From NCBI GenBank assembly GCA_963422735.1, contig OY730476.1, positions 544,001 through 608,000 of the forward strand: 64,000 bases of DNA, written 5' to 3'. A program made the position numbers and the translations under genes. Under the pieces are notes generated by a model. That model was not told the origin of the DNA and made no database searches. It was given only the letters and a program-made list of their open reading frames with translations. Positions 1 to 64,000 of the stretch are shown here, in pieces; within the stretch, counting starts at the first letter, position 1, and the number at the start of each line of letters is the position of its first letter. The DNA is from Candidatus Latescibacterota bacterium (lineage in GTDB: Bacteria; Latescibacterota; UBA2968; UBA8231).

Positions 1-1511
1 TGCCCTCCCAGCGGCCCGATGGCTTGAGGGGGGCTTTGATCTATCAGGGGGAGAGCGTCAATCGAGGTTTGTCCGGCGGCCTGACTCTCGAGCAGGCACT
101 TGGCCCACTGGCTTTGCGCTTCGACAGCAGTCTGCGCAACGCCGACGATATCGCCACCCCACGCGGGGTGCTCGCCAATACGGACATCCGCACGGGCAAT
201 GCTTCAGTCGGCCTGAGTCTGGTGCGCCCTTGGGGCTATGTGGGTGCATCCGGCAGTCTGTACGACTCCGACTACGGCATTCCCCCCGACCCGCAGGGCG
301 GCCACCCGGACGGCATATCCATTGCTCTCCAGCGCCAGCACCTCGAAGGGCGCGGCGAAATCCTCACCGGGCCGGACTGGCTAAAGCGCCTAGAGCTGCA
401 CCACTCGTTTTCGCGCTATCAGCACGGCGAATTCGAAGCTAGTGGCGACTTGGGCTTGGAGTTCGGCGTGCTCACGCACCACAGCGGCGCTCTGGTCCAC
501 CTAGATCGCACAGGGCCTTTTGCAAACGGCGCGGTCGGCCTGTGGTACGAGTACCGCAACTATGCCACGGCCGGGCTTAGTTTCACACCGCGGGCCGAGG
601 AATACGCCGGTGCTTTGTTCACGTACCAAGAGTGGGAGCATGGTCCTTGGGCTATCAATGCGGCCTTTCGCGTTGACGCCCGCCGCGTCGAGCCGAGAGA
701 AGAACGCGACTCGCGCCGGGTCGGCCGCATCCAGATGCGCGACTTTGCCGATATGTCCGCCGGCTTGTCCAACCACTACCGCGCCAGCCCGACCTTGACC
801 CTGGGCGCGACCTTGATGCGCACCTTTCGCGCCCCCGGCATCGAAGATCTGTACTCTGAAGGACCGCATCTGGCCGCCTACGCGTACGAGGTGGGCAATG
901 GGGCCCTCGACAGCGAACGCGGCCTGGGTTTGGAGCTGTTCGCCGACTACCACCGCGAAGAAGGCCATTTGCACTTGGCCTTCTTCCGCAACGTCATCGA
1001 TGGGTACATTTTCCCCAAGAACAGCGGTGCGCGCAGTCTGCGACGCGCCGATCTGTTCCTCTACCGGACCGTAGGGGAACGCGTCCTTATGTACGGTGCC
1101 GAAGCCAACTTCGATTGGCACGTGGGCGATCACTTGAAGGCAGCCGGCACCTTCAGCTATGTGCGCGGCCAGCTCATTGACCGCAACGACGAACCCCTGC
1201 CGCGTCTGCCGCCCTTGCAAGGGCACTTGGGTTTGACTTGCGAACCCACCGAGGCCCTGAGTGCGACTATTGACCTGCGCCTAGCTGCGAATCAGAACCG
1301 GACCGGCGAGTTTGAAAAGCCTACTAAGGGCTACGCGGTATTGGATTTTTCGAGCCAGTACTACGCGCAGTGGGGGGGACGCCTACACACCTTTGCCCTG
1401 ACTCTAGAGAACGCCACCGATGCGGTGTACCGCAACCACCTCAACCGCGTCAAGGACATCCTGCCCGAGCCAGGCCGCAACTTGCGCCTGCTGCACAAGG
1501 TGTTTTTCTGA
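1..1511 (+). CDS. TonB-dependent outer-membrane receptor, 5'-truncated by the window (ZnuD-like metal receptor possible)
   Basis: Amphipathic beta-strands; FRAPGIEDLYSEGPH...GN..L..ERG motif; LENATDAVY..HL; PGRN motif; terminal Phe (KVFF). Confidence 0.88.
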   Translation, partial: PSQRPDGLRGALIYQGESVNRGLSGGLTLEQALGPLALRFDSSLRNADDIATPRGVLANTDIRTGNASVGLSLVRPWGYVGASGSLYDSDYGIPPDPQGGHPDGISIALQRQHLEGRGEILTGPDWLKRLELHHSFSRYQHGEFEASGDLGLEFGVLTHHSGALVHLDRTGPFANGAVGLWYEYRNYATAGLSFTPRAEEYAGALFTYQEWEHGPWAINAAFRVDARRVEPREERDSRRVGRIQMRDFADMSAGLSNHYRASPTLTLGATLMRTFRAPGIEDLYSEGPHLAAYAYEVGNGALDSERGLGLELFADYHREEGHLHLAFFRNVIDGYIFPKNSGARSLRRADLFLYRTVGERVLMYGAEANFDWHVGDHLKAAGTFSYVRGQLIDRNDEPLPRLPPLQGHLGLTCEPTEALSATIDLRLAANQNRTGEFEKPTKGYAVLDFSSQYYAQWGGRLHTFALTLENATDAVYRNHLNRVKDILPEPGRNLRLLHKVFF

Positions 1512-1519
1512 GAAGCGGC

Positions 1520-1557
<38 letters not shown>

Positions 1558-1581
1558 CTACCACGAACCACTGATCAGTCC

Positions 1582-1887
1582 TCAGCTCCCCGGCTGCCAC
1601 TCGTTGAGCGTGCGGGCGAAGAGGATATCCGAGCGGGTGACGGCCCCTTCGCTGTGGGTTGTTACCGAGACGGCGATGGTGCGCTTGCCGGTATCTAGGG
1701 AAAAGTCGGGGTGGTGGTTCTGCTCGGTGATGGTGCGGGTCAGGTGGTTGAGGAACGAGGTGATGTCCTTGAAGTTGGCAAAGACGAAGTCGCACGCGAG
1801 GATGATGCCGTCGCGCCGCCAACCTTCGAGGGTTTGCAGTTCGGCATCTGCTTCTGCAGCGCTAAGGGTGGTTTTGTCTTCGGTCAT
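1582..1887 (-). CDS. phhB: Pterin-4-alpha-carbinolamine dehydratase family protein
   Basis: 101 aa; L.GW...; F.F.NF; NHHPD; THSEGAVT..D..FA family motifs. Confidence 0.88.
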   Translation of the reverse strand: MTEDKTTLSAAEADAELQTLEGWRRDGIILACDFVFANFKDITSFLNHLTRTITEQNHHPDFSLDTGKRTIAVSVTTHSEGAVTRSDILFARTLNEWQPGS

Positions 1888-1913
1888 GGCGGATTGGATC
1901 CTCGTTGAGATGG

Positions 1914-3023
1914 TTAGGTGGCCAGGATGTGCCGGAGGCGGTCGGCGATGATTTCGGCTTCTCCGTCTAGGAGCGTTTGCGGCCCGATGCTGAGCGCGGT
2001 ATCGCCGCCGCTGACCAAAATCGACGGCTCACCTTCTGCGAGTGCGCGTACTACGTCATCGGCCAATCGGGGGGCCGCGTCGCCGAAGTGCAGATGTACC
2101 AGCGGCGAGGCCGGTGGAAATTTATTCTCGTAGGCCCTGGTAAAACGAGCTTCAATGCCGGCGATGCCTTCGACAGCCTCGGCGACGACCCGACAGCGGC
2201 GCTCCCACTCGGCCACTTGCACGGCTTCGTCCATTTCAAAGAACAGCTCGACGGCGCGGAGCAGGCCGCATATTTCCTCTTTGCCAACCTTCATGCCGCG
2301 CCCGATGGCCGAGTGCGGGTTAGAGTTGAGGTGGCACGCGGCAATCAGGTCTTTGCGCCCCAGGATCAGGCCCGATGACTGCGGCCCGAATAGGCCCTTG
2401 CCGCCGCTGAAGACGGACAGGTCGCAGCCCATGGCTGGTAGGTCGGTCAGGTTGGAGCGCGGCGGCAATTGCGCGGCCGCATCGACGATGACCGGCACAT
2501 TGCGCTCGTGGGCGGCGGCGACAAGCGCGGGCAGCTCGGACAGGGGCTGGCTGCCGAGGAAGTACACCACGGCCGCGGTCTTGGGGCCGATGCCGGCGAC
2601 GTAATCGTCGAGCGTCACGGCCTCTGTGGTCCCCACTTTGACCAGCTCGCCGCCGCTAAGGCAAAAGCCCTGATGGACGTAGTAATGCGAATCGACCAAG
2701 CTGATGACGAACTGGTTGGGGCGGCCGCCGACATCGGGGAGCTGGGCAATGGCGCGAGCGTCGGTACCGGTTAGGCAGGCCGCACCGGCTAGGAGCATGC
2801 CGCCGGCCGCGCCCGAAGACACAAAGGCCGCTTCAGCACCGGTCAGCGCGGCGATGCGGGCACCAGCTTTTTCGTGCAACTCGTTGAGGTGGACGAATTG
2901 GCGCGACGCTTCGACCATGGCCTCGACCACGGGCGCGGGCATGATGGAGCCGCCGAGTGTGGTGATGGTGCCGCGGGCGTTGATGAAAGGGCGCAGCCCC
3001 AAGCGCTGGTATAGGGTGGACAT
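1914..3023 (-). CDS. SelA/DgaE-like PLP-dependent enzyme (D-glucosaminate-6-phosphate ammonia-lyase-like)
   Basis: FINARGTITTLGGS, VIVDAAAQ, FSGGKGLFGPQSSG (PLP Lys), IGRGMKVGKEEI. Start moved to ATG 3023 because the longer ORF runs through a terminator. Confidence 0.8.
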   Translation of the reverse strand: MSTLYQRLGLRPFINARGTITTLGGSIMPAPVVEAMVEASRQFVHLNELHEKAGARIAALTGAEAAFVSSGAAGGMLLAGAACLTGTDARAIAQLPDVGGRPNQFVISLVDSHYYVHQGFCLSGGELVKVGTTEAVTLDDYVAGIGPKTAAVVYFLGSQPLSELPALVAAAHERNVPVIVDAAAQLPPRSNLTDLPAMGCDLSVFSGGKGLFGPQSSGLILGRKDLIAACHLNSNPHSAIGRGMKVGKEEICGLLRAVELFFEMDEAVQVAEWERRCRVVAEAVEGIAGIEARFTRAYENKFPPASPLVHLHFGDAAPRLADDVVRALAEGEPSILVSGGDTALSIGPQTLLDGEAEIIADRLRHILAT

Positions 3024-3082
3024 GTGTAGGTCCTTAAGGAAGCAGTGGATTGAAATCGCGCATCTAACTCGGCAATTATAGT

Positions 3083-3124
3083 AAAAAAAGAAAGCGGGCG
3101 GGATGAAACACCCCGCCCGCTTTT
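3083..3124 (-). terminator. Rho-independent terminator of groESL
   Basis: Minus strand: GCGGGCGGGGTG-TTT-CATCCCGCCCGC followed by TTTCTTTTTTT, ~20 nt after the groEL stop. Confidence 0.9.
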
Positions 3125-3144
3125 GCATGTGCGCCAAGCGTCCC

Positions 3145-5097
<1,953 letters not shown>

Positions 5098-5127
5098 TTA
5101 GGGGTAAAATGGCTATGGGATGCTATA

Positions 5128-5143
5128 TGCAAGATTCGTGCCA
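5128..5143 (-). promoter_or_regulatory. Sigma-54 (-24/-12) promoter for groESL
   Basis: Minus strand reads TGGCAC-GAATC-TTGCA, an exact match to TGGCAC-N5-TTGCW, 44 nt upstream of groES. Confidence 0.82.
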
Positions 5144-5149
5144 AAGGAA

Positions 5150-5226
5150 GAAAATTTTCCTAGTGTTTTGTTTATAAAGAACTTACACCGTATCCCGACG
5201 CAGAGCAGCAAACGAAAATTTTCCTA
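5150..5226. promoter_or_regulatory. Direct repeat GAAAATTTTCCTA (5150-5162 and 5214-5226) containing the palindrome GAAAATTTTC; candidate regulator sites
   Basis: Two identical 13-mers in the AT-rich divergent intergenic region; a degenerate third copy near 5294. Confidence 0.5.
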
Positions 5227-5351
5227 TATTGATAATATACCCGCAAAAAAGAAGCAAAAAACATAGATAACTACATTGAAAAGATGGATTTATGAAATTT
5301 TCTCTAAAAGACAATAAACAGGTGATATTTTCATTATGAAAAAACGAGCGG

Positions 5352-6137
5352 ATGATGGACTGGGATAACCAGCGGGTCGTGTTGACCGGAGCCAGCAGCG
5401 GCATCGGCCGCGCCTTGGCCCTCGTGCTAGCCGAGCGCGGGGCGCGCTTGGCGTTGGTGGCGCGTCGCGCCGAGGTGCTAGCGGCACTAGGGGCGATAAT
5501 TGAAGAAGGTGGCGGCCGTCAGCCGCTAGTCGTGCCGTGCGACGTAAGCGATCTGGCCCAAGTGGGTGCTCTGCACGCCGAGGTGGTGGCACAATGGGGC
5601 GGGGCCGATGTGCTGATCAACAACGCGGGTCGGGGGTATTACAACTCCTTCGCCGACGCGGAGGTGCGCCAATGCGAAGCCGTGGTGCAAACGAACCTGC
5701 TCGGTGTCATCTACTGCACCCGAGCCTTTCTGCCGGGTATGCTAGCGCAAGGGCGGGGCCGGTTGGTCTTCATATCGAGCATTGTCGGCGAATTCCCCGT
5801 GCCCAAGCACGCAGTGTACAGCGCGACGAAATTCGCGGTGAACGGCTTGGCCGAAAGCCTCGAATACGAGTTGGCACCTCGGGGCATTGGCGTCCACCTC
5901 GTGGGGCCGGGCTTGGTGCATACCGAGTTTGCCGAGCGGGCCGGTACTAAGCACCTGCCGGTGCAGGAAAAGTTCGCTAAGTCGGCGGAGGAAGTGGCCG
6001 AGGCCATCGCGGACGCCGTAGCCGCGGGCAAGCGCAAGAGCATCCCAGACACCGCCGCGCATTTGCTGATCAAGCTGCGCCAACATGTACCCCGCTTGAC
6101 GCGGTTCGCTTTTAAGAAGGTCTGCCGCCGGCTCTAG
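5352..6137 (+). CDS. Short-chain dehydrogenase/reductase (SDR)
   Basis: TGASSGIG, NNAG, YSATK catalytic motif. Confidence 0.92.
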   Translation: MMDWDNQRVVLTGASSGIGRALALVLAERGARLALVARRAEVLAALGAIIEEGGGRQPLVVPCDVSDLAQVGALHAEVVAQWGGADVLINNAGRGYYNSFADAEVRQCEAVVQTNLLGVIYCTRAFLPGMLAQGRGRLVFISSIVGEFPVPKHAVYSATKFAVNGLAESLEYELAPRGIGVHLVGPGLVHTEFAERAGTKHLPVQEKFAKSAEEVAEAIADAVAAGKRKSIPDTAAHLLIKLRQHVPRLTRFAFKKVCRRL

Positions 6138-6143
6138 AGCGTG

Positions 6144-6926
6144 CTACTGAGCGGTGTACCCGCCGTCGACGACTAGGGTCGCCCCGGTGGTAAAGCCAGA
6201 TGCTTCCGAGGCAAAGTAGAGGACGGCCGTGGCCAGCTCAGCCGGGTCGCCCCAGCGATCCATGGGAACCTTGGCAATCATTTCTCGTGCCTTGGCTGGG
6301 TTTTGCAGCAGGAGGGCATTGATCGGGGTGGAAAAGGGGCCGGGGCAGATGGCGTTGACGGTGATCCCGTGCGGTGCCCATTCGAGGGCGAGGGTTTTGG
6401 TGAGCTGGACGATGCCGCCCTTGCTCGATGCATACGGGGTGCGGTGGGCGATTGAGACCTGAGACACGGTGGACCCGAGGTTGATGACGCGGCCGTAGCC
6501 GCGCTCGATCATCTGCGGCCCCACGGCTCGGCAGTAGTACATCGGGCCGGTGAGATTGGTGGCGATGACCGCGTCCCAATCCTCGTCGCATAGATCGACG
6601 ATAGGGCTGCGGATGTTGATCCCGGCGTTGTTGACTAGAATGTTGATGGGCCCCAAGGCATCGCTGGTTTGACGGACCGAGGCTTCCACTTGGGCGCGGT
6701 CGGCCGCGTCGGCTTGGAAAGCGAGCACGCGGCCGTTGGTGTGGGCACTGATTTGCGCGGCTGCGGCGCGGGCTTCTTCCACATTGCGGCTGGTGAGAGC
6801 TACGTCGGCACCGGCTGCCGACAGCGCGCAGGCCATGGCCTCTCCGAGCCCCTTGCTGCCGCCCGTCACCAAGGCCGTGCGGCCCTTGAGGCTGAAGAGG
6901 TCGAGCGAGGAGGGCGGGATCATCAT
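6144..6926 (-). CDS. SDR oxidoreductase (gluconate 5-dehydrogenase/FabG-like)
   Basis: [30 protein letters not shown]. Confidence 0.92.
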
Positions 6927-7168
6927 AGCGAGGCCCAGCCTTCGGCCTCGACCATGGATTTGGCGAGGTTTCCCAACTCGGCGACTAGGTCGCCTTGATC
7001 TTGGGCGCGGGCCTTATTGGTGATCTGCATGGTTAGGGCGATCAGCCCCAAGCCGAAGATCCGCTGCAAACTCTGCGGCGAGTCTGGTTCGAGGTCGGGA
7101 ATCAGCTCGGACAGGCGGTTGAGCAGGTCGCGGTGCGCGGCGGGAATTTCAATGACTTCCAAGGACAT
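6923..7168 (-). CDS. Small hypothetical protein
   Basis: Fills the gap in a co-directional operon and overlaps the next gene's start by 4 nt; protein-like helical composition. Start uncertain (7168 or 7180). Confidence 0.6.
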   Translation of the reverse strand: MSLEVIEIPAAHRDLLNRLSELIPDLEPDSPQSLQRIFGLGLIALTMQITNKARAQDQGDLVAELGNLAKSMVEAEGWASL

Positions 7169-7204
7169 AAGTAGCGTCAAAGGTAACGCATGGCCTAGTT
7201 GCGG

Positions 7205-8050
7205 TCAAAGTTCCACATCGCGGGCGACGAAGCGTTCGCCATCTTGAACGATGCGGCTCCACGGCGCGTCGGGATCGTGGTCCCAAGCCACAATCCACCC
7301 CTCGGCGGCGGCATCGGCGGCAAAGTGCTGTTTGCGGGTCAAGGTCTGGTAGGGAAACATGTCGTAGGCCATGTTCCAATAGGGCCGCAGGTGGAGGCGC
7401 GTCGGCACCAGTTCCCCGGGATAGACGAGGGTATGGCCACCGGCCTTGAGGCGAAAACCCTGATGGGCGTGGGTGTGGCCGCCGGTGACAAAGGCCGTCA
7501 GCTTAGGAACCAATTCGCTGTCGCCGTCGAGGAAGCGCATCTCGACTTGGCGGGCGAGCACGTGCAGTTCTTGGGGCCGATAGCTGCTCCGCATGGTGCT
7601 GCGGCCGGCCAAGGCGTCGTCCCACTCGCCGCGTTGCACCGCGTGGACGGCGTTGGGAAAGAGCGGGGCTAAACCCGTAGGCCCGGCGACGAGACAGCCG
7701 CAGAAGTGGTCGAAGTGCAAGTGGGTGAGCGCGACCATGGTAATCGCCTCCGGGACCACGCCTGCGGCCGCGAGCGAGCCGCGAAGCGTATGTGCGCTGT
7801 TCATGCCGTACATGGCGCGCTCGCGCGGGGAGAAGCGCTCGCCAAATCCGGCGTCGAGCAGCACGAGCTCGCGGCCCATTTTCAGGAGCAGGCAGTTACA
7901 CGACAGGCGGATGCGGTTGTGTTCGTCAGCGGTGGCAGCACGCTGCCACAGGGCCTTGGGCACCACGCCGAACATAGTTCCCCCGTCGAGGCAAAAGTCG
8001 CCGCCGGGTAGGTGTACGGCCTCTGCGGCGCCTAGCTGTAAGCGGCGCAT
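7205..8050 (-). CDS. MBL-fold metallo-hydrolase (YtnP/lactonase-like)
   Basis: LDGGTMFGVVPKALW; THLHFDH (HxHxDH); GGHTHAH; AYD; HDP. Confidence 0.9.
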   Translation of the reverse strand: MRRLQLGAAEAVHLPGGDFCLDGGTMFGVVPKALWQRAATADEHNRIRLSCNCLLLKMGRELVLLDAGFGERFSPRERAMYGMNSAHTLRGSLAAAGVVPEAITMVALTHLHFDHFCGCLVAGPTGLAPLFPNAVHAVQRGEWDDALAGRSTMRSSYRPQELHVLARQVEMRFLDGDSELVPKLTAFVTGGHTHAHQGFRLKAGGHTLVYPGELVPTRLHLRPYWNMAYDMFPYQTLTRKQHFAADAAAEGWIVAWDHDPDAPWSRIVQDGERFVARDVEL

Positions 8051-9039
8051 CAGAGGGTGGCTAGGACTTTGGCGCCTTCCGCATCGAAGCGGAAGGGCAT
8101 CTCGCGCAGGCCCTCTTGGGCCATGGTTGCGCGCAGCTTGGGGTGGTGTTCAGCCGGGCAATAGAACATGAGGAAGCCACCGCCGCCGGCCCCTAACAGC
8201 TTGCCGCCGAGGGCACCGGCCGCGCGGCCGGCCGCGTACCAGCGGTCGATATCCGCATTGGATATCTGCTGCGCCCGCTGCTTTTTGGCCATCCAGTGCT
8301 CGTGGAGTAATTCGCCGAAGCGTTCGAGCGCCTCCCGTTCGAGCGCCTCCTTGATATGGTAGCCGATCCGCTTGGTCTGATGCAAGCTGTCCAAGACCCG
8401 GTCGTCGCCTTGTTGGGTGTCTTGGTTTTGCTGCGCGAGGATGTCCGAACTCTCGCGCCGAATGCCAGTAAAAAAGACCAGCATGTTGGCGGCTAGGGCC
8501 TCGGTGGTGGACGCAGAAATAGCCAGTGGCGCGACTGCGACGCGCCCGCTGGTATCAATATCGAGGCAAGTCAGGCCGCCGAAAGTGCCCAAGTAGTGGT
8601 CGTGTTTGCCCGCTGGCTGGGCGGCCCGCACCGCTTCGATATAGTGGGCTTCCTCTGCCAACTCTTGGGGAGAGGGCCGTTTGCGCTTATAGGCGTGGAG
8701 TGCGGCCAACAGTGCCACGATGAACGCACCCGACGACCCCAATCCCGTGCGTCCCGGCACGTCGGACATCGCGCTTATTTCGATCCCGCCCTCAATCCCG
8801 GCGTAGGTCAGGGCTTCGCGCAGTAGGGGATGTTGGATCTGGCCGGGCGCATTGACCTTTTCGGTCTGCGAGTACTTGACGCGAATGAAGTCTTCCACCT
8901 TGAGGTCGTTGAGCTGGATATAGACGTATTTGTCGATGCCAGCGCTGAGCACAAAGCCTCCGTAGTGGGTATAATAAGACGCTAAGTCGGTGCCGCCGCC
9001 GCCGAGTGGAATGCGCAGGGGTGCTCTGGTGAGGATCAA
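8050..9039 (-). CDS. GHMP-family sugar kinase (HddA, heptose-7-phosphate kinase-like)
   Basis: RAPLRIPLGGGGTD, PGRTGLGSSG, GGKLLGAGGGGF. Confidence 0.88.
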   Translation of the reverse strand: MILTRAPLRIPLGGGGTDLASYYTHYGGFVLSAGIDKYVYIQLNDLKVEDFIRVKYSQTEKVNAPGQIQHPLLREALTYAGIEGGIEISAMSDVPGRTGLGSSGAFIVALLAALHAYKRKRPSPQELAEEAHYIEAVRAAQPAGKHDHYLGTFGGLTCLDIDTSGRVAVAPLAISASTTEALAANMLVFFTGIRRESSDILAQQNQDTQQGDDRVLDSLHQTKRIGYHIKEALEREALERFGELLHEHWMAKKQRAQQISNADIDRWYAAGRAAGALGGKLLGAGGGGFLMFYCPAEHHPKLRATMAQEGLREMPFRFDAEGAKVLATL

Positions 9040-9051
9040 ACCAGCCTCGTT

Positions 9052-9771
9052 TCAAGGAAGGGCGAAAGCACCCGAGTCCACGCACTGGCAGGCGTGGCGG
9101 TAGCGCTGTGGCGTATCGGTCGAAAGGAGCTGACCGCGCATGGGATGCCCGAGCAGGGGACGGCCTGTGGCGAGCAAGTCGGCGAAGACCTCGCTGAAGT
9201 CGCAGGGGGTGTCGGGCGGGATGCGGTCGAGGATTTCGGGTTGTAGGGCGTAGATTCCGGCGTTGACCCAATAGTTGTCGAATACTTGGTCGGGCCGAGG
9301 TTTTTCGACGAAGCAGTCGATGCGGTGGTGTGCGTCGAGGCCGACGATGCCCCGCGTGGTCGGGTCGTCCATCCACAGGATCCCGATGCTGGCGATTTCG
9401 TCCTCGCGCTGGTGGGTTTGCCACAAGTCGCCTAGGTCGAAGTTGGTCAGGTTGTCTCCGTAGTACAGTAAAAAAGGCCCGTCGAAGAAGTCGATTACTT
9501 GCCGTGCGGCTCCAGCGGTGCCGAGCAGGTCGTCCTCCAGCGAATAGGTAATCGACACCCCCCAATCGCGGCCGTCACCAAAGTAATCGGCGATGACTTG
9601 GGGCAAGTGGTGGAGGTTGATGACGAGGTCGTCGAATCCGTGCCGCGCCAACAGGCGCACGACGTATTCGAGCAAGGGTTTGCCAGCAAAGGGGACCATC
9701 GCCTTGGGGATCGCATCGGTGAGCGGGCGCAGGCGCGTACCGCGCCCAGCGGCTAGGATCATCGCCTTCAC
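9052..9771 (-). CDS. Sugar-1-phosphate nucleotidyltransferase (mannose-1-P guanylyltransferase/HddC-like)
   Basis: ILAAGRGTRLRPLT..IPK, LGTAG, YGDN, FVEKP, VNAGIY. Confidence 0.92.
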   Translation of the reverse strand: MKAMILAAGRGTRLRPLTDAIPKAMVPFAGKPLLEYVVRLLARHGFDDLVINLHHLPQVIADYFGDGRDWGVSITYSLEDDLLGTAGAARQVIDFFDGPFLLYYGDNLTNFDLGDLWQTHQREDEIASIGILWMDDPTTRGIVGLDAHHRIDCFVEKPRPDQVFDNYWVNAGIYALQPEILDRIPPDTPCDFSEVFADLLATGRPLLGHPMRGQLLSTDTPQRYRHACQCVDSGAFALP

Positions 9772-10883
9772 GCGTTAGCTCTGCGGAGGACATTGGCGGC
9801 TCGCATATTCGCTTGGGCAGTAGCGTAGAAGTCTGCGAGGTTGGGCTGCCTTTTGATCCATTCGATGTATTCGCCAACGGTCTGTTCGAGCGGGACCTCG
9901 GGCTGCCAGCCTAGGGCTTGCAGGGCCTCGCCGGAGGAGACGGTGTGGCGGGTGTCGCCAAAGCGGTATTCTCCACTTACGAGCGGTTCGATGGCTTGCC
10001 CGGCCATGCGCGTTACGAGCCGGGCGTATTCGAGGACGGTGGTGCCGCGCTGCCCGGCGACATTGAAGGAGCGGAAATCAGCGCGCTCGTCTTCGAGACA
10101 GAGGACATTGGCGCGGGCCACATCGCCGACATAGACGTAGTCGCGCAGCGATTGGCCGTCCTCGTAGCAGACCGGGGGCTGGCCATACAGGACGCGGAGG
10201 GCGAAAATGCGGCCAATGCCCGAATAGGCATTGAAAAAGGAGTTGCGCGGCCCTTGGACGATGGAGTAGCGCATATTGACCGTGGGAATGTCGTATTTGC
10301 GGCCGAGGCTGAAGGATGTCAGTTCGGCTGCGTATTTGGAGATGCCATAGGGGGTGTGGGGGTTGGCGATGTCTTCGGTGATTGGCTGGTGTTCGAGGGG
10401 GGCGGCGCAGTGAGGGCAGCGGACTTCCCACTCGGCTCTAGCTAACTGCGCGTCGGGACGGGCGTCGGGATAGAGGGTGCCGTGCTCGCCGCAGCGGTAC
10501 TTGCCCTCGCCATATACGGCTTGCGACGAGGCTAGGACAACCTTCCGTACGGGTAGCTGCTCGGCGACGATCAGCTCGTAGAGCAGGGTCGCGCCGACCG
10601 TATTGACGTGGTGAAAGGTGGAAAAGTCCGGCATGTAATCTTGGTAGGCTGCTAGGTGGATGACGCCGTCGATGCCGTCGAGCGCGGCCAGCCAGTCGGC
10701 GCGTTGACGCACATCGCCGCGCATCTTTTCCACGCCGGTGGGCAGATAGTCGGGCCAGCCTTGGGGGTGGACCCGCTCCTGTAGGGAGTCGAGAACGCGG
10801 ACGCGATAGCCCGCGGCGACGAGGCGATCTACGGTGTGCGAGCCGATAAAGCCAGCACCGCCTGTGACTAGAATGTGACCCAT
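9768..10883 (-). CDS. NAD-dependent NDP-sugar epimerase/dehydratase
   Basis: VTGGAGFIGSH, ASSQAVYGEG, YGISK, RDYVYVGD; Cys-containing insert (C..H...CPHC). Confidence 0.92.
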   Translation of the reverse strand: MGHILVTGGAGFIGSHTVDRLVAAGYRVRVLDSLQERVHPQGWPDYLPTGVEKMRGDVRQRADWLAALDGIDGVIHLAAYQDYMPDFSTFHHVNTVGATLLYELIVAEQLPVRKVVLASSQAVYGEGKYRCGEHGTLYPDARPDAQLARAEWEVRCPHCAAPLEHQPITEDIANPHTPYGISKYAAELTSFSLGRKYDIPTVNMRYSIVQGPRNSFFNAYSGIGRIFALRVLYGQPPVCYEDGQSLRDYVYVGDVARANVLCLEDERADFRSFNVAGQRGTTVLEYARLVTRMAGQAIEPLVSGEYRFGDTRHTVSSGEALQALGWQPEVPLEQTVGEYIEWIKRQPNLADFYATAQANMRAANVLRRANA

Positions 10884-10889
10884 GAGTTG

Positions 10890-11440
10890 GGGCAGGGGTT
10901 ATTTCTCGGGGGTTGTTCCTGCCATGGTGGAGACGATAAGGGGAGTGGATGCCCAATGTGTACTGCAAGTAGGGGATTTTCTGGATCGTACAACACGGCA
11001 AGAATCCCAGCAGCAAGGGCGATTGCAGTGCGTGCAACCCAAAAGCCAACCTTTCGGTAGTAGCGAGGAATCACGATCACTTCGATGATGCCACTGCCGA
11101 AGAGACCGCAACCGAAATTTAGAGTGAACACTATTGAAGAGAGGCTCAAGCAGCATTGGCGGCGTACTTTAATAGGCGCTGCAAAAAGGATAGATTGTCT
11201 AGATCGTCGCCATCGTTGGGGGCTGGATCGGATACACCCAGTGCTTTTAGAAGCTGTTGATAGGCATAGTCGTCGTCCAGTGGGGTTAGGGCTTGGCGAT
11301 CCCTCAGCCATTCGGGAATATTCCCACTCGTCGAGCCATTCGGGAACGCCATCCCGCCGGAGGCGCGTAGCGAGGGCGCGGGCAACGGCTCGGCTTTCCG
11401 GTTCGTGGGCGCACGAAATGAAGGCAGGACTGCTATTCAT
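10890..11440 (-). pseudogene. Decayed TIR/SEFIR-like gene plus small membrane-protein remnant, in several frames
   Basis: AFISCAHE...ALATRLRRDGV..WLDEWE resembles a TIR_2 N-terminus. Another frame gives IPEWLRDR...YQQLLKAL, resembling a TIR C-terminus. A hydrophobic segment GFWVAR...LAVHIG continues after a frameshift as ASTPLIV. Region is AT-richer than its flanks. Confidence 0.55.
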
Positions 11441-11630
11441 GGCCTAACTCTTTATGGCCTTGCGACGCGTTCCAGTAGATGGCAAAAAAGTACCTTATCG
11501 ACCAGATCGGGGCAAGGTAGGTCGGCGGCGATAAGGCGCGGTATCCCGGTCAAGGTGCGGCGGTTGACAGAAAATCGCTGTTGTGCGGATTTTCAGAGAT
11601 CGCGGTGAAATCGAACGGACGAGACGGAGA

Positions 11631-12752
11631 ATGCGCTACGCGCCCAAGATAGCCCTCGCACTGGCCAGCTTAGTCTGCGGCATCGCGCTGTGCGAGCTAG
11701 CGTTGAGCTTCTTGCACCCGCAGCTCTTCCGCCGCCCGCCCGTCTGGCGCTACGACCCCGAGCTGGGTTGGAGCCACATCCCAGATCGCGTCGGCCGCTT
11801 GGTCACCCCGGAATTCAATGTGGAAATGCGGATCAATAGCATCGGGTTGCGCGACCGCGATTTCGCGACCGCAAAAGCCGCCGGCGTCCGCCGCGTGGCC
11901 CTGTTCGGCGACTCGTTTGTCGAGGGGTGGGGCGTTCCCATAGAAGCCGCTGTCAGCCGTCAGCTCGAAGCCTGTCTCCAGCGGGAGAGAGCCTCAGTGG
12001 AGGTGGCCAATTTCGGGGTGGCTGGTTACGGCACGGACCAAGCGCTGCTGTTTTTCGAGCAACAGGAGCCGCGCTTTGGGGCCGATGAGGTGGTACTCTT
12101 TTTTTACGGCAACGACCTGTGGAACAATGCTTCGCGCCGGGGCATTGGTGCCGAGCGGGGCTTCAAGCCCTACTTCCGGGTGCGGGGCAATGGGCAGCTC
12201 GCGCTCGCAGGCGTCCCGGTAAAGCAGTCGAGCTTTTGGCACCAGCCGGCCGACGCGTTGCCCCTCGCGGCGCGGTTGAAACGCTATTTCTCGCAGCACT
12301 GGCACTTGTACCGGCTGGTGCAAAAGGCGTGGCAGCCGGAGGTGCCGCACGGGCAGCAGCAGGATTTTTACGCGGGCCTGTACGGCGCGGACGCGCGCTT
12401 TGCCCCGGCTTGGGAGCTGACGGGCCGCATCCTCGCGGCCTTTAAGCGCAGCGCCGAGCAGCACGGCGCACGCCTGACCGTTGCGTACGTGCCGTCGATC
12501 GTCCAGGTAGAAGAAGACAACTGGCGTGCCAAGCGCGAGCTATACGGCCTGATCGGCGAGTTCGACCTGCACAAGCCCAATGCCAAGCTAGCCGGCTTTG
12601 CCGAGCAGCACGGATTCGTGCTGATAGATTTGCTCGACGAGTTCAGAGAGAAGGCCCAAACCCAAACCCTGTATTGGCGCGATAGCCACTGGAACGCGGC
12701 CGGCCACGCCTTAGCTGCCGAGCGGCTCTGCGCGCATCTGCGGAGGCCCTAG
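11631..12752 (+). CDS. Membrane-anchored SGNH/GDSL hydrolase (AlgX/AlgJ-like O-acyltransferase or esterase)
   Basis: N-terminal TM helix; blocks FGDSF, NFGVAGYG, GND, DSHWN. Confidence 0.85.
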   Translation: MRYAPKIALALASLVCGIALCELALSFLHPQLFRRPPVWRYDPELGWSHIPDRVGRLVTPEFNVEMRINSIGLRDRDFATAKAAGVRRVALFGDSFVEGWGVPIEAAVSRQLEACLQRERASVEVANFGVAGYGTDQALLFFEQQEPRFGADEVVLFFYGNDLWNNASRRGIGAERGFKPYFRVRGNGQLALAGVPVKQSSFWHQPADALPLAARLKRYFSQHWHLYRLVQKAWQPEVPHGQQQDFYAGLYGADARFAPAWELTGRILAAFKRSAEQHGARLTVAYVPSIVQVEEDNWRAKRELYGLIGEFDLHKPNAKLAGFAEQHGFVLIDLLDEFREKAQTQTLYWRDSHWNAAGHALAAERLCAHLRRP

Positions 12753-12755
12753 CTC

Positions 12756-15119
12756 GTGGAGTGGCACAAGGATCTAGGGGCTGTGGGGCTGCTCGGGGCG
12801 GCGGTCGCCATTTTCTTCTGGCCGGCCGCTGCGCTAGAGGGGGCGTTTTTCGTGCAGGACGTGATGGTGCAAAACCACCCGTTCCGCGACTTTTTCGCCC
12901 GCGCCCTCCGCGAGGGCCAATTGCCGCTGTGGAATGCGGCGATCAACTGCGGCTTCCCCCTGTTTGCCGAAGGCCAGGCCGGGGCACTGTATCTGCCCAA
13001 TGTGATTTTGGCGTTGCTTTTGCCCACTTGGGCCGCGCTAAATTGGAACATTGTCTTGCACTTGTGGTTGGCGGGTGTTGGCATGTACGCGCTGGTGCGC
13101 GCTTTTGGCGCTGTGCGGCCGGCCGCGCTGTGTGCTGGGCTTTGCTACGCCCTGAGCGGATACATGATCGTGCGGGCCATGTCGCCCAACTTCATCGACG
13201 TATGTGCTTGGTTGCCGCTGCTGTTTTGGCTCGTCGATCGCATCCTGAACCGGGGGCACTTTTTTTACGTACTGCTTTTTGCCTTGGCGATTTGTTTGCA
13301 ACTGCTGGCTGGCCACCCCCAAGCAGCCCTGTACGGGGCCGTTGCCGTCGCGGGTTACTGGCTCTATCGGAGCTGGGTTCAGGGCGCGAGGTGGATCGCT
13401 TGGCCGACGCTGGCCGGCGCATTTGTGCTGGGTGTGGCCCTAGCTGCCGTCCAGCTAGGGCCTACTGCCGAATTAGTGCAGCTATCCAACCGCGGAGCCG
13501 GCCTTTTGTGGGCCAGCTTTGTCGCGATGTCGCTGCCGCCCGAGCGGCTAGCTACCTTGTTGTTGCCCAACTTCTTCGGCAATTCGGCGCACGGCACGTA
13601 CGGGAGCCGGGAGGTAGGTTTTTTCATCCAGCTCTGCGCTTACGTCGGCGTGGTGCCCCTGTTTTTGGCTTGGGCGGCCCTGCGCGAGCGGCGGGACGGC
13701 CAAGTCGGTTTTTTTGCCGCGCTCGCCCTTGCCGGGTTGGTACTCGCGCTGGGCAAATACACGGCCATCTTTTCCTTTTTTTATGAAATTCCGGGGTTTA
13801 GCCTGTTCCGCATCCCGACGCGCTTTTTGTTGTGGTTTGCCATGGGGGCATCCGTGCTCTGCGGCCTTGGTCTCGACCAAGTATTGCGCCGCCAGCGGCA
13901 CCGGCCCGCAAACGGCTGGCTGTTGGCCACAAGCCTCGGCGTGGCCAGTGCGGGCCTTTTGTTGGCCAGCGGAGTCGCGCTCTTTGTTGACAGCCCAGAA
14001 CAAGCGCGCTACATCCACCACTTGCGCGGCGATGGCCTGAGGCTCGTAGGGGCGTTGATAATCGGCGCGTGGCTGCTCAGCCGGCGGGCGCGGCGGTCCG
14101 CAGCGTGGGCTGCGCCCGTGGCCATTTTTGCCGAACTGTACAGCTTTGGCGCGGATTTTAACGGCACCATAGAGCCAGCCGCGTACACCGAGACCCCAGC
14201 GACCGCCCGCGAGATTTTGGCCGATCACACGGCCGCTGCGCCGCCGCGGGTCATCAGCTTGGTCACCGAGCGGAACTCGCCATTTGATTGGCACGGGGGA
14301 TGGGCCTACGACTTGGGGTCCTATCGCCGCTATAACGAGACCTTGCGGATGTATTCGGGGGGGCTATATGGAATTGCCAACGCGCTGCCGGGGTGGAGCC
14401 CGCTGCACCTATATCGCCACGGGGAGTTCGCCCGCGGCTATCCGGCATTTGCCGCTTTGGCTGGCGTGGAATACGCGGTGCGCTACAGCCGCGACGGGGA
14501 CATCGACGTGCAGCGCCTGCCCACAGCCTTGCCCCGCGCGTACGCGGTGGGCCAATTCCACCTCGCCACTAGTCCGCGGGCCGGACTGACTTACATAGCT
14601 CGTGGATTTTCCATGCGGCGCGAAGTTGTCTTGGAGGAAACGCCGGCCGCCTCGGTTGGGCCGGGCGGTGCGGCGCAGATCGTCCGCTACGAGGACGAAG
14701 AAGTCGCCGTGGCCCTCACCGACTCGGCCGGGGGGATTTTGGTCTTGAGCGATACCTACTATCCGGGCTGGCGGGCCTTTGTCGATGGGGTCGAGTGCCC
14801 GATCCTCCGCGCCAATCACGTGTTCCGCGCCGTAGTGGTCCCGGCCGGAGTGCGCGAGGTCGTTTTTTCGTACGAGCCGGATAGTTTCCGCTACGGCTTG
14901 CTGGTCAGCGTGGCTGCGGCCGCGCTCTGGTTGGGGTTGGCTTGGGGCGGTCGGCGGCTAATTTTGCCGCCGGTGGCGAATATGCCGGCGGACGCCGGGG
15001 CGCGGTTGAAGGTCCAGGCCTTGCTGGGAGTCTTGGTTTTCGTGCTCCACGCAATAGCCACGCAGGGGCCTTTGTGGAGCGGTTGGCTCGAACGCCTGCG
15101 GCTAGGGGTGGGGTCGTGA
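12756..15119 (+). CDS. YfhO-family polytopic membrane protein (GT-C glycosyltransferase-like)
   Basis: LPLWN...CGFPLFA.GQ...LY, AGHPQ, FRIPTRF, C-terminal LVLSDTYYPGWRA.VDG...RAN..FRAV.VPAG. Confidence 0.88.
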   Translation: MEWHKDLGAVGLLGAAVAIFFWPAAALEGAFFVQDVMVQNHPFRDFFARALREGQLPLWNAAINCGFPLFAEGQAGALYLPNVILALLLPTWAALNWNIVLHLWLAGVGMYALVRAFGAVRPAALCAGLCYALSGYMIVRAMSPNFIDVCAWLPLLFWLVDRILNRGHFFYVLLFALAICLQLLAGHPQAALYGAVAVAGYWLYRSWVQGARWIAWPTLAGAFVLGVALAAVQLGPTAELVQLSNRGAGLLWASFVAMSLPPERLATLLLPNFFGNSAHGTYGSREVGFFIQLCAYVGVVPLFLAWAALRERRDGQVGFFAALALAGLVLALGKYTAIFSFFYEIPGFSLFRIPTRFLLWFAMGASVLCGLGLDQVLRRQRHRPANGWLLATSLGVASAGLLLASGVALFVDSPEQARYIHHLRGDGLRLVGALIIGAWLLSRRARRSAAWAAPVAIFAELYSFGADFNGTIEPAAYTETPATAREILADHTAAAPPRVISLVTERNSPFDWHGGWAYDLGSYRRYNETLRMYSGGLYGIANALPGWSPLHLYRHGEFARGYPAFAALAGVEYAVRYSRDGDIDVQRLPTALPRAYAVGQFHLATSPRAGLTYIARGFSMRREVVLEETPAASVGPGGAAQIVRYEDEEVAVALTDSAGGILVLSDTYYPGWRAFVDGVECPILRANHVFRAVVVPAGVREVVFSYEPDSFRYGLLVSVAAAALWLGLAWGGRRLILPPVANMPADAGARLKVQALLGVLVFVLHAIATQGPLWSGWLERLRLGVGS

Positions 15120-16960
15120 TGGGGGGGATCATCGGGCTGGCCGCAGGGGCCGCCGCGCTCGCGGTTTATGGAATGACGCTGTGCCCGACCGTGTACGTAG
15201 AGGGGAGCGGCGAGCTGATCGGCGCGGCCTATAGGTTGGGGACAGCGCATCCGACCGGGTATCCCCTGTTCTGCCTCTGCAGCCGCTTGCTGGTGCTGGC
15301 ACTTTCGTGGGTCAGCCCGGCCGTGGCGGTCAATGCCGCATCAGCTCTATTTGCCGCTGCCTGTTGTGGGGCCTTGGCGGCCGTGCTCTACGGGCGCGGG
15401 GTGCGGCCTGTGGTAGCTTTGGCCGCGGCCTTGGTGCTGGCGTTTTCGCGCACCTTTTGGTCCCAGGCCGTCATCGCCGAAGTCTATGGCTTGGCCTTAT
15501 TGCTCGTGGTCTTAGTTCTGGCTCAAGCCCTTAGAGCGTGTGAGAGCAAGGAGCCGTGCCAAGTAATCCTCTTGGGCTGGCTCATGGGCTTGGGTCTCAC
15601 GGCTCACTTGATACAGGTGCTTGTCTGGCCGGGCGTGGTCGCGGTCTTGGCCTGGCACTGGCCCGCGCTTTGGCGGCGGCCCCTGTTGCTGGCGCAGGGG
15701 ATGCTCGCTGCGCTGGTGGCGTACAGCTTGGTGGCATACTTACCGCTGCGCAATGGCCGGGGCACAGGATTTCACTGGGGGCCACTCAACGACCTTGCGA
15801 CCCTGTGGCAGCACTTGAGCGGCGCGCTCTATCGCTCGTCGTTTTTTTCGCTGCCCTTAGAGGGCATGTTGCTCAACGCCCAGCGCTGGTTGGCGCAGGC
15901 GGCCGGCGAGTTCCATCCCGCGTTGCTGCCGTTGGTCGCTTGGGGTGGGTGGGCAGCTTGGCGTCGTGACCGTAGTATATTCGTCTTGGCTGGGGGGGCA
16001 ATCGCCTGTAATTTGATCGCCGCGCTCAACTACCACCGCGACCCCAATGGTCTGCCGGTATTTTACTTGCTCAGCATCGTGGGATTGGCGGTGTGGTTGG
16101 GCTTGGGGTTGGACGCATTGGCTAGCCGGATGCGGCCGGCCATCTCGGTGCCGCTTGTCGCGCTCGTCGTCGCCTTAGTGCTGACCGCGCACTACGAGGA
16201 ATCCGACCGCAGCGAAAATTGGGTCGCCGACCGCTATGGCCGCGACATTCTCGCCGACTTGCCCGCGGGTGCGATCCTGATTACCGAGGGGGACGATGCG
16301 GCCTTTGTGCTCGACTACCTGTTGCGGATAGAGGGCTTGCGCCCGGATGTGACCTTGTACAACCGCATGGGACGGGGGACGGACGTACTCGCTTGGAACG
16401 AGCACGCGCTGCCACCGCTAAGGCAGGAGCGGCTGCGCTGGCGGCGCGAAGCCGCATTGGCTCGGGGCGGCCGGCCCCTTTTTTATTTGGTCCCGCGCCG
16501 CTCGCCGCTGGCGGAGTGGGTGTTTGTGCCTGCGGGCTTGGTCTATCGCCTGCAAGCATCCGACGACAGCACGGGGGCCGCCTCGCCGATCGAGATGGGC
16601 AACGCGTTGGCCACGGGCTTTTTTCGCGACCCTTGGGTGCGGAAGATCCAGAGCAATTACTATTTTATGGCCGGCGAGGAGCGTCTGTGGGCCGAGGATC
16701 GGGCCGGGGCCACGGCCGCGTACGAGCAGGCGGCGACCCTCGCTTTCGATTCGCGCACCACGCGCTTTAACGTAGCACTTAAGCTGTTTGAAGTTGGCGA
16801 GTTGGATCGGGCTATGGACCATGCGGCGGCCGCGGCGGCCATCGACCCTTGGCAGCCTACTCTCTATCGCCTGATGGCGCGCATCGAGCGCGAACAGGGT
16901 CGCTATGACGAGGCGCGCCGTTGGAACCAAAAAGTAGGCGAGTTGCAGCGAGTGCCTTGA
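15119..16960 (+). CDS. DUF2723/TMEM260-like membrane glycosyltransferase with C-terminal TPR
   Basis: SGELI..A..LG.AHPTGYPLF, FWSQAVIAEVY, YLPLR, GDD motifs; start overlaps the upstream stop (TGATG). Confidence 0.85.
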   Translation: MGGIIGLAAGAAALAVYGMTLCPTVYVEGSGELIGAAYRLGTAHPTGYPLFCLCSRLLVLALSWVSPAVAVNAASALFAAACCGALAAVLYGRGVRPVVALAAALVLAFSRTFWSQAVIAEVYGLALLLVVLVLAQALRACESKEPCQVILLGWLMGLGLTAHLIQVLVWPGVVAVLAWHWPALWRRPLLLAQGMLAALVAYSLVAYLPLRNGRGTGFHWGPLNDLATLWQHLSGALYRSSFFSLPLEGMLLNAQRWLAQAAGEFHPALLPLVAWGGWAAWRRDRSIFVLAGGAIACNLIAALNYHRDPNGLPVFYLLSIVGLAVWLGLGLDALASRMRPAISVPLVALVVALVLTAHYEESDRSENWVADRYGRDILADLPAGAILITEGDDAAFVLDYLLRIEGLRPDVTLYNRMGRGTDVLAWNEHALPPLRQERLRWRREAALARGGRPLFYLVPRRSPLAEWVFVPAGLVYRLQASDDSTGAASPIEMGNALATGFFRDPWVRKIQSNYYFMAGEERLWAEDRAGATAAYEQAATLAFDSRTTRFNVALKLFEVGELDRAMDHAAAAAAIDPWQPTLYRLMARIEREQGRYDEARRWNQKVGELQRVP

Positions 16961-17018
16961 CGGGGTTCAATATGTATAAGCTGCGGCTGCTTACCCTTTA
17001 ACGCCGCTGAGGGTCGCT

Positions 17019-17489
17019 ATGGAAAAATTAAAACGCATACTCGATCCGCATAAGGTCGTTCTAAACCTCGCAGCGCAGCGCAACTTCGATGCCATCCGCG
17101 AATTGGCTACCGTGCTGTGGCAAGACGCCGCCGTGCCTAAGCCCGGCCAGAAGGGCTTGCTCGCGGCCTTGATTCGGCGCGAGCAACAGGCCTCCACGGG
17201 TATTGGCAAGGGCGTGGCCGTACCCCACGCACGCGAGGATGGGATCCAGCGCCAACTCTTAGCCATTGGTATCTCGCAGGCCGGCATTGACTTTGACGCG
17301 CCCGATGGCCAGCCCGTACACATCGTCGCGCTGTTGGTCACGCCCTACAAACACCAAAAACAGCACATGGCGCTGCTGGCGGCCTTGTCGCAGTGCTTGC
17401 AGCAGGAGGAAGTGCGCCAGCGCTTGCTGCAAGCGGCTGATGCAGTCGAGGCCGTCGATATTTTCACGCGCAACCCACCCTTGGGCTGA
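17019..17489 (+). CDS. PTS EIIA domain protein (Fru/Ntr type, PtsN-like)
   Basis: RE...STGIGKGVAVPHAR (phospho-His), GIDFDAPDGQPV. Confidence 0.9.
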   Translation: MEKLKRILDPHKVVLNLAAQRNFDAIRELATVLWQDAAVPKPGQKGLLAALIRREQQASTGIGKGVAVPHAREDGIQRQLLAIGISQAGIDFDAPDGQPVHIVALLVTPYKHQKQHMALLAALSQCLQQEEVRQRLLQAADAVEAVDIFTRNPPLG

Positions 17490-17505
17490 GCGCAGCGCAA
17501 AAATC

Positions 17506-19578
17506 ATGGTTCCAGAATTCACTAGGGCGGTACATGCCCCCTTATTTGAGCGGCACACTTGCTTTCTCGCTGGGCCGCTCGTAGCGGGGCAGCGGCAGGC
17601 TTTGATCGAACGGCTGCGGGTCTTGCTCTCAGCCGGGGTGCCTGGATACGCGATCTTGGTGCTGTTGCCCGACCGGGCGACCGCGCGGCGCTTTCGCCAA
17701 GCAGTAGATCGGCTCGACTTGGGTCCGTACAGCACCGTTGATCTACAGACGTACTACGGGCTAGCGAGTCGGTTGGTGCGGCTGTTTTGGCCACTGGTGG
17801 CTGGCAAGGCCGGCTTTGCTGCGCCGGCGCGGCCGCCGGTCTTCCTCAATTACGAGGCCGCCCAATACCTGATGGGGCAGGTGGTCGAGCCGCTGCTCGC
17901 CGAGGGCTATTTCGAGGGCCTGTACCTGCGGCCCCAGCGCATTCTCTCGCAATTGCTCGACAATTTGAACAAGGCGGCCGTAGCGGATTTCGCGCTCGCG
18001 GAGGTGGTGCCGCGCCTGAGTCTCGCTTGGGCCGGGGACGAGCAGCGATTGCGCGTATACGAACAGGTACAGACGTGCATCAGCCGCTACCGCAACCACT
18101 GCCTGCGGCACGGGTTGCTCGATGCGTCGCTGGTCTTTGAGGTCTGCAACCGCCACCTGATCGCGCAGGAGGAATTCTGGCACTACTTCACCGAGCGCTA
18201 TCGCCACCTCTTGATCGACTCGGCCGAAGAGCTGGTGCCGGTGGCCAGCGATTTGGTGAGGCGGCTTTTGCCTAGGTGCGATTCGGCCCTATTGGGCGGA
18301 GACGCGCAAGCTGGCTTTCGCATCTTTTTAGGCGTTGATGCGCCCGGTGCCACCGAGCTACAGCAGCAGTGCGTGGAGACGATTACTGTGGCACCGGAGG
18401 CGTGTGCCTCTCGAGATATGGTGGCCTTTGCCGACTGCATTGGCGCAAAGTTGGGCCAGATGACCGACGGCGCCTCAGGCGGGTCGCCTCGGCTGGCCGT
18501 GGCGGATGTGGTGCAGACCCGCTACCGAGGGCAGATGATCGAGGCCGTGGCCCAACGGATCGTCCAGAAGATCGCCGAGGGTATAGCCCCGGGCGAAATC
18601 GCGGTTGTGGCCCCACACGCCGACGGGGTGTTGCGCTTCCTCTTGTCTGAAACCTTTCGCGCTGCCGATATCCCCTTTGCAGTTGTGCGGCGCTACGAGA
18701 CGCTGCGCGAAGAGCCGGTGGTGCGCGCCTGTCTGACGCTGGCCATTCTCGCCCACCCCGATTGGGGACAGCGGCTCTCGCTCTTCGATTTGTCCGGGGC
18801 GTTGGAGCGGGCACTCAAGCCCCTCGACCGGCTGCGGGCCGAACTGATGGCGAGGCATTTGTACGACCCGCGCTCGGGCCAGCTCAAACCCGCGAGTGCG
18901 TTGAATGACGCTATGAGCGAGCGGATGGGCCGGGCCGCGCTCGCCCGCTATGAGGCTCTGCGCGCTTGGATTGAGGCGTATCGCGGCGGCGCGGCTGACC
19001 CTTGGGATCACTTTTTGCGCCGGCTCTTCGGGGAGGTGCTGTCGCACGCCGCGCTGGAACCCGAAGAGGCCGAGGTATACAGCAAGCTGATCGCCTCGGC
19101 GGCCTCGTTCCGCGAGGTGGCCCCGGCTATGGCGCTAGAAGACGCGGCCATTGGCCAGCGTTACGTCGAGATGATATGGTCTGGGGTCGTTGCCGCCCAG
19201 TACCTGACCGATGTCGATCTCGATGAGGCCCCAGAGTCCATTGCCCTCGTCGCGCCGGTCTATACCTACTTGCTGTCCGGCCACGTGGCGCGCTACCAGT
19301 TCTGGCTGGACATTGGCTCGGCCAACTGGTGGGAGCCACTGCACCAGCCCTTGACCAACCACTACGTGCTGACCCGGCGCTGGAACCCAGAGGAGCGCTG
19401 GACCGACGCGGTGGATTACTCGATCCGCAACCGCAACCTCTACCGCTTGGTGCGGGGCCTGTGCTTGCGCTGCCGCGCCGGGATTTACCTCTGCGCCAGC
19501 GAGTCGGAAAGTCGCGGCTCGGCGCAGGATGGGCCACTGATGATGGCGGTGCAGCAGGTCTTGCAGGAGGGGTGGTGA
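17506..19578 (+). CDS. Degenerate SF1 helicase-like protein (RecC/AddB-like partner subunit)
   Basis: UvrD-like layout, but Walker A reads GPLVAGQR and Walker B reads LLIDSAEE; GEIAVVAP and L.RCRAGIYLC echo helicase motifs; overlaps the next gene (GTGA). Confidence 0.7.
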   Translation: MVPEFTRAVHAPLFERHTCFLAGPLVAGQRQALIERLRVLLSAGVPGYAILVLLPDRATARRFRQAVDRLDLGPYSTVDLQTYYGLASRLVRLFWPLVAGKAGFAAPARPPVFLNYEAAQYLMGQVVEPLLAEGYFEGLYLRPQRILSQLLDNLNKAAVADFALAEVVPRLSLAWAGDEQRLRVYEQVQTCISRYRNHCLRHGLLDASLVFEVCNRHLIAQEEFWHYFTERYRHLLIDSAEELVPVASDLVRRLLPRCDSALLGGDAQAGFRIFLGVDAPGATELQQQCVETITVAPEACASRDMVAFADCIGAKLGQMTDGASGGSPRLAVADVVQTRYRGQMIEAVAQRIVQKIAEGIAPGEIAVVAPHADGVLRFLLSETFRAADIPFAVVRRYETLREEPVVRACLTLAILAHPDWGQRLSLFDLSGALERALKPLDRLRAELMARHLYDPRSGQLKPASALNDAMSERMGRAALARYEALRAWIEAYRGGAADPWDHFLRRLFGEVLSHAALEPEEAEVYSKLIASAASFREVAPAMALEDAAIGQRYVEMIWSGVVAAQYLTDVDLDEAPESIALVAPVYTYLLSGHVARYQFWLDIGSANWWEPLHQPLTNHYVLTRRWNPEERWTDAVDYSIRNRNLYRLVRGLCLRCRAGIYLCASESESRGSAQDGPLMMAVQQVLQEGW

Positions 19579-21779
19579 ACGCATTCCAGCCGCGCGCGGG
19601 ACAGCGCGAGATCTTGGCCTATCAAAGCGGCCTGCTCGGCGTATCAGCTGTACCCGGTAGCGGCAAGACCGCCGCGATTGTCGCCTTGGCGACTCGGCTG
19701 ATCGCCGAAAGGCGCGCCGAGGGAGGACAGGTGCTGATTGTGACCTATCAAAATGCGGCCGTGGACCACGTCCGCGCCCGGATCGGCCAGCGCTTGCAAG
19801 AAATGGACATGCTCCAGGTCGGCTACGACGTGCGGACCTTGCACAGCTTGGCCTACGGCATCGTCCAAGCCAATCCCGGGCTGGTGGGGGCAGCAGCCGA
19901 ATTTATGGTCCTCGACGAGCGCGCCAGCGAGGGCTTGCTCGACAAGGCAGTGCGGACCTGGAACGACGACAACAAGGGGGTATGGGGCCGGTTAGGGCCT
20001 GGGGAATACGTGGATCAGCAGTGGGAGCAGGAGTGGCGCGATATTGCGAGAAAAGTCGCCCGCACGGTCATCACTACGGCCAAGAACCGCCGGCTGCGGG
20101 CCGAGGACCTCTTAGCGCGGATCGGCAGCCGGGAAGACGGCGACCCGTTTTTGCGGATCGGCGCGGAAATCTATCGGCTCTACCAGCAGCAAGTCGAAAC
20201 CATCGGCGGCCTCGACTTCGACGACTTAGTGTGGATGGCCGTAGAGCTGTTGCAGCAATACCAGGATTTGTGCGGTCGCTATCGACGGCGTTGGCCCTTC
20301 GTCTTAGAAGACGAAGCGCAAGACAGCGTCCCCTTGCAGGAGGAACTGATCGCGCTATTGGTGGGGCCGGGCGGCAATTGGATCCGGGTCGGCGATCCCA
20401 ATCAGGCGATTATGAGCACCTTCACCGCAGCCGATCCAGGCTATTTGCGCCGCTTCTTGGATCGCGAAGACGTCGCGGTCGAGGAGATGACGATCTCCGG
20501 CCGCTGCGCTCCCAAGATCATGGACTTGGCCAATTTTTTGGTCGAGTGGGCCGCGGTCGAACATCCACTGGCCGAGGTGCGCCAGCGCGCTTTCCGGCCC
20601 CAGCAGATGCAGCCCACCGACCGCGGCGATCCCCAGCAAAACCCCGCGGACGCAGACAGCGCCATAGGGTTCCGCGAATACAACAACCGCCACGATGAAT
20701 TTGACAGCATTACACGCCGGGCCAAAGGCTTTGCCGAGCGCAATCCGGACCTGACAGTGGCGGTGCTGGTGCCGACCAATCGCATCGGCTACGATATGGC
20801 CGAGCGCTTGCGCCAAGCCGGAGCGGACTTCGACGAAGTGCTGCAAAGCCCGCGCTCGGCGCGGCGGGTGGGTGAGGCCCTATGCGCGGTGTTAGGTTTT
20901 CTCGCCGAGCCTTTGCAGCGCAATCAGTTGGAGCGGGCCTACCGCGCCTTGGTCGGCTTTTGGCCCGGGCCGGGTGGTCCGGGGAACGAGGAGGCCGTGG
21001 CCATGCTGCTGCGCAGTTGCTATCGGCCCGAAGCACTGCTCTACCCGGAGGCCGGCCAGCGCATAGAAGCGGCCCTGCCTCCGCTGAAGCACATCGAGCC
21101 GCAGGATTTGGAGGCCATTGACCTGCTGTGTGGCTATCTGCGGCGCTGGCTGCGGGCGGTTGCGCTGCCGGTAGATCAACTCCTGATGACGGTCGCCCAA
21201 GATTTGCTAGTAGAGGAAGGGGATATGGCGCGGGCGCAGCAACTTGCGGTCTATGTGCGCACCCGCGCCGACCAAAACAGAGGCTGGCAATTGCCCGAGT
21301 TGGTGCGCGAGCTAAGCGAAGCCATGCAGGGACGAGCGGGGGTGCTTGCTCAAGAAGAGGACGTATTGGCACCTCGGTCTGGGCGGATTTTTTTGACGAC
21401 TATGCACAAGGCCAAAGGGATGGAGTGGGATATAGTCTATGTCATGGGAGTCGATGGCGATTGGTTTCCCCACGATCTCGACGCTCGATTTTTGGGCGAA
21501 TACGAGTTTTTAGGCGGCGATCCCTGCGAGGATGCGCGGGCTGAGTTGTTGGACCTGATCGGCGAAATCGGGTCGAGCCGGCTGTCGGCCACCGATCGCT
21601 CCCACGCGGAAGTGATCGCCGAGCGGCTGCGGCTGCTCTACGTGGCCATCACCCGCGCGCGGCGCTATTTGGTCCTGAACTGGAGTCGCCAGATTCCGCG
21701 CGCCACGCGGACGCAGGCCGTGCCCATGGCCGAAGTGTTCCGCCAGTTGCAACTCTATTGCGAGCAACAGAGCCGCTGA
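19575..21779 (+). CDS. UvrD/REP-family ATP-dependent DNA helicase with no fused nuclease
   Basis: AVPGSGKT, TLHSLA, LEDEAQD, VGDPNQAI, TMHKAKGMEWD, RLLYVAITRAR. Confidence 0.93.
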   Translation: MNAFQPRAGQREILAYQSGLLGVSAVPGSGKTAAIVALATRLIAERRAEGGQVLIVTYQNAAVDHVRARIGQRLQEMDMLQVGYDVRTLHSLAYGIVQANPGLVGAAAEFMVLDERASEGLLDKAVRTWNDDNKGVWGRLGPGEYVDQQWEQEWRDIARKVARTVITTAKNRRLRAEDLLARIGSREDGDPFLRIGAEIYRLYQQQVETIGGLDFDDLVWMAVELLQQYQDLCGRYRRRWPFVLEDEAQDSVPLQEELIALLVGPGGNWIRVGDPNQAIMSTFTAADPGYLRRFLDREDVAVEEMTISGRCAPKIMDLANFLVEWAAVEHPLAEVRQRAFRPQQMQPTDRGDPQQNPADADSAIGFREYNNRHDEFDSITRRAKGFAERNPDLTVAVLVPTNRIGYDMAERLRQAGADFDEVLQSPRSARRVGEALCAVLGFLAEPLQRNQLERAYRALVGFWPGPGGPGNEEAVAMLLRSCYRPEALLYPEAGQRIEAALPPLKHIEPQDLEAIDLLCGYLRRWLRAVALPVDQLLMTVAQDLLVEEGDMARAQQLAVYVRTRADQNRGWQLPELVRELSEAMQGRAGVLAQEEDVLAPRSGRIFLTTMHKAKGMEWDIVYVMGVDGDWFPHDLDARFLGEYEFLGGDPCEDARAELLDLIGEIGSSRLSATDRSHAEVIAERLRLLYVAITRARRYLVLNWSRQIPRATRTQAVPMAEVFRQLQLYCEQQSR

Positions 21780-22300
21780 TATTGAGCCAACTCATCGCTA
21801 TTTGAAAGGGCATAGACAAAGAGGTTTATCCTGTCTCCAGCCTGATGGCTTTTGCTTTGGCCTCGCAGGTTTGCGTTCAGCAAATTTGTTCGTCTATACG
21901 ATGGACGAGATTGCCAGAATGGCCAAGGAACCTAGGATGGGTACGGACGAGAGCGTCCCTGCCAAAAAGGATGCTCCGGCCACTGAGGTTGAAATTGGAA
22001 CTCTGTTCGGGAGTACCCGTTCCGAAAGTTTCACTACATTCAGATGATAGGGGCCTTCTTCGGCGGAGGGATTGGACCTATTTCCTCTCTTCCGGCGTTT
22101 TACGTTTCGTGGTTTCCGAGTGAGCGAGTGGCCATTGGCCCAGAAGTCACCTTTGGGAGGTTTACAGATTACAGATGATAGTTTCACTTCTCTATTGCTG
22201 GGATGTTGGGCTACATTTTTTCTCAGATCCTCATCTATTCTTCGCCTAATAACTTCTCGCTCGTTTTCGGACTTGGCACCCGACTTGGTGGAGCGGGTAA
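21780..22300. other. AT-richer intervening segment with a questionable antisense ORF (21894-22319); probable remnant of inserted DNA
   Basis: Clear compositional shift inside an otherwise tightly coupled operon; no recognisable domain. Confidence 0.4.
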
Positions 22301-22311
22301 AGGAGGACAAA

Positions 22312-22926
22312 ATGGACAAAGTTTTTATTTATTGGGACGACTCCAACATTTTCATCAGTGCTCAGCAAGTAGCTATTGACCTAGAAGGCGAAGCTGTGCG
22401 CTCGCGAATGCGCATTCACTTTCGGAATTTGTTGGAATTAGCCCGTGCTGGGCGAGAAATCGAGCACGCAGTCGCCGTTGGCTCCATTCCACCAGAATTG
22501 CGACACGTGTGGAATCGCTTGGAGAACGAAGGCGTCACGGTCCATTTACTGGAACGCGGTGCCATGCAGGGGCGGGAACAGGGAGTGGACCAAGTTTTGC
22601 AAACCGCGATGTTGCGCGACGGATTCGATTACAACGGAAATCCAGGTATTGCGGTTTTGCTCACCGGGGACGGGGCTGGCTTTGACGATGGCGTCGGCTT
22701 CCACGCGGACTTGGAGCGCATGCGAGGCCGCGGCTGGCGGATTGAAGTGGTGTCGTGGCGGCATAGCTGCAATCGCCGGATGCGGGAATGGGCCGAGGAG
22801 AACGGCCAATTTATCGCGTTGGATGATTTCTACGACAGCGTAACTTTTCTCGAACGGCCTGCTCCAAGCGAACCCATCGCGGCCCCGCGCTACGCTGTTC
22901 CGGTTGACCTTAACCGACGTCTATGA
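22312..22926 (+). CDS. NYN-domain (PIN-like) ribonuclease
   Basis: IYWDDSNIF, EQGVD, LLTGDG...F acidic active-site motifs; AGGAGG RBS before ATG 22312. Confidence 0.88.
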   Translation: MDKVFIYWDDSNIFISAQQVAIDLEGEAVRSRMRIHFRNLLELARAGREIEHAVAVGSIPPELRHVWNRLENEGVTVHLLERGAMQGREQGVDQVLQTAMLRDGFDYNGNPGIAVLLTGDGAGFDDGVGFHADLERMRGRGWRIEVVSWRHSCNRRMREWAEENGQFIALDDFYDSVTFLERPAPSEPIAAPRYAVPVDLNRRL

Positions 22927-23726
22927 TACCCCGTGGATTCAAGTACAGCCAGAGCAGCCTGACGGCCTTTGAGCGCTGTCGGCGGCAGTTTCTGTTGCGC
23001 CATGTCGAGCGGTTGGCGTGGCCCGCGCCGCTGACCGACCAACTCGACGAGTGGGAGGCCGCAGCCGATCGAGGGCGGGCGTTCCACCAGTTCGCGTTGC
23101 AAGAGAGCTTGGGTATGGATGTGGAAGACGCGGTGCAGCGGAGCCGCGACCCGCTGTTGGCCGCTTGGTGGTGCAATTGGCGCGAGCAGCCGCCGGTTGT
23201 GCCCACGGGGGCGGTGTTCGGGGAAACCATGCTCTCCGTGCCCCTAGCCGGGCGGCGTCTCGTCGCCAAGTTCGACCGCGTGGTACTGGCCGACGAGGGC
23301 CGCGCTTGGATATTCGACTGGAAGACCGGCCGCAAAAAGCCAGAGCAAGCCGCCTATGCCCAAAGCTGGCAAACGCTAGTTTATCGCTTCGTCTTGGTCG
23401 AGGCCGGCGCGGTCTTGAACGAGGGCCGCGCACTCGCGCCCGACGATGTGGTGCTAGTCTATTGGCACGCGCAGTACCCGCAGGCCCTGCAGCCGATTGC
23501 CTATTCGGCCGCCGAGCACGAGCGGGCGGGTGCGCTTTTGTCAGAGGCGATCGCCGCTATTGAGTCCCTCCCAGATGCGGATGCGTACGCCAAGACCGAC
23601 GACGAGGGCGAGTGCCAGCGCTGCGAATTTCACACTTATTGCAACCGGCCGGCGACGCGGAGCGACGATTGGGATATCGACGAGGACGAGCTGGACTGGG
23701 AGCAGATCCCCGAAGCGGAGCTGTGA
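22923..23726 (+). CDS. Stand-alone PD-(D/E)XK nuclease (RecB/AddB/Cas4-like) with four-Cys Fe-S signature
   Basis: YSQSSLTAFERC, G..FH, E...KFD...IFDWKT, Q...Y, C-terminal CQRCEFHTYC. Confidence 0.9.
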   Translation: MIPRGFKYSQSSLTAFERCRRQFLLRHVERLAWPAPLTDQLDEWEAAADRGRAFHQFALQESLGMDVEDAVQRSRDPLLAAWWCNWREQPPVVPTGAVFGETMLSVPLAGRRLVAKFDRVVLADEGRAWIFDWKTGRKKPEQAAYAQSWQTLVYRFVLVEAGAVLNEGRALAPDDVVLVYWHAQYPQALQPIAYSAAEHERAGALLSEAIAAIESLPDADAYAKTDDEGECQRCEFHTYCNRPATRSDDWDIDEDELDWEQIPEAEL

Positions 23727-23731
23727 GTCGG

Positions 23732-25213
23732 TCAGCCTTTGAGTGCGCCGAGCTGGATGCCGCGCACGAAGAATCGCTGGCCGAAGACAAAGAGCACGAT
23801 CATCGGCAGCATCATCAGGACGCTCCCCGTCATCAAAAGCGAGTAGTTGGTCCCCTGTGAGGAATCGAAGTAGCGCAGGGCCACTGGTAGGACCCGCATA
23901 TGTTCGGAGTGGGTGACGATCAGCGGCCAAGTGAAGGATTGCCAAGTGCCCATAAAGGAGAAGATCGAGAGGGTGATCAACGCGGGCTTGGACAGGGGCA
24001 TGACGATACTCCAGAAGGTCTTCGAGAGGTTGGCACCGTCGATTTCAGCGGCCTCTTCGAGGCCCTTGGGCAGCCCGGTCATAAACTGGCGCATCATAAA
24101 GGTGCCAAAAGCGGTGAACATGGCCGGGATGATGAGTGCTTGGAACGAGTCGAGCCAGCCGAGACTTTTGAGGAGCACGTAGTTGGGCAGCAAAGTGACG
24201 ATCCCGGGTACCATCAAGGTGGCCAAGTAGAGCAGGAAGACGGCGTCGCGGTAGCGCCATTCGAGGCGGGCAAAGGCAAAGCCAGCCATGGCCGAGGTCA
24301 CTACTTGGCCGACCATCACGCAGACGGCGACAAAGAGGCTGTTCCAGCCGTAGAGCGAGAACTTGATGTCTTTGTCGCGCAAGACCCGGATGTAGTTGGA
24401 CCACATGAAGCGCGGCTCGCTGATCTGCAATACGTCGCTGCCGTACGCAATGCGCAGTTGGTCCTCACCGGGGAAGCGGACGTAGAGGACGTCGCCCCCG
24501 GCTTTTTCCGTCAGCGGGTCGTCGTCGCTTCGGAGCAGGGGAAAGGCCGAGCGAAAGGGAATGGTGTTGCCCTCGGCGTCGAGAATCGGCTCTTTGGCGT
24601 GGATATCCAAAACCGGGTCCCCGACGCGATCCCAAGAAATGTCGCGGTAGGTATAAGCCTCGCCGTTGGTGCGCAACAGTGGGGTGTTGTCGGCAAGCTC
24701 GACCGAGGCTGGTGGTAGCTGCTCGGCCGTGCGCCAGCTCGCGCGCTGCTGCACGAGCCGCTGCTGCCACCTGTCGCGCAGGGCTTGGGTCAAAAGCAGG
24801 GGGGCACCATCGACGAGGACCGGGTTCCAGCGGTTTTTGTACACGGCGATGTCGTCGCGCTCTTCGACGTTTTTGCCGGGGATGGGCTGGCTGTCCGGGT
24901 CGTAGATCAGGCGGCCCTGCTGGTCGCGGATCGGGTCGCCGGGGGCACCGAGTATCACCGGGTTGCCGAGGGTGATGCGGATTGGCTCGCCTTGGGCGTC
25001 GAGCAGCGGTTGGCCGTCGCGGGTCCTCAATAGGTCGCCTTCGTTGCCGAGGCGCACCTCCTGGGGCCATACATGGCTCTGGAAGACCTCATTTTCGCTC
25101 TTGAGCGAGGTGAGCACCATCCACAAGAACGGCACGAGCGTGGTGAAGCCAAAGAGGATGAGCAGCCCGTGGCTCAGCGAGTGGATAGCGGTCGTGTGCG
25201 CGACTTTGGCCAT
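23732..25213 (-). CDS. Carbohydrate ABC transporter permease (MalG-like) with a large extracytoplasmic insertion
   Basis: PFLWMVLTSLK, NSLFVA, LEEAAEIDGA (EAA loop), P.SKP, QRFFV.GI..G.LKG. Confidence 0.93.
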   Translation of the reverse strand: MAKVAHTTAIHSLSHGLLILFGFTTLVPFLWMVLTSLKSENEVFQSHVWPQEVRLGNEGDLLRTRDGQPLLDAQGEPIRITLGNPVILGAPGDPIRDQQGRLIYDPDSQPIPGKNVEERDDIAVYKNRWNPVLVDGAPLLLTQALRDRWQQRLVQQRASWRTAEQLPPASVELADNTPLLRTNGEAYTYRDISWDRVGDPVLDIHAKEPILDAEGNTIPFRSAFPLLRSDDDPLTEKAGGDVLYVRFPGEDQLRIAYGSDVLQISEPRFMWSNYIRVLRDKDIKFSLYGWNSLFVAVCVMVGQVVTSAMAGFAFARLEWRYRDAVFLLYLATLMVPGIVTLLPNYVLLKSLGWLDSFQALIIPAMFTAFGTFMMRQFMTGLPKGLEEAAEIDGANLSKTFWSIVMPLSKPALITLSIFSFMGTWQSFTWPLIVTHSEHMRVLPVALRYFDSSQGTNYSLLMTGSVLMMLPMIVLFVFGQRFFVRGIQLGALKG

Positions 25214-25225
25214 GCGCCTTTCCCC

Positions 25226-26383
25226 TCAGTTGACCGCGCCCCGACCGAAGCGCCAGTTGAGCAGCGTGATAGTAAATATGATGACGAACATAAACCAAGC
25301 CACGGCAGCCGCGTACCCGAATTCTAGGTTTTCAAAGGCCGAGCGGTAGATGTAGTAGCCGAGCGTGACCGTGTTGTCCCCGTCCTTGCCCGGGCCGCCA
25401 TTGGTCATCAAATAGGCGATCTCAAACCCCCCTTGCAGCCCGCCGATTATAGACATGACGCATATAAAGAAGGTCGTCGGGGCGATCATCGGCCAAGTGA
25501 TATGCCAAAATTGCTGCCACTTAGAGGCCCCGTCGATGTCCGAGGCTTCGTACAGCTCCTCGGGCACATTGGCCAAGGCCGCGAGGTAGAGGATCATGTT
25601 GCCCCCGCCCATAGAAGCCCAGATACCCATGAAGATGATGGCTGTCTTGGCCCAATAGGCGGCTTGCTCTAGGCCGAGCCAAGACAGCCAGCCCAAATCG
25701 ACGCTGCTGGAAAGCCAATTGGGCAAGTCGTCGATGCTGTCGAGGCCGGACAGGAGGGCCATGCGCCCTGACAGCCAAGCCGAGGGGCCGCCGTACTCGT
25801 ATAGGCCGCTAGCGATCCAGTAGAGCGCGGCGGCAGAGAGGAGCGCTAACAGGACTTGGGCCGACCGCTCGGACGCGGCCTTGCGCGCGAGGGATTGCAG
25901 TACTAGGCCTACTAGCATGAGAATCGCGACGCGCACGGCAAGCGAGAAGTGGGGCCACGAGAGCAGGGGCAGCAGGATTGAGTTGACGAGGCCGTATTTG
26001 GGGTTGTAGAGCCACTTCCAGAGCAAGAACAGCGCGACTCCGTTGGTGACGGTGGGGAGGTAGAAGACCGTGCGATAGACGATGATGCCGCGCAGCTTTT
26101 GCGAGAGGACGATGGCCAACAGGAGCGAGCCACCGATGGAAAGGGGCAGACCCAGCATGAGAAAGACCGTGTTGTACAGATAAAACCAGAGCTTGGGGTC
26201 AGTCAGCAGCCGAATGAAGTTGTCGAAGCCAATGAAGCGGGGCGAGGAGAACGTGTCCCACTGAAAAAACGCGAGGCCAAAGGAAAAGAGCACCGGCAGG
26301 GATGTGAAGATCAAGAATCCGGTCAGATTCGGCGCGAGAAAAATCAGCGCCCAGCGCAGAATTCTCTTCTCGCGGGGATTCAA
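25226..26383 (-). CDS. Carbohydrate ABC transporter permease (MalF-like)
   Basis: FIGFDNF, YRTVFYLP, LYEASDIDGAS.WQQFWHITWP, FGYAAA. Confidence 0.93.
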   Translation of the reverse strand: MNPREKRILRWALIFLAPNLTGFLIFTSLPVLFSFGLAFFQWDTFSSPRFIGFDNFIRLLTDPKLWFYLYNTVFLMLGLPLSIGGSLLLAIVLSQKLRGIIVYRTVFYLPTVTNGVALFLLWKWLYNPKYGLVNSILLPLLSWPHFSLAVRVAILMLVGLVLQSLARKAASERSAQVLLALLSAAALYWIASGLYEYGGPSAWLSGRMALLSGLDSIDDLPNWLSSSVDLGWLSWLGLEQAAYWAKTAIIFMGIWASMGGGNMILYLAALANVPEELYEASDIDGASKWQQFWHITWPMIAPTTFFICVMSIIGGLQGGFEIAYLMTNGGPGKDGDNTVTLGYYIYRSAFENLEFGYAAAVAWFMFVIIFTITLLNWRFGRGAVN

Positions 26384-28089
26384 GCGTCCATCTCCTCGCG
26401 TTGCCGCCGAACGTAGAACGTCAAGCCGACGCCGATCGCCAACAGAAGAGCCGCGATCCCGAAGAGGTCGAGCGCGTGGCTGCGGCTGGAGAGCGTGCGG
26501 TTGCGCTTGGCTTGGGCCAAGGATTCGCGCATGCGGTCGGACATTTCGGCAACCGCCGCATGGCCGACCGTGGGGTTGCCCACCGCATTCTGGTCGGGCA
26601 TGCGGCCGAGAAATCGGTAGGTCTGGCGGGCTGTTGAGTCGGCGGGCTGGTACGCCGCGTTGATGAGGTTGGTGCTCAGTGCGCCCTGCAAGCGGGTGAT
26701 GTTAAAGGCGGCCCCGTAGGCCGCGGCCTGCTCTGCGACCGTGTACTCCATGGCGTCGAGCAAGGCCGAGCGATGTTGGTCCTCCTCGGGGAACTCGGGG
26801 TCGGGCTGAGAGAAATAGCGCACCGAGAACTGCTTGCGACTGCCGAAGGCATCTGCGTCCTTGGTCAACAAGTTATTGAAATCCGGACTAGACAAGTATT
26901 CCAGAAAGTAAAAGGCCTCCCGCTCGTGCTGGGTGCCCTTGCGGATGGCCGTCACCCGCCCGCCCATCTCGGCGGCTTTACCTCGGTGGCGGCCAGTCTC
27001 GCTGATCTCGCCCCAAAGGCCGTCGCGCAGGCTCGGGTTGGCGCGTATCTCAGGGTCGCTCATCCAGCGCTCCCACTCCTCGTAGGGCACGTAGCGGGGC
27101 ATGGGGTAAATCTCGGTGGTAAAGCGGGCTTCGCGGCGCACCTTGATCAGCCCCCAGCGGCCGATGAGGATGGTGCCCAGTTTGCCCGCCGCGTACAGCC
27201 CCAGTATAGATTGACCTCCCCAACCGCCTCCACCTGTTTGCGCGGACTGGTCTTCGGCCGAGGGCATAACGTGGAAGGTGTTGACGAGATCGTACTGATA
27301 TTGAGCGGCCGCGGCACCGGCTGGGGAATCGAGGGTGATCTCAGTGCCGTCGTCGTTGAGAAGGCTGCCTCCGGCTTGGTAGATGAAGTTGTTCAACCCC
27401 CCGCCAAAGCCCGGTCCGCCCGAGCCAAAGGTCTCGTAGCGCCGGCCATCGGCGCTCTTTTTGGTGAGGGCCTGACACAAGAGGACATAGTCCCACCAAG
27501 TCCAGTGGTTCCACGGCAAAGAGGGCATGGCTAATTTCTGTGCTTGACGCTCGCGTGCGACCGCGTCGTAGAGCGAGCGGTTGAGAAAGGTGACGCTGGC
27601 GGTGATGTTGTTGGGGACAGCGTAGATGCGAAAGCGCTCGTATTCGTCGGCCTCGGCTGGCGTACCGGGCACAGGCACGGCGAGGGCGTTGCGCCGGTGC
27701 AGCCAGAAGTCATCGAGGCTCAGCTTGGCCTCGCGCATGTAGTCGTTCAACTCGACCATGACGCCCTTGGAAGCGTAGAGCGCAAAGGTCGCATAGCTGT
27801 AGATGTCGAAGACATCCGGCCCGGAGCCGGCCGCCGCTTGGGTAAGAATCTTTTGCACATCCGCACTCGGGTCGAGGATGACGCGCACTTTCTTGTCTTC
27901 GTAGAGCCGGTTGAAGAGGGCCATTTGTTCGGTGCGCGCCGGATTGGGGTCGGAGGCCCAGCGAATGACGGTGTACTCGCCGCCCGCGGACGGGTTGTCT
28001 GGATAGACGGATAAGACCCAGCGGTTGAGGGCGTACCAACCGGCCAAGATTAGGGCGAGGACGGCGATGGTCGTAGATAGATCGCGCAA
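26380..28089 (-). CDS. Extracellular sugar-binding protein of the ABC transporter, with N- and C-terminal hydrophobic helices
   Basis: AAGSGPDVF, IYAVP, F.NRSLYD, WTW.D, AFYFLEYL cluster-D SBP features; TTG start. Confidence 0.85.
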   Translation of the reverse strand: MRDLSTTIAVLALILAGWYALNRWVLSVYPDNPSAGGEYTVIRWASDPNPARTEQMALFNRLYEDKKVRVILDPSADVQKILTQAAAGSGPDVFDIYSYATFALYASKGVMVELNDYMREAKLSLDDFWLHRRNALAVPVPGTPAEADEYERFRIYAVPNNITASVTFLNRSLYDAVARERQAQKLAMPSLPWNHWTWWDYVLLCQALTKKSADGRRYETFGSGGPGFGGGLNNFIYQAGGSLLNDDGTEITLDSPAGAAAAQYQYDLVNTFHVMPSAEDQSAQTGGGGWGGQSILGLYAAGKLGTILIGRWGLIKVRREARFTTEIYPMPRYVPYEEWERWMSDPEIRANPSLRDGLWGEISETGRHRGKAAEMGGRVTAIRKGTQHEREAFYFLEYLSSPDFNNLLTKDADAFGSRKQFSVRYFSQPDPEFPEEDQHRSALLDAMEYTVAEQAAAYGAAFNITRLQGALSTNLINAAYQPADSTARQTYRFLGRMPDQNAVGNPTVGHAAVAEMSDRMRESLAQAKRNRTLSSRSHALDLFGIAALLLAIGVGLTFYVRRQREEMDA

Positions 28090-28125
28090 GGAAAACCCGT
28101 GTGAGGATGCGAGGCGTAAAGGCCA

Positions 28126-28153
28126 AGTGTAAAAAAAAATGCGGGATTGTCAA
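28126..28153 (-). promoter_or_regulatory. Sigma-70 promoter for the ABC operon
   Basis: Minus strand TTGACA-N16-TACACT. Confidence 0.65.
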
Positions 28154-28189
28154 TGCAGGTGGGGTGGGAGCGAAAGCAATAACTATTTA

Positions 28190-28357
28190 TAAAAATAATT
28201 ATCGGTAATAAGTAAAATGCCTTGACAGCCATGCGGATGCCCCATAAATTGAACCCTTCATTTCTGCAAATAATCTTTGCCAAAAGAGGCTTTGCACCAT
28301 TTACTCTGAGGTACTCGGCTCACCTGAAACTCCATAGATTACCGATAATTATTTTTA
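28190..28357. repeat. Perfect 20-bp inverted repeat (28190-28209 and 28338-28357) flanking a promoter
   Basis: TAAAAATAATTATCGGTAAT and its exact reverse complement ATTACCGATAATTATTTTTA, 128 bp apart. Confidence 0.92.
28222..28250 (+). promoter_or_regulatory. Sigma-70 promoter for the envelope operon
   Basis: TTGACA-N17-TAAATT with an AT-rich upstream tract. Confidence 0.72.
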
Positions 28358-28419
28358 CCGCCGAGTTTCAGTGGCCATTTATCTAATCCGTTCCATCTCA
28401 CCCATTGGAGGTTTTCCTA

Positions 28420-29319
28420 ATGAAGAGACTGACTCTTCTCGCCTTGGTCGCGGTGATGGCTGCTTCGGCGGCTTTTGCGCACCAAGCTAACTATTTCATG
28501 CCGCAGATTCCCAATCCCGACAACATGGTCATCGACGGCAACGACGACGACTGGGGCTGGATTGATCCGGCTTTTGCTATCAACCCGGACACCATGTACG
28601 AGATCCTCGGCAGCGAGTGGCCCCCGGCCAAAGACGATTGGGACTGCATTCTCTACGTGGCTTGGAGCTCGGCACCCGACAATTCGCTTTACTACTTTTC
28701 TCGGGTTACCGATGACTCGCTGGGCCTCTTTGTCGAGAACCCTCAGGAGTATTGGAAGGACGACTCGCTGGAAATCATCGTCGATGCCGATCACTCAAGT
28801 GAGAACTTCAACGAGACCGAACAAATCTCCGGCCAGCAGTACGGCATTCGCATCCTGCCCGCCGCTGGTCAGAAGGACACTTGGATCTTCAACGTGGCGC
28901 AGGAGAGCATCCTGTGGTCCACCGAGCGTCCTTGGTTCGTTTATGAGTGGACCCTCGATCCGCCGGACGCCCGTCCGATGGAGCAGCCCGCTGGTAGCTC
29001 GGTGACCTACACCTACGAGGTCAAGCAGGCCTTGTGGACCTCCCATGACAAGACGGGCCCCGAGGGCAGCGCTCGCCACAATTTTGCCCCCGACCAGATC
29101 ATCGGTCTGACCTTTCAGTTTGACGAGACCGAAAATCCCGAGGTGGGCCGAGAGAAGCAGCCGGGCACGACGCCGGTCAACGGCGCATTCCAGGACAACT
29201 CGAACGGCTCGGACTTCATCGCGGTGGAGACCGAAGGCGCTACGGGTGGCACGGGCGGCGACGATACGGCTGTCGAGGCCGATAGCTGGGGTCGGATCAA
29301 AGGCTATATGGTCCAATAA
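28420..29319 (+). CDS. Secreted CBM9/DOMON-like protein with C-terminal 'TAVEADSWGRIK' motif
   Basis: Signal peptide (AFA); IDG...DW, LY..W...LY...V.DD, W.DDSLEI.VDAD, YE..., IG.TF..DE; GGAGG RBS. Confidence 0.72.
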   Translation: MKRLTLLALVAVMAASAAFAHQANYFMPQIPNPDNMVIDGNDDDWGWIDPAFAINPDTMYEILGSEWPPAKDDWDCILYVAWSSAPDNSLYYFSRVTDDSLGLFVENPQEYWKDDSLEIIVDADHSSENFNETEQISGQQYGIRILPAAGQKDTWIFNVAQESILWSTERPWFVYEWTLDPPDARPMEQPAGSSVTYTYEVKQALWTSHDKTGPEGSARHNFAPDQIIGLTFQFDETENPEVGREKQPGTTPVNGAFQDNSNGSDFIAVETEGATGGTGGDDTAVEADSWGRIKGYMVQ

Positions 29320-29366
29320 AGTGCATTCCTGGCGTTTTCGCTAGCGTAGCGCACATTGGGCGCAGG

Positions 29367-29408
29367 TAGATAAAGAGAGGTGGAGGCGACTTCATCTCTC
29401 TTTATCTA
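29367..29408 (+). terminator. 19-bp intercistronic stem-loop with GCGA tetraloop (leaky terminator or mRNA stabiliser)
   Basis: TAGATAAAGAGAGGTGGAG-GCGA-CTTCATCTCTCTTTATCTA; both mismatches are G-U pairs on the + transcript; no poly-U tail. Confidence 0.75.
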
Positions 29409-29442
29409 TCGCCTCTGCATCGTTTTCAGGAAGGCATTCTCA

Positions 29443-30189
29443 ATGAGGATACGGAACATCGCAACAAGCGGGCTTTTGTCGGCTCTTTATCTGTTTGCGC
29501 TTGCCGGGTGCATCTCGCAGGTGGGGCTGCGGCGCTTTGCAACGTTTCCCGAACCGGTTCCGCAGCAAAACGAGGCCATGACTGTCCTCGACGACGGCGC
29601 GATCGTCTATGCCAAGGATCGCTTGGAGATCTCGCTACAGGTGTTGGATGACGGGTTCCTCAATCGCCAGTTCGCGGCGGATTCAAGGAAGGGTGCTGAA
29701 TCGACCAATCCATACACGTATGGCGATTGGAAGCCTTGGGGCCAAGACTGGACCCCGGAGCGCTTTACCGTGGTCTTGCTAAAGGTCAAAAACTACGAGT
29801 ATCCCAAGGTTTTCATCGACCCCACGGCGCTCGCGATCACTACGTCGAATAACCGAGTATATAACGCGCTCGACGGCGGGCAGCTCGAAGATTACTTCAG
29901 CCCGTATCTGCGGTCTTATGCTGGCAACCAGCGGCGGCAGTTCGAGGCTACCACCGACCTACTCAAAAGCACCGTCTATCCGCCCGACATGGTCTTTTCC
30001 GGCCAAGAGTCAACTGGGTACATCGTCTTTCCGGTTTTGCATAGAGACGTGAGTAACTTCACCGTCAATGTGCCGGACATAGCCGTGCGCTTCGACTACA
30101 AGGGCGAACCAGTGGAGACCATCGACCTACCATTCCAGTTTCAACGCGAAGTTTACTACGCGCTTCATCCCCGTGCGGAGACGCCGTAA
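29443..30189 (+). CDS. Hypothetical lipoprotein (Ig-like, DUF4352-like fold possible)
   Basis: Lipobox LAGC; V.N...P..F.I.T...Y and G...TGYIVFP pattern; stop overlaps the next start. Confidence 0.75.
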   Translation: MRIRNIATSGLLSALYLFALAGCISQVGLRRFATFPEPVPQQNEAMTVLDDGAIVYAKDRLEISLQVLDDGFLNRQFAADSRKGAESTNPYTYGDWKPWGQDWTPERFTVVLLKVKNYEYPKVFIDPTALAITTSNNRVYNALDGGQLEDYFSPYLRSYAGNQRRQFEATTDLLKSTVYPPDMVFSGQESTGYIVFPVLHRDVSNFTVNVPDIAVRFDYKGEPVETIDLPFQFQREVYYALHPRAETP

Positions 30190-32153
30190 TGCATCGAGGG
30201 ACGGCCCGCATTGCGGCGCTGTTGTGCGCCTTGTGCTCCTGTGCACAGTGGCTCGCCGCAGACGAATGGGTACTCGGAGGGCATGGGTTTTCTTGGGGAG
30301 ATCTCGTGCAGGTCCGCGCCCAGATCGACGACCAGAGTAGCCTTGGCGCGATTCAGATCCGCGGCTTTACGCCCGACGAGAACATCATCACCTCACTCTC
30401 TTGGGCCTATGGCAAGCCCAACGACTTGGTCAGCGAGGGCAATGCAGCCCTGTGGGACAATACGGCGGCTAAGAATTCCATTTCGCTGTCGATCGTCGAT
30501 GGCGACGACACCACGAGCACTGCAGACCTCTTCAAAACCGCTGGCGTCGATCAAGACGGACGCACTTTTTTTTTGGATATAGGCTCGCGCGTGCCAGCCG
30601 ACAGCTTGGTCTTCTTTCCCCGGCAAGAGGGGACGTACGCCAATGGCAAGCCCTTTAGCGCCGACTTTGTCCGCAAGCACCGGATTTCCGTTAGCGATGG
30701 GCTGACCTACGTGAACGAGCAGCCGCTCTTCACCTTACTGCGCGATGTCCCGGTGAACCCCAACAGCGTGTTCACCATGAAATTCCCCCAGCAGTTCATT
30801 CGCTTTATTCTGCTGCGAGTCGGGTCGCGGAACCCCTTTGAGATCGCCGAATTTGAACTCTACGGCAATGGTTTCGTGCCGCGGGCCACGTATCGGAGCC
30901 AAGTCATCGACTTAGGCGAGGTATCCAATTACGGCACCATATCTTGGGCCCAGCGGGCTTTGGAATTGGTGGATGGCGAGTTGATCGAGTTGCCGGATCT
31001 GGGGCAGACCTCGGTCGCAGTGCGCATGAAGACGGGCCAAGACGATAGCCCGCTGGTTCACTTCCAAAAGGTTGTTGACGATGAAACGCGGGCCGTGAGC
31101 CAAGAGGTGGTCTCGGAAGCGGATTACAACAAGCTGCCCTCGGGCAAGAAGGGCGACATCGAGGACGACATCGATAACTGGAGTCCTTGGTCGTTGCCGC
31201 TCAAATCCGGGCAATTGATCCCATTGCCCAGCCCACGCCCCTATTTTCAGTTACAGATCGTCATGGAGAGCAAATCCGTGACGCAGACGGTGCGCATTGA
31301 CTCGTTGCGGATTGAGCATTCGCTGCCCCCGGCCGCTGCGGTCGTCGGCGAGATCTCTTTGGCTGACGATCCCAACCCACCGGCCGACATCGGCGTAATC
31401 GACAAAGACGATGCCGTTGTGCTGCCGAGTATCGACGGGGGCGAAGAGGTGCTCTTCGCCTATGACGTGCGATCCGTAATAAACAACGACAACCAAAGCG
31501 GCTTTGATGTCTTGCGCATTGACACGCCGACGCCAGCGCGCTTTGTCGGCCTGCAGATGGGCGATCCGCTCCTGCCCGTGGAGCCGGATCGCGTGAGCGC
31601 GGGCGATAGAAGCCTTGAAGTGATTTTTACCAGCAATAAGATCACCTTTGACAACAATGTTCCGCTGCGCGTGCTCTTCGAGGGGTCGGCCGTGGTATTC
31701 GGCACGATTTTCACCGGCACGGTCTGGGATACCCAATCCGACATCCTCGGCCAGCCCGTGCTAGAAGGCGATGCCAACTTCGACGTCAGCACCAACTCGC
31801 TGCGCGTGGCCCTGACCCAGAAGTCCGTGGGCGAAATCGTCCGCGCCATAGAGTTTGATCCTTCGGTTTTCACGCCGAATGGGGATGGCATCAACGACCA
31901 CATCGCCATCAAGTACACCGTAATTCAGATTTCCGAGCCAAAGCCTATTGAGGTGGCCATTTACGACTTGGCGGGTCGGTTGGTGCGAGTGCTGGCCGAC
32001 CGCGAGCAGACCGGCGGGATTTACACCGAGATGTGGGATGGGCAAAGCGATGCCGACGAGGCCGTGCCCCCGGGCAGTTACGTGGTCTCGCTCTCAGTTG
32101 ATAGCGGGATCGGCAACTTCAGGCGGGTCGGCGTTATTGGCGTCGCCTATTGA
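30189..32153 (+). CDS. Secreted discoidin-like/FlgD-Ig protein with type B CTD-like C-terminus (paralog 1)
   Basis: Signal peptide; VDGD..T, LDIG, EIAEFELYG; WSPWS; GFD.LRI; FTPNGDGIND...IYDLAGRLV...WDG...PG.Y...VAY. Confidence 0.8.
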   Translation: MHRGTARIAALLCALCSCAQWLAADEWVLGGHGFSWGDLVQVRAQIDDQSSLGAIQIRGFTPDENIITSLSWAYGKPNDLVSEGNAALWDNTAAKNSISLSIVDGDDTTSTADLFKTAGVDQDGRTFFLDIGSRVPADSLVFFPRQEGTYANGKPFSADFVRKHRISVSDGLTYVNEQPLFTLLRDVPVNPNSVFTMKFPQQFIRFILLRVGSRNPFEIAEFELYGNGFVPRATYRSQVIDLGEVSNYGTISWAQRALELVDGELIELPDLGQTSVAVRMKTGQDDSPLVHFQKVVDDETRAVSQEVVSEADYNKLPSGKKGDIEDDIDNWSPWSLPLKSGQLIPLPSPRPYFQLQIVMESKSVTQTVRIDSLRIEHSLPPAAAVVGEISLADDPNPPADIGVIDKDDAVVLPSIDGGEEVLFAYDVRSVINNDNQSGFDVLRIDTPTPARFVGLQMGDPLLPVEPDRVSAGDRSLEVIFTSNKITFDNNVPLRVLFEGSAVVFGTIFTGTVWDTQSDILGQPVLEGDANFDVSTNSLRVALTQKSVGEIVRAIEFDPSVFTPNGDGINDHIAIKYTVIQISEPKPIEVAIYDLAGRLVRVLADREQTGGIYTEMWDGQSDADEAVPPGSYVVSLSVDSGIGNFRRVGVIGVAY

Positions 32154-32220
32154 ATCTGTGCGAAGACGCCCAAGAAGTTCTCTGCGCTAACACTCCCAAC
32201 TTCCAACGCGTTAAAGCCGC

Positions 32221-32421
32221 GACTCAGTGCAGGTGCCCTTCGACGCTTTGCGGTACCCTAGTGCGGCTGATTAGGTGGCGATGGGCAAAGAGGCCGATGG
32301 CATTGTGGTAACGGGCGTGGCGGCCCTGGACCAAGTGCTGAGACGATTTGGAGTGCAAAGGGCGTTCTATCTCAAAGATGTGGAACCCGTTCGCACGGAA
32401 CGAAGATGGCCGGCGCGATAG
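32221..32421 (+). pseudogene. Short gene relic within the operon
   Basis: Protein-like frame broken by TAG at 32272; IVVTGVAALDQVLRRFGVQR recalls N-terminal segments of secreted S8 peptidases (weak, by eye). Confidence 0.25.
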
Positions 32422-32472
32422 GCCCAAAAGGGATAGCTCAAAAACATAAAAATTCATAAGGGAGGGTTTTCC

Positions 32473-35100
32473 ATGAAGCGCATGCTCTGCGCAGCACTCG
32501 CGATGTTAGGCATCGCGCTCGCGCACGATGGTGCCTTGGCCCAACGGGTCGGTTTTCTCACCGGACGCGAACCGCGAGGCGTGGATGTCTATGAGATGGC
32601 GATGACGCCGGCGCAGCGGAAGTGGCAGTATCCGCAAAGCCTGTACCACTTCTACCGCTGGACTGGCGAGGAATACAGCAATTACGCGCGCGAAATATAC
32701 GAGCGGTACGTGGGGACTGAACTAGAGGGATTTCGCACCTACGATCTGTACGGCAATTACATCACGCGCGGCTTTGAGGTGTACACTTGGTCGGTCGATA
32801 GCCCGGTGACTTCCGGCAGCGAGGTTCGCAAAGGACTCTACTACTCACGGTTCTTTAGCGGCCTGATCGTCTCGTCCATGTCCAAGGGGCAGTTCTACTC
32901 GTCGATGACCATTGGCGAGGCCCTGCGCACCACCCTGACGCCGCTGACCTTTTCCAAGCCAACCTTCAATGGGGTGCAGTGGGACTTTGCCGCCGACAAG
33001 TACCAGATGACCCTCTTGGCGTCGCGCTTGGCCTCCCCGGGCACGGCTGTGGCGCTTGAAAATTCGCTCGGCCAGATCCTAGGCGACATGACCAACCTCT
33101 TCGGTGTGCATTCCAAAGTGCAGCTCGGGGATTTCTCCAAGCTGGGCTTTACCTATCTGAACATTGCCAACTTCTCCACCGGTCGCAAATTGGGCGACAA
33201 CTCGCTCAAAGGGGTATTGACTGAGGCCCAAAACGGCGGCAATATCGAGACGATCGTCCTGCGGCTGTCGGACGATTCGCCCGAAGACGGCGTAGGCGGT
33301 GCCCAGCTTTTTGCCGAGCGCATTATCATCGACGGGGTCGATCACCCCGAGATCGTCCCTTCGCCGCGCGGCGGCGTGCGGCGCGCCGGCGTCATCGAGG
33401 CCAATGGGGCCGAAACCTTGGAGCTGACTTACAACATAGCCCGCGACTTCCGCCAACAGCCCGGCGACGAGATCACCACCTTTCAGGAGATCCGCGAAAT
33501 CGAGTTTGAGTTGGTCATCGCCAACGACTATCGGATCGAAATCACCTCCAATCTGCAAGTCAACGGCCAGGGCGAGCCCGTGTTCTTGGAGGTCGAGCGC
33601 GCCCATGGCAACGTCGGCGACGGCTCGAACCAGCGTTTCATCAGCTTTGAATACGGCCTGCCCACCGGCAAGGACATCATTGGCCTCAACTTTGATATAG
33701 ATGACATCAAAGGGTTCAATATGCGCTCGGAGATTGCCCTCAGCCGGGCGTTTCGCCGCTTTCCCAACCAGAACTTCCAAGAACACACCCTCGCTCAAGA
33801 CGACGGCTTGGCCTATTACCTCACGGCCTCACAGGACGCGTATCCGTTCTTCGCGTACGGAGAATTCTACCGCCTAGAGCCTGAGTACCAGACCAATGCG
33901 TTTATCGCGGATGCGCGGGGTTTTATCGACTACGAACATCCAGAGCGCTATTCCTTTGAGGCGGTTGATGACAACGACGACCAAGACCGTTTTCCCGACT
34001 GGAAGCGCCTGTGGCAAAACGGTGACAGTGCCTTTGGCCAAACGCCTTTTGGCACCGGCGGTGCAGCCGACCCGCAGGTCTTTCCCGGATACGACGAGAA
34101 CGCGGATTTTATCTCGGACTTCAACCAAAACGACAACGGCCAGCCGGATTTTGCCGAGCCGTTTCTGCGCTACAACGTCGATCCGCCCGAGTTTCTCTTT
34201 GGCGTTGACATGAACAACAACAACGTCATTGACCGCTTTGAAAACGACACCTTCGCCGATTATCCCTACCGACAGGATCGCGATGGTTACAATGTGTACG
34301 GGGGTGTTCACTTGACCGAAGGCATCAAGCTGACGGTAGGCCACTCCGCAGCCGATGAGATCAGTTCCAAGCGCAGTGCGCAGATGAGCTATGCGGTGCT
34401 TACGGGTCAGTGGAAGTGGCCGGGCATCGAGGCCCGGGCTTTCCAATACGCCCGCTCGGTCCAAGACGACATCGAAGACGATGTGATCGAATGGGTCGAT
34501 CCAGATGGATTTCGCGAAACCATCGATCCACTGATCGCCCAAGATGCCTTTGTCTGGACCGGCTATCTGACTCTCGATTACCTGCGCCTCAAAAACCTGA
34601 ATATCTACAACAAGGTGAAGTACGATTGGTTTAGGCAGCGCGGCGAGCAGGCCGAGGTCAAAGACAATCGCCTCTTTTTTGGCGCGATCAACAAGGTGGA
34701 TTATCCGCTACCGATTACCGATAACTTGTCTTTCTGGCCGCGCTACAAGAGCGTCTTCCGCAAGATCAACCCGACCTTTAGCACCGACCTCGACATTATC
34801 GAGTGGTCGCAGTTTTACATGCTGACCTCAAAGTACTTCATCCTGCCTGGGACCTTTATTGAATACGGCGTCGAGTTGAACCTCTTCCGCAATCTCGAAG
34901 AGCGCCCGGAGATCTTGCCGCCTGGATACGTCGATGACTTCACGGGTTCGGTGCTGGCCTTACAGCTTTCCAACAGGTCGGCGTACCTTGGTTATTCACT
35001 GATCATGAACACGGGTTTTCGCTGGGAGCGCCGAGCCTTTGCCGAAGCGACCGAAACCAACTCGCTGCTCTTCATTCGGGTCTTTGCGGGTCTCCAATAG
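32473..35100 (+). CDS. Large exported protein, probable outer-membrane beta-barrel with Ca-binding acidic loops
   Basis: Signal peptide ALA-Q; aromatic-rich alternating strands; DDNDDQDRFPD, DENADFISD, DMNNNNVID loops; ends LLFIRVFAGLQ; GGAGG RBS. Confidence 0.7.
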   Translation: MKRMLCAALAMLGIALAHDGALAQRVGFLTGREPRGVDVYEMAMTPAQRKWQYPQSLYHFYRWTGEEYSNYAREIYERYVGTELEGFRTYDLYGNYITRGFEVYTWSVDSPVTSGSEVRKGLYYSRFFSGLIVSSMSKGQFYSSMTIGEALRTTLTPLTFSKPTFNGVQWDFAADKYQMTLLASRLASPGTAVALENSLGQILGDMTNLFGVHSKVQLGDFSKLGFTYLNIANFSTGRKLGDNSLKGVLTEAQNGGNIETIVLRLSDDSPEDGVGGAQLFAERIIIDGVDHPEIVPSPRGGVRRAGVIEANGAETLELTYNIARDFRQQPGDEITTFQEIREIEFELVIANDYRIEITSNLQVNGQGEPVFLEVERAHGNVGDGSNQRFISFEYGLPTGKDIIGLNFDIDDIKGFNMRSEIALSRAFRRFPNQNFQEHTLAQDDGLAYYLTASQDAYPFFAYGEFYRLEPEYQTNAFIADARGFIDYEHPERYSFEAVDDNDDQDRFPDWKRLWQNGDSAFGQTPFGTGGAADPQVFPGYDENADFISDFNQNDNGQPDFAEPFLRYNVDPPEFLFGVDMNNNNVIDRFENDTFADYPYRQDRDGYNVYGGVHLTEGIKLTVGHSAADEISSKRSAQMSYAVLTGQWKWPGIEARAFQYARSVQDDIEDDVIEWVDPDGFRETIDPLIAQDAFVWTGYLTLDYLRLKNLNIYNKVKYDWFRQRGEQAEVKDNRLFFGAINKVDYPLPITDNLSFWPRYKSVFRKINPTFSTDLDIIEWSQFYMLTSKYFILPGTFIEYGVELNLFRNLEERPEILPPGYVDDFTGSVLALQLSNRSAYLGYSLIMNTGFRWERRAFAEATETNSLLFIRVFAGLQ

Positions 35101-35181
35101 TAGGGCTGCACTATTTCCTTGTGGATCCAAAGCACCCGGCGTTCTCTAGCGGAGATGCCGGGCGCTTTACTGCCTAACAGT

Positions 35182-36426
35182 ATGGACATGCGCCTTGCCG
35201 CGACATGGATAGGGCTAGTCGGCCTCCTCGGAGGGATCGGCTGTGATTCCCCGGAACGCCACGTTCTCAAAAAGCCTGCCACGCCCCAGCCCCTCGCGTT
35301 CTACCAGCGCGCCTACGAGCAAAACCCCGCAGACCCAGAGGTGCTCTTGGCCTTGGGGTGGCTCTACCTACAAAAGGACCGTACGCGCCACGCCGTCGCC
35401 GTGCTGTCCGCACTGGGCGCGGTTGCGCCCGACGACGCGGATGCCCACTACTACCTCGGGGTTGCCCTCGCCAAAGAGCACCGCAAGAGCGAAGCCATAG
35501 CCTCCTTTAAGCGAGCACTTGAAAAGGCACCGGCCTTTGCCGAGGTGTACTGGGCCTTGGCATTGCTGTACAACGAGCGCGGCGATGGGTATGAAAAGGC
35601 GCTTGCAACGGCCGAAGAGGGATTGCAACTGGCTGCGGAGAGCGGCTATGGGCACTTCGTGTTGGGTTTTGTGCTGTGTTCGCGCGGCGACAATGAAAAC
35701 GCCAAGACTGCGCTGCTCAAGGCGATTGAACTCGATCCCGGCTTGGCCCACGCCTACTACTACTTGGCACTGGTGTACTTGCGCTTGCAGGACGATGAGC
35801 AAGCCATAGGGGCCATGGAGCAGACTATTGCCGCTGACCCGGGTTACTCCTCGGCCTATTACAGCTTAGGTACGCTCTATGCGCGCACGGGCCGCGTGGC
35901 CGAGGGAGCGCGAATGAGTGAGCTTTTTCAGCAGTTGAGTAGCACGACGATGGACGAGGATCACTACCGCCGCTTGCTCTATCGCCAGGCCGTGCCGCTG
36001 GCGGCCGACAAGCGGGTGGCCACGCATTTCAACTTGGGATTGGTTTACTTGCACAGAAAGGAGCTAGCAGCGGCACGCGAGCAGTTTGAGGCGGCCTTGG
36101 CCCTTGATTCCACGTACGCGGAGGCCAGCCACAACATCGGGGTGATCTATTCGCTACAAGAGCAACACGCGGTTGCCCGGCCCTTTTTGCTGCGTGCGGT
36201 GCGCCACAAGCCCGACTACGCTTTGGCCTTTGAGAACATCGGCAACAACAGTTTGGCCCTCGGCGAGTACGAGGCTGCGGCCGCTGCGTTTCGCCGCGCC
36301 TTGGCTCTCGACGGGAGCATGGCCTCGGCCCTCGACGGCTTGGGCACCGCGCTGATCCAGCAGGGCCGCGTGGCAGAAGGCCGCGCGGCTCGCGTCGAGG
36401 CCGCAGCCTTGAGGGCACAACGGTAA
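35182..36426 (+). CDS. TPR-repeat lipoprotein
   Basis: IGC lipobox-like site; many A.Y.LG...A...F..AL..P repeats. Start 35182 or 35188. Confidence 0.85.
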   Translation: MDMRLAATWIGLVGLLGGIGCDSPERHVLKKPATPQPLAFYQRAYEQNPADPEVLLALGWLYLQKDRTRHAVAVLSALGAVAPDDADAHYYLGVALAKEHRKSEAIASFKRALEKAPAFAEVYWALALLYNERGDGYEKALATAEEGLQLAAESGYGHFVLGFVLCSRGDNENAKTALLKAIELDPGLAHAYYYLALVYLRLQDDEQAIGAMEQTIAADPGYSSAYYSLGTLYARTGRVAEGARMSELFQQLSSTTMDEDHYRRLLYRQAVPLAADKRVATHFNLGLVYLHRKELAAAREQFEAALALDSTYAEASHNIGVIYSLQEQHAVARPFLLRAVRHKPDYALAFENIGNNSLALGEYEAAAAAFRRALALDGSMASALDGLGTALIQQGRVAEGRAARVEAAALRAQR

Positions 36427-38118
36427 ATGCGGTTTGTACTAGCCGTGATTTGGGCGTTGGCAGGGTGCGGGGGCAAGGAGACGCGGCCCAGTTTCGTCGA
36501 TGTGGCTGCCGAAGCGGGCGTTCGCTTGCGCACAGTATCTGGGACGCCGCAAAAAGAGCACATCGTCGAATGCAACACGGGCGGGACGGCCCTTTTAGAC
36601 TACGACCTAGATGGGGACGTGGATATTTTTATCGTCAACGGCACCAGCCTTGCCGGATATGCCCCGGGCCGCGAACCCCGCGCCGAGCTGTACCGCAACG
36701 ACGGTGCTTGGTGCTTTACAGGCGTTGGTCGCGAGGCTGGCGTCGCCCGCGTGGGCTGGGGCATGGGGGTTGCGGCGGCCGACTACAACGCCGATGGGTG
36801 GCCCGATCTGTACCTATCGAACTACGGCCCCAACGCCCTGTACGAAAACGAAGGCGACGGCACGTTTGTCGATGTGGCGGCCGAGCGGGGCGTGGATTTT
36901 GGTGGCTGGAGCTCGTCTGCGGCCTTTGGCGACTACGACCTCGACGGCGACTTGGACTTCTACTTGGCCAATTACATCGACTTTGATCCGGCGTTTCGCC
37001 CGGCCGATCCGAGCTATTGCACTTGGCGAGGGCTGGACGTATTCTGCGGCCCGCGCGGGATGCCGGGCGAGCGGGATCAATTCTATCGCAACGACGGCCC
37101 TAGCGCGGGTTGGGCCTTTGCCGAGGCCAGTGCGGCCTTTGGCGTTGCTGACTACGAGTACTATGGTTTTGCCGCGCTGGCTGGCGACTGGGACGAGGAC
37201 GGTGACTTGGACATTTACATTGCCAATGATTCGACGCCGAATGTGCTCTACCGCAACGACCGGAGCGCGTTTGTGGACGTGTCGCTCCTGTCGGCAACTG
37301 CGTACAGCGAGGACGGCCGCGAACAGGGTGGCATGGGCTTGGCGGCCGGAGACTACGATCGCGACGGCGATTTCGACCTCTTCGTCACCAATTTCTCGCA
37401 CGACAACAACGCGCTCTACGAGAACAATGGCCGGGGGTTTTTCACCGACGTCAGCTTCATCTCGGTTCTAGGCCGTGCGAGTATCAGTTCCTTGGGATGG
37501 GGAACGGGTTTTTTCGATTGCGACAACGACGGCGACGACGACCTGTTCGTCGCCAACGGCCACGTGTACCCGGCCGTTGACCGCCGCGACTTAGGCACCC
37601 ACTACGCCCAGCGCAATCACTTGTTTGAGAATCGCGACGGTGCATTTGTCGAGGTCGGCGCGGCGGTAGGCCGAGGTTTGGCAGTGGAAAAGTCGAGCCG
37701 CGGCGCGGCCTTCGGGGATTTGGACAACGATGGCGACTTGGACCTTGTGGTGGTCAACATCGACGACACGCCGACCTTGCTGCGCAACGACGGAGGCAAT
37801 CGCCACAACTATTTGATGGTGAGGCTGCTCGGTGCCGGCGACAATACAGACGCCATTGGTGCTCGGGTCGCGGTTGCGGTGGGTGGCGCAGTGCAGATGC
37901 GGGAGGTGCGCGCGGGCACGGGGTACCTGTCGCAGGACGACCTGCGGCTGCACTTCGGCTTGGGACGGGCGACCGCGGCCGACTCCCTCGTGGTGCGCTG
38001 GCCCGATGGGGTGGAAGAGCGCATCGACGGGGTGGCGGGCAACCGGCTGATTACTATCCAGCGCGGCGCGGGCCTCGTCGCCGAGGGGTTTGGGCCGGTG
38101 CCGAGGCTGGAGCCGTGA
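36427..38118 (+). CDS. CRTAC1 family protein (FG-GAP/VCBS beta-propeller plus ASPIC/UnbV domain), lipoprotein
   Basis: LAGC; repeated DYD.DG..D; SRGAAFGDLDNDGDLD; AIGARV; GYLSQ....HFGLG; VRWP.G. Confidence 0.92.
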   Translation: MRFVLAVIWALAGCGGKETRPSFVDVAAEAGVRLRTVSGTPQKEHIVECNTGGTALLDYDLDGDVDIFIVNGTSLAGYAPGREPRAELYRNDGAWCFTGVGREAGVARVGWGMGVAAADYNADGWPDLYLSNYGPNALYENEGDGTFVDVAAERGVDFGGWSSSAAFGDYDLDGDLDFYLANYIDFDPAFRPADPSYCTWRGLDVFCGPRGMPGERDQFYRNDGPSAGWAFAEASAAFGVADYEYYGFAALAGDWDEDGDLDIYIANDSTPNVLYRNDRSAFVDVSLLSATAYSEDGREQGGMGLAAGDYDRDGDFDLFVTNFSHDNNALYENNGRGFFTDVSFISVLGRASISSLGWGTGFFDCDNDGDDDLFVANGHVYPAVDRRDLGTHYAQRNHLFENRDGAFVEVGAAVGRGLAVEKSSRGAAFGDLDNDGDLDLVVVNIDDTPTLLRNDGGNRHNYLMVRLLGAGDNTDAIGARVAVAVGGAVQMREVRAGTGYLSQDDLRLHFGLGRATAADSLVVRWPDGVEERIDGVAGNRLITIQRGAGLVAEGFGPVPRLEP

Positions 38119-39752
38119 AGGCGCGCTACGGAATGGTCCTGCTGCTGTGTTGCAATGCCGCCGCGGAATCGCGCTTTGTCGATATCGCGCAATCTGCTGG
38201 AGTCGATTTTGTCCACCGCAATGGCGCGGCCGGCGCGCGCTATTTGCCCGAGACCTACGGCTCGGGTGCTGCATTTTTGGATTTCGACGGCGATGGTGCG
38301 CTCGACCTCTACTTGGTCAACTCCGGGCGGCTGCCCGGGCTATCGAACGCGCCCGCAGCGGCCAACGCGCTCTTTCGCAACGAAGGTGCGGGCCGCTTCT
38401 CAGAGCAGACGGCGCGGGCTGGCGTCGGCGACCGCGGCTACGGCATGGGTGCGGCCGTCGGCGACTACGATAACGACGGCCAGGCCGACTTCTACGTCAC
38501 CAATTTTGGGGCCAACGCGCTCTTCCACAATCGCGGACAGGGCCGCTTTGCCGATGTCACGGCTGCGGCTGGCGTCGGCTGCCCGGGGTGGGGGACGAGC
38601 GCGGCTTTTGCCGATGTGGATCTCGACGGGGATTTGGACCTATTCGTCGGCAACTACCTCGACTATCCGACCGCCGATCCGCTCGTGTGTCGGATCGGCA
38701 ACAGCGAGGAGCGGCTCTACTGCGACCCCCGCAAGTTCGACGGCGAGGTCGATCGCCTCTATATCAACGAAGGCCGCGCCGGCGGTTGGGCTTTTGCCGA
38801 CCGCACGGCGGCCTTCGGCCTCGCCAGCACGGCCGGCAAGGAACTGGGGGTCGTCTTTGGCGACTACGACCAAGATGGAGATCCCGATCTGTACTTGGCC
38901 AACGACCTCGTGCCCAACATGCTCTACCGCAACGACGGCTCGCTCTTTGTCGATCGGGGGCTTGCCAGCGGTACCAGCCTCAACGGCGAAGGGGGCGTCG
39001 AGGCTGGGATGGGCGTTGACATGGCCGATGCAGACGGCGACGGGGACTTGGATTTGTTCGCGACCAACTTCCAATGGGAGAGCAATACCTTGTACCGCAA
39101 CCTAGGCGGAGGGTTCTTTGCAGACGCGACCGTGGAGTCGGGCATCGCCCGCGCCAGCATGGCCTTTCTCGGGTTTGGTACGGGGTTCTTCGACTGCGAC
39201 AACGACGGCGATCTCGACCTGTTCGTCGCCAACGGCCATGTGTACGACAACGTGGAAAAGGTCGATCGGGCGGCTGAGTACGCACAGCGCAATCAGCTTC
39301 TCGAAAACGTCGGCGCAGGTACTTTTGTAGAGCGCGGCGAGCGCGGCCCGGGCCTCGCGCTGGTACAGGTCAGTCGCGGGGCCGCATTCGGCGACATCGA
39401 CAGCGATGGCGACTTGGATATTGCGGTGAGCAACTCCAATGACCGGCCGGCCCTGTTGCGCAACGACGCAGAGGCCAGCGGGTGGTTGGGGCTTAAGTTG
39501 CAAGGCGCGGCGAGCAACCGCGACGCGATTGGGGCGCGGATCGCGCTGACCAGTGGCGGTCGCACCCTCGTACGCGAGGTGCGCCGCAGCGCGAGCTATC
39601 TGTCGTCGAACGACCCGCGCGTGCTTTTTGGCCTCGGCAACGCCGAGGTCGCCGAGCGAGTTGAGATTCGCTGGCCATCTGGTGCCGTCCAAGTCGTCGA
39701 GGCCCTGCCTGGGCGGCAATACGTGGTCATGGAGGAGGATACTAGTCGGTGA
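38115..39752 (+). CDS. CRTAC1 family protein (FG-GAP plus ASPIC/UnbV), second paralog
   Basis: Same motifs: DFDGDG.LD repeats, SNRDAIGAR, SYLSSND...FGLG, IRWPSG. Confidence 0.92.
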   Translation: MKARYGMVLLLCCNAAAESRFVDIAQSAGVDFVHRNGAAGARYLPETYGSGAAFLDFDGDGALDLYLVNSGRLPGLSNAPAAANALFRNEGAGRFSEQTARAGVGDRGYGMGAAVGDYDNDGQADFYVTNFGANALFHNRGQGRFADVTAAAGVGCPGWGTSAAFADVDLDGDLDLFVGNYLDYPTADPLVCRIGNSEERLYCDPRKFDGEVDRLYINEGRAGGWAFADRTAAFGLASTAGKELGVVFGDYDQDGDPDLYLANDLVPNMLYRNDGSLFVDRGLASGTSLNGEGGVEAGMGVDMADADGDGDLDLFATNFQWESNTLYRNLGGGFFADATVESGIARASMAFLGFGTGFFDCDNDGDLDLFVANGHVYDNVEKVDRAAEYAQRNQLLENVGAGTFVERGERGPGLALVQVSRGAAFGDIDSDGDLDIAVSNSNDRPALLRNDAEASGWLGLKLQGAASNRDAIGARIALTSGGRTLVREVRRSASYLSSNDPRVLFGLGNAEVAERVEIRWPSGAVQVVEALPGRQYVVMEEDTSR

Positions 39753-41134
39753 CTAAATGGGTTTCATTCGCACTGGGCGTTGCGCTGGCAGCCGGCTGCG
39801 AGACCAAGCCGGAAGCTCCGCCCTCTCCGCCTGTAGTGCAGCCGCCCCCGGTGGAGGATCCGCTGCTTATTGGGCGGGCCCTGTTGCGGCAGAAGCGCTA
39901 CGCGGACGCGCTGGCAGTGTATGGACAAGCGCGGAAGCGCCATCCGCAGTCGGGCGAGGTGCTAGCCACGCTGGGCCGGATCCACTTGGCCTTGGGCCAG
40001 CCCGAGGAGGCGACCCAATTCTACGAAATGGCCGTGGCCCTCGAATCCGACCAGCCCGAATGGCTCGTCGCCTTGGGCAATGTGCATCTGAAGCTGAGTC
40101 GCTACGACGAAGCCCACGCTGCGTTTGCCGCGGCCTTGGCCTTGGACTCGACGTACGCGCCAGCGCGGCGCAACAAGGCGGCAGCGTACAGCAAACAGGG
40201 GCGGCTGGGCGAGGCTGCCCACGAATATGAGCGCGCCTTGGCGCTGCGGGGCGAGCACCTCCACACCCGTTTCAACCTCGGGCTGGTGTACGCCAGCTTG
40301 GGCCGCTATGCAGACGCCAGCGAGGCCCTGCAACAGGTCTTGGTGGCAGCACCGAAAAATGCGCGCGCACTCTATGCGATGGGGGAGATCCGGCTGCAAG
40401 AGGGCAACGACGACGGGGCGACTGAGTACTTCGAGCGCACGCTGGCGGCCGACACCACCTACGCGGAGGCGCATCTACAACTGGGGAGGATCCAGATGCG
40501 CCAAAACGACCTAGCGGCTGCGGCCGACCGCTTCCGCCGGGCCATCCTACTCGAACCCGGGCTTGCTGAGTCCTTCCGTCTGCTGGGCCAGATCCACCTG
40601 CGGCAGGGCCGCGAGGCAGCCGGAGAAAAATCCCTTGCCGTCTACGAGAAGGTCGAGCGAGCCGAGGGGGATATCCAGCGCTACCGCGAGCTGTTGCGCA
40701 GCGATCCAGACGACGCTGAAGCTCATTACAGCTTGGGTTTTATATACAACCGCTTGGGGTTTACCGGCGTGGCCCTGCCGCACTATGTCCAAGCCGTGCG
40801 GATCAATCCCGAGCACGTGCGGGCGCTGAACAACATGGGGAACATCTACTTGCGCACCGGCCATTTCGACCAAGCGGCTGCTGCCTATCAGCAGATTATT
40901 CAGCAATATCCCGAGCACGTGGCCGCCTTTGCCGCCCTTGGGCAGGTCTATTTGAACCAACAGCGCACGGATGAAGCCATCGCCATGCTCAACCGCGCCC
41001 TCGCAATCGACAAAGACTGGCTCGGTGCCCACCAAGCCTTGGCCGAAGCCTACAAACGGCTGGGACAGATTGCCAAAAGCGAGGAACATAAACGCATGGC
41101 CGACGCCTTGATTAGAAAGCAAAAAGATGACTAG
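39749..41134 (+). CDS. TPR-repeat lipoprotein
   Basis: LAAGC lipobox, Pro-rich linker, about ten TPR units. Confidence 0.88.
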   Translation: MTKWVSFALGVALAAGCETKPEAPPSPPVVQPPPVEDPLLIGRALLRQKRYADALAVYGQARKRHPQSGEVLATLGRIHLALGQPEEATQFYEMAVALESDQPEWLVALGNVHLKLSRYDEAHAAFAAALALDSTYAPARRNKAAAYSKQGRLGEAAHEYERALALRGEHLHTRFNLGLVYASLGRYADASEALQQVLVAAPKNARALYAMGEIRLQEGNDDGATEYFERTLAADTTYAEAHLQLGRIQMRQNDLAAAADRFRRAILLEPGLAESFRLLGQIHLRQGREAAGEKSLAVYEKVERAEGDIQRYRELLRSDPDDAEAHYSLGFIYNRLGFTGVALPHYVQAVRINPEHVRALNNMGNIYLRTGHFDQAAAAYQQIIQQYPEHVAAFAALGQVYLNQQRTDEAIAMLNRALAIDKDWLGAHQALAEAYKRLGQIAKSEEHKRMADALIRKQKDD

Positions 41135-42893
41135 TAATGCGAGAAAATGGGCGGGGCTTGCAGCCTGCGCGTTGCTTTTTTGTTGCGCCCAAGAGCCGGC
41201 GGCCCCGGTCGCAGAGGAAGGCGGCTTAGTGGTGGCTGGTACTGCTTTGGCGCAAGTCGGCGACGACCTAATCGACGAGCGCACATTCCGCCGCTACGAA
41301 GCCCGAATCCAACCGCAGCACCGCTCGTTAGCGCAAGGCGTGGAAAAGCACCGCGAGCACCTGATGAGTTTGATCGACATCAAGCTCATGGTACGCGAGG
41401 CATATATGCGGGGACTGGACAAAAATCCCGAGTGGATCAAGGCCGTGGATCTCGCCCGGCACAAGGCCATGGTCGAAGCCTATCTACGCGAGCAGGTCGG
41501 CCTGCAAATCGAGGTTTCCGAAGACGAACTGAGGGCCAATTTTGCCGCGCACCCGGCCCGCTACGCAGTGCGCGGCGCGCACATCCTGCTCGACAGCCGG
41601 GCCCGTGCCGATTCTATCTACGCGGAGATCGAGGCCGGCCGGGCCACCTTTGAGGACATGGCGCGCGAGCACTCGCTGGACGCGGCGACCGCGGCCGATG
41701 GGGGATGGTTTGCTTCGTACTATGCCTTCGATCGGGTCTCAGACCGAGTGTACGAGCGCGTGTTCTCGTTGGACGCAGGCGAGGTTAGCCGGCCCTTTCG
41801 CACGCCCCAAGGCTGGGAGATCGCCAAGGTCGTTGATAAGGACTTGGTGTCTTTTGAGAAGTATCGCTCGGTGATTCAGCGAGCGACTTTCCTCGAAAAA
41901 ATCGAGAACTTGCGCAGCGACCACATCGACAAGCTGATCGCCGAGAGCGGCTTGCGCCCGGTGGGGGAACAGGTGCGGCGCTTTGTCGTGGCTTGGAACG
42001 AACAGCCTGGCGCGCCGCCGCTTGCGCCCGAGGAGTGGGCCGCCCCGCTCTACGAGTACGATGGCGGTGTCATCACCGTGCAGCAGGGCAGTTATTTGCT
42101 GCACAATACGCGGCTGGGTCGCGCCCAAATCGACAGTGCCTTGCTCGACGACCGCGTGCGTCGACGCGGAGCACCGGATCTGCTCTTGGGCTTGGCGGCC
42201 GAGCGCGGTGGATACGCCGAGCGGCCAGAGGTACAGGAGAAGATGGAAGCCGAAAAGGAGCGGCTGTTGCTCCAAGGGCTGTGGGAAGAGCTGCTCGAAG
42301 GTGCCCTAGCAGTAAGCGAAGAGGAAGCGCACGCCCACTACGAGGCGCATCCAGAGATGTATTGGGCACCGGAGGAAATCGTCGTCCAAGAAATCATGGT
42401 TGCCGACGAGTCGCTCGCCCGAGATCTGCTGGAGCAAATTCGCAATGGGGCCGACATGGGCGCACTGGCGACTAAGCACAGCATCCGGCGCGACGCGGAT
42501 GAAAACGGCGGCCTCTACGCGCTGCGCGCATTTGAAAAGATCGTTTACAAGGAGCTGATGGACGCGGCCATAGCCGCGCCCGAAAGGGAATTGCAAGGCC
42601 CGATTGAATTGGTTGACCCCTTGCCGTCTTCCCTGCGCGACCCTCGGCCTTTGGAAAGGGCCTTTTCGATCTTCAAAGTCTTGCAGCACCGGCCCAAGCG
42701 AGTGCAAGAATACGACTTGAGCCAACAGAAAGCCCACTACTTGGCCCGTCAAGCAAAGCAGCAGCGCGAATTGCGCACCCTCAACCTTGAGTTGCGAGAG
42801 AAGTGGCACACTGCATGGGGCATTAACGGCGATGCGCTCGCTCAGTACGCGCTTGCCAATGTTGATAAAGAGAAAACAGCGGCGGCTCGGTAA
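41127..42893 (+). CDS. Two-domain parvulin (PpiC/SurA/PrsA-like) peptidyl-prolyl isomerase, exported
   Basis: AHILL...A...FEDMAREHS.D.....GG, GEVSRPFRT..GW; second domain QEIMV...A..L...GADM..LA..HS......GG. Confidence 0.88.
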   Translation: MTSNARKWAGLAACALLFCCAQEPAAPVAEEGGLVVAGTALAQVGDDLIDERTFRRYEARIQPQHRSLAQGVEKHREHLMSLIDIKLMVREAYMRGLDKNPEWIKAVDLARHKAMVEAYLREQVGLQIEVSEDELRANFAAHPARYAVRGAHILLDSRARADSIYAEIEAGRATFEDMAREHSLDAATAADGGWFASYYAFDRVSDRVYERVFSLDAGEVSRPFRTPQGWEIAKVVDKDLVSFEKYRSVIQRATFLEKIENLRSDHIDKLIAESGLRPVGEQVRRFVVAWNEQPGAPPLAPEEWAAPLYEYDGGVITVQQGSYLLHNTRLGRAQIDSALLDDRVRRRGAPDLLLGLAAERGGYAERPEVQEKMEAEKERLLLQGLWEELLEGALAVSEEEAHAHYEAHPEMYWAPEEIVVQEIMVADESLARDLLEQIRNGADMGALATKHSIRRDADENGGLYALRAFEKIVYKELMDAAIAAPERELQGPIELVDPLPSSLRDPRPLERAFSIFKVLQHRPKRVQEYDLSQQKAHYLARQAKQQRELRTLNLELREKWHTAWGINGDALAQYALANVDKEKTAAAR

Positions 42894-42930
42894 ATTTTTT
42901 ATACTATTTAGCCTAGCGGGAGAAGAAATT

Positions 42931-44976
42931 ATGAAACGTCTAGCGGATTTGTGGCTTTGGTTCCTCGCCGCAGCATCGGCTACGAGCGCGGCGGCAGACA
43001 TTTCTCTATGGCAGATCGGTGGGAGCGGCCTCCGCTGGGCCGATAGCGACTCGGCCCAAGTAATGATCGACTTTGCTGGCCCGAATAACTCGATCCAGCC
43101 GGTGATGGTCAGCGCGGATACGACGGTCTTTCCTCTGCTCTACAATTGGTCGCCAAAAAAGAATCCAGATGAGCTGGGTTTTGTCGATGGGGAGCGGCCC
43201 CGCGCTTGGAAGGGCGGGGCCGGCACCTCTTCGACGGTTGACAACGCGCTCAACCTCATCGACGGCAACGGTGCGACGTACAATCCGGTGACCAGCAACA
43301 GTATTAACAACGAGTACTACACCATTGATTTGGGGGTGCCGGTGCCGCTGTTTCGCTTTGCCATGAGTACGCCAGACAAGGGGTTCTACCGCTCAGATGG
43401 GACTCCGCTAGAGGAAGACGCCATCCCGGCTTATGAGGTGTCAATCGCCGCGGACACCAACAACGATGTGCTGAATACGTCCAATCCCATCGGCGAAATC
43501 ATCGCCGATGCGCGCGAGAATGTCATCTCCAAGATAGTGGCTGATTTTCCCCTGCAATACGTGCGCTACGTGCGCTACAAGCGCAAGAATTCGATCCTCG
43601 ACGAGGCGACCAATCAGTCGTCCGGGCATTCGGGTACGGCGCGCAAGGGGACGGTGGCCGAGTTCTTCCTCTGGGGAGAGGGAATCCCCAAGCGGGCCAC
43701 TTATAAGACGACTATTTTCGATCTCGGCACGGTCGTCAACTTCGGTCGGCTGTTCTGGAAGGCCACGCCTATGCGCCTAGTTGACGGCGTGGCCGAGGAA
43801 GCCCCGGACGCCAACGCGCAGATCGAGGTCGAAGTGCGCACCGGGATCGACTCAGATCCGGACATCTACTACGAGTTCACGGATATGGGGACGCGCGTCG
43901 TCGTCGCGCAAGACCGCTATCAGGGCGTGCTGAAAAACCAGAGCGCGTCCGTTACTAATGCCGACGGGCTGGGCGGCACCCTGACCCTCTCTACTCGGCC
44001 CAAGCCAGGGCTTCGCGCCGGCATTGAGTACGACCAACAAAACTGGACGTTCTGGTCCTTTCCAACGACCGAGTCCGGCCGACCTCTCAACCTCAACCGA
44101 GGGTCGTATTTGCAGGTCAAAGTGGTGCTGCACAGCGAGCGGTTCGACGAGTTCGTGCGCCTCGATTCCCTGTGGATTGAGACCTCGCCGATCTTGGCCA
44201 GCCGCGTCGTAGCCGAGGTGGCCCAGCTCGGCCAGCCCAACCCGGCGCACGGCGTGGCCGAGGTCGCCTTGGGCGAGATGACGGACTTCACCTACGATAT
44301 CAAGGCCGATTTTGCGGCTGGGGAGGTAGGTTTTGACGCCCTGCGGATTAGCACCGGCAGCGCGCAGACCGAGTTCAAGGGGCTGGAAATGGATGGAGTT
44401 GCAACCGACCCGGCCGGAGTCGCGATTGCGGACGGCGGCTTTGTCGTGCAATTGCCGCAGCGCATAAGCAGTGCCCACAACCCGAGCTTGCGGGTGACCT
44501 TTTCCGCCGAGGTCTTCGACTTTGCGCGCACCTTTGAAGGCGAAGTCTTCAACACCGACAGCGCAGACCTGCCGCAGCCGGTTGAGGACGGGGACGTCAG
44601 CGACGCGATCGGCACCAATAGTCTGCGGGTCTTGGCTGTGCGCGCGGCCAATCCGCAGTTAGTGCAGAATGTGCAGTTTTCCAGCGACGTGATCACTCCC
44701 AACGGCGACGGGGTCAACGACGAGTTGGTCATTTCCTACTCGCTTTTCGCGCTGCCGCAATCGGTGCCTGTACAGTTGCAAGTACTCTCGCTGGACGGCC
44801 GTCGGGTGGCTCAAATCCAGCGCGGCCAGCAAGGGTCCGGCCCCCAGCAATTGCACTGGGATGGACGGGACCAGCTCGGTGAGACACTCGCCCCGGGCCT
44901 GTACCTTTTGGGGATCGGCATCGAGGCCGAAAACAAAAGTGCCCTACAGCTGCGGCCCATCAACCTCGCCTATTAG
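42931..44976 (+). CDS. Secreted discoidin-like/FlgD-Ig protein with type B CTD-like C-terminus (paralog 2)
   Basis: Signal peptide; LIDGN..T, TIDLG; WTFWS; GFDALRI; ITPNGDGVND...WDGRD..G..LAPGLY...LAY. Confidence 0.8.
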   Translation: MKRLADLWLWFLAAASATSAAADISLWQIGGSGLRWADSDSAQVMIDFAGPNNSIQPVMVSADTTVFPLLYNWSPKKNPDELGFVDGERPRAWKGGAGTSSTVDNALNLIDGNGATYNPVTSNSINNEYYTIDLGVPVPLFRFAMSTPDKGFYRSDGTPLEEDAIPAYEVSIAADTNNDVLNTSNPIGEIIADARENVISKIVADFPLQYVRYVRYKRKNSILDEATNQSSGHSGTARKGTVAEFFLWGEGIPKRATYKTTIFDLGTVVNFGRLFWKATPMRLVDGVAEEAPDANAQIEVEVRTGIDSDPDIYYEFTDMGTRVVVAQDRYQGVLKNQSASVTNADGLGGTLTLSTRPKPGLRAGIEYDQQNWTFWSFPTTESGRPLNLNRGSYLQVKVVLHSERFDEFVRLDSLWIETSPILASRVVAEVAQLGQPNPAHGVAEVALGEMTDFTYDIKADFAAGEVGFDALRISTGSAQTEFKGLEMDGVATDPAGVAIADGGFVVQLPQRISSAHNPSLRVTFSAEVFDFARTFEGEVFNTDSADLPQPVEDGDVSDAIGTNSLRVLAVRAANPQLVQNVQFSSDVITPNGDGVNDELVISYSLFALPQSVPVQLQVLSLDGRRVAQIQRGQQGSGPQQLHWDGRDQLGETLAPGLYLLGIGIEAENKSALQLRPINLAY

Positions 44977-44986
44977 GGAAGCACTC

Positions 44987-47419
44987 ATGTACAACCGAGC
45001 CATCGCCTTAGTATTGCTGCTTGCCTGCCACGCACGCGCCGAGTTTCTCACCTTCGCCAGCCAAGCGGCTTGGGAGGCCAACTGGTCGCTCAAGCCGCAG
45101 TTAAATATCTTCACCCCGGAGGGGCACCTAGGGCTGGTCAAGTTTCGCAAGGACATCAACGCCGCGCTCGACGCCCATCTCTTCGTCCACCCGACGAATG
45201 AGCGCGGGGATGTAGCGGGCGGCATCTGGTCTGCGCTAAGCAACCCAAACGACGCCCCCCAAATCATCGACGGGGATGCTGCCACCTTTTGGAAGCCGGC
45301 TGGTGGCGATCCACTTGACAAGTGGATCGTGCAAATAGACTTGGGCCGCGCAGTATTGGCCAAAGAGATCCGCATCTACTTCCCCGATGAAGAGGGGGCT
45401 AAGCCCTTCCGCCAGTTCAGCGTCTTCGCCTCTACGGGTGCCCACGTGGCGGCTTTAGAGGATGTATATCGCTTCGCGCCGATCTATCGCACGACTAAGC
45501 CCAACTTGGATACCTATGTCAGCTTTGGGTTCAAGCCGGCCGTGGAGGATACCACCCGCGCCGTGGAGCAACTGAGCGATGTCAGCGGTCGCGATGATTT
45601 TACCGTGGACTTATTCAGATTCAAGGCCAACACCGCAACGGAGACCGGCCAAGCGGATTCGCGGGTGGCGGCCAACTCCGAGTGGCAGACGATCCAGTTC
45701 ATCCGCTTCCTCGTCGATGAGCACCAGCTCGACGGCGCGCTCGCCGAGATCGAAGTCATTGCCGTCGGCGACAACATCAGCCTTGGGGTAGAAGAAAAAG
45801 GTGGCACCTACATCAATGGATCGCGGGCGACCGACCCCTTATTTTGGCTCGACGGCAACCTCAATACGTACGGGGTTATCGAGGTGCATCAGCAGTTTAC
45901 CGAGTCGCGCGGCACGGCCTTTGAAGGGGGCTTGTGGTGGCAGGTGGATCTGGGGGCTACCTACTGGGTTGACGACGCGTTCGTCTATTGGCAAAAGGCC
46001 GGAGAGCGCCTCGCCGACTTTCGCTTGGGCACCAACAACGCCGGCACGGGGTACACCTTTTTCTCTTCCGACGGGACCAAGACCTTGACCGGCGACATCG
46101 ACTTTGATACGTGGATTTTTGAACCGGAATGGACCAATCCCCGCGAACAATACAAGCGGCATTACCGCTATTTGTTCAATCCACGCAAGGTGCGGCACAT
46201 CTTCTGGCTAGCCCTGCACGACTTGGGCTGGCGCGCCCATCCGATGGAGCTACAGATGTTCTCCCCGGGCCACCCGGCCGAAGTCGCGATTCAATCGCAT
46301 TTTTTGGACCTGAGCGTCCTCGCTGGCGACGGACAGCCCAAGGTAATCAAGGCGCTTCACTACGACGCCGACCTGCCGCCCAATACCCAGATCGAACTGC
46401 GCTCCCGCTCGGGCAACGAGATGGGCGAGGTGTACACCTTTCACAACAAGATCGGCGAGGTCGTCACCGAGGAGAAGTGGAAAAGCTCGCCCAAGGTGCT
46501 GCGGGGCCGAGTGGATACCTCGGTTGTCGTCGGAGAGGAGTGGAGCGAGTGGAGCAACTTGTACAAGCTGTCGGGCGAGCCTTTTAAGTCGGACTCGCCG
46601 CGCAGGTTCGTCCAGCTAGAGCTGGTTATGAGCACGGAAGATCCGGAGGTGGCTCCCACGGTGCGCTCGGTCGAGTTGGAGTTTGTCGATGCGTTGGTCA
46701 ACGAGGCGCACGGGTCCATTCTGCCGCGCCAGGCCAAGCCCAACGAAGACACCCGTTTCACCTATATGCTATGGCCGTCCGCGACCCCGGAGAACGTGGG
46801 CTTTGACCGCCTGCGCTTGGTCGTGCCCGACTTGGTGCGGGCCGATGAGGTTGAGGTGATGGTCGCCGATCAGGCGGTCGTGCCGGCCGCCATGGACATT
46901 GCAGCGGATTCGCTGATGATCGACTTGCCGCAGGTGGTTCAGGGCGACTCCGTGCAGGTCTTCTTCACCACTCGGCTAATGAGGAACGCCGCGGTCGTAG
47001 AGGCCGATTTGGGCCTGAGCGACGCGCCCGGCCTGTGGCAGGACGTCGAGCCGGCCGAGCGCCGGTCCAACGTGGTGCTCCTGCCCGATCTGGCCGACAG
47101 CGACCGCTTGATTGGCGACTTGCAGCTTTCGAGCCGGATGCTCACGCCCAATGGCGATGGAGTCAACGACTTTGTGGCGCTGAGCTTTGTCGTCTTCAAG
47201 GCCCAAGATGCTATGCCTATGGTCGAGGTGCGCAGCTTGGGCGGTCGGCCCGTGGCCCAATTGACGCCGGTCGCAGAGGGGCCAACCCGCCGCTTTAGGT
47301 GGGATGGCCAAGACGCGGACGGTGCGATTGTGCCCCCAGGCATCTATCTCTGGCGCATAGACGTAAACGCAGACTCAGGTGACGCTATCGAGCTACGAGT
47401 TGTCGAGGTAGCCTACTAA
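44987..47419 (+). CDS. Secreted two-discoidin/FlgD-Ig protein (paralog 3)
   Basis: IDGD.ATFW..IDLG and LDGN.NT..VDLG; WSEWS; GFDRLRL; LTPNGDGVND...WDG...PGIY...VAY. Confidence 0.8.
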   Translation: MYNRAIALVLLLACHARAEFLTFASQAAWEANWSLKPQLNIFTPEGHLGLVKFRKDINAALDAHLFVHPTNERGDVAGGIWSALSNPNDAPQIIDGDAATFWKPAGGDPLDKWIVQIDLGRAVLAKEIRIYFPDEEGAKPFRQFSVFASTGAHVAALEDVYRFAPIYRTTKPNLDTYVSFGFKPAVEDTTRAVEQLSDVSGRDDFTVDLFRFKANTATETGQADSRVAANSEWQTIQFIRFLVDEHQLDGALAEIEVIAVGDNISLGVEEKGGTYINGSRATDPLFWLDGNLNTYGVIEVHQQFTESRGTAFEGGLWWQVDLGATYWVDDAFVYWQKAGERLADFRLGTNNAGTGYTFFSSDGTKTLTGDIDFDTWIFEPEWTNPREQYKRHYRYLFNPRKVRHIFWLALHDLGWRAHPMELQMFSPGHPAEVAIQSHFLDLSVLAGDGQPKVIKALHYDADLPPNTQIELRSRSGNEMGEVYTFHNKIGEVVTEEKWKSSPKVLRGRVDTSVVVGEEWSEWSNLYKLSGEPFKSDSPRRFVQLELVMSTEDPEVAPTVRSVELEFVDALVNEAHGSILPRQAKPNEDTRFTYMLWPSATPENVGFDRLRLVVPDLVRADEVEVMVADQAVVPAAMDIAADSLMIDLPQVVQGDSVQVFFTTRLMRNAAVVEADLGLSDAPGLWQDVEPAERRSNVVLLPDLADSDRLIGDLQLSSRMLTPNGDGVNDFVALSFVVFKAQDAMPMVEVRSLGGRPVAQLTPVAEGPTRRFRWDGQDADGAIVPPGIYLWRIDVNADSGDAIELRVVEVAY

Positions 47420-47436
47420 CCGGTTGGAGCGGTAGG

Positions 47437-49788
47437 ATGCTAAACAAATACGGGATTTGCTGCTTGCTCTTGGGACTATTGCTCTACGGTTCGAGCCGGG
47501 CGGAGGAAGTCCGCTTCGACACCCCGGCCGAGTGGGCGACTTGGGATATCCCGGTGGATATCGTCCAGTTTGCAGACGACGGATCGCTGGAACTGAGGAA
47601 ATTTCGCAAGGAGATCAACGCCACCCTCGATGCCCATCTCTTCACCCAGCCTACCCAGAAGCGTGGCGAAATCGCCGGGGGGATCTGGCAGGCAGGCTCC
47701 AATCCGATGGCGGCTCAGCGCATCATGGACGGCAATCTGGAGACGGTGTGGCGGCCCAATTCGGCCGACGACTTGGTCGATTGGGTGGTGACTATCGACT
47801 TGGGACGGCCCGTGCTAGCTGAGCGCATTCGCTTGGTTTTTCCCGACCGTACAGGCGCACGTCCCTTGCGTCAATTCAGCGTCTTCACGGCCAATGGGGC
47901 GCGCATCCAAGCCACAGACGATGTCTTCAAGTTCGACCAAGCCTTTCAGACGACCCAGCCCAACCAAGAGCAGGTCGTCGATATCGAGCTAGTCGGCGAG
48001 CGCGACATAACGCGAGTTCTCGACGAAAGCCTCGGGCTGGAGCCGGACGCGCTGAATACCTTCCGCATGGTGCGCTTTGTGCGCGTACGCGCCGACGAAA
48101 AGAGCGCGGACGCGGCCTTGGCCGAAGTGGAGGTGATCGCCGCGGGCGACAACATAAGCATCGGGGTCTTGGCGCGCGGGGGCAGCTTCGACAACGGGCT
48201 TTTGGCGCGCGAGCCGCAGAACATGTTCGACGGCATCACCGACACGTACGGCAATATATTCACCGTCCAGAGCAAAGGCGGTTGGCGCGAGAGCGGAGTG
48301 TGGTGGGCCGTCGATCTAGGTGCGCTGTTCTGGCTCGACGAAGCATTCATCTACTGGCAGAATCGAGGCGAGGGCCTGTCGAGCTTCTTGTTTGAGGGGT
48401 TGCAGGCCGGCACTGGCTACCAAGTCCTCTTTTCCGATGGGCGGCGCACCATTGCCGGCGACATTGACTACGCGCCGCTGATCTTCGAGCCAAGGCCGGT
48501 CAACAGCGCAGAGTGGGCCTTGCGCCACCACCGCTACGTATTTGCCCCGCGCAAGATTCGCTACCTGTTCTGGCATTCGCTGACCGATACCGGCTGGTTT
48601 TCCCACCCCATGGAGCTGATGTTGTTCTCGCCGGGCTATCCCGCGCAGGTGGTGTTGCGATCGGGCTTTATCGACCTCGGGCAACTCGCCGGCGACGGTC
48701 GCCCCAAGGCCATCAAGCGCTTGCGCTGGGAGGCGACAGCGCCTGACCAGACGCGGTTGCAAGTGCGCTCGCGCGCGGGCAGCACCCTGCAAGAGTTATA
48801 CACGTTTTACGACAAAAAAGGCGAGCAAGTCACCGAGACGCGCTACAGCAGCTTGCCCAAAGTGATCCGAGGCCCCATTGACACCATGGTCGTCGTGGGG
48901 GCCGATTGGGGTCCGTGGAGCAACTTCTACCAGTTTTCCGGCGAGGCATTTAAGTCTCAGACGCCGCGTCGCTTTATCCAGTTAGAGCTGATTATTTCCA
49001 CGGAGGATCCAGCCGTCGCGCCAGTGCTACACGCCCTCGCACTGGATTTTGAGGACGCGTTGGTCGCGCAGGCTACCGGGCAGATTGCGCCGCGCCGCGC
49101 CGTGCCCAACGAGGCGACGCGGTTTGCGTACACGGTGCGGACGAGCGCGGCGGAGGGCGACTCGGGTTTCGACCGGCTGCGCTTATCTACGCCGAGTGCT
49201 GTCGATGCAGCGGATGTGCGGCTGCGGATCGGCGGTGCAGAGCGCGAGGCGAGCGGGGTGCGCGTGGTGGGGGATTCGCTGCTGTTCGTCGATTTGCCAG
49301 AGACCGTGCGGACGGATTCCATCGCCGTGGAATTTACCACTAAAGTGCTGCGCAACGCCACGGTCTTTGCTGCCGACTTAGGGCAAGAGGCACGTCCGGG
49401 GCTGTGGCAGTCGGTGGAGGCGGCCGAGCGGCAAGCCAACTTGGTGTTTCTACCCACTCTGCCCGGCAGCGTGCGGCTGGTCGGCGATTTGCAGATTGTG
49501 CCGCCGGTGTTTTCGCCCAACGGCGATGGTATCAACGACCGCGTGCAGATCCGCTTTGCGCTGTTCAAGGCCGTCGATGCCACCCCGAGCGTGTGCATTT
49601 TCGACTTGGCGGGTAGGGAAGTGGCCGCTCTTATGTCATCTGATGGGGATGTGTTACAGTCATTTAGCTGGGACGGGTTGGATGCGTCGGGAGTTCGGGT
49701 TGCGCCTGGGGTGTACGTGTGCCGCATTGACGCGGGAGCTGACGCCGGACAGGGACGAGTATTCCGCACCCTAGCCGTAGCCTATTGA
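47437..49788 (+). CDS. Secreted two-discoidin/FlgD-Ig protein (paralog 4, closest to paralog 3)
   Basis: KFRK.INA.LDAHLF..PT..RG..AGGIW shared with paralog 3; WGPWS; FSPNGDGIND...VAY. Confidence 0.8.
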   Translation: MLNKYGICCLLLGLLLYGSSRAEEVRFDTPAEWATWDIPVDIVQFADDGSLELRKFRKEINATLDAHLFTQPTQKRGEIAGGIWQAGSNPMAAQRIMDGNLETVWRPNSADDLVDWVVTIDLGRPVLAERIRLVFPDRTGARPLRQFSVFTANGARIQATDDVFKFDQAFQTTQPNQEQVVDIELVGERDITRVLDESLGLEPDALNTFRMVRFVRVRADEKSADAALAEVEVIAAGDNISIGVLARGGSFDNGLLAREPQNMFDGITDTYGNIFTVQSKGGWRESGVWWAVDLGALFWLDEAFIYWQNRGEGLSSFLFEGLQAGTGYQVLFSDGRRTIAGDIDYAPLIFEPRPVNSAEWALRHHRYVFAPRKIRYLFWHSLTDTGWFSHPMELMLFSPGYPAQVVLRSGFIDLGQLAGDGRPKAIKRLRWEATAPDQTRLQVRSRAGSTLQELYTFYDKKGEQVTETRYSSLPKVIRGPIDTMVVVGADWGPWSNFYQFSGEAFKSQTPRRFIQLELIISTEDPAVAPVLHALALDFEDALVAQATGQIAPRRAVPNEATRFAYTVRTSAAEGDSGFDRLRLSTPSAVDAADVRLRIGGAEREASGVRVVGDSLLFVDLPETVRTDSIAVEFTTKVLRNATVFAADLGQEARPGLWQSVEAAERQANLVFLPTLPGSVRLVGDLQIVPPVFSPNGDGINDRVQIRFALFKAVDATPSVCIFDLAGREVAALMSSDGDVLQSFSWDGLDASGVRVAPGVYVCRIDAGADAGQGRVFRTLAVAY

Positions 49789-49796
49789 GGAATGCC

Positions 49797-51671
49797 ATGA
49801 CTGTCGCTCCAGCGGTGTATCGAGATCAGAAGTGGATTATATCGCCTTTTGGCGACCTGTTCTTTTTTATTGGTACGCCGCTTTTGTGCTTGGTGACCAT
49901 GCTGCCGCTGCGGGCCGTGTTCGACTCGCAGACCATTGCTTTCTACGCGCTGGCGCTGTTTGCCACCGGGCATCATTTACCTGGCTTTATGCGCGCATAC
50001 GGTGACCCAGAGCTATTCCGCACCTTCAAGGAGAAGTTCGTCGTCGCGCCAATTGTCGTGCTCGTCGTGACGGCGCTGGCGCAATTCAATACCCTGCATG
50101 GGCTGTTCTTGGTGGTCTTGGTGTGGGAGATCTGGCATTTGTTTATGCAGCACTACGGCATCATGCGGATCTACGACGCCAAAAACAAGATATTCTCCAA
50201 GCTCAATTCCCGGCTCGACTGGTTGTTGACCTTATGTGCTTTTGTAACAGTCGTCATCTATAGCCCCGAATACTTCCACCGCATCCTCGACCACAACCAG
50301 CGGGTCGGCGTACCCTTTCTGTCAGCCGAGTTGACGTTCCTGCTCAAAAAGGTGCTGTTCTATTTTACGATGGCCGTACTCGCGGCTTACTTGGCCAATA
50401 TCGTCCAGCGGGCAGTTACCGGTCAAAAGATAAGCCTGCCCAAGGTCGCGGTGATGGCGACGACGGTGTTTATCATCTACTATGGCTGGATACATATCAA
50501 CGACCTCGTCATCGGCTACGCGGCCTTTGCCGTTTTCCACGATATCCAGTACTTCGCCATCGTCTGGATCTACAACAACAACCTAGTCAAAAGGCAGGAG
50601 CGCACCACCAAGCTCCTGCGCACCTTCTTCACCACGCGCACCTTGCCGATCTTGGTCGCGTACGTGCTAATATGCTTCGCCTACGGCAGCATCAACATGA
50701 TGGAGGGCTTCCTCAAGTCCGAGCAGGCGATCAAGATGGTCGAGATATTCGTCATCACCTCGACGCTTTTGCACTACTACTTCGACGGGTTTATCTGGAA
50801 AATCCGCGACCGCAAAAACCAAGCCAATTTGGGAATCAATGCCGAGGAGGGGTCCAACCGCATTGGATTGCAAGCATTGCCGAGCGGCTTGGCCTCGTAC
50901 TTGCGCGAGACCGGCAGGCAGTTGGCCTATTTCGCGGTGCCGGTGATGGCGTTCTCGCTTTTCCAGTTTTACTGGACGGCCGACGAGGCTGAGGCGCGGG
51001 AGAAGATGGTCGAATTGTTCCCGGACTTGGCCGGTGCCCACAACAACCTCGGCGTCTTGTACGCGCGGCAGGGCAATTGGGAAAAGGCCACCGACGAGTA
51101 TCGGCGGGCGCTAGAGCTGGATGCGAGGGCCTATGAGGCGCATAAGAACCTCGGTCTGCTCTACGCACGGCAGGGCGTGCTCGACAAGGCGCATGTTCAC
51201 TACCAGCAGGCGATAGACCGCAAGCCGCGCTACGTCGAAGCGCTCAACGCGCAGGGGTTGGTTTTTTTACAGCGGGGCGAGTTCGCCAAGGCCGAGGAAC
51301 GCTTTCGCGAGGCCCTTGACGAGTTCGATTACGCCCCGGCGTACAACAACCTCGGCACGGCCTATTTGCAGATGGGAAACTTGCCGGCGGCGATCTCCAC
51401 CTACGAAAGGGCCGTCGCGCTCGACCGGGCCGACGCCTCTCATCATTTCAACTTGGGGTTGGCCTTGCAGAAGGCCGGAGAGAACGAGCAGGCGGTCGCC
51501 GCGTTTGCTGCGGCCCTCTCTTTAGAGCCACGCCACGTCAAAGCTTATTTGAGTATGGCGCTTTCCTACCAGCGGCTGGGCCACCTCGCTGAGGCGCGGC
51601 AGGCGTTGCAACAGCTCTTGGCAGTGGAGCCGAACCATGCCACGGCTGCGCTGCTGTTGGCCCGAATGTGA
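49797..51671 (+). CDS. Polytopic membrane protein with conserved His motifs, fused to C-terminal TPRs
   Basis: About 9-10 TM segments with GHH, WH..MQHYG, FHDIQY and LHYYFDGFIWK, followed by about six TPRs. Confidence 0.8.
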   Translation: MTVAPAVYRDQKWIISPFGDLFFFIGTPLLCLVTMLPLRAVFDSQTIAFYALALFATGHHLPGFMRAYGDPELFRTFKEKFVVAPIVVLVVTALAQFNTLHGLFLVVLVWEIWHLFMQHYGIMRIYDAKNKIFSKLNSRLDWLLTLCAFVTVVIYSPEYFHRILDHNQRVGVPFLSAELTFLLKKVLFYFTMAVLAAYLANIVQRAVTGQKISLPKVAVMATTVFIIYYGWIHINDLVIGYAAFAVFHDIQYFAIVWIYNNNLVKRQERTTKLLRTFFTTRTLPILVAYVLICFAYGSINMMEGFLKSEQAIKMVEIFVITSTLLHYYFDGFIWKIRDRKNQANLGINAEEGSNRIGLQALPSGLASYLRETGRQLAYFAVPVMAFSLFQFYWTADEAEAREKMVELFPDLAGAHNNLGVLYARQGNWEKATDEYRRALELDARAYEAHKNLGLLYARQGVLDKAHVHYQQAIDRKPRYVEALNAQGLVFLQRGEFAKAEERFREALDEFDYAPAYNNLGTAYLQMGNLPAAISTYERAVALDRADASHHFNLGLALQKAGENEQAVAAFAAALSLEPRHVKAYLSMALSYQRLGHLAEARQALQQLLAVEPNHATAALLLARM

Positions 51672-51684
51672 GCGGAAATCCTGC

Positions 51685-53859
51685 CTAATGGCGATGCGCT
51701 CGGTCACCCTGAGTAGCTAGCGCGAAGGGATAGACGTCCAAACGTTCTAGGGCCGTGGCGTCTTCGCGGACCCGGTACACTCCATTGACCGGCACGTTTG
51801 TAAAGGTCTGCACCGTGCCCGACGGCCAGTGCAAAGTCAGCGTGTCTAGTACCTCAGCTTCCCCCAATCCGATCTCCTGTTGTAAAGTCGAAGCCCCAAA
51901 ACTCGCGCCCGTGCCGGCGAGGATGTGGATCGTCTGCGCTCCGGCGCGGGCTTGAATCCGCGTCCCGATCCCGGCTCGATTCGATTTAGTTCCCTCTAGT
52001 TTGAGGGTGATCCAATGGTTGCCGTGCCCGGGGTTTTCAAAGAGCACGTTGGTGTATACGTCCCCGGCATACGCCCCGCCGACCACCGCGTAGATGTCCT
52101 GATCGCCGTCGTTGTCAATGTCGCCGAAGGCCACGCCGTGCCCCTTTTGCAAATGCCCGAAGCCTCCCGATGTGGTCACGTCTTGGAAGACGCGCCCTTG
52201 GGCATTGCGGAACATGCGGTTGGGGATTAGCGAACGGTAGTCGGGGTCACCAGTGCCAGCGTAGAAATCGAGCCAGCCGTCGTTGTCGAGGTCGCCGAAG
52301 TTACAGCCCATCGTATAGAGGACTTTGTCGCTGTGGGTCTGTTGGGCCATGTCGGCGAAAGTGCCGTCGCCTTGGTTGTGAAAGAGGCGGGGCGGTTCGC
52401 CTTTGTGCGGCAGGCCGAGGTAATCGGCAGCCACATCGCCGGCATCGGCCTTGTAGCCGGAGACGAACAGATCGAGCCAGCCATCGTTGTCGTAGTCCCA
52501 AAACCACACCGGAAAGCTAAACGTCGGTTGGCTCACGCCAGCGCGGGCGGTTATGTCCGAGAAACGCCAGCGGCCGTTGGCGTCTGGGCCATCATTGTGG
52601 AAGAGCAGGTTGGGCTGCCCGAGGCGGGAGATGTAGAGGTCGGGCCGGCGGTCGTTGTCGAGGTCGCCCCAAGCCACCCCTTTGACGAAGCCCACAACGT
52701 CTAGGCCGACTTCCGCTGCTACGTCGGTGAAGGTTCCGTCGCCTTGGTTGCGGAACAACTCGCAGGGATGTTGCTCTTGGGCGGAGGATTCGTTGCCCAC
52801 GAACAGGTCGAGCCAGCCGTCGTTGTCGTAGTCGATCCAAGCAGCCGTCTGTGTCGGGTGCAGAGTGAGCAGCCCAGCCGCTTGGGTTACATCGGCGAAG
52901 GTTCCGTCGCCTTGGTTGCGCAATAGCGAGTTGGGGTGGAGGCCGCTGGCACCAAACCAGCCGCCTCGCAGGACTAGCACATCGGCGAAGCCGTCGTTGT
53001 CAAAATCCGTCTGCACGGCGTTGAGGCCGCCGACTAAGCCGGTCAAACCAGCGACGGCAGTGCGCTCGGCAAAGGTTCCGTCGCCTTGGTTGCGGAAGTA
53101 GCGCAGTGGATCGTCGAGGCCCCAAGAAGTGGCGATGATGTCGAGGAAGCCGTCGTTGTCAAAGTCTTCCATAATGCCGCCCCCGGCCAAGCCGAGGACA
53201 TTCAACCCTAGGGCGGGTGCCCGGTCGGGGAAGCGGCCAATATCGGCGTCAGCGGCGAAGACCTCCGGGGGAATGAGATGGGCGGCTGGCACTTGGTGCG
53301 GGTACTCTCCCACGGTCATATAGGCGATGTTGAGCAGCCAGCGCGAGGTTAGGTCGTAGGGAGTCTTTTTTAGGATTGCTCGGTAGTAGGCGATGGCCGC
53401 ACGCGATCCGTCTTGCACGTTGTGGACTCCCTCGGCCGCGATGGGCAGCAGGCAGGAAGCGAGGTTGTGGTCGTCGATGCAGTTTTGCTGCTCGCCGAGC
53501 CGTAAGTAGGCGAGGGCAATCATTTCTTCGAGGCCCGGGCGAGTGCGGAAGCGGTGGGCATCGGCTTGGTCGCGCACCTGCTCGAAGAGGGCGGCCGCCT
53601 CGGCGGATGTGCCGGCGCGCAACAGCTCTTTGGCCAGTTCGACCTGTCGGCTGAGCTGTTGTACGGGGTCGTCTGGCGCGGACTGGCGGCGTAGCCAGTC
53701 AACGCGTCGCTGGCTCAAGTAGATGTTGTCCTCGGCGTTGGCATGCGCGGCGAGGGCGGCGAGTTGCTCGGCCATGCGCTGAGTGCCGGGAGTCTGGTAA
53801 GGATCGGCAGCGCAACTTGCTAGCGCGAGAACCAAGAGGGCGATGGCGCAGGGGTTCAT
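51685..53859 (-). CDS. CRTAC1 family lipoprotein with N-terminal helical/Cys domain (third paralog)
   Basis: LASC lipobox at MNPCAIAL...; LRLGEQQNC..H...SC..P; FG-GAP repeats; HLQKGHGVAFGD; ASPIC/UnbV end. The longer ORF-track start overlaps the upstream gene. Confidence 0.9.
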   Translation of the reverse strand: MNPCAIALLVLALASCAADPYQTPGTQRMAEQLAALAAHANAEDNIYLSQRRVDWLRRQSAPDDPVQQLSRQVELAKELLRAGTSAEAAALFEQVRDQADAHRFRTRPGLEEMIALAYLRLGEQQNCIDDHNLASCLLPIAAEGVHNVQDGSRAAIAYYRAILKKTPYDLTSRWLLNIAYMTVGEYPHQVPAAHLIPPEVFAADADIGRFPDRAPALGLNVLGLAGGGIMEDFDNDGFLDIIATSWGLDDPLRYFRNQGDGTFAERTAVAGLTGLVGGLNAVQTDFDNDGFADVLVLRGGWFGASGLHPNSLLRNQGDGTFADVTQAAGLLTLHPTQTAAWIDYDNDGWLDLFVGNESSAQEQHPCELFRNQGDGTFTDVAAEVGLDVVGFVKGVAWGDLDNDRRPDLYISRLGQPNLLFHNDGPDANGRWRFSDITARAGVSQPTFSFPVWFWDYDNDGWLDLFVSGYKADAGDVAADYLGLPHKGEPPRLFHNQGDGTFADMAQQTHSDKVLYTMGCNFGDLDNDGWLDFYAGTGDPDYRSLIPNRMFRNAQGRVFQDVTTSGGFGHLQKGHGVAFGDIDNDGDQDIYAVVGGAYAGDVYTNVLFENPGHGNHWITLKLEGTKSNRAGIGTRIQARAGAQTIHILAGTGASFGASTLQQEIGLGEAEVLDTLTLHWPSGTVQTFTNVPVNGVYRVREDATALERLDVYPFALATQGDRAHRH

Positions 53860-53906
53860 AAGGATCCATGGCAGAAGATAGGGGCGTTGATTATTCCGAT
53901 GGCTTT

Positions 53907-56849
53907 TTATTTTAACAGAGTCAGTTGCTTGGTGGCCAAGTAGGCCCCGGCCTGCAATCTGTAGAAGTAGGTGCCGCTGGCGACTGGGTGACCGGCGTCG
54001 TCGCGCCCGGTCCACTCGGTGCGATAGCGGCCGGTGACGAGATGTCGTGCGACTAAGGTGCGGACCTTTTGGCCGATCGCGTCGTAGATGTCTAATTCGA
54101 CGGCGGCCGGGGCCGCAAGCTGGAATTCGATGGTCGTGGCCGCATTGAAGGGGTTGGGGTGGTTCTGGTCGAGGGCAAAGGCTGCCGGTGTGGCCTCGGC
54201 GAAAGCAGGGGCAGCGGCGAGGACCGTTGGTGCGCCTAGGCTGGCGATCCATTCCGCGATGAGTTCAGCACCGCGTCGGTCGATGATGGAGGAAGCCAAA
54301 GGGGGCATGCGAAAGGTGCCCAGCGTCAGCATCCGCAGATAGAGCGTGGAAAGCTGCGGTGCCCCGGGGGTGAGGATGAGGGCCTCTGGCTCGCCCAGAT
54401 CGCCGAGCGTGGGGAAAGCCCCGATAGTATTGGTTTCGACTAAAGGCGTGTCGTAGCGCAGGTCAATGATGGTGCGGCCCACGCTCTCGGGCCGATGGCA
54501 CGGCGCACAGTTGACGTGTAGGTACGAGCGGGCGCGCTGGTTGAGCGGAACGCCTTCGTCGAAGGGATTGGGTAGGCGGGGCAAGGAAGACAGGTCGGCT
54601 GGCAATTCCTCGGCAAAAAGGCCCTGTTGGAAGAGGGTGTACAACTGGTTTTGCTCCGCGCCGGTGTGGAGTTGGGCCGTATGTACGCCGAGGACATAGC
54701 CCGCGCCCTTGGTGTGGCAGACCTCGCAGTCTTGGCGCGAGGGAAAGTAGTAGTCTTGCAAGAGAAAGCCCACCGGATCTTGCGGGTCGTCAATCACGTA
54801 TGCAACGGTCGTGCTGTCGGCGAGCAAGGTAGCGTCAGTGCCAGCCTCGTTCCATTGATAGCTATAACCGTCCCAGCCCGGGGCGTCCACGCGCTTGATG
54901 AGGAAGCGCGTTTCGACGATGCGCCGGCTGGCCGGATTGCCGCGCACCAAGTCGAGGTAAAAGTTCTTGATCAGGAGAGTCTCGTCGGGAAAGCTCCAAG
55001 GCCCACGGCTGGCAAAGGCCATGCGCTCACCGGGCGGCAGGCGAATGAACCGCATTTTTGTGGTTCCGTCCGACCAAAACGGCGCATTGACTTCGTACGG
55101 CACTACGCCGGCCGCGGGCGTTTGCGTTCCTAAGTCGCTGAAAACCTGCGCGTCGGCCAAGCGCACGGGCGGGAATTCCTCCGTGGGCGGGAAGACGATT
55201 TCCCACAGCCCGCGCTCGCCGCTCCATTCGATCACATAGAGGCGATTGCCGATGATTTCCGCGTCAATAGGGTTGGAAAACCCTCCGACGATGCGGGTGA
55301 CGCGCGCCTCGTACTTGCCGCCGACTTTCGCTAAATCGAGGTGGAGCAGGTCTTGGCTGGGATCGTTGAACGGGCCGTTGACGCTGTTGCCGTTGGGGTC
55401 GCCCCGAGTCCAACTGAGCACGAAGCCGTCGCCGCGGAACGGCTCGGCGAGGGCATGGGCCGCGTCGAACACCAGCCCCAAGGGAGAGCGATGCGCGGTG
55501 AAGGTGCCAAAGCGCACACCCTCTTCGCTGGCATTCTTGATTTGGCCGTCGGCTGGGTCGCGATAGGCGTCGGCGTCTGGTCCGAGATTGATTACCGGGT
55601 CGGTGAAGCGGCGCGGTGGTGGTGGGTACGTGGGATCGTTGTGGTAGTAGCCTTCGCGCACGGCCGTGGAGCGGGGGGAGAGGAGGAAGTCAGTGGCCGG
55701 GTCGTAGTCGGGAAATTGCTGCGGGGTGTCTTCGAGTCCCATGCGCCAAGGGAAGCCGTAGTGATGCCCTTGGCGCAGCCAATTGAGTTCCTCGGCCATG
55801 TCGCGGCCCGGTCCGTTCTCCGTGGCGAAGAGGTCGCCGTTGGGCGCGAAGGCGAGGTCATAGGCATTGCGCAGGCCCTCGGCAAAGAGGAATCCTTGGT
55901 CGAGAAGACTGTAGCGGTCGTTGGGCAGCACGAGGTCGCGGGCCTCGGTCGGGACGCGCAAAATCACGGCTGTAAGTGCGGTTTCACGCAACCCGGGGAA
56001 GTGCCCATCGCCGTCTTGTATTTCGCCGTGATCGGTGCGCGAGCCACTGTTGATAAAGAGCGAGCGATTGTCCAAGCTGACGACCAGCCCGTTGACCTCG
56101 TGGTTGTAGATGCAGTCGCACCGCTCATAGGGGACGGTCTCCGCGAGGGTGAAAAAGGTGCGCTCGCCACTGCTCGGATCGACTTCGCCCTTAGTGATGG
56201 TGGCGATGTTGTAGCTGGATAGGTCGATGCGTTTGAGGACGTAAAAGATGCCGTTGGCGTCGATAAACAGTGCGCTCGGGCGACGGAAGCCGTGGTCGGC
56301 GGCAGTGTACACCGCGCCCGCAGCAGGCACGAGGGTGATGTCGCCGTTGGTTTTGAGGACGTAGCGGTTGTCGGCCGTAGGATCGCGGCCAAAGATGGAG
56401 GCGGTGAGGATGTCGTCGATGGGAACATCGGCGGGTAGGTTGTCCGGATCGAGCTGTTCCCACTGTCGCTCGCCCGTGTCGGCGTCGAGCAAAAGCCCGC
56501 GGGCGAGGGCAAACTGGCCGCTGTCTCGGGGACCGTGGCGATTGGACGCAAGGTAAAATGAGCCATCCGGCCCGATGGCAAAGCCCGTGAAGCCGCTGCG
56601 GATGCCGTGATCGCTGTGGGAATAGGCTGGAACGCGCTCAGCCGCCGCTAGGTCAATGCGTTCGATGGCGCCATCCTGCCGCAAGATATAGAGCGCGTCG
56701 TCGCGTGGATCCTTGGCGATGCGGATGGTGCCTTGGGAGACGCCGAGGATGCGGCGAATTTCAAGGTCGTCGCGGGTGGCTTGCGGGTCGGCGTAGGCGG
56801 TGGAGCAAAGGGCTGCGAGCGCGACGAGCGAGAGACAACGGACCAGCAT
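53907..56849 (-). CDS. Secreted glucose/sorbosone dehydrogenase-type beta-propeller plus diheme cytochrome c domain plus type A CTD/FlgD-Ig
   Basis: GSRTDHGE, AEGLRNAY, EELN...G.HYGFP; PYEVNAPFWSDG (SO2930-like) with CEVCH and CAPCH; QNHPNPFN...IYD..GQKVRTL...W.G.D..G..VASG.Y...LLK. Confidence 0.85.
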   Translation of the reverse strand: MLVRCLSLVALAALCSTAYADPQATRDDLEIRRILGVSQGTIRIAKDPRDDALYILRQDGAIERIDLAAAERVPAYSHSDHGIRSGFTGFAIGPDGSFYLASNRHGPRDSGQFALARGLLLDADTGERQWEQLDPDNLPADVPIDDILTASIFGRDPTADNRYVLKTNGDITLVPAAGAVYTAADHGFRRPSALFIDANGIFYVLKRIDLSSYNIATITKGEVDPSSGERTFFTLAETVPYERCDCIYNHEVNGLVVSLDNRSLFINSGSRTDHGEIQDGDGHFPGLRETALTAVILRVPTEARDLVLPNDRYSLLDQGFLFAEGLRNAYDLAFAPNGDLFATENGPGRDMAEELNWLRQGHHYGFPWRMGLEDTPQQFPDYDPATDFLLSPRSTAVREGYYHNDPTYPPPPRRFTDPVINLGPDADAYRDPADGQIKNASEEGVRFGTFTAHRSPLGLVFDAAHALAEPFRGDGFVLSWTRGDPNGNSVNGPFNDPSQDLLHLDLAKVGGKYEARVTRIVGGFSNPIDAEIIGNRLYVIEWSGERGLWEIVFPPTEEFPPVRLADAQVFSDLGTQTPAAGVVPYEVNAPFWSDGTTKMRFIRLPPGERMAFASRGPWSFPDETLLIKNFYLDLVRGNPASRRIVETRFLIKRVDAPGWDGYSYQWNEAGTDATLLADSTTVAYVIDDPQDPVGFLLQDYYFPSRQDCEVCHTKGAGYVLGVHTAQLHTGAEQNQLYTLFQQGLFAEELPADLSSLPRLPNPFDEGVPLNQRARSYLHVNCAPCHRPESVGRTIIDLRYDTPLVETNTIGAFPTLGDLGEPEALILTPGAPQLSTLYLRMLTLGTFRMPPLASSIIDRRGAELIAEWIASLGAPTVLAAAPAFAEATPAAFALDQNHPNPFNAATTIEFQLAAPAAVELDIYDAIGQKVRTLVARHLVTGRYRTEWTGRDDAGHPVASGTYFYRLQAGAYLATKQLTLLK

Positions 56850-56867
56850 GGAATTTCTTAGCGATGC

Positions 56868-58853
56868 TCACTTGAGCAGCATAAGCTGCCGGGTGGCGAC
56901 AAAATCGCCGGCCGATAGCTGGTATAGGTACGCGCCGCTGGCTACTGGCTCGCCGCGCTCGTTGCGACCGTCCCATTGCAGGCGATGGTGCCCGGCGGGC
57001 AGGAAACCGCTGATGAGAGTGCGTACGCGCTGCCCGCTGCTGCTGTAAATGGCCAACTCGGCTTGGGACGCAAGGGCGAGTTGGAAGGCAATGGTGGTGC
57101 TTGGGTTAAAGGGGTTTGGGAAATTTTGCCCCAACGCAAACTCCGCGGGTGCAACCCCTTCGGCCTCGGCAACAGCCGTCTCCTTTGCAGCCGGCGGCAG
57201 GACGATTTCCCAAAGCCCGCGCCCGCCGCTCCACTCGATGACATAGATGCGATTGCCGATGATTTCCGCATCAATGGGGTTGGAAAACCCGCCGACGAGG
57301 CGAGTGACGTGCGCTTCGTAGTTGTCGCCGAATTTTGCCAAGTCGAGGTGCAGTAGGTCCTGGCTGGGGTCGTTGAACGGGCCGTTGAGGTCGTCGCCGT
57401 CCGGGTCGCCCTCGGTCCAACTGAGCACGAACCCGTCGCCTTGGAACGGCTCGGCGAGCGCATTATTCGCGTCGAACACCAGCCCCAAAGGCGAGCGATG
57501 CGCGGTGAAAGTGCCAAAGCGCACGTCCTCTTCGCTGGCATCCTTGATTTGGCCATCGGCCGAATCGCGATATTTGTCGGCATCTGGCCCGAGGTTGATC
57601 ACCGGGTCGGTAAAGTCGCGCGGTGGTGGCGGGTACGCGGGGTCGTTGTGGTAATAGCCTTCGCGCACGGCGGTGAACCCGGCCGGGAGGAGGAAGTCGG
57701 TGGCCGGGTCGTAGTCGGGAAATTGCTGCGGAGTGTCTTCGAGTCCCATGCGCCAGGGAAAGCCGTAGTGATGCCCTTCGCGCAGCCAGTTGAGTTCCTC
57801 GGCCATGTCGCGGTCTGGTCCATTTTCCGTGGCGAAGAGGTCGCCGTTGGGCGCGAAAGCGAGGTCGTAGGCATTGCGCAGACCCTCGGCAAAGAGGAAA
57901 CCTTGGTCGAGAAGAGCGTCGCGGTCGTTAGGTAGCACGAGGTCGCGGGCATCGGTCGGGACGCGCAAGACAATAGCCGTGAGCGCGGTTTCGCGGAGAT
58001 CGGGAAAGGCACCTTTCCCATCTTGTATTTCGCCGTGATCGGTGCGCGAGCCACTGTTAATAAAAAGCGAGCGATTGTCCAAGCTGACGACCAGCCCGTT
58101 GACCTCGTGGTTGAAGATGCAGTCGCACCGCTCATAGGGTGCGGTCTCCGCGAGGGTGTACCAAGTGCGCTCGCCGCTGCTTGGATCGACCTCGCCCTTG
58201 GTGATGGTGGCGATGTTGTAGCTGGATAGGTCAATGCGTTTGAGGACGTAAAAGGTGCCGTCGGCGTCGATAAACAGCGCACTCGGGCGACTAAAGCCAT
58301 GGTCAGCGGCCGTATATACCGTACCCGAAGGCACGAGGGTGATGTCGCCGTTGGTCTTGAGCGCATAGCGGATGTCGGTCGTGGGATCGCGGCCGAGGCT
58401 GGTGGCGGCGAGGATGTCGTCGATGGGAATGTCGGCGGGTAGGTTGTCCGGGTCGAGTTGCTCCCACTGCCGCTCGCCGGTATCGGCGTCGAGCAAAAAT
58501 CCGCGGGCGAGGGCAAATTGGCCGCTATCACGGGGGCCGCGGCGGTTGGAGGCAAGGTAAAACGAGCCGTCCGGCCCAATGGCAAAGCCCGTAAAGCCGC
58601 TGCGGATGCCGTGATCGTTTCTGGAGTAGGCAGGCGCGTGTTCGGCTGCCGCTAGATCAATGCGATCAATCGCGCCGTTTTGCCGCAAGGAGTAGAGCGC
58701 ATCATCGCTCGGATCCGTGGCGATGCGGATCGTACCTCGGGGGACGTTGAGGATGCGGTGGATTTCGATGTCGTCGCGGGTGGCTCGCGGGTCGGCATAG
58801 GCGGTGGAGCAAAGGGCGGCGAGTGCTGCTAGCGCGAGGCAATGGGCGAACAT
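56868..58853 (-). CDS. Secreted glucose/sorbosone dehydrogenase-type beta-propeller plus type A CTD/FlgD-Ig (tandem paralog without heme domain)
   Basis: Near-colinear with the first ~550 aa of the neighbour; QNFPNPFNPST...WDGRN..G..VASG.Y...LLK. Confidence 0.85.
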   Translation of the reverse strand: MFAHCLALAALAALCSTAYADPRATRDDIEIHRILNVPRGTIRIATDPSDDALYSLRQNGAIDRIDLAAAEHAPAYSRNDHGIRSGFTGFAIGPDGSFYLASNRRGPRDSGQFALARGFLLDADTGERQWEQLDPDNLPADIPIDDILAATSLGRDPTTDIRYALKTNGDITLVPSGTVYTAADHGFSRPSALFIDADGTFYVLKRIDLSSYNIATITKGEVDPSSGERTWYTLAETAPYERCDCIFNHEVNGLVVSLDNRSLFINSGSRTDHGEIQDGKGAFPDLRETALTAIVLRVPTDARDLVLPNDRDALLDQGFLFAEGLRNAYDLAFAPNGDLFATENGPDRDMAEELNWLREGHHYGFPWRMGLEDTPQQFPDYDPATDFLLPAGFTAVREGYYHNDPAYPPPPRDFTDPVINLGPDADKYRDSADGQIKDASEEDVRFGTFTAHRSPLGLVFDANNALAEPFQGDGFVLSWTEGDPDGDDLNGPFNDPSQDLLHLDLAKFGDNYEAHVTRLVGGFSNPIDAEIIGNRIYVIEWSGGRGLWEIVLPPAAKETAVAEAEGVAPAEFALGQNFPNPFNPSTTIAFQLALASQAELAIYSSSGQRVRTLISGFLPAGHHRLQWDGRNERGEPVASGAYLYQLSAGDFVATRQLMLLK

Positions 58854-59032
58854 GGGGTCCTTTCAGAGGGAGAGTGGGGTAGGAGTCAGCACAGTTAAAA
58901 TAGAAGGTTTAGGAGTAATGACAAACAGCGTCGGTAGTCCGTCCCGACCTTCCGGATCCGTCTTGATCCTTATCAGATTGGCGAAATTCGACCTAGTATG
59001 AAACCCGTAATTCTTTGTCTATCGGGTTCGTG

Positions 59033-60441
<1,409 letters not shown>

Positions 60442-60445
<4 letters not shown>

Positions 60446-61761
60446 TGGCGGACTCCAAAAGTTAGCTCTTCACGGGCTTGCTCAATCCGCACGTCCACGA
60501 ACTCGTTGGGCCCGGCCGGACCGGCGAAGAGAACCTTGACGTAGTTGTCGCTCAAGCCGATCTGCAAGCCGGTGGCTGGGTCTGGACGTCCTTCGGCGAG
60601 GACTTGGAGCGAACGGCCGACAAAGCGCTGGTGGAAGGCGAGTCGCTTGGCCGCGCCGAGGGCGATGAGTGCTTGGGCGCGCTCCTTTTTGACTGCAGCG
60701 TCTTGGTGTCTAGGCAGGCGCTCGGCCGGGGTACCTTCGCGCTGGGAGTACGAAAAGACGTGGAGATACGTCAGCGGCAGGTCGGCCAACAAGGCGCGGG
60801 TCTGGGCAAAATGCGCGTCGGTTTCCCCGGGGAAGCCGACCATGACGTCGGCACCAATGGCGCAATCGGGGATGCGGCTGGCGATCCGCTCAATCCGCTC
60901 GGCGTAATAGGCGCGGGTATAGCGCCGCCCCATGCGCTTGAGAATGTGGTCGTCGCCGCTTTGCAAAGGCACGTGGAAGTGGCGGCAGACTGCAAGGGAA
61001 GCTGCGGCTTGGTCGATCAGTGCGTCGGTGACATAACCCGGCTCAATGGAGTTGAGGCGGATGCGCTCCAAGCCGTCGATTTGCTCCAATGCTTCGAGCA
61101 GCCCAACGAGAGCTTCGGGCTGGCCTTGGTCGAACCCGTAGCGGCCCGTGTGGACGCCGGTCAGGGCGAGCTCGCGGTAGCCGGCCGCGACCATGCGCCG
61201 GGCTTGAGCGACGACTTCAGGGGCTGGGCGGCTCGCGCTGTGCCCGCGCACTGCCGGGATAATGCAATAGGTGCAGTGTTCGTCGCAGCCGTCTTGGATT
61301 TGCAGGCTGCCGCGCGTACGGCCTTGGGGCACTGCGCCGTCAATGACGAGAAATTGCTCGGTGCGTGGCCTCGTTGCCGAAGGCGCGGGGGGCGTGGCAC
61401 CCGCTAGATGCGCTTCGAGCAGCTCGACGAGTTGGGCCTTCTGGCCGTTGCCCACGACCAAGTCGGCACCGGCTGCTGCGAGGTCTGCTGGCCGCCGCTG
61501 GGCATAGCAGCCGGTGGCGACGATCTCCGCGCTTGGATTGCGCCGCCGGGCGCGGCGCACGGCCTTGCGCGAGTCCGCATCGCCCGCGCCGGTGACCGTA
61601 CAGGTATTGACCACGTACACGTCGGCCTCAGAGCTGAAGGGCACGATTGCGTAGCCGTGTTCGGTCAGGCGGTAGGTGAGGGCTTCTACCTCGTAGGCAT
61701 TGAGCTTGCAACCCACGTTTTGCAGGGCTACGCGCGTGTTTTCGGATGTTGGAGTGCTCAT
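60442..61761 (-). CDS. mtaB: tRNA N6-threonylcarbamoyladenosine methylthiotransferase
   Basis: GCKLNAYE, NTCTVT..GD..SR, IQDGCDEHCTYCIIP, LTGVH.G.YG, SIEP, HVFSYS.REGT.A, DNY. Confidence 0.92.
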
Positions 61762-61835
61762 AAGTCGCGTCGCGAAAGGGAAATGAGATAAACAATAAAA
61801 ATTAAAGATCGGCCCTCTCTGGGGCAATGGGCCGC

Positions 61836-64000
61836 TTAGGCGGGTTCGAGCTGGGCGTACGCGACGGCAATGCGTTTGATCCGCGTCTGAAAGCGGATGG
61901 AGAGCTTCATCTTTTCGCCGTACCCTTCGCGGCTGACGATCTGGCCACGCCCCCATTGGGGGTGGCGCACCCACTGGCCAACGGCGAGGAAATCGTCTTG
62001 GGCGACAAACTCATCGAAGCCGGGCGACCGCTCGGCGTCCCACTCGTAGTGGACGCCTTGGGACGCCTTTTTGCGGCGCGGCGAGCCGATGCGCTGCCGC
62101 GAGCGGGCAAAGCCGTGGTCCAACTCGTAGCTCTGGGCCACGAGCTCGGCGGGAATTTCGCTTAAAAACCGCGAGGGTTCGGTTGAAAGCAGCGAGCCGT
62201 ACGCATAGCGGCGCAGGGCATAGGTGAGGCTGAGCTGCTCTTGCGCACGGGTCATGCCCACGTAGCAGAGCCGGCGCTCCTCTTCGATGGCTTGAGGATC
62301 ACCGACGGCCCGCGCCGTGGGAAAGAGGTTTTCTTCGAGACCGCAGACAAAGACCAAGGGGAACTCTAGGCCCTTGGCGCTGTGCAGGGTCATCAAGGTA
62401 ATGGCGTTGTCGCTGACGTCGCTTTCGTCCGCTGAGGTCAGCAGCGACTTTTCTTCGAGATAGGTCGCTAAAGTCGAGTCTGGGTTCGCGTCCGCGTACT
62501 CGGTCATCTCGGCCAATAGCTGGTCGAGATTCTGCAAGCGCGCTTCGGCTTCTGGGGTGTTTTCAGCCGCGAGCATTGCGCGGTACCCACTCTTTTCGAC
62601 GACTGCAAAGCCCAGTTCGGGCAAGGAACGCGCCGCGGTGGCTGCCATCAGCTCGCCGAGCAAGGCTGCGAAGGCTGCGAGGCTCTTTTGCGCACGGCCG
62701 CTAAGGCTGGGTACGTCGTCGAGGTGCTCAAACGCAGTGAAAAGGCTCCAGCCCTTGGCTTGGGCAAAAGCCTGCAAGCGGGCGAGGGAGGTGTCGCCAA
62801 TGCCGCGACGGGGCGTATTGACGATGCGGCGCAGGGCAATGTCGTCGGCCGGGTTGACCAACAGGCGCAAATAAGACAGCACGTCGCGAATTTCTCGGCG
62901 GTCGTAAAAGCGGATGCCCCCGACAATTACATAGGGGAGGCCGACGCGCTGTAGCTCTTCTTCAAAGGGCCGCGACTGGGCGTTGGTGCGGTAGAGCACC
63001 GCGGCGTCCCCGAGGCTGTAGCGGCCCAGGCGGTCGTAGCGGCGGATGGCATCGACCACGTGGCGGGCCTCGCGGCGGTCCGAGTCGCATTCGACGACCG
63101 AGACCGGGTCGCCTTCGGGGCCGTCCGTCCACAATTCTTTGCCCTTGCGGCCTTGGTTGTGGCTGATGACAGCGTTGGCCGCGGCGAGGATGCGGCCGGT
63201 GGAGCGGTAGTTTTGCTCCAGCCGCACGCTGCGGGCATCCGGGTAGTCGCGCTCAAAATCGAGGATGTTGCGAATGTCGGCACCGCGGAATTGGTAGATC
63301 GACTGGTCGTCGTCCCCGACCACGCAGATGTTGCGGTGGCGAGCTGCTAGCTGGCGGCAGAGCAAGTACTGGGGCCGGTTCGTGTCTTGGTATTCATCGA
63401 CGAGCAGGTGCTCAAAGCGCTCTTGGTAGGTTTGCAGAATGTCCGGGTGGCGGTCGAACTGGCGCACGACCTCAATGAGCAAGTCGTCGAAATCAAGGGC
63501 TTGGTTGCGGCGCAACTCGTGCTCATAGTCGGCATAGAGTTCGGCGATTTGCCGTTGGTTCTCGCTTGCTTGGTGCGCAAATTCCAACGGGTCGAGCATG
63601 GCGTTCTTGGCGCGGCTGATCTGGCTGGCGACAGCGCGTGGGGCAAGCTCGCGCTCATCGATCTGGTGGGCGTCGAGGACGCGGCGGATGGTAGCTCGGC
63701 GGTCGTCTTCGTCGTAGATGGAGAAATTGGGATCTAAACCAAATCCCTCGGCTTGGTGGCGCAGGATGCGCGCGCAGATTGAGTGAAAGGTGCCGATCCA
63801 TAACTCGGTAGCCGCCGAGCCGACTAACTGCTCGATGCGCTCGCGCATTTCGCCCGCGGCTTTGTTGGTAAAGGTCGCGGCGAGGATGCGCCACGGGGGC
63901 ACACCAACTTCTTTAATGAGGAAGGCGACTCGATGGGTGAGTACGCGGGTCTTGCCCGAGCCGGCCCCAGCGAGGATCAACAGGGGGCCGCCCGAGGCCT
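61836..64000 (-). CDS. pcrA: ATP-dependent DNA helicase PcrA/UvrD, 5' end beyond the window
   Basis: GPLLILAGAGSGKT, TFTNKAA.EM, VDEYQDTN, VGDDDQSIY.FRGA, LEQNYRS, LYRTNAQSR, TLHSAKGLEF, EERRL.YV..TRA, C-terminal Tudor-like V.HP.WG.G. Confidence 0.95.
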   Translation of the reverse strand, partial: ASGGPLLILAGAGSGKTRVLTHRVAFLIKEVGVPPWRILAATFTNKAAGEMRERIEQLVGSAATELWIGTFHSICARILRHQAEGFGLDPNFSIYDEDDRRATIRRVLDAHQIDERELAPRAVASQISRAKNAMLDPLEFAHQASENQRQIAELYADYEHELRRNQALDFDDLLIEVVRQFDRHPDILQTYQERFEHLLVDEYQDTNRPQYLLCRQLAARHRNICVVGDDDQSIYQFRGADIRNILDFERDYPDARSVRLEQNYRSTGRILAAANAVISHNQGRKGKELWTDGPEGDPVSVVECDSDRREARHVVDAIRRYDRLGRYSLGDAAVLYRTNAQSRPFEEELQRVGLPYVIVGGIRFYDRREIRDVLSYLRLLVNPADDIALRRIVNTPRRGIGDTSLARLQAFAQAKGWSLFTAFEHLDDVPSLSGRAQKSLAAFAALLGELMAATAARSLPELGFAVVEKSGYRAMLAAENTPEAEARLQNLDQLLAEMTEYADANPDSTLATYLEEKSLLTSADESDVSDNAITLMTLHSAKGLEFPLVFVCGLEENLFPTARAVGDPQAIEEERRLCYVGMTRAQEQLSLTYALRRYAYGSLLSTEPSRFLSEIPAELVAQSYELDHGFARSRQRIGSPRRKKASQGVHYEWDAERSPGFDEFVAQDDFLAVGQWVRHPQWGRGQIVSREGYGEKMKLSIRFQTRIKRIAVAYAQLEPA

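Follow-up and report, generated by a model that had tools for sequence, protein, structure and literature searches.

Proteins that carry a type B T9SS C-terminal domain (CTD) bind PorP/SprF-like barrels to which they are genetically linked, as set out in two papers (PMC9143113, PMC12618676). The T9SS may also occur in other FCB phyla, according to a review passage that does not name Latescibacterota (PMC11285876). A further point of reference is given by the SusC/SusD systems of Bacteroidota, which depend on TonB. For the widespread, uncultured Latescibacterota and related FCB candidate phyla, ideas on the uptake of organic matter have largely come from enzyme counts. The gene cluster analysed here, from a Latescibacterota genome, shares features with both kinds of system, and a preliminary description of it had proposed that it was undescribed. 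Literature searches likewise gave no published description of such a cluster.

The cluster lies in a 64,000-nucleotide stretch of DNA, hereafter the window, where the ORF listing contains 13 plus-strand ORFs over about 23 kb (28420-51671), with abutting neighbours (Table 1). The 13 co-directional, abutting genes of the preliminary description were thus confirmed by the listing, Pfam, and NCBIfam, and its domain calls stand as stated except for discoidin, for which Pfam matches (F5_F8_type_C and F5_F8_type_C_2) are confined to g11 and g12, i.e., to the g12 type, and absent from g3 and g10. The listing places the first start at 28405/28420; position 28420 is an ATG preceded by GGAGG and is the start of g1. 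Intergenic distances range from -8 to +60 bases throughout, save for 320 bases between g3 and g4. Overlaps of 4-8 bases occur at four junctions (g6/g7, g7/g8, g8/g9, and g12/g13), and g2 and g3 have one base in common. The divergent control region contains a 20-nt perfect inverted repeat (28190-28209 and 28338-28357), and promoter-like sites are not enriched in it (3 found versus 3.2 expected from shuffled sequence). The arrangement of the cluster is not due to chance, since 21 near-orthologous loci share it and paralogous ones have it in reshuffled form.

Table 1. Positions of the features in the window, with the predicted character of their products.
Feature	Positions	Strand	Basis or remark
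CUT1-type ABC importer set, divergent	23732..28089	-	Pfam SBP_bac_1, BPD_transp_1
CUT1 permeases	25226-26383 and 23732-25213	-	BPD_transp_1; UgpAE/MalFG-like
CUT1 solute-binding protein	26380-28089	-	SBP_bac_1
Divergent control region	28090..28419	.	A+T-rich; sigma-70-like hexamer pair on each strand; inverted repeat
g1, secreted CBM9/DOMON-like protein, about 300 aa, signal peptide	28420..29319	+	Pfam CBM9_1
g2, lipoprotein	29380..30189, probable start 29443	+	LAGC lipobox conserved in relatives
g3, secreted; N-terminal region homologous to g10, beta-rich middle, type-B-like CTD ending -VAY	30189..32153	+	Pfam, paralogy
g4, predicted outer-membrane beta-barrel, 875 aa, signal peptide	32473..35100	+	AlphaFold2, Foldseek
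g5, TPR protein, probable lipoprotein signal	35119..36426	+	Pfam TPR; seen in orthologous loci only
g6, CRTAC1-like FG-GAP/ASPIC-UnbV propeller	36427-38118	+	FG-GAP_3 and UnbV_ASPIC
g7, CRTAC1-like FG-GAP/ASPIC-UnbV propeller	38115-39752	+	FG-GAP_3 and UnbV_ASPIC
g8, TPR lipoprotein, lipobox AAGC	39749..41134	+	Pfam TPR; conserved partner
g9, double-parvulin peptidyl-prolyl isomerase, SurA/PrsA/EpsD-like	41127..42893	+	Conserved partner
g10, paralog of g3, type-B-like CTD ending -LAY	42787..44976, probable start 42934	+	
g11, two discoidin-type domains, type-B-like CTD ending -VAY	44861..47419, probable start 44987	+	
g12, two discoidin-type domains, type-B-like CTD ending -VAY	47437..49788	+	Tandem paralog of g11
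g13, polytopic membrane domain (1 to about 400) fused to TPR repeats	49785..51671	+	Overlaps g12 end by 4 bases
d1, convergent CRTAC1-like gene	51685..54252	-	

The AlphaFold2 model of g4 (pLDDT 77.3, pTM 0.73) consists of about 25-26 long antiparallel strands, with a beta-sandwich insert at residues ~260-376 and acidic, Asp/Asn-rich loops at ~497-602. Acidic residues are invariant among g4 relatives, and the Tyr/Trp-rich N-terminal stretch is conserved and modelled with low confidence. In Foldseek searches against the PDB, the model matched solely large barrels (MtrB, SlpA, FimD/PapC, and LptD) of 24-30 strands, with E-values from 7e-12 to 1e-5 and low TM-scores (0.12-0.35); the values were E 1e-8 and TM 0.17-0.28 for SlpA, and TM 0.20-0.24 for FimD/PapC. 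No PDB chain, SlpA included, was found by the single g4 sequence or by a 40-sequence profile, and g4 has neither a Pfam or NCBIfam family match of any kind nor a TonB box or plug family in those databases. The Pfam family SlpA_C (PF21620) has no match in g4, matches weakly in 6 of 40 relatives (best E 2.9e-4), and also appears in precomputed annotations of some distant relatives. PorP_SprF has no Pfam or NCBIfam match in g4, in its 39 aligned relatives, or in the 39 window ORFs scanned. The preliminary description had recognised neither SusC/D nor PorP/SprF, and no such family was found in those 39 ORFs. The g4 family comprises 695 cluster representatives (50% identity) at E<=1e-3, and every named relative is called hypothetical. 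Taken as it models, g4 is an outer-membrane barrel without a described family, which agrees with the earlier proposal of the 875-aa protein as a barrel candidate.

As judged from their sequences, g3, g10, g11, and g12 are paralogs with type-B-like T9SS CTDs. Pfam places CHU_C and FlgD_ig at the C-terminus of all four. CHU_C (PF13585, cut-off 27 bits) reaches 36.1 bits in g3, where FlgD_ig scores 29.6, and stays below the cut-off in g12 (26.9), g10 (24.4), and g11 (19.2); among relatives it has E<=0.004 in all 16 and at least 27 bits in seven. The cut-off of NCBIfam TIGR04131 (35 bits) was not reached by g3 (25.0) or g12 (17.9), and g10 and g11 were not listed for it. The CTDs present the motif series TPNGDGxND...WDG...PGxY...VAY; all four proteins end in -AY, and tyrosine is the last residue in 58 of 60 g3-type relatives. 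The identity is 28% between g3 and g10 (E 1e-66), 25% between g3 and g12 across the last 430 residues (E 1e-23), and 48% between g11 and g12. Hence, the paralogy and the -AY ends reported earlier hold, but the four paralogs are better described as three conserved types and one tandem duplicate (g11/g12); each paralogous locus has a single g12-type gene. Moreover, the products of two neighbouring window genes score above the cut-off of the type A model TIGR04183 (23.8 and 28.1 bits versus 23), and the window thus appears to encode T9SS cargo of both classes, A and B-like.

Regarding the partner genes, the CBM9_1 match of g1 is marginal (23.9 bits versus a cut-off of 23.4) and lies above the cut-off in four of nine relatives; the CBM9 family also takes in non-carbohydrate DOMON-like proteins. 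g2 has no match in Pfam, NCBIfam, or PDB sequences; it keeps 43-50% identity among paralogous loci, with many invariant residues, and together with g4 and the CRTAC1-like g7 it is among the most conserved proteins of the module. In LptD and MtrB a partner protein works inside the barrel, and by this precedent g2 is a candidate in-barrel partner of g4. In g9, Pfam finds Rotamase and Rotamase_2 in two stretches, and the NCBIfam PPIase families remain below their cut-offs. FG-GAP_3 is matched by g6 and g7 with E-values of 5e-47 and 6e-47. The membrane domain of g13 has no family match, and the His motif noted in it earlier is real, with H63, H64, H118, H252, and H330 invariant in 21 relatives. 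The preliminary description counted the CRTAC1 genes and g13 as parts of the system, and this was not upheld as a general rule: of the 50 loci that span at least 20 kb, 36 have a CRTAC1-like gene (21 of the 31 paralogous ones), and g13 has a match in none of 80 loci, among which the orthologous ones were covered up to a point short of its position. The d1 gene is possibly associated with the module, given that its relatives adjoin a TPR gene in three paralogous loci (L039, L052, and L055).

A pattern scan of a species-genome collection showed that 620 of 637 matched stretches encode a g4 relative, and synteny was examined in the best 80 of these 620 loci. Wherever g4 is at least 73% identical (21 loci), the window order is retained as far as the examined DNA extends. 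The paralogous set comprises 31 loci of at least 20 kb with g4 below 60% identity, in which the gene order is shuffled into at least five different orders. Within this set, g2 is found in 29 loci, g1 in 28, at least three CTD proteins in 29, g9 relatives in 29 (22-28% identity), a TPR gene in 27 (26-32% identity), and DUF6785 in 25. The core, which consists of g4, g2, g1, the g3, g10, and g12 types, g9, and g8, travels together through this reshuffling, and the gene set is conserved as the preliminary description had supposed. The module has been repeatedly duplicated in Latescibacterota and related FCB lineages; the chromosome OZ247580.1 alone has at least four module loci (L012, L056, L061, and L062). 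The barrel can also stand alone genetically, since four long and eight shorter loci (L020-L031) carry a g4 paralog (65-71% identity) without any partner.

The core adjoins an inner-membrane importer of varying class: CUT1 ABC, OPT/YSL-like DUF6785/DUF6784, or CUT2 ABC. In the window, the sugar ABC transporter from which the operon had been said to diverge is indeed of the CUT1 type, with SBP_bac_1 and two BPD_transp_1 matches; its best NCBIfam matches (UgpA, UgpE, MalF, and MalG) are below the equivalog cut-offs, and there is no ATPase gene beside it among the window ORFs scanned. Eleven loci have the ABC trio upstream of g1 in divergent orientation, and six near-orthologous loci have at this site a DUF6785/DUF6784 protein instead, for which the window has no gene. 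In L016 the DUF6785/DUF6784 gene shares its UvrD and PD-(D/E)XK neighbours with the ABC genes of the window. The model of this protein (pLDDT 74, pTM 0.79) matches an OPT/YSL-like carrier: barley YS1 (7wst_A and 7wsr_A) aligns over the whole chain with TM 0.59-0.62 and E 1e-7, and the next fold match is far worse (E 7e-3, TM 0.13). There is no Pfam OPT match, and the identity to YS1 is 12-13%; a language-model search gave 'peptide transporter'/OPT clusters (score 0.78-0.79), which serve as a lead only. Furthermore, in L069 and L070 the module is followed by CUT2-type sugar ABC genes, in L049 and L051 ABC permease genes come after g4, and L033 is flanked by a binding-protein gene. In 10 of 50 long loci, an importer is absent from the examined DNA. 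The link to uptake made in the preliminary description is strengthened by the swap between unrelated importer classes at one site.

The importer classes differ in their known substrates, which are sugars for CUT1 and CUT2 and peptides or metal chelates for OPT.

The flanks of the module also encode GFO/IDH/MocA oxidoreductases, xylose-isomerase-like TIM barrels, an enolase-superfamily enzyme, a BNR sialidase-like protein, a sulfatase, and a sigma-54 activator with a Y_Y_Y domain. Apart from the one BNR sialidase-like gene and the one sulfatase gene, no glycoside hydrolase or lyase was found in the operon or in the annotated loci, and a polymer substrate is therefore unsupported.

With these data, it could be proposed that the cluster is a PUL-like module independent of SusCD, whose barrel carries lectin-like proteins delivered by the T9SS and passes substrate to the importer; in our judgement, the chances of this reading are evenly balanced. 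The three types of CTD protein would be exported via Sec and the T9SS of the cell, and the barrel would hold them at the surface, by analogy with SprF-SprB and PorP-PG1035. Their lectin-like domains, together with g1, may bind a soluble glycan, or an organic substrate of another kind, which would cross the wide, TonB-independent barrel into the periplasm; since g4 has no TonB box or plug family, this transport would be passive or otherwise gated. Import of the substrate into the cell would then fall to the binding-protein-dependent ABC system or, in other copies, to the OPT-like carrier. The parvulin and the TPR lipoproteins could assist, in the periplasm, with the assembly of the giant barrel and its cargo, and the paralogous copies could each serve a different substrate. 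Weighing against this reading are the near-absence of degradative enzymes, the lack of a TonB box or plug, the differing known substrates of the importer classes, the 10 long loci in which no importer was seen, the barrels that stand alone, the marginal CBM9 match of g1, and the restriction of discoidin matches to the g12 type.

On the other hand, the cluster could encode a surface coat or adhesin anchor without any transport, where a PorP/SprF- or SlpA-like barrel holds the three lectin-like proteins for attachment to particles, hosts, or cells, and the transporters are unrelated metabolic genes. The type-B-like CTDs would fit this explanation, as would the anchoring on linked barrels described in PMC9143113. 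The weak matches of six among the 40 relatives to SlpA_C and the annotations of distant relatives, the presence of SlpA among the fold matches, and the lack of degradative enzymes in the operon point the same way. Discoidin domains, moreover, are common in adhesins. What it leaves unexplained is the recurrence of three unrelated importer classes in varied orders and orientations, with an exact swap at one site, and the sugar-catabolism genes in the flanks; besides, about 26 strands far exceed the need of an anchor, to judge by the size of PorP/SprF proteins. We consider this explanation unlikely, but not negligible.

The cluster could also be a self-contained, T9SS-independent route of secretion or assembly, in which the barrel acts as a usher-like translocon or platform for the three CTD proteins, with the parvulin and TPR lipoproteins as dedicated chaperones. 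FimD and PapC are among the fold matches, and the beta-sandwich insert of g4 sits in the barrel much as the plug domain does in ushers. A PPIase and a TPR protein accompany the module in 29 and 27 of the 31 paralogous loci, and the near-invariant C-terminal aromatic residue (58/60 g3-type relatives) recalls the recognition signals of outer-membrane assembly. However, the TM-scores with ushers are just 0.20-0.24, there is no usher or chaperone family match, and the importer linkage is unexplained. Since the CTDs are type-B-like and neighbouring genes encode type A cargo, the general T9SS is a simpler export route, which also tells against the secretion factor of its own that the preliminary description had assigned to the cluster. 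This second alternative thus seems improbable. It is hardly credible that there is no single system at all, only unrelated envelope genes co-directional by accident. The 320-base gap before g4, the ubiquity of CRTAC1-like, TPR, and PPIase genes, and the fact that g13 and g5 are unseen in paralogous loci would agree with it, but it is contradicted by the synteny counts, the core being kept in five or more rearranged architectures, with protein identities of 22-50%.

Whichever function it has, the module is probably a major, unannotated part of the envelope, given its 695 cluster representatives, at least 620 species-genome loci, and named relatives that are all called hypothetical. If the uptake reading is true, the barrel, g2, and the three type-B-like CTD proteins would be a marker set for substrate-specific loci, in parallel with the use of SusC/SusD in Bacteroidota. 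Type B cargo biology would extend beyond Bacteroidota and beyond PorP/SprF partners. If, more doubtfully, the module is the third capture design outlined below, Latescibacterota and uncultured FCB phyla close to them would use it as a general strategy for acquiring nutrients, and the T9SS would gain a role in building import machines. For DUF6785/DUF6784, the modelled likeness to an OPT/YSL carrier may be a first functional lead.

Compared with known systems, the module resembles the T9SS type B pairs SprB-SprF of Flavobacterium johnsoniae and PG1035-PorP of Porphyromonas gingivalis in having CHU_C/type-B-like cargo beside a barrel gene and, according to PMC9143113 and PMC12618676, in the duplication of cognate cargo and barrel as units. 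Unlike those sets, it has three cargo types per barrel, adds a lipoprotein, a CBM9-like protein, a parvulin, a TPR lipoprotein, and an importer, and belongs to a lineage outside Bacteroidota, with TIGR04131 below its cut-off. PorP/SprF proteins have about 300-400 aa, whereas g4 has ~875 aa and about 25-26 strands and no PorP_SprF match.

With SusC/SusD PULs the module shares the many paralogous loci per genome, the combination of a barrel with surface proteins of carbohydrate-binding type and lipoproteins, and the linkage to inner-membrane importers, sugar-catabolism genes, and, in one locus, a Y_Y_Y regulator; Bacteroidota loci, too, often contain CRTAC1-like (FG-GAP/ASPIC) lipoproteins. It differs from them in that the operon lacks a TonB-dependent receptor, a plug, a SusD family member, and glycoside hydrolases: none of its 13 proteins matches TonB_dep_Rec, Plug, or SusD in Pfam or NCBIfam, and the sole TonB-dependent receptor in the window (3-1511) is 27 kb off. 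Its surface proteins have T9SS-type CTDs, whereas their counterparts in SusC/SusD PULs have lipoprotein signals.

In fold class and size, g4 is like SlpA of Deinococcus radiodurans, MtrB, LptD, and FimD/PapC, but it has no SLH, LptD N-terminal, usher, or cytochrome partner domain, and Pfam and NCBIfam give no Usher or PapD match; two of its elements, the acidic Asp/Asn loop region and the beta-sandwich insert, belong to the g4 family alone. Similarly, DUF6785/DUF6784 and the OPT/YSL carriers (barley YS1, PDB 7wst/7wsr) appear alike in fold and do not share a sequence family. Tentatively, and with more doubt than confidence, the module might be a third design for substrate capture beside TonB-dependent SusCD-type systems and simple porins, made of a TonB-independent barrel of a new family, three CTD-docked lectin-like subunits, and a dedicated lipoprotein, in substrate-specific copies with their own importer.

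The 13 open reading frames of the cluster (g1 to g13) follow one another on the forward strand with minimal gaps or overlaps, the exception being the 320 bases before g4, in a window with a G+C content of about 62%. Searches against Pfam and NCBIfam bore out the gene and domain list of the preliminary description, and the matches are collected in the table together with the coordinates of the features. Scans of the window found neither tRNA genes nor Rfam families, and the promoter and terminator scan gave signals not above those of shuffled sequence. The inverted repeat in the control region that separates the ABC genes from g1 has a chance expectation of none. The identical pair is present in the related locus L001, L013 holds a 21-nt pair with one base different in both arms, and L014 carries a different 23-nt inverted repeat. 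The window-type repeat is absent from seven sister loci, whose intergenic regions are about 75-120 bases shorter. Possible explanations are a small insertion bounded by terminal inverted repeats and a pair of operators.

Coordinates and family matches of the features (positions refer to the window unless a fetched locus, L, is named)
Feature	Position	Strand	Content
YfhO-like and TMEM260-like membrane proteins	12756-16960	+	TPR tails; 11 kb upstream of the operon
ABC trio			SBP_bac_1 binding protein, two UgpAE/MalFG-kind permeases; divergent, upstream of g1
Inverted repeat, perfect, 20 nt	28190-28209 / 28338-28357		128 nt between arms; ABC-g1 intergenic region
g1-g13	28405/28420-51671	+	13 ORFs
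g1		+	CBM9_1 (Pfam), marginal: 23.9 bits, cut-off 23.4
g2		+	no Pfam/NCBIfam family; LAGC lipobox
g3, g10		+	C-terminal domain matched by CHU_C and FlgD_ig (Pfam)
g4		+	875 aa; no Pfam/NCBIfam family
g5, g8		+	TPR proteins (Pfam)
g6, g7		+	FG-GAP_3 and UnbV_ASPIC (Pfam), CRTAC1-like
g9		+	two parvulin stretches (Pfam)
g11, g12		+	C-terminal domain matched by CHU_C and FlgD_ig; additional F5/8 type C domains (Pfam)
g13		+	membrane domain without family, fused to TPR repeats
g13 membrane domain	49785-50990	+
d1	51685-54252	-	third CRTAC1-like gene of the window, convergent on g13
Longer putative redox paralog	53907-56849	-	tail PNPFN ... LLK; passes type A model TIGR04183
Shorter putative redox paralog	56868-58853	-	tail PNPFN ... 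LLK; passes type A model TIGR04183
Orphan barrel gene	L021:9917-12571
AbiEi/AbiEii toxin-antitoxin pair	L041:18999-20565		directly after a paralogous module
TMEM260-like gene	L062:772-3309	-	directly adjoins a paralogous module
TMEM260-like gene	L064:2513-5131	-	directly adjoins a paralogous module

The cluster had been proposed to form one apparatus, and its synteny upholds the existence of a conserved module, with the window order repeated in 21 loci and a core set kept in rearranged paralogous loci. A scan of species genomes with the g4 alignment matched at least 637 stretches, 620 of them confirmed; the best 80 of the at least 620 confirmed loci, each with two flanks of up to 10 kb, were compared with all window proteins by tblastn. 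Where g4 is at least 73% identical (21 of the best 80 loci: L001-L019, L032 and L075), the order g1-g10 is kept throughout the fetched DNA, the 10-kb flank stopping short of g11-g13. Among the 50 of these 80 loci that are at least 20 kb long, g2, g9 and a TPR gene were each found in 44, g1 in 43, a CRTAC1-like gene in 36 and at least two CTD proteins in 44. The barrel is less than 60% identical to g4 in 31 of the 50, the paralogous loci, which show at least five different gene orders and orientations. These retain g2 (29/31), g9 (29/31), g1 (28/31), a TPR gene (27/31), a CRTAC1-like gene (21/31) and at least three CTD proteins (29/31), either of the g3, g10 and g12 types or two g3-like and one of the g12 type. 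Identity to the window proteins there is about 47-50% for g4, 41-50% for g2, 47-52% for g7, 29-36% for g1, 27-42% for the CTD proteins and 22-32% for g9 and g8. Loci L040 and L042 are incomplete, and in L041 a toxin-antitoxin pair directly follows a paralogous module. Chromosome OZ247580.1 carries at least four loci and several other chromosomes two or three, counts that are lower bounds from the best 80 of at least 620 loci.

A word-indexed search yielded 604 relatives of g4 among the candidates scored, nearly all of 860-900 aa and all without a name or called 'hypothetical', and an exhaustive search gave 695 cluster representatives at E ≤ 1e-3. The names of close relatives of g4 assign the organism to Candidatus Latescibacterota, some of their bins being labelled Gemmatimonadota or Handelsmanbacteria; distant relatives are named after Latescibacterota, Marinimicrobia, Gemmatimonadetes and 'Bacteroidetes bacterium' MAGs. 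PDB sequence and profile searches with g4 gave no match, the profile hits being at chance level, and Pfam SlpA_C was matched weakly by 6 of 40 relatives. In the AlphaFold2 model from 40 sequences (pLDDT 77.3, pTM 0.73), some 25 long antiparallel strands fall into three blocks (residues 87-235, 388-468 and 603-874), and a beta-sandwich insert lies at about 260-376. The Asp/Asn-rich stretch at about 497-602 is poorly structured in the model and its acidic residues are invariant, and the conserved, Tyr/Trp-rich N-terminal stretch is of low model confidence. Against the PDB, Foldseek matched the model exclusively to large outer-membrane barrels (TM-scores 0.12-0.35), with E-values of 7e-12 for MtrB, 1e-8 for SlpA, 1e-6 for LptD, and 3e-7 and weaker for FimD/PapC. 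The model and these matches support the earlier suggestion that the 875-aa protein is a barrel, and g4 models as a giant barrel of a family not described before. An MtrB-like electron conduit was considered because MtrB is the best fold match; it was rejected, as the module contains no cytochrome and the MtrB TM-score is 0.28-0.35.

Barrel genes were also found as orphans. None of the twelve loci L020-L031, of which four measure 20 kb or more, contains any partner gene, and their barrels are 65-71% identical to g4; those of complete paralogous modules are about 48% identical. The orphan gene of L021 has a RecD2-like helicase gene on one side and SDR/FAD-oxidase genes on the other. An operon copy and an orphan copy occur together in two genomes (L015 with L021, and L014 with L026). 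Two short barrel-bearing contigs, L024 and L058, are filed as Planctomycetota and as a Thermoplasmata archaeon; with 46-68% identity to a Latescibacterota protein, faulty binning is a likelier explanation than transfer.

Regarding the CTD proteins, g3 can be aligned with g10 from end to end (28% identity, E 1e-66) and with the final 430 residues of g12 (25%, E 1e-23), and g11 and g12 are 48% identical, alignments that confirm the paralogy supposed for the four '-AY' proteins. The last 100 residues or so of all four share the motif TPNGDGxND ... WDG ... PGxY ... VAY. Among the window's four, the CHU_C gathering score is exceeded by g3 alone (36.1); of 16 relatives tested, all match CHU_C at E ≤ 0.004 and seven lie above the cut-off. 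NCBIfam TIGR04131 stays below its cut-off for the operon's CTD proteins. Of 60 g3-type tails from the fetched loci, 58 have Y as their last residue, one has F and one H, so that the terminal aromatic residue is nearly fixed. Judged by sequence, the CTD class of the operon is type-B-like. The two minus-strand neighbours pass TIGR04183, so that the genome encodes both T9SS-type cargo classes. These neighbours are paralogs that combine a PQQ-type glucose/sorbosone dehydrogenase-like part with the type A sorting domain, and they resemble redox enzymes that are secreted or located at the surface. The longer of the two has an additional match, below cut-off, to an SO2930-family dihaem cytochrome c (4.5e-70). 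The occurrence of T9SS is described as spanning the FCB superphylum (PMC11205867), and the available text of a review counts other FCB phyla among possible holders and does not name Latescibacterota (PMC11285876).

Faster divergence of the presumed-binding N-terminal parts than of the C-terminal parts was not found in the CTD proteins, the identities being 30-46% against 36-42% for g3 and 31-37% against 34-48% for g12. The YfhO-like and TMEM260-like membrane proteins are of the GT-C, protein O-mannosyltransferase type; their genes 11 kb upstream of the window operon, and TMEM260-like genes beside two paralogous modules, hint at a possible glycosylation of the surface proteins.

As for the other members, PDB sequence searches with g1 and g2 returned nothing, and profile hits of g2 were at chance level. 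The g2 protein is among the most conserved partners of the module and could be a structural partner of the barrel g4. The best NCBIfam matches of g8 and g9, both far below cut-off, are PrsT (159.8 vs 312 bits) and EpsD (69.6 vs 109), respectively a TPR and a PPIase protein linked to PEP-CTERM/exosortase loci. A PEP-CTERM link was considered because of these matches and was rejected on account of their low scores and the lack of any PEP-CTERM signal. No match to g13 was found in any of the best 80 loci; its close relatives are on contigs equal in length to four g4-bearing ones (74853, 98529, 136036 and 42016 bases), which suggests that orthologous operons retain g13. Its membrane domain, compared among 21 relatives down to 29% identity, has five invariant His residues together with W114, W117, Q122, D334 and K339. 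The relatives are annotated just as TPR proteins, some labelled Planctomycetota, and the domain looks, from this conservation, like an uncharacterised membrane enzyme family. The listed frame of d1 shares about 350 bases with the next gene, and therefore its true start is probably later. This gene may be part of the system, since relatives of d1 (53-55% identity) adjoin the TPR gene in three paralogous loci (L039, L052, L055).

Furthermore, an inner-membrane importer of varying class adjoins the module in most copies. Eleven loci (L001, L002, L004, L005 and L008-L014) have the ABC trio in the window's arrangement, divergent and upstream of g1. Six near-orthologous loci (L015-L018, L032 and L075; g4 80-87% identical) have instead, at the ABC site, a polytopic protein of about 640 aa with the Pfam domains DUF6785 and DUF6784, and in L016 its gene is flanked by the same UvrD-like helicase and PD-(D/E)XK nuclease genes as the ABC genes of the window. 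This protein, absent from the window, is encoded in 37 of the best 80 loci and in 25 of the 31 long paralogous ones, at several positions. Its AlphaFold2 model (20 sequences; pLDDT 74, pTM 0.79) has its best fold match in the barley Yellow Stripe 1 transporter (TM 0.59-0.62, E 1e-7), the next one being at E 7e-3 and TM 0.13. A PDB sequence search with it gave nothing, and a language-model search pointed, as a lead only, to 'peptide transporter'/OPT clusters (0.78-0.79). CUT2-type genes (Peripla_BP_1 or Peripla_BP_4, BPD_transp_2, ABC_tran) come after the module in L069 and L070, ABC permease genes come after g4 in L049 and L051, and L033 is flanked by a binding-protein gene. No importer was detected in 10 of the 50 long loci among the best 80, in a query-based count that excludes the CUT2 genes found by Pfam. 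The flanks further contain genes for GFO/IDH/MocA oxidoreductases and for TIM barrels resembling xylose isomerase (L036, L067, L069, L072). Besides these, L072 has a gene for an enolase-superfamily enzyme, L039 genes for a BNR sialidase-like protein and for a GDSL hydrolase, L070 one for a sulfatase, and L048 one for a sigma-54 activator that carries a Y_Y_Y domain.

We give about an even chance to the cluster being a PUL-like capture-and-import module. Three lectin-like CTD proteins would be held at the surface by g4, on the analogy of type B CTD proteins, which genetically linked PorP/SprF-like barrels hold at the cell surface according to the available text of two papers (PMC9143113; PMC12618676). 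The substrate could then pass through the wide g4 barrel into the periplasm and be received there by the ABC or OPT-like carrier, with the parvulin and the TPR lipoproteins possibly helping assembly. No hydrolase genes were found inside the operon and no TonB-type parts in the g4 barrel. A complex prediction of the barrel with the C-terminal 100 residues of g3 (24 rows each, without controls) gave a score of 0.00, the mark to be reached being 0.32, by which binding is neither favoured nor disfavoured.

A cluster serving purely as a surface coat or adhesin anchor is rather improbable, as it would leave the importer swaps unexplained. The fold hints towards a self-contained usher-like export pathway are weak, and we regard this explanation as quite unlikely. 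Chance juxtaposition of the genes is scarcely credible, being contradicted by the synteny.

No publication was found on this module, or mentioning DUF6785, in a literature search that reached few subscription journals and no supplements. The search also found none joining Latescibacteria or Latescibacterota with T9SS, and nothing relevant on polysaccharide utilization or the outer membrane in Latescibacteria, or on T9SS in Gemmatimonadota or Marinimicrobia. That the capture-and-import module represents an outer-membrane uptake machine of distinct design is possible, if on the doubtful side. In agreement with the preliminary description, in which SusC/D and PorP/SprF were said to be unrecognisable in the cluster, no TonB-dependent receptor, SusD or PorP_SprF family of Pfam or NCBIfam was matched in the module. 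It would work likewise to a SusCD locus, and likewise to a type B cargo/PorP pair, yet it is a member of neither.
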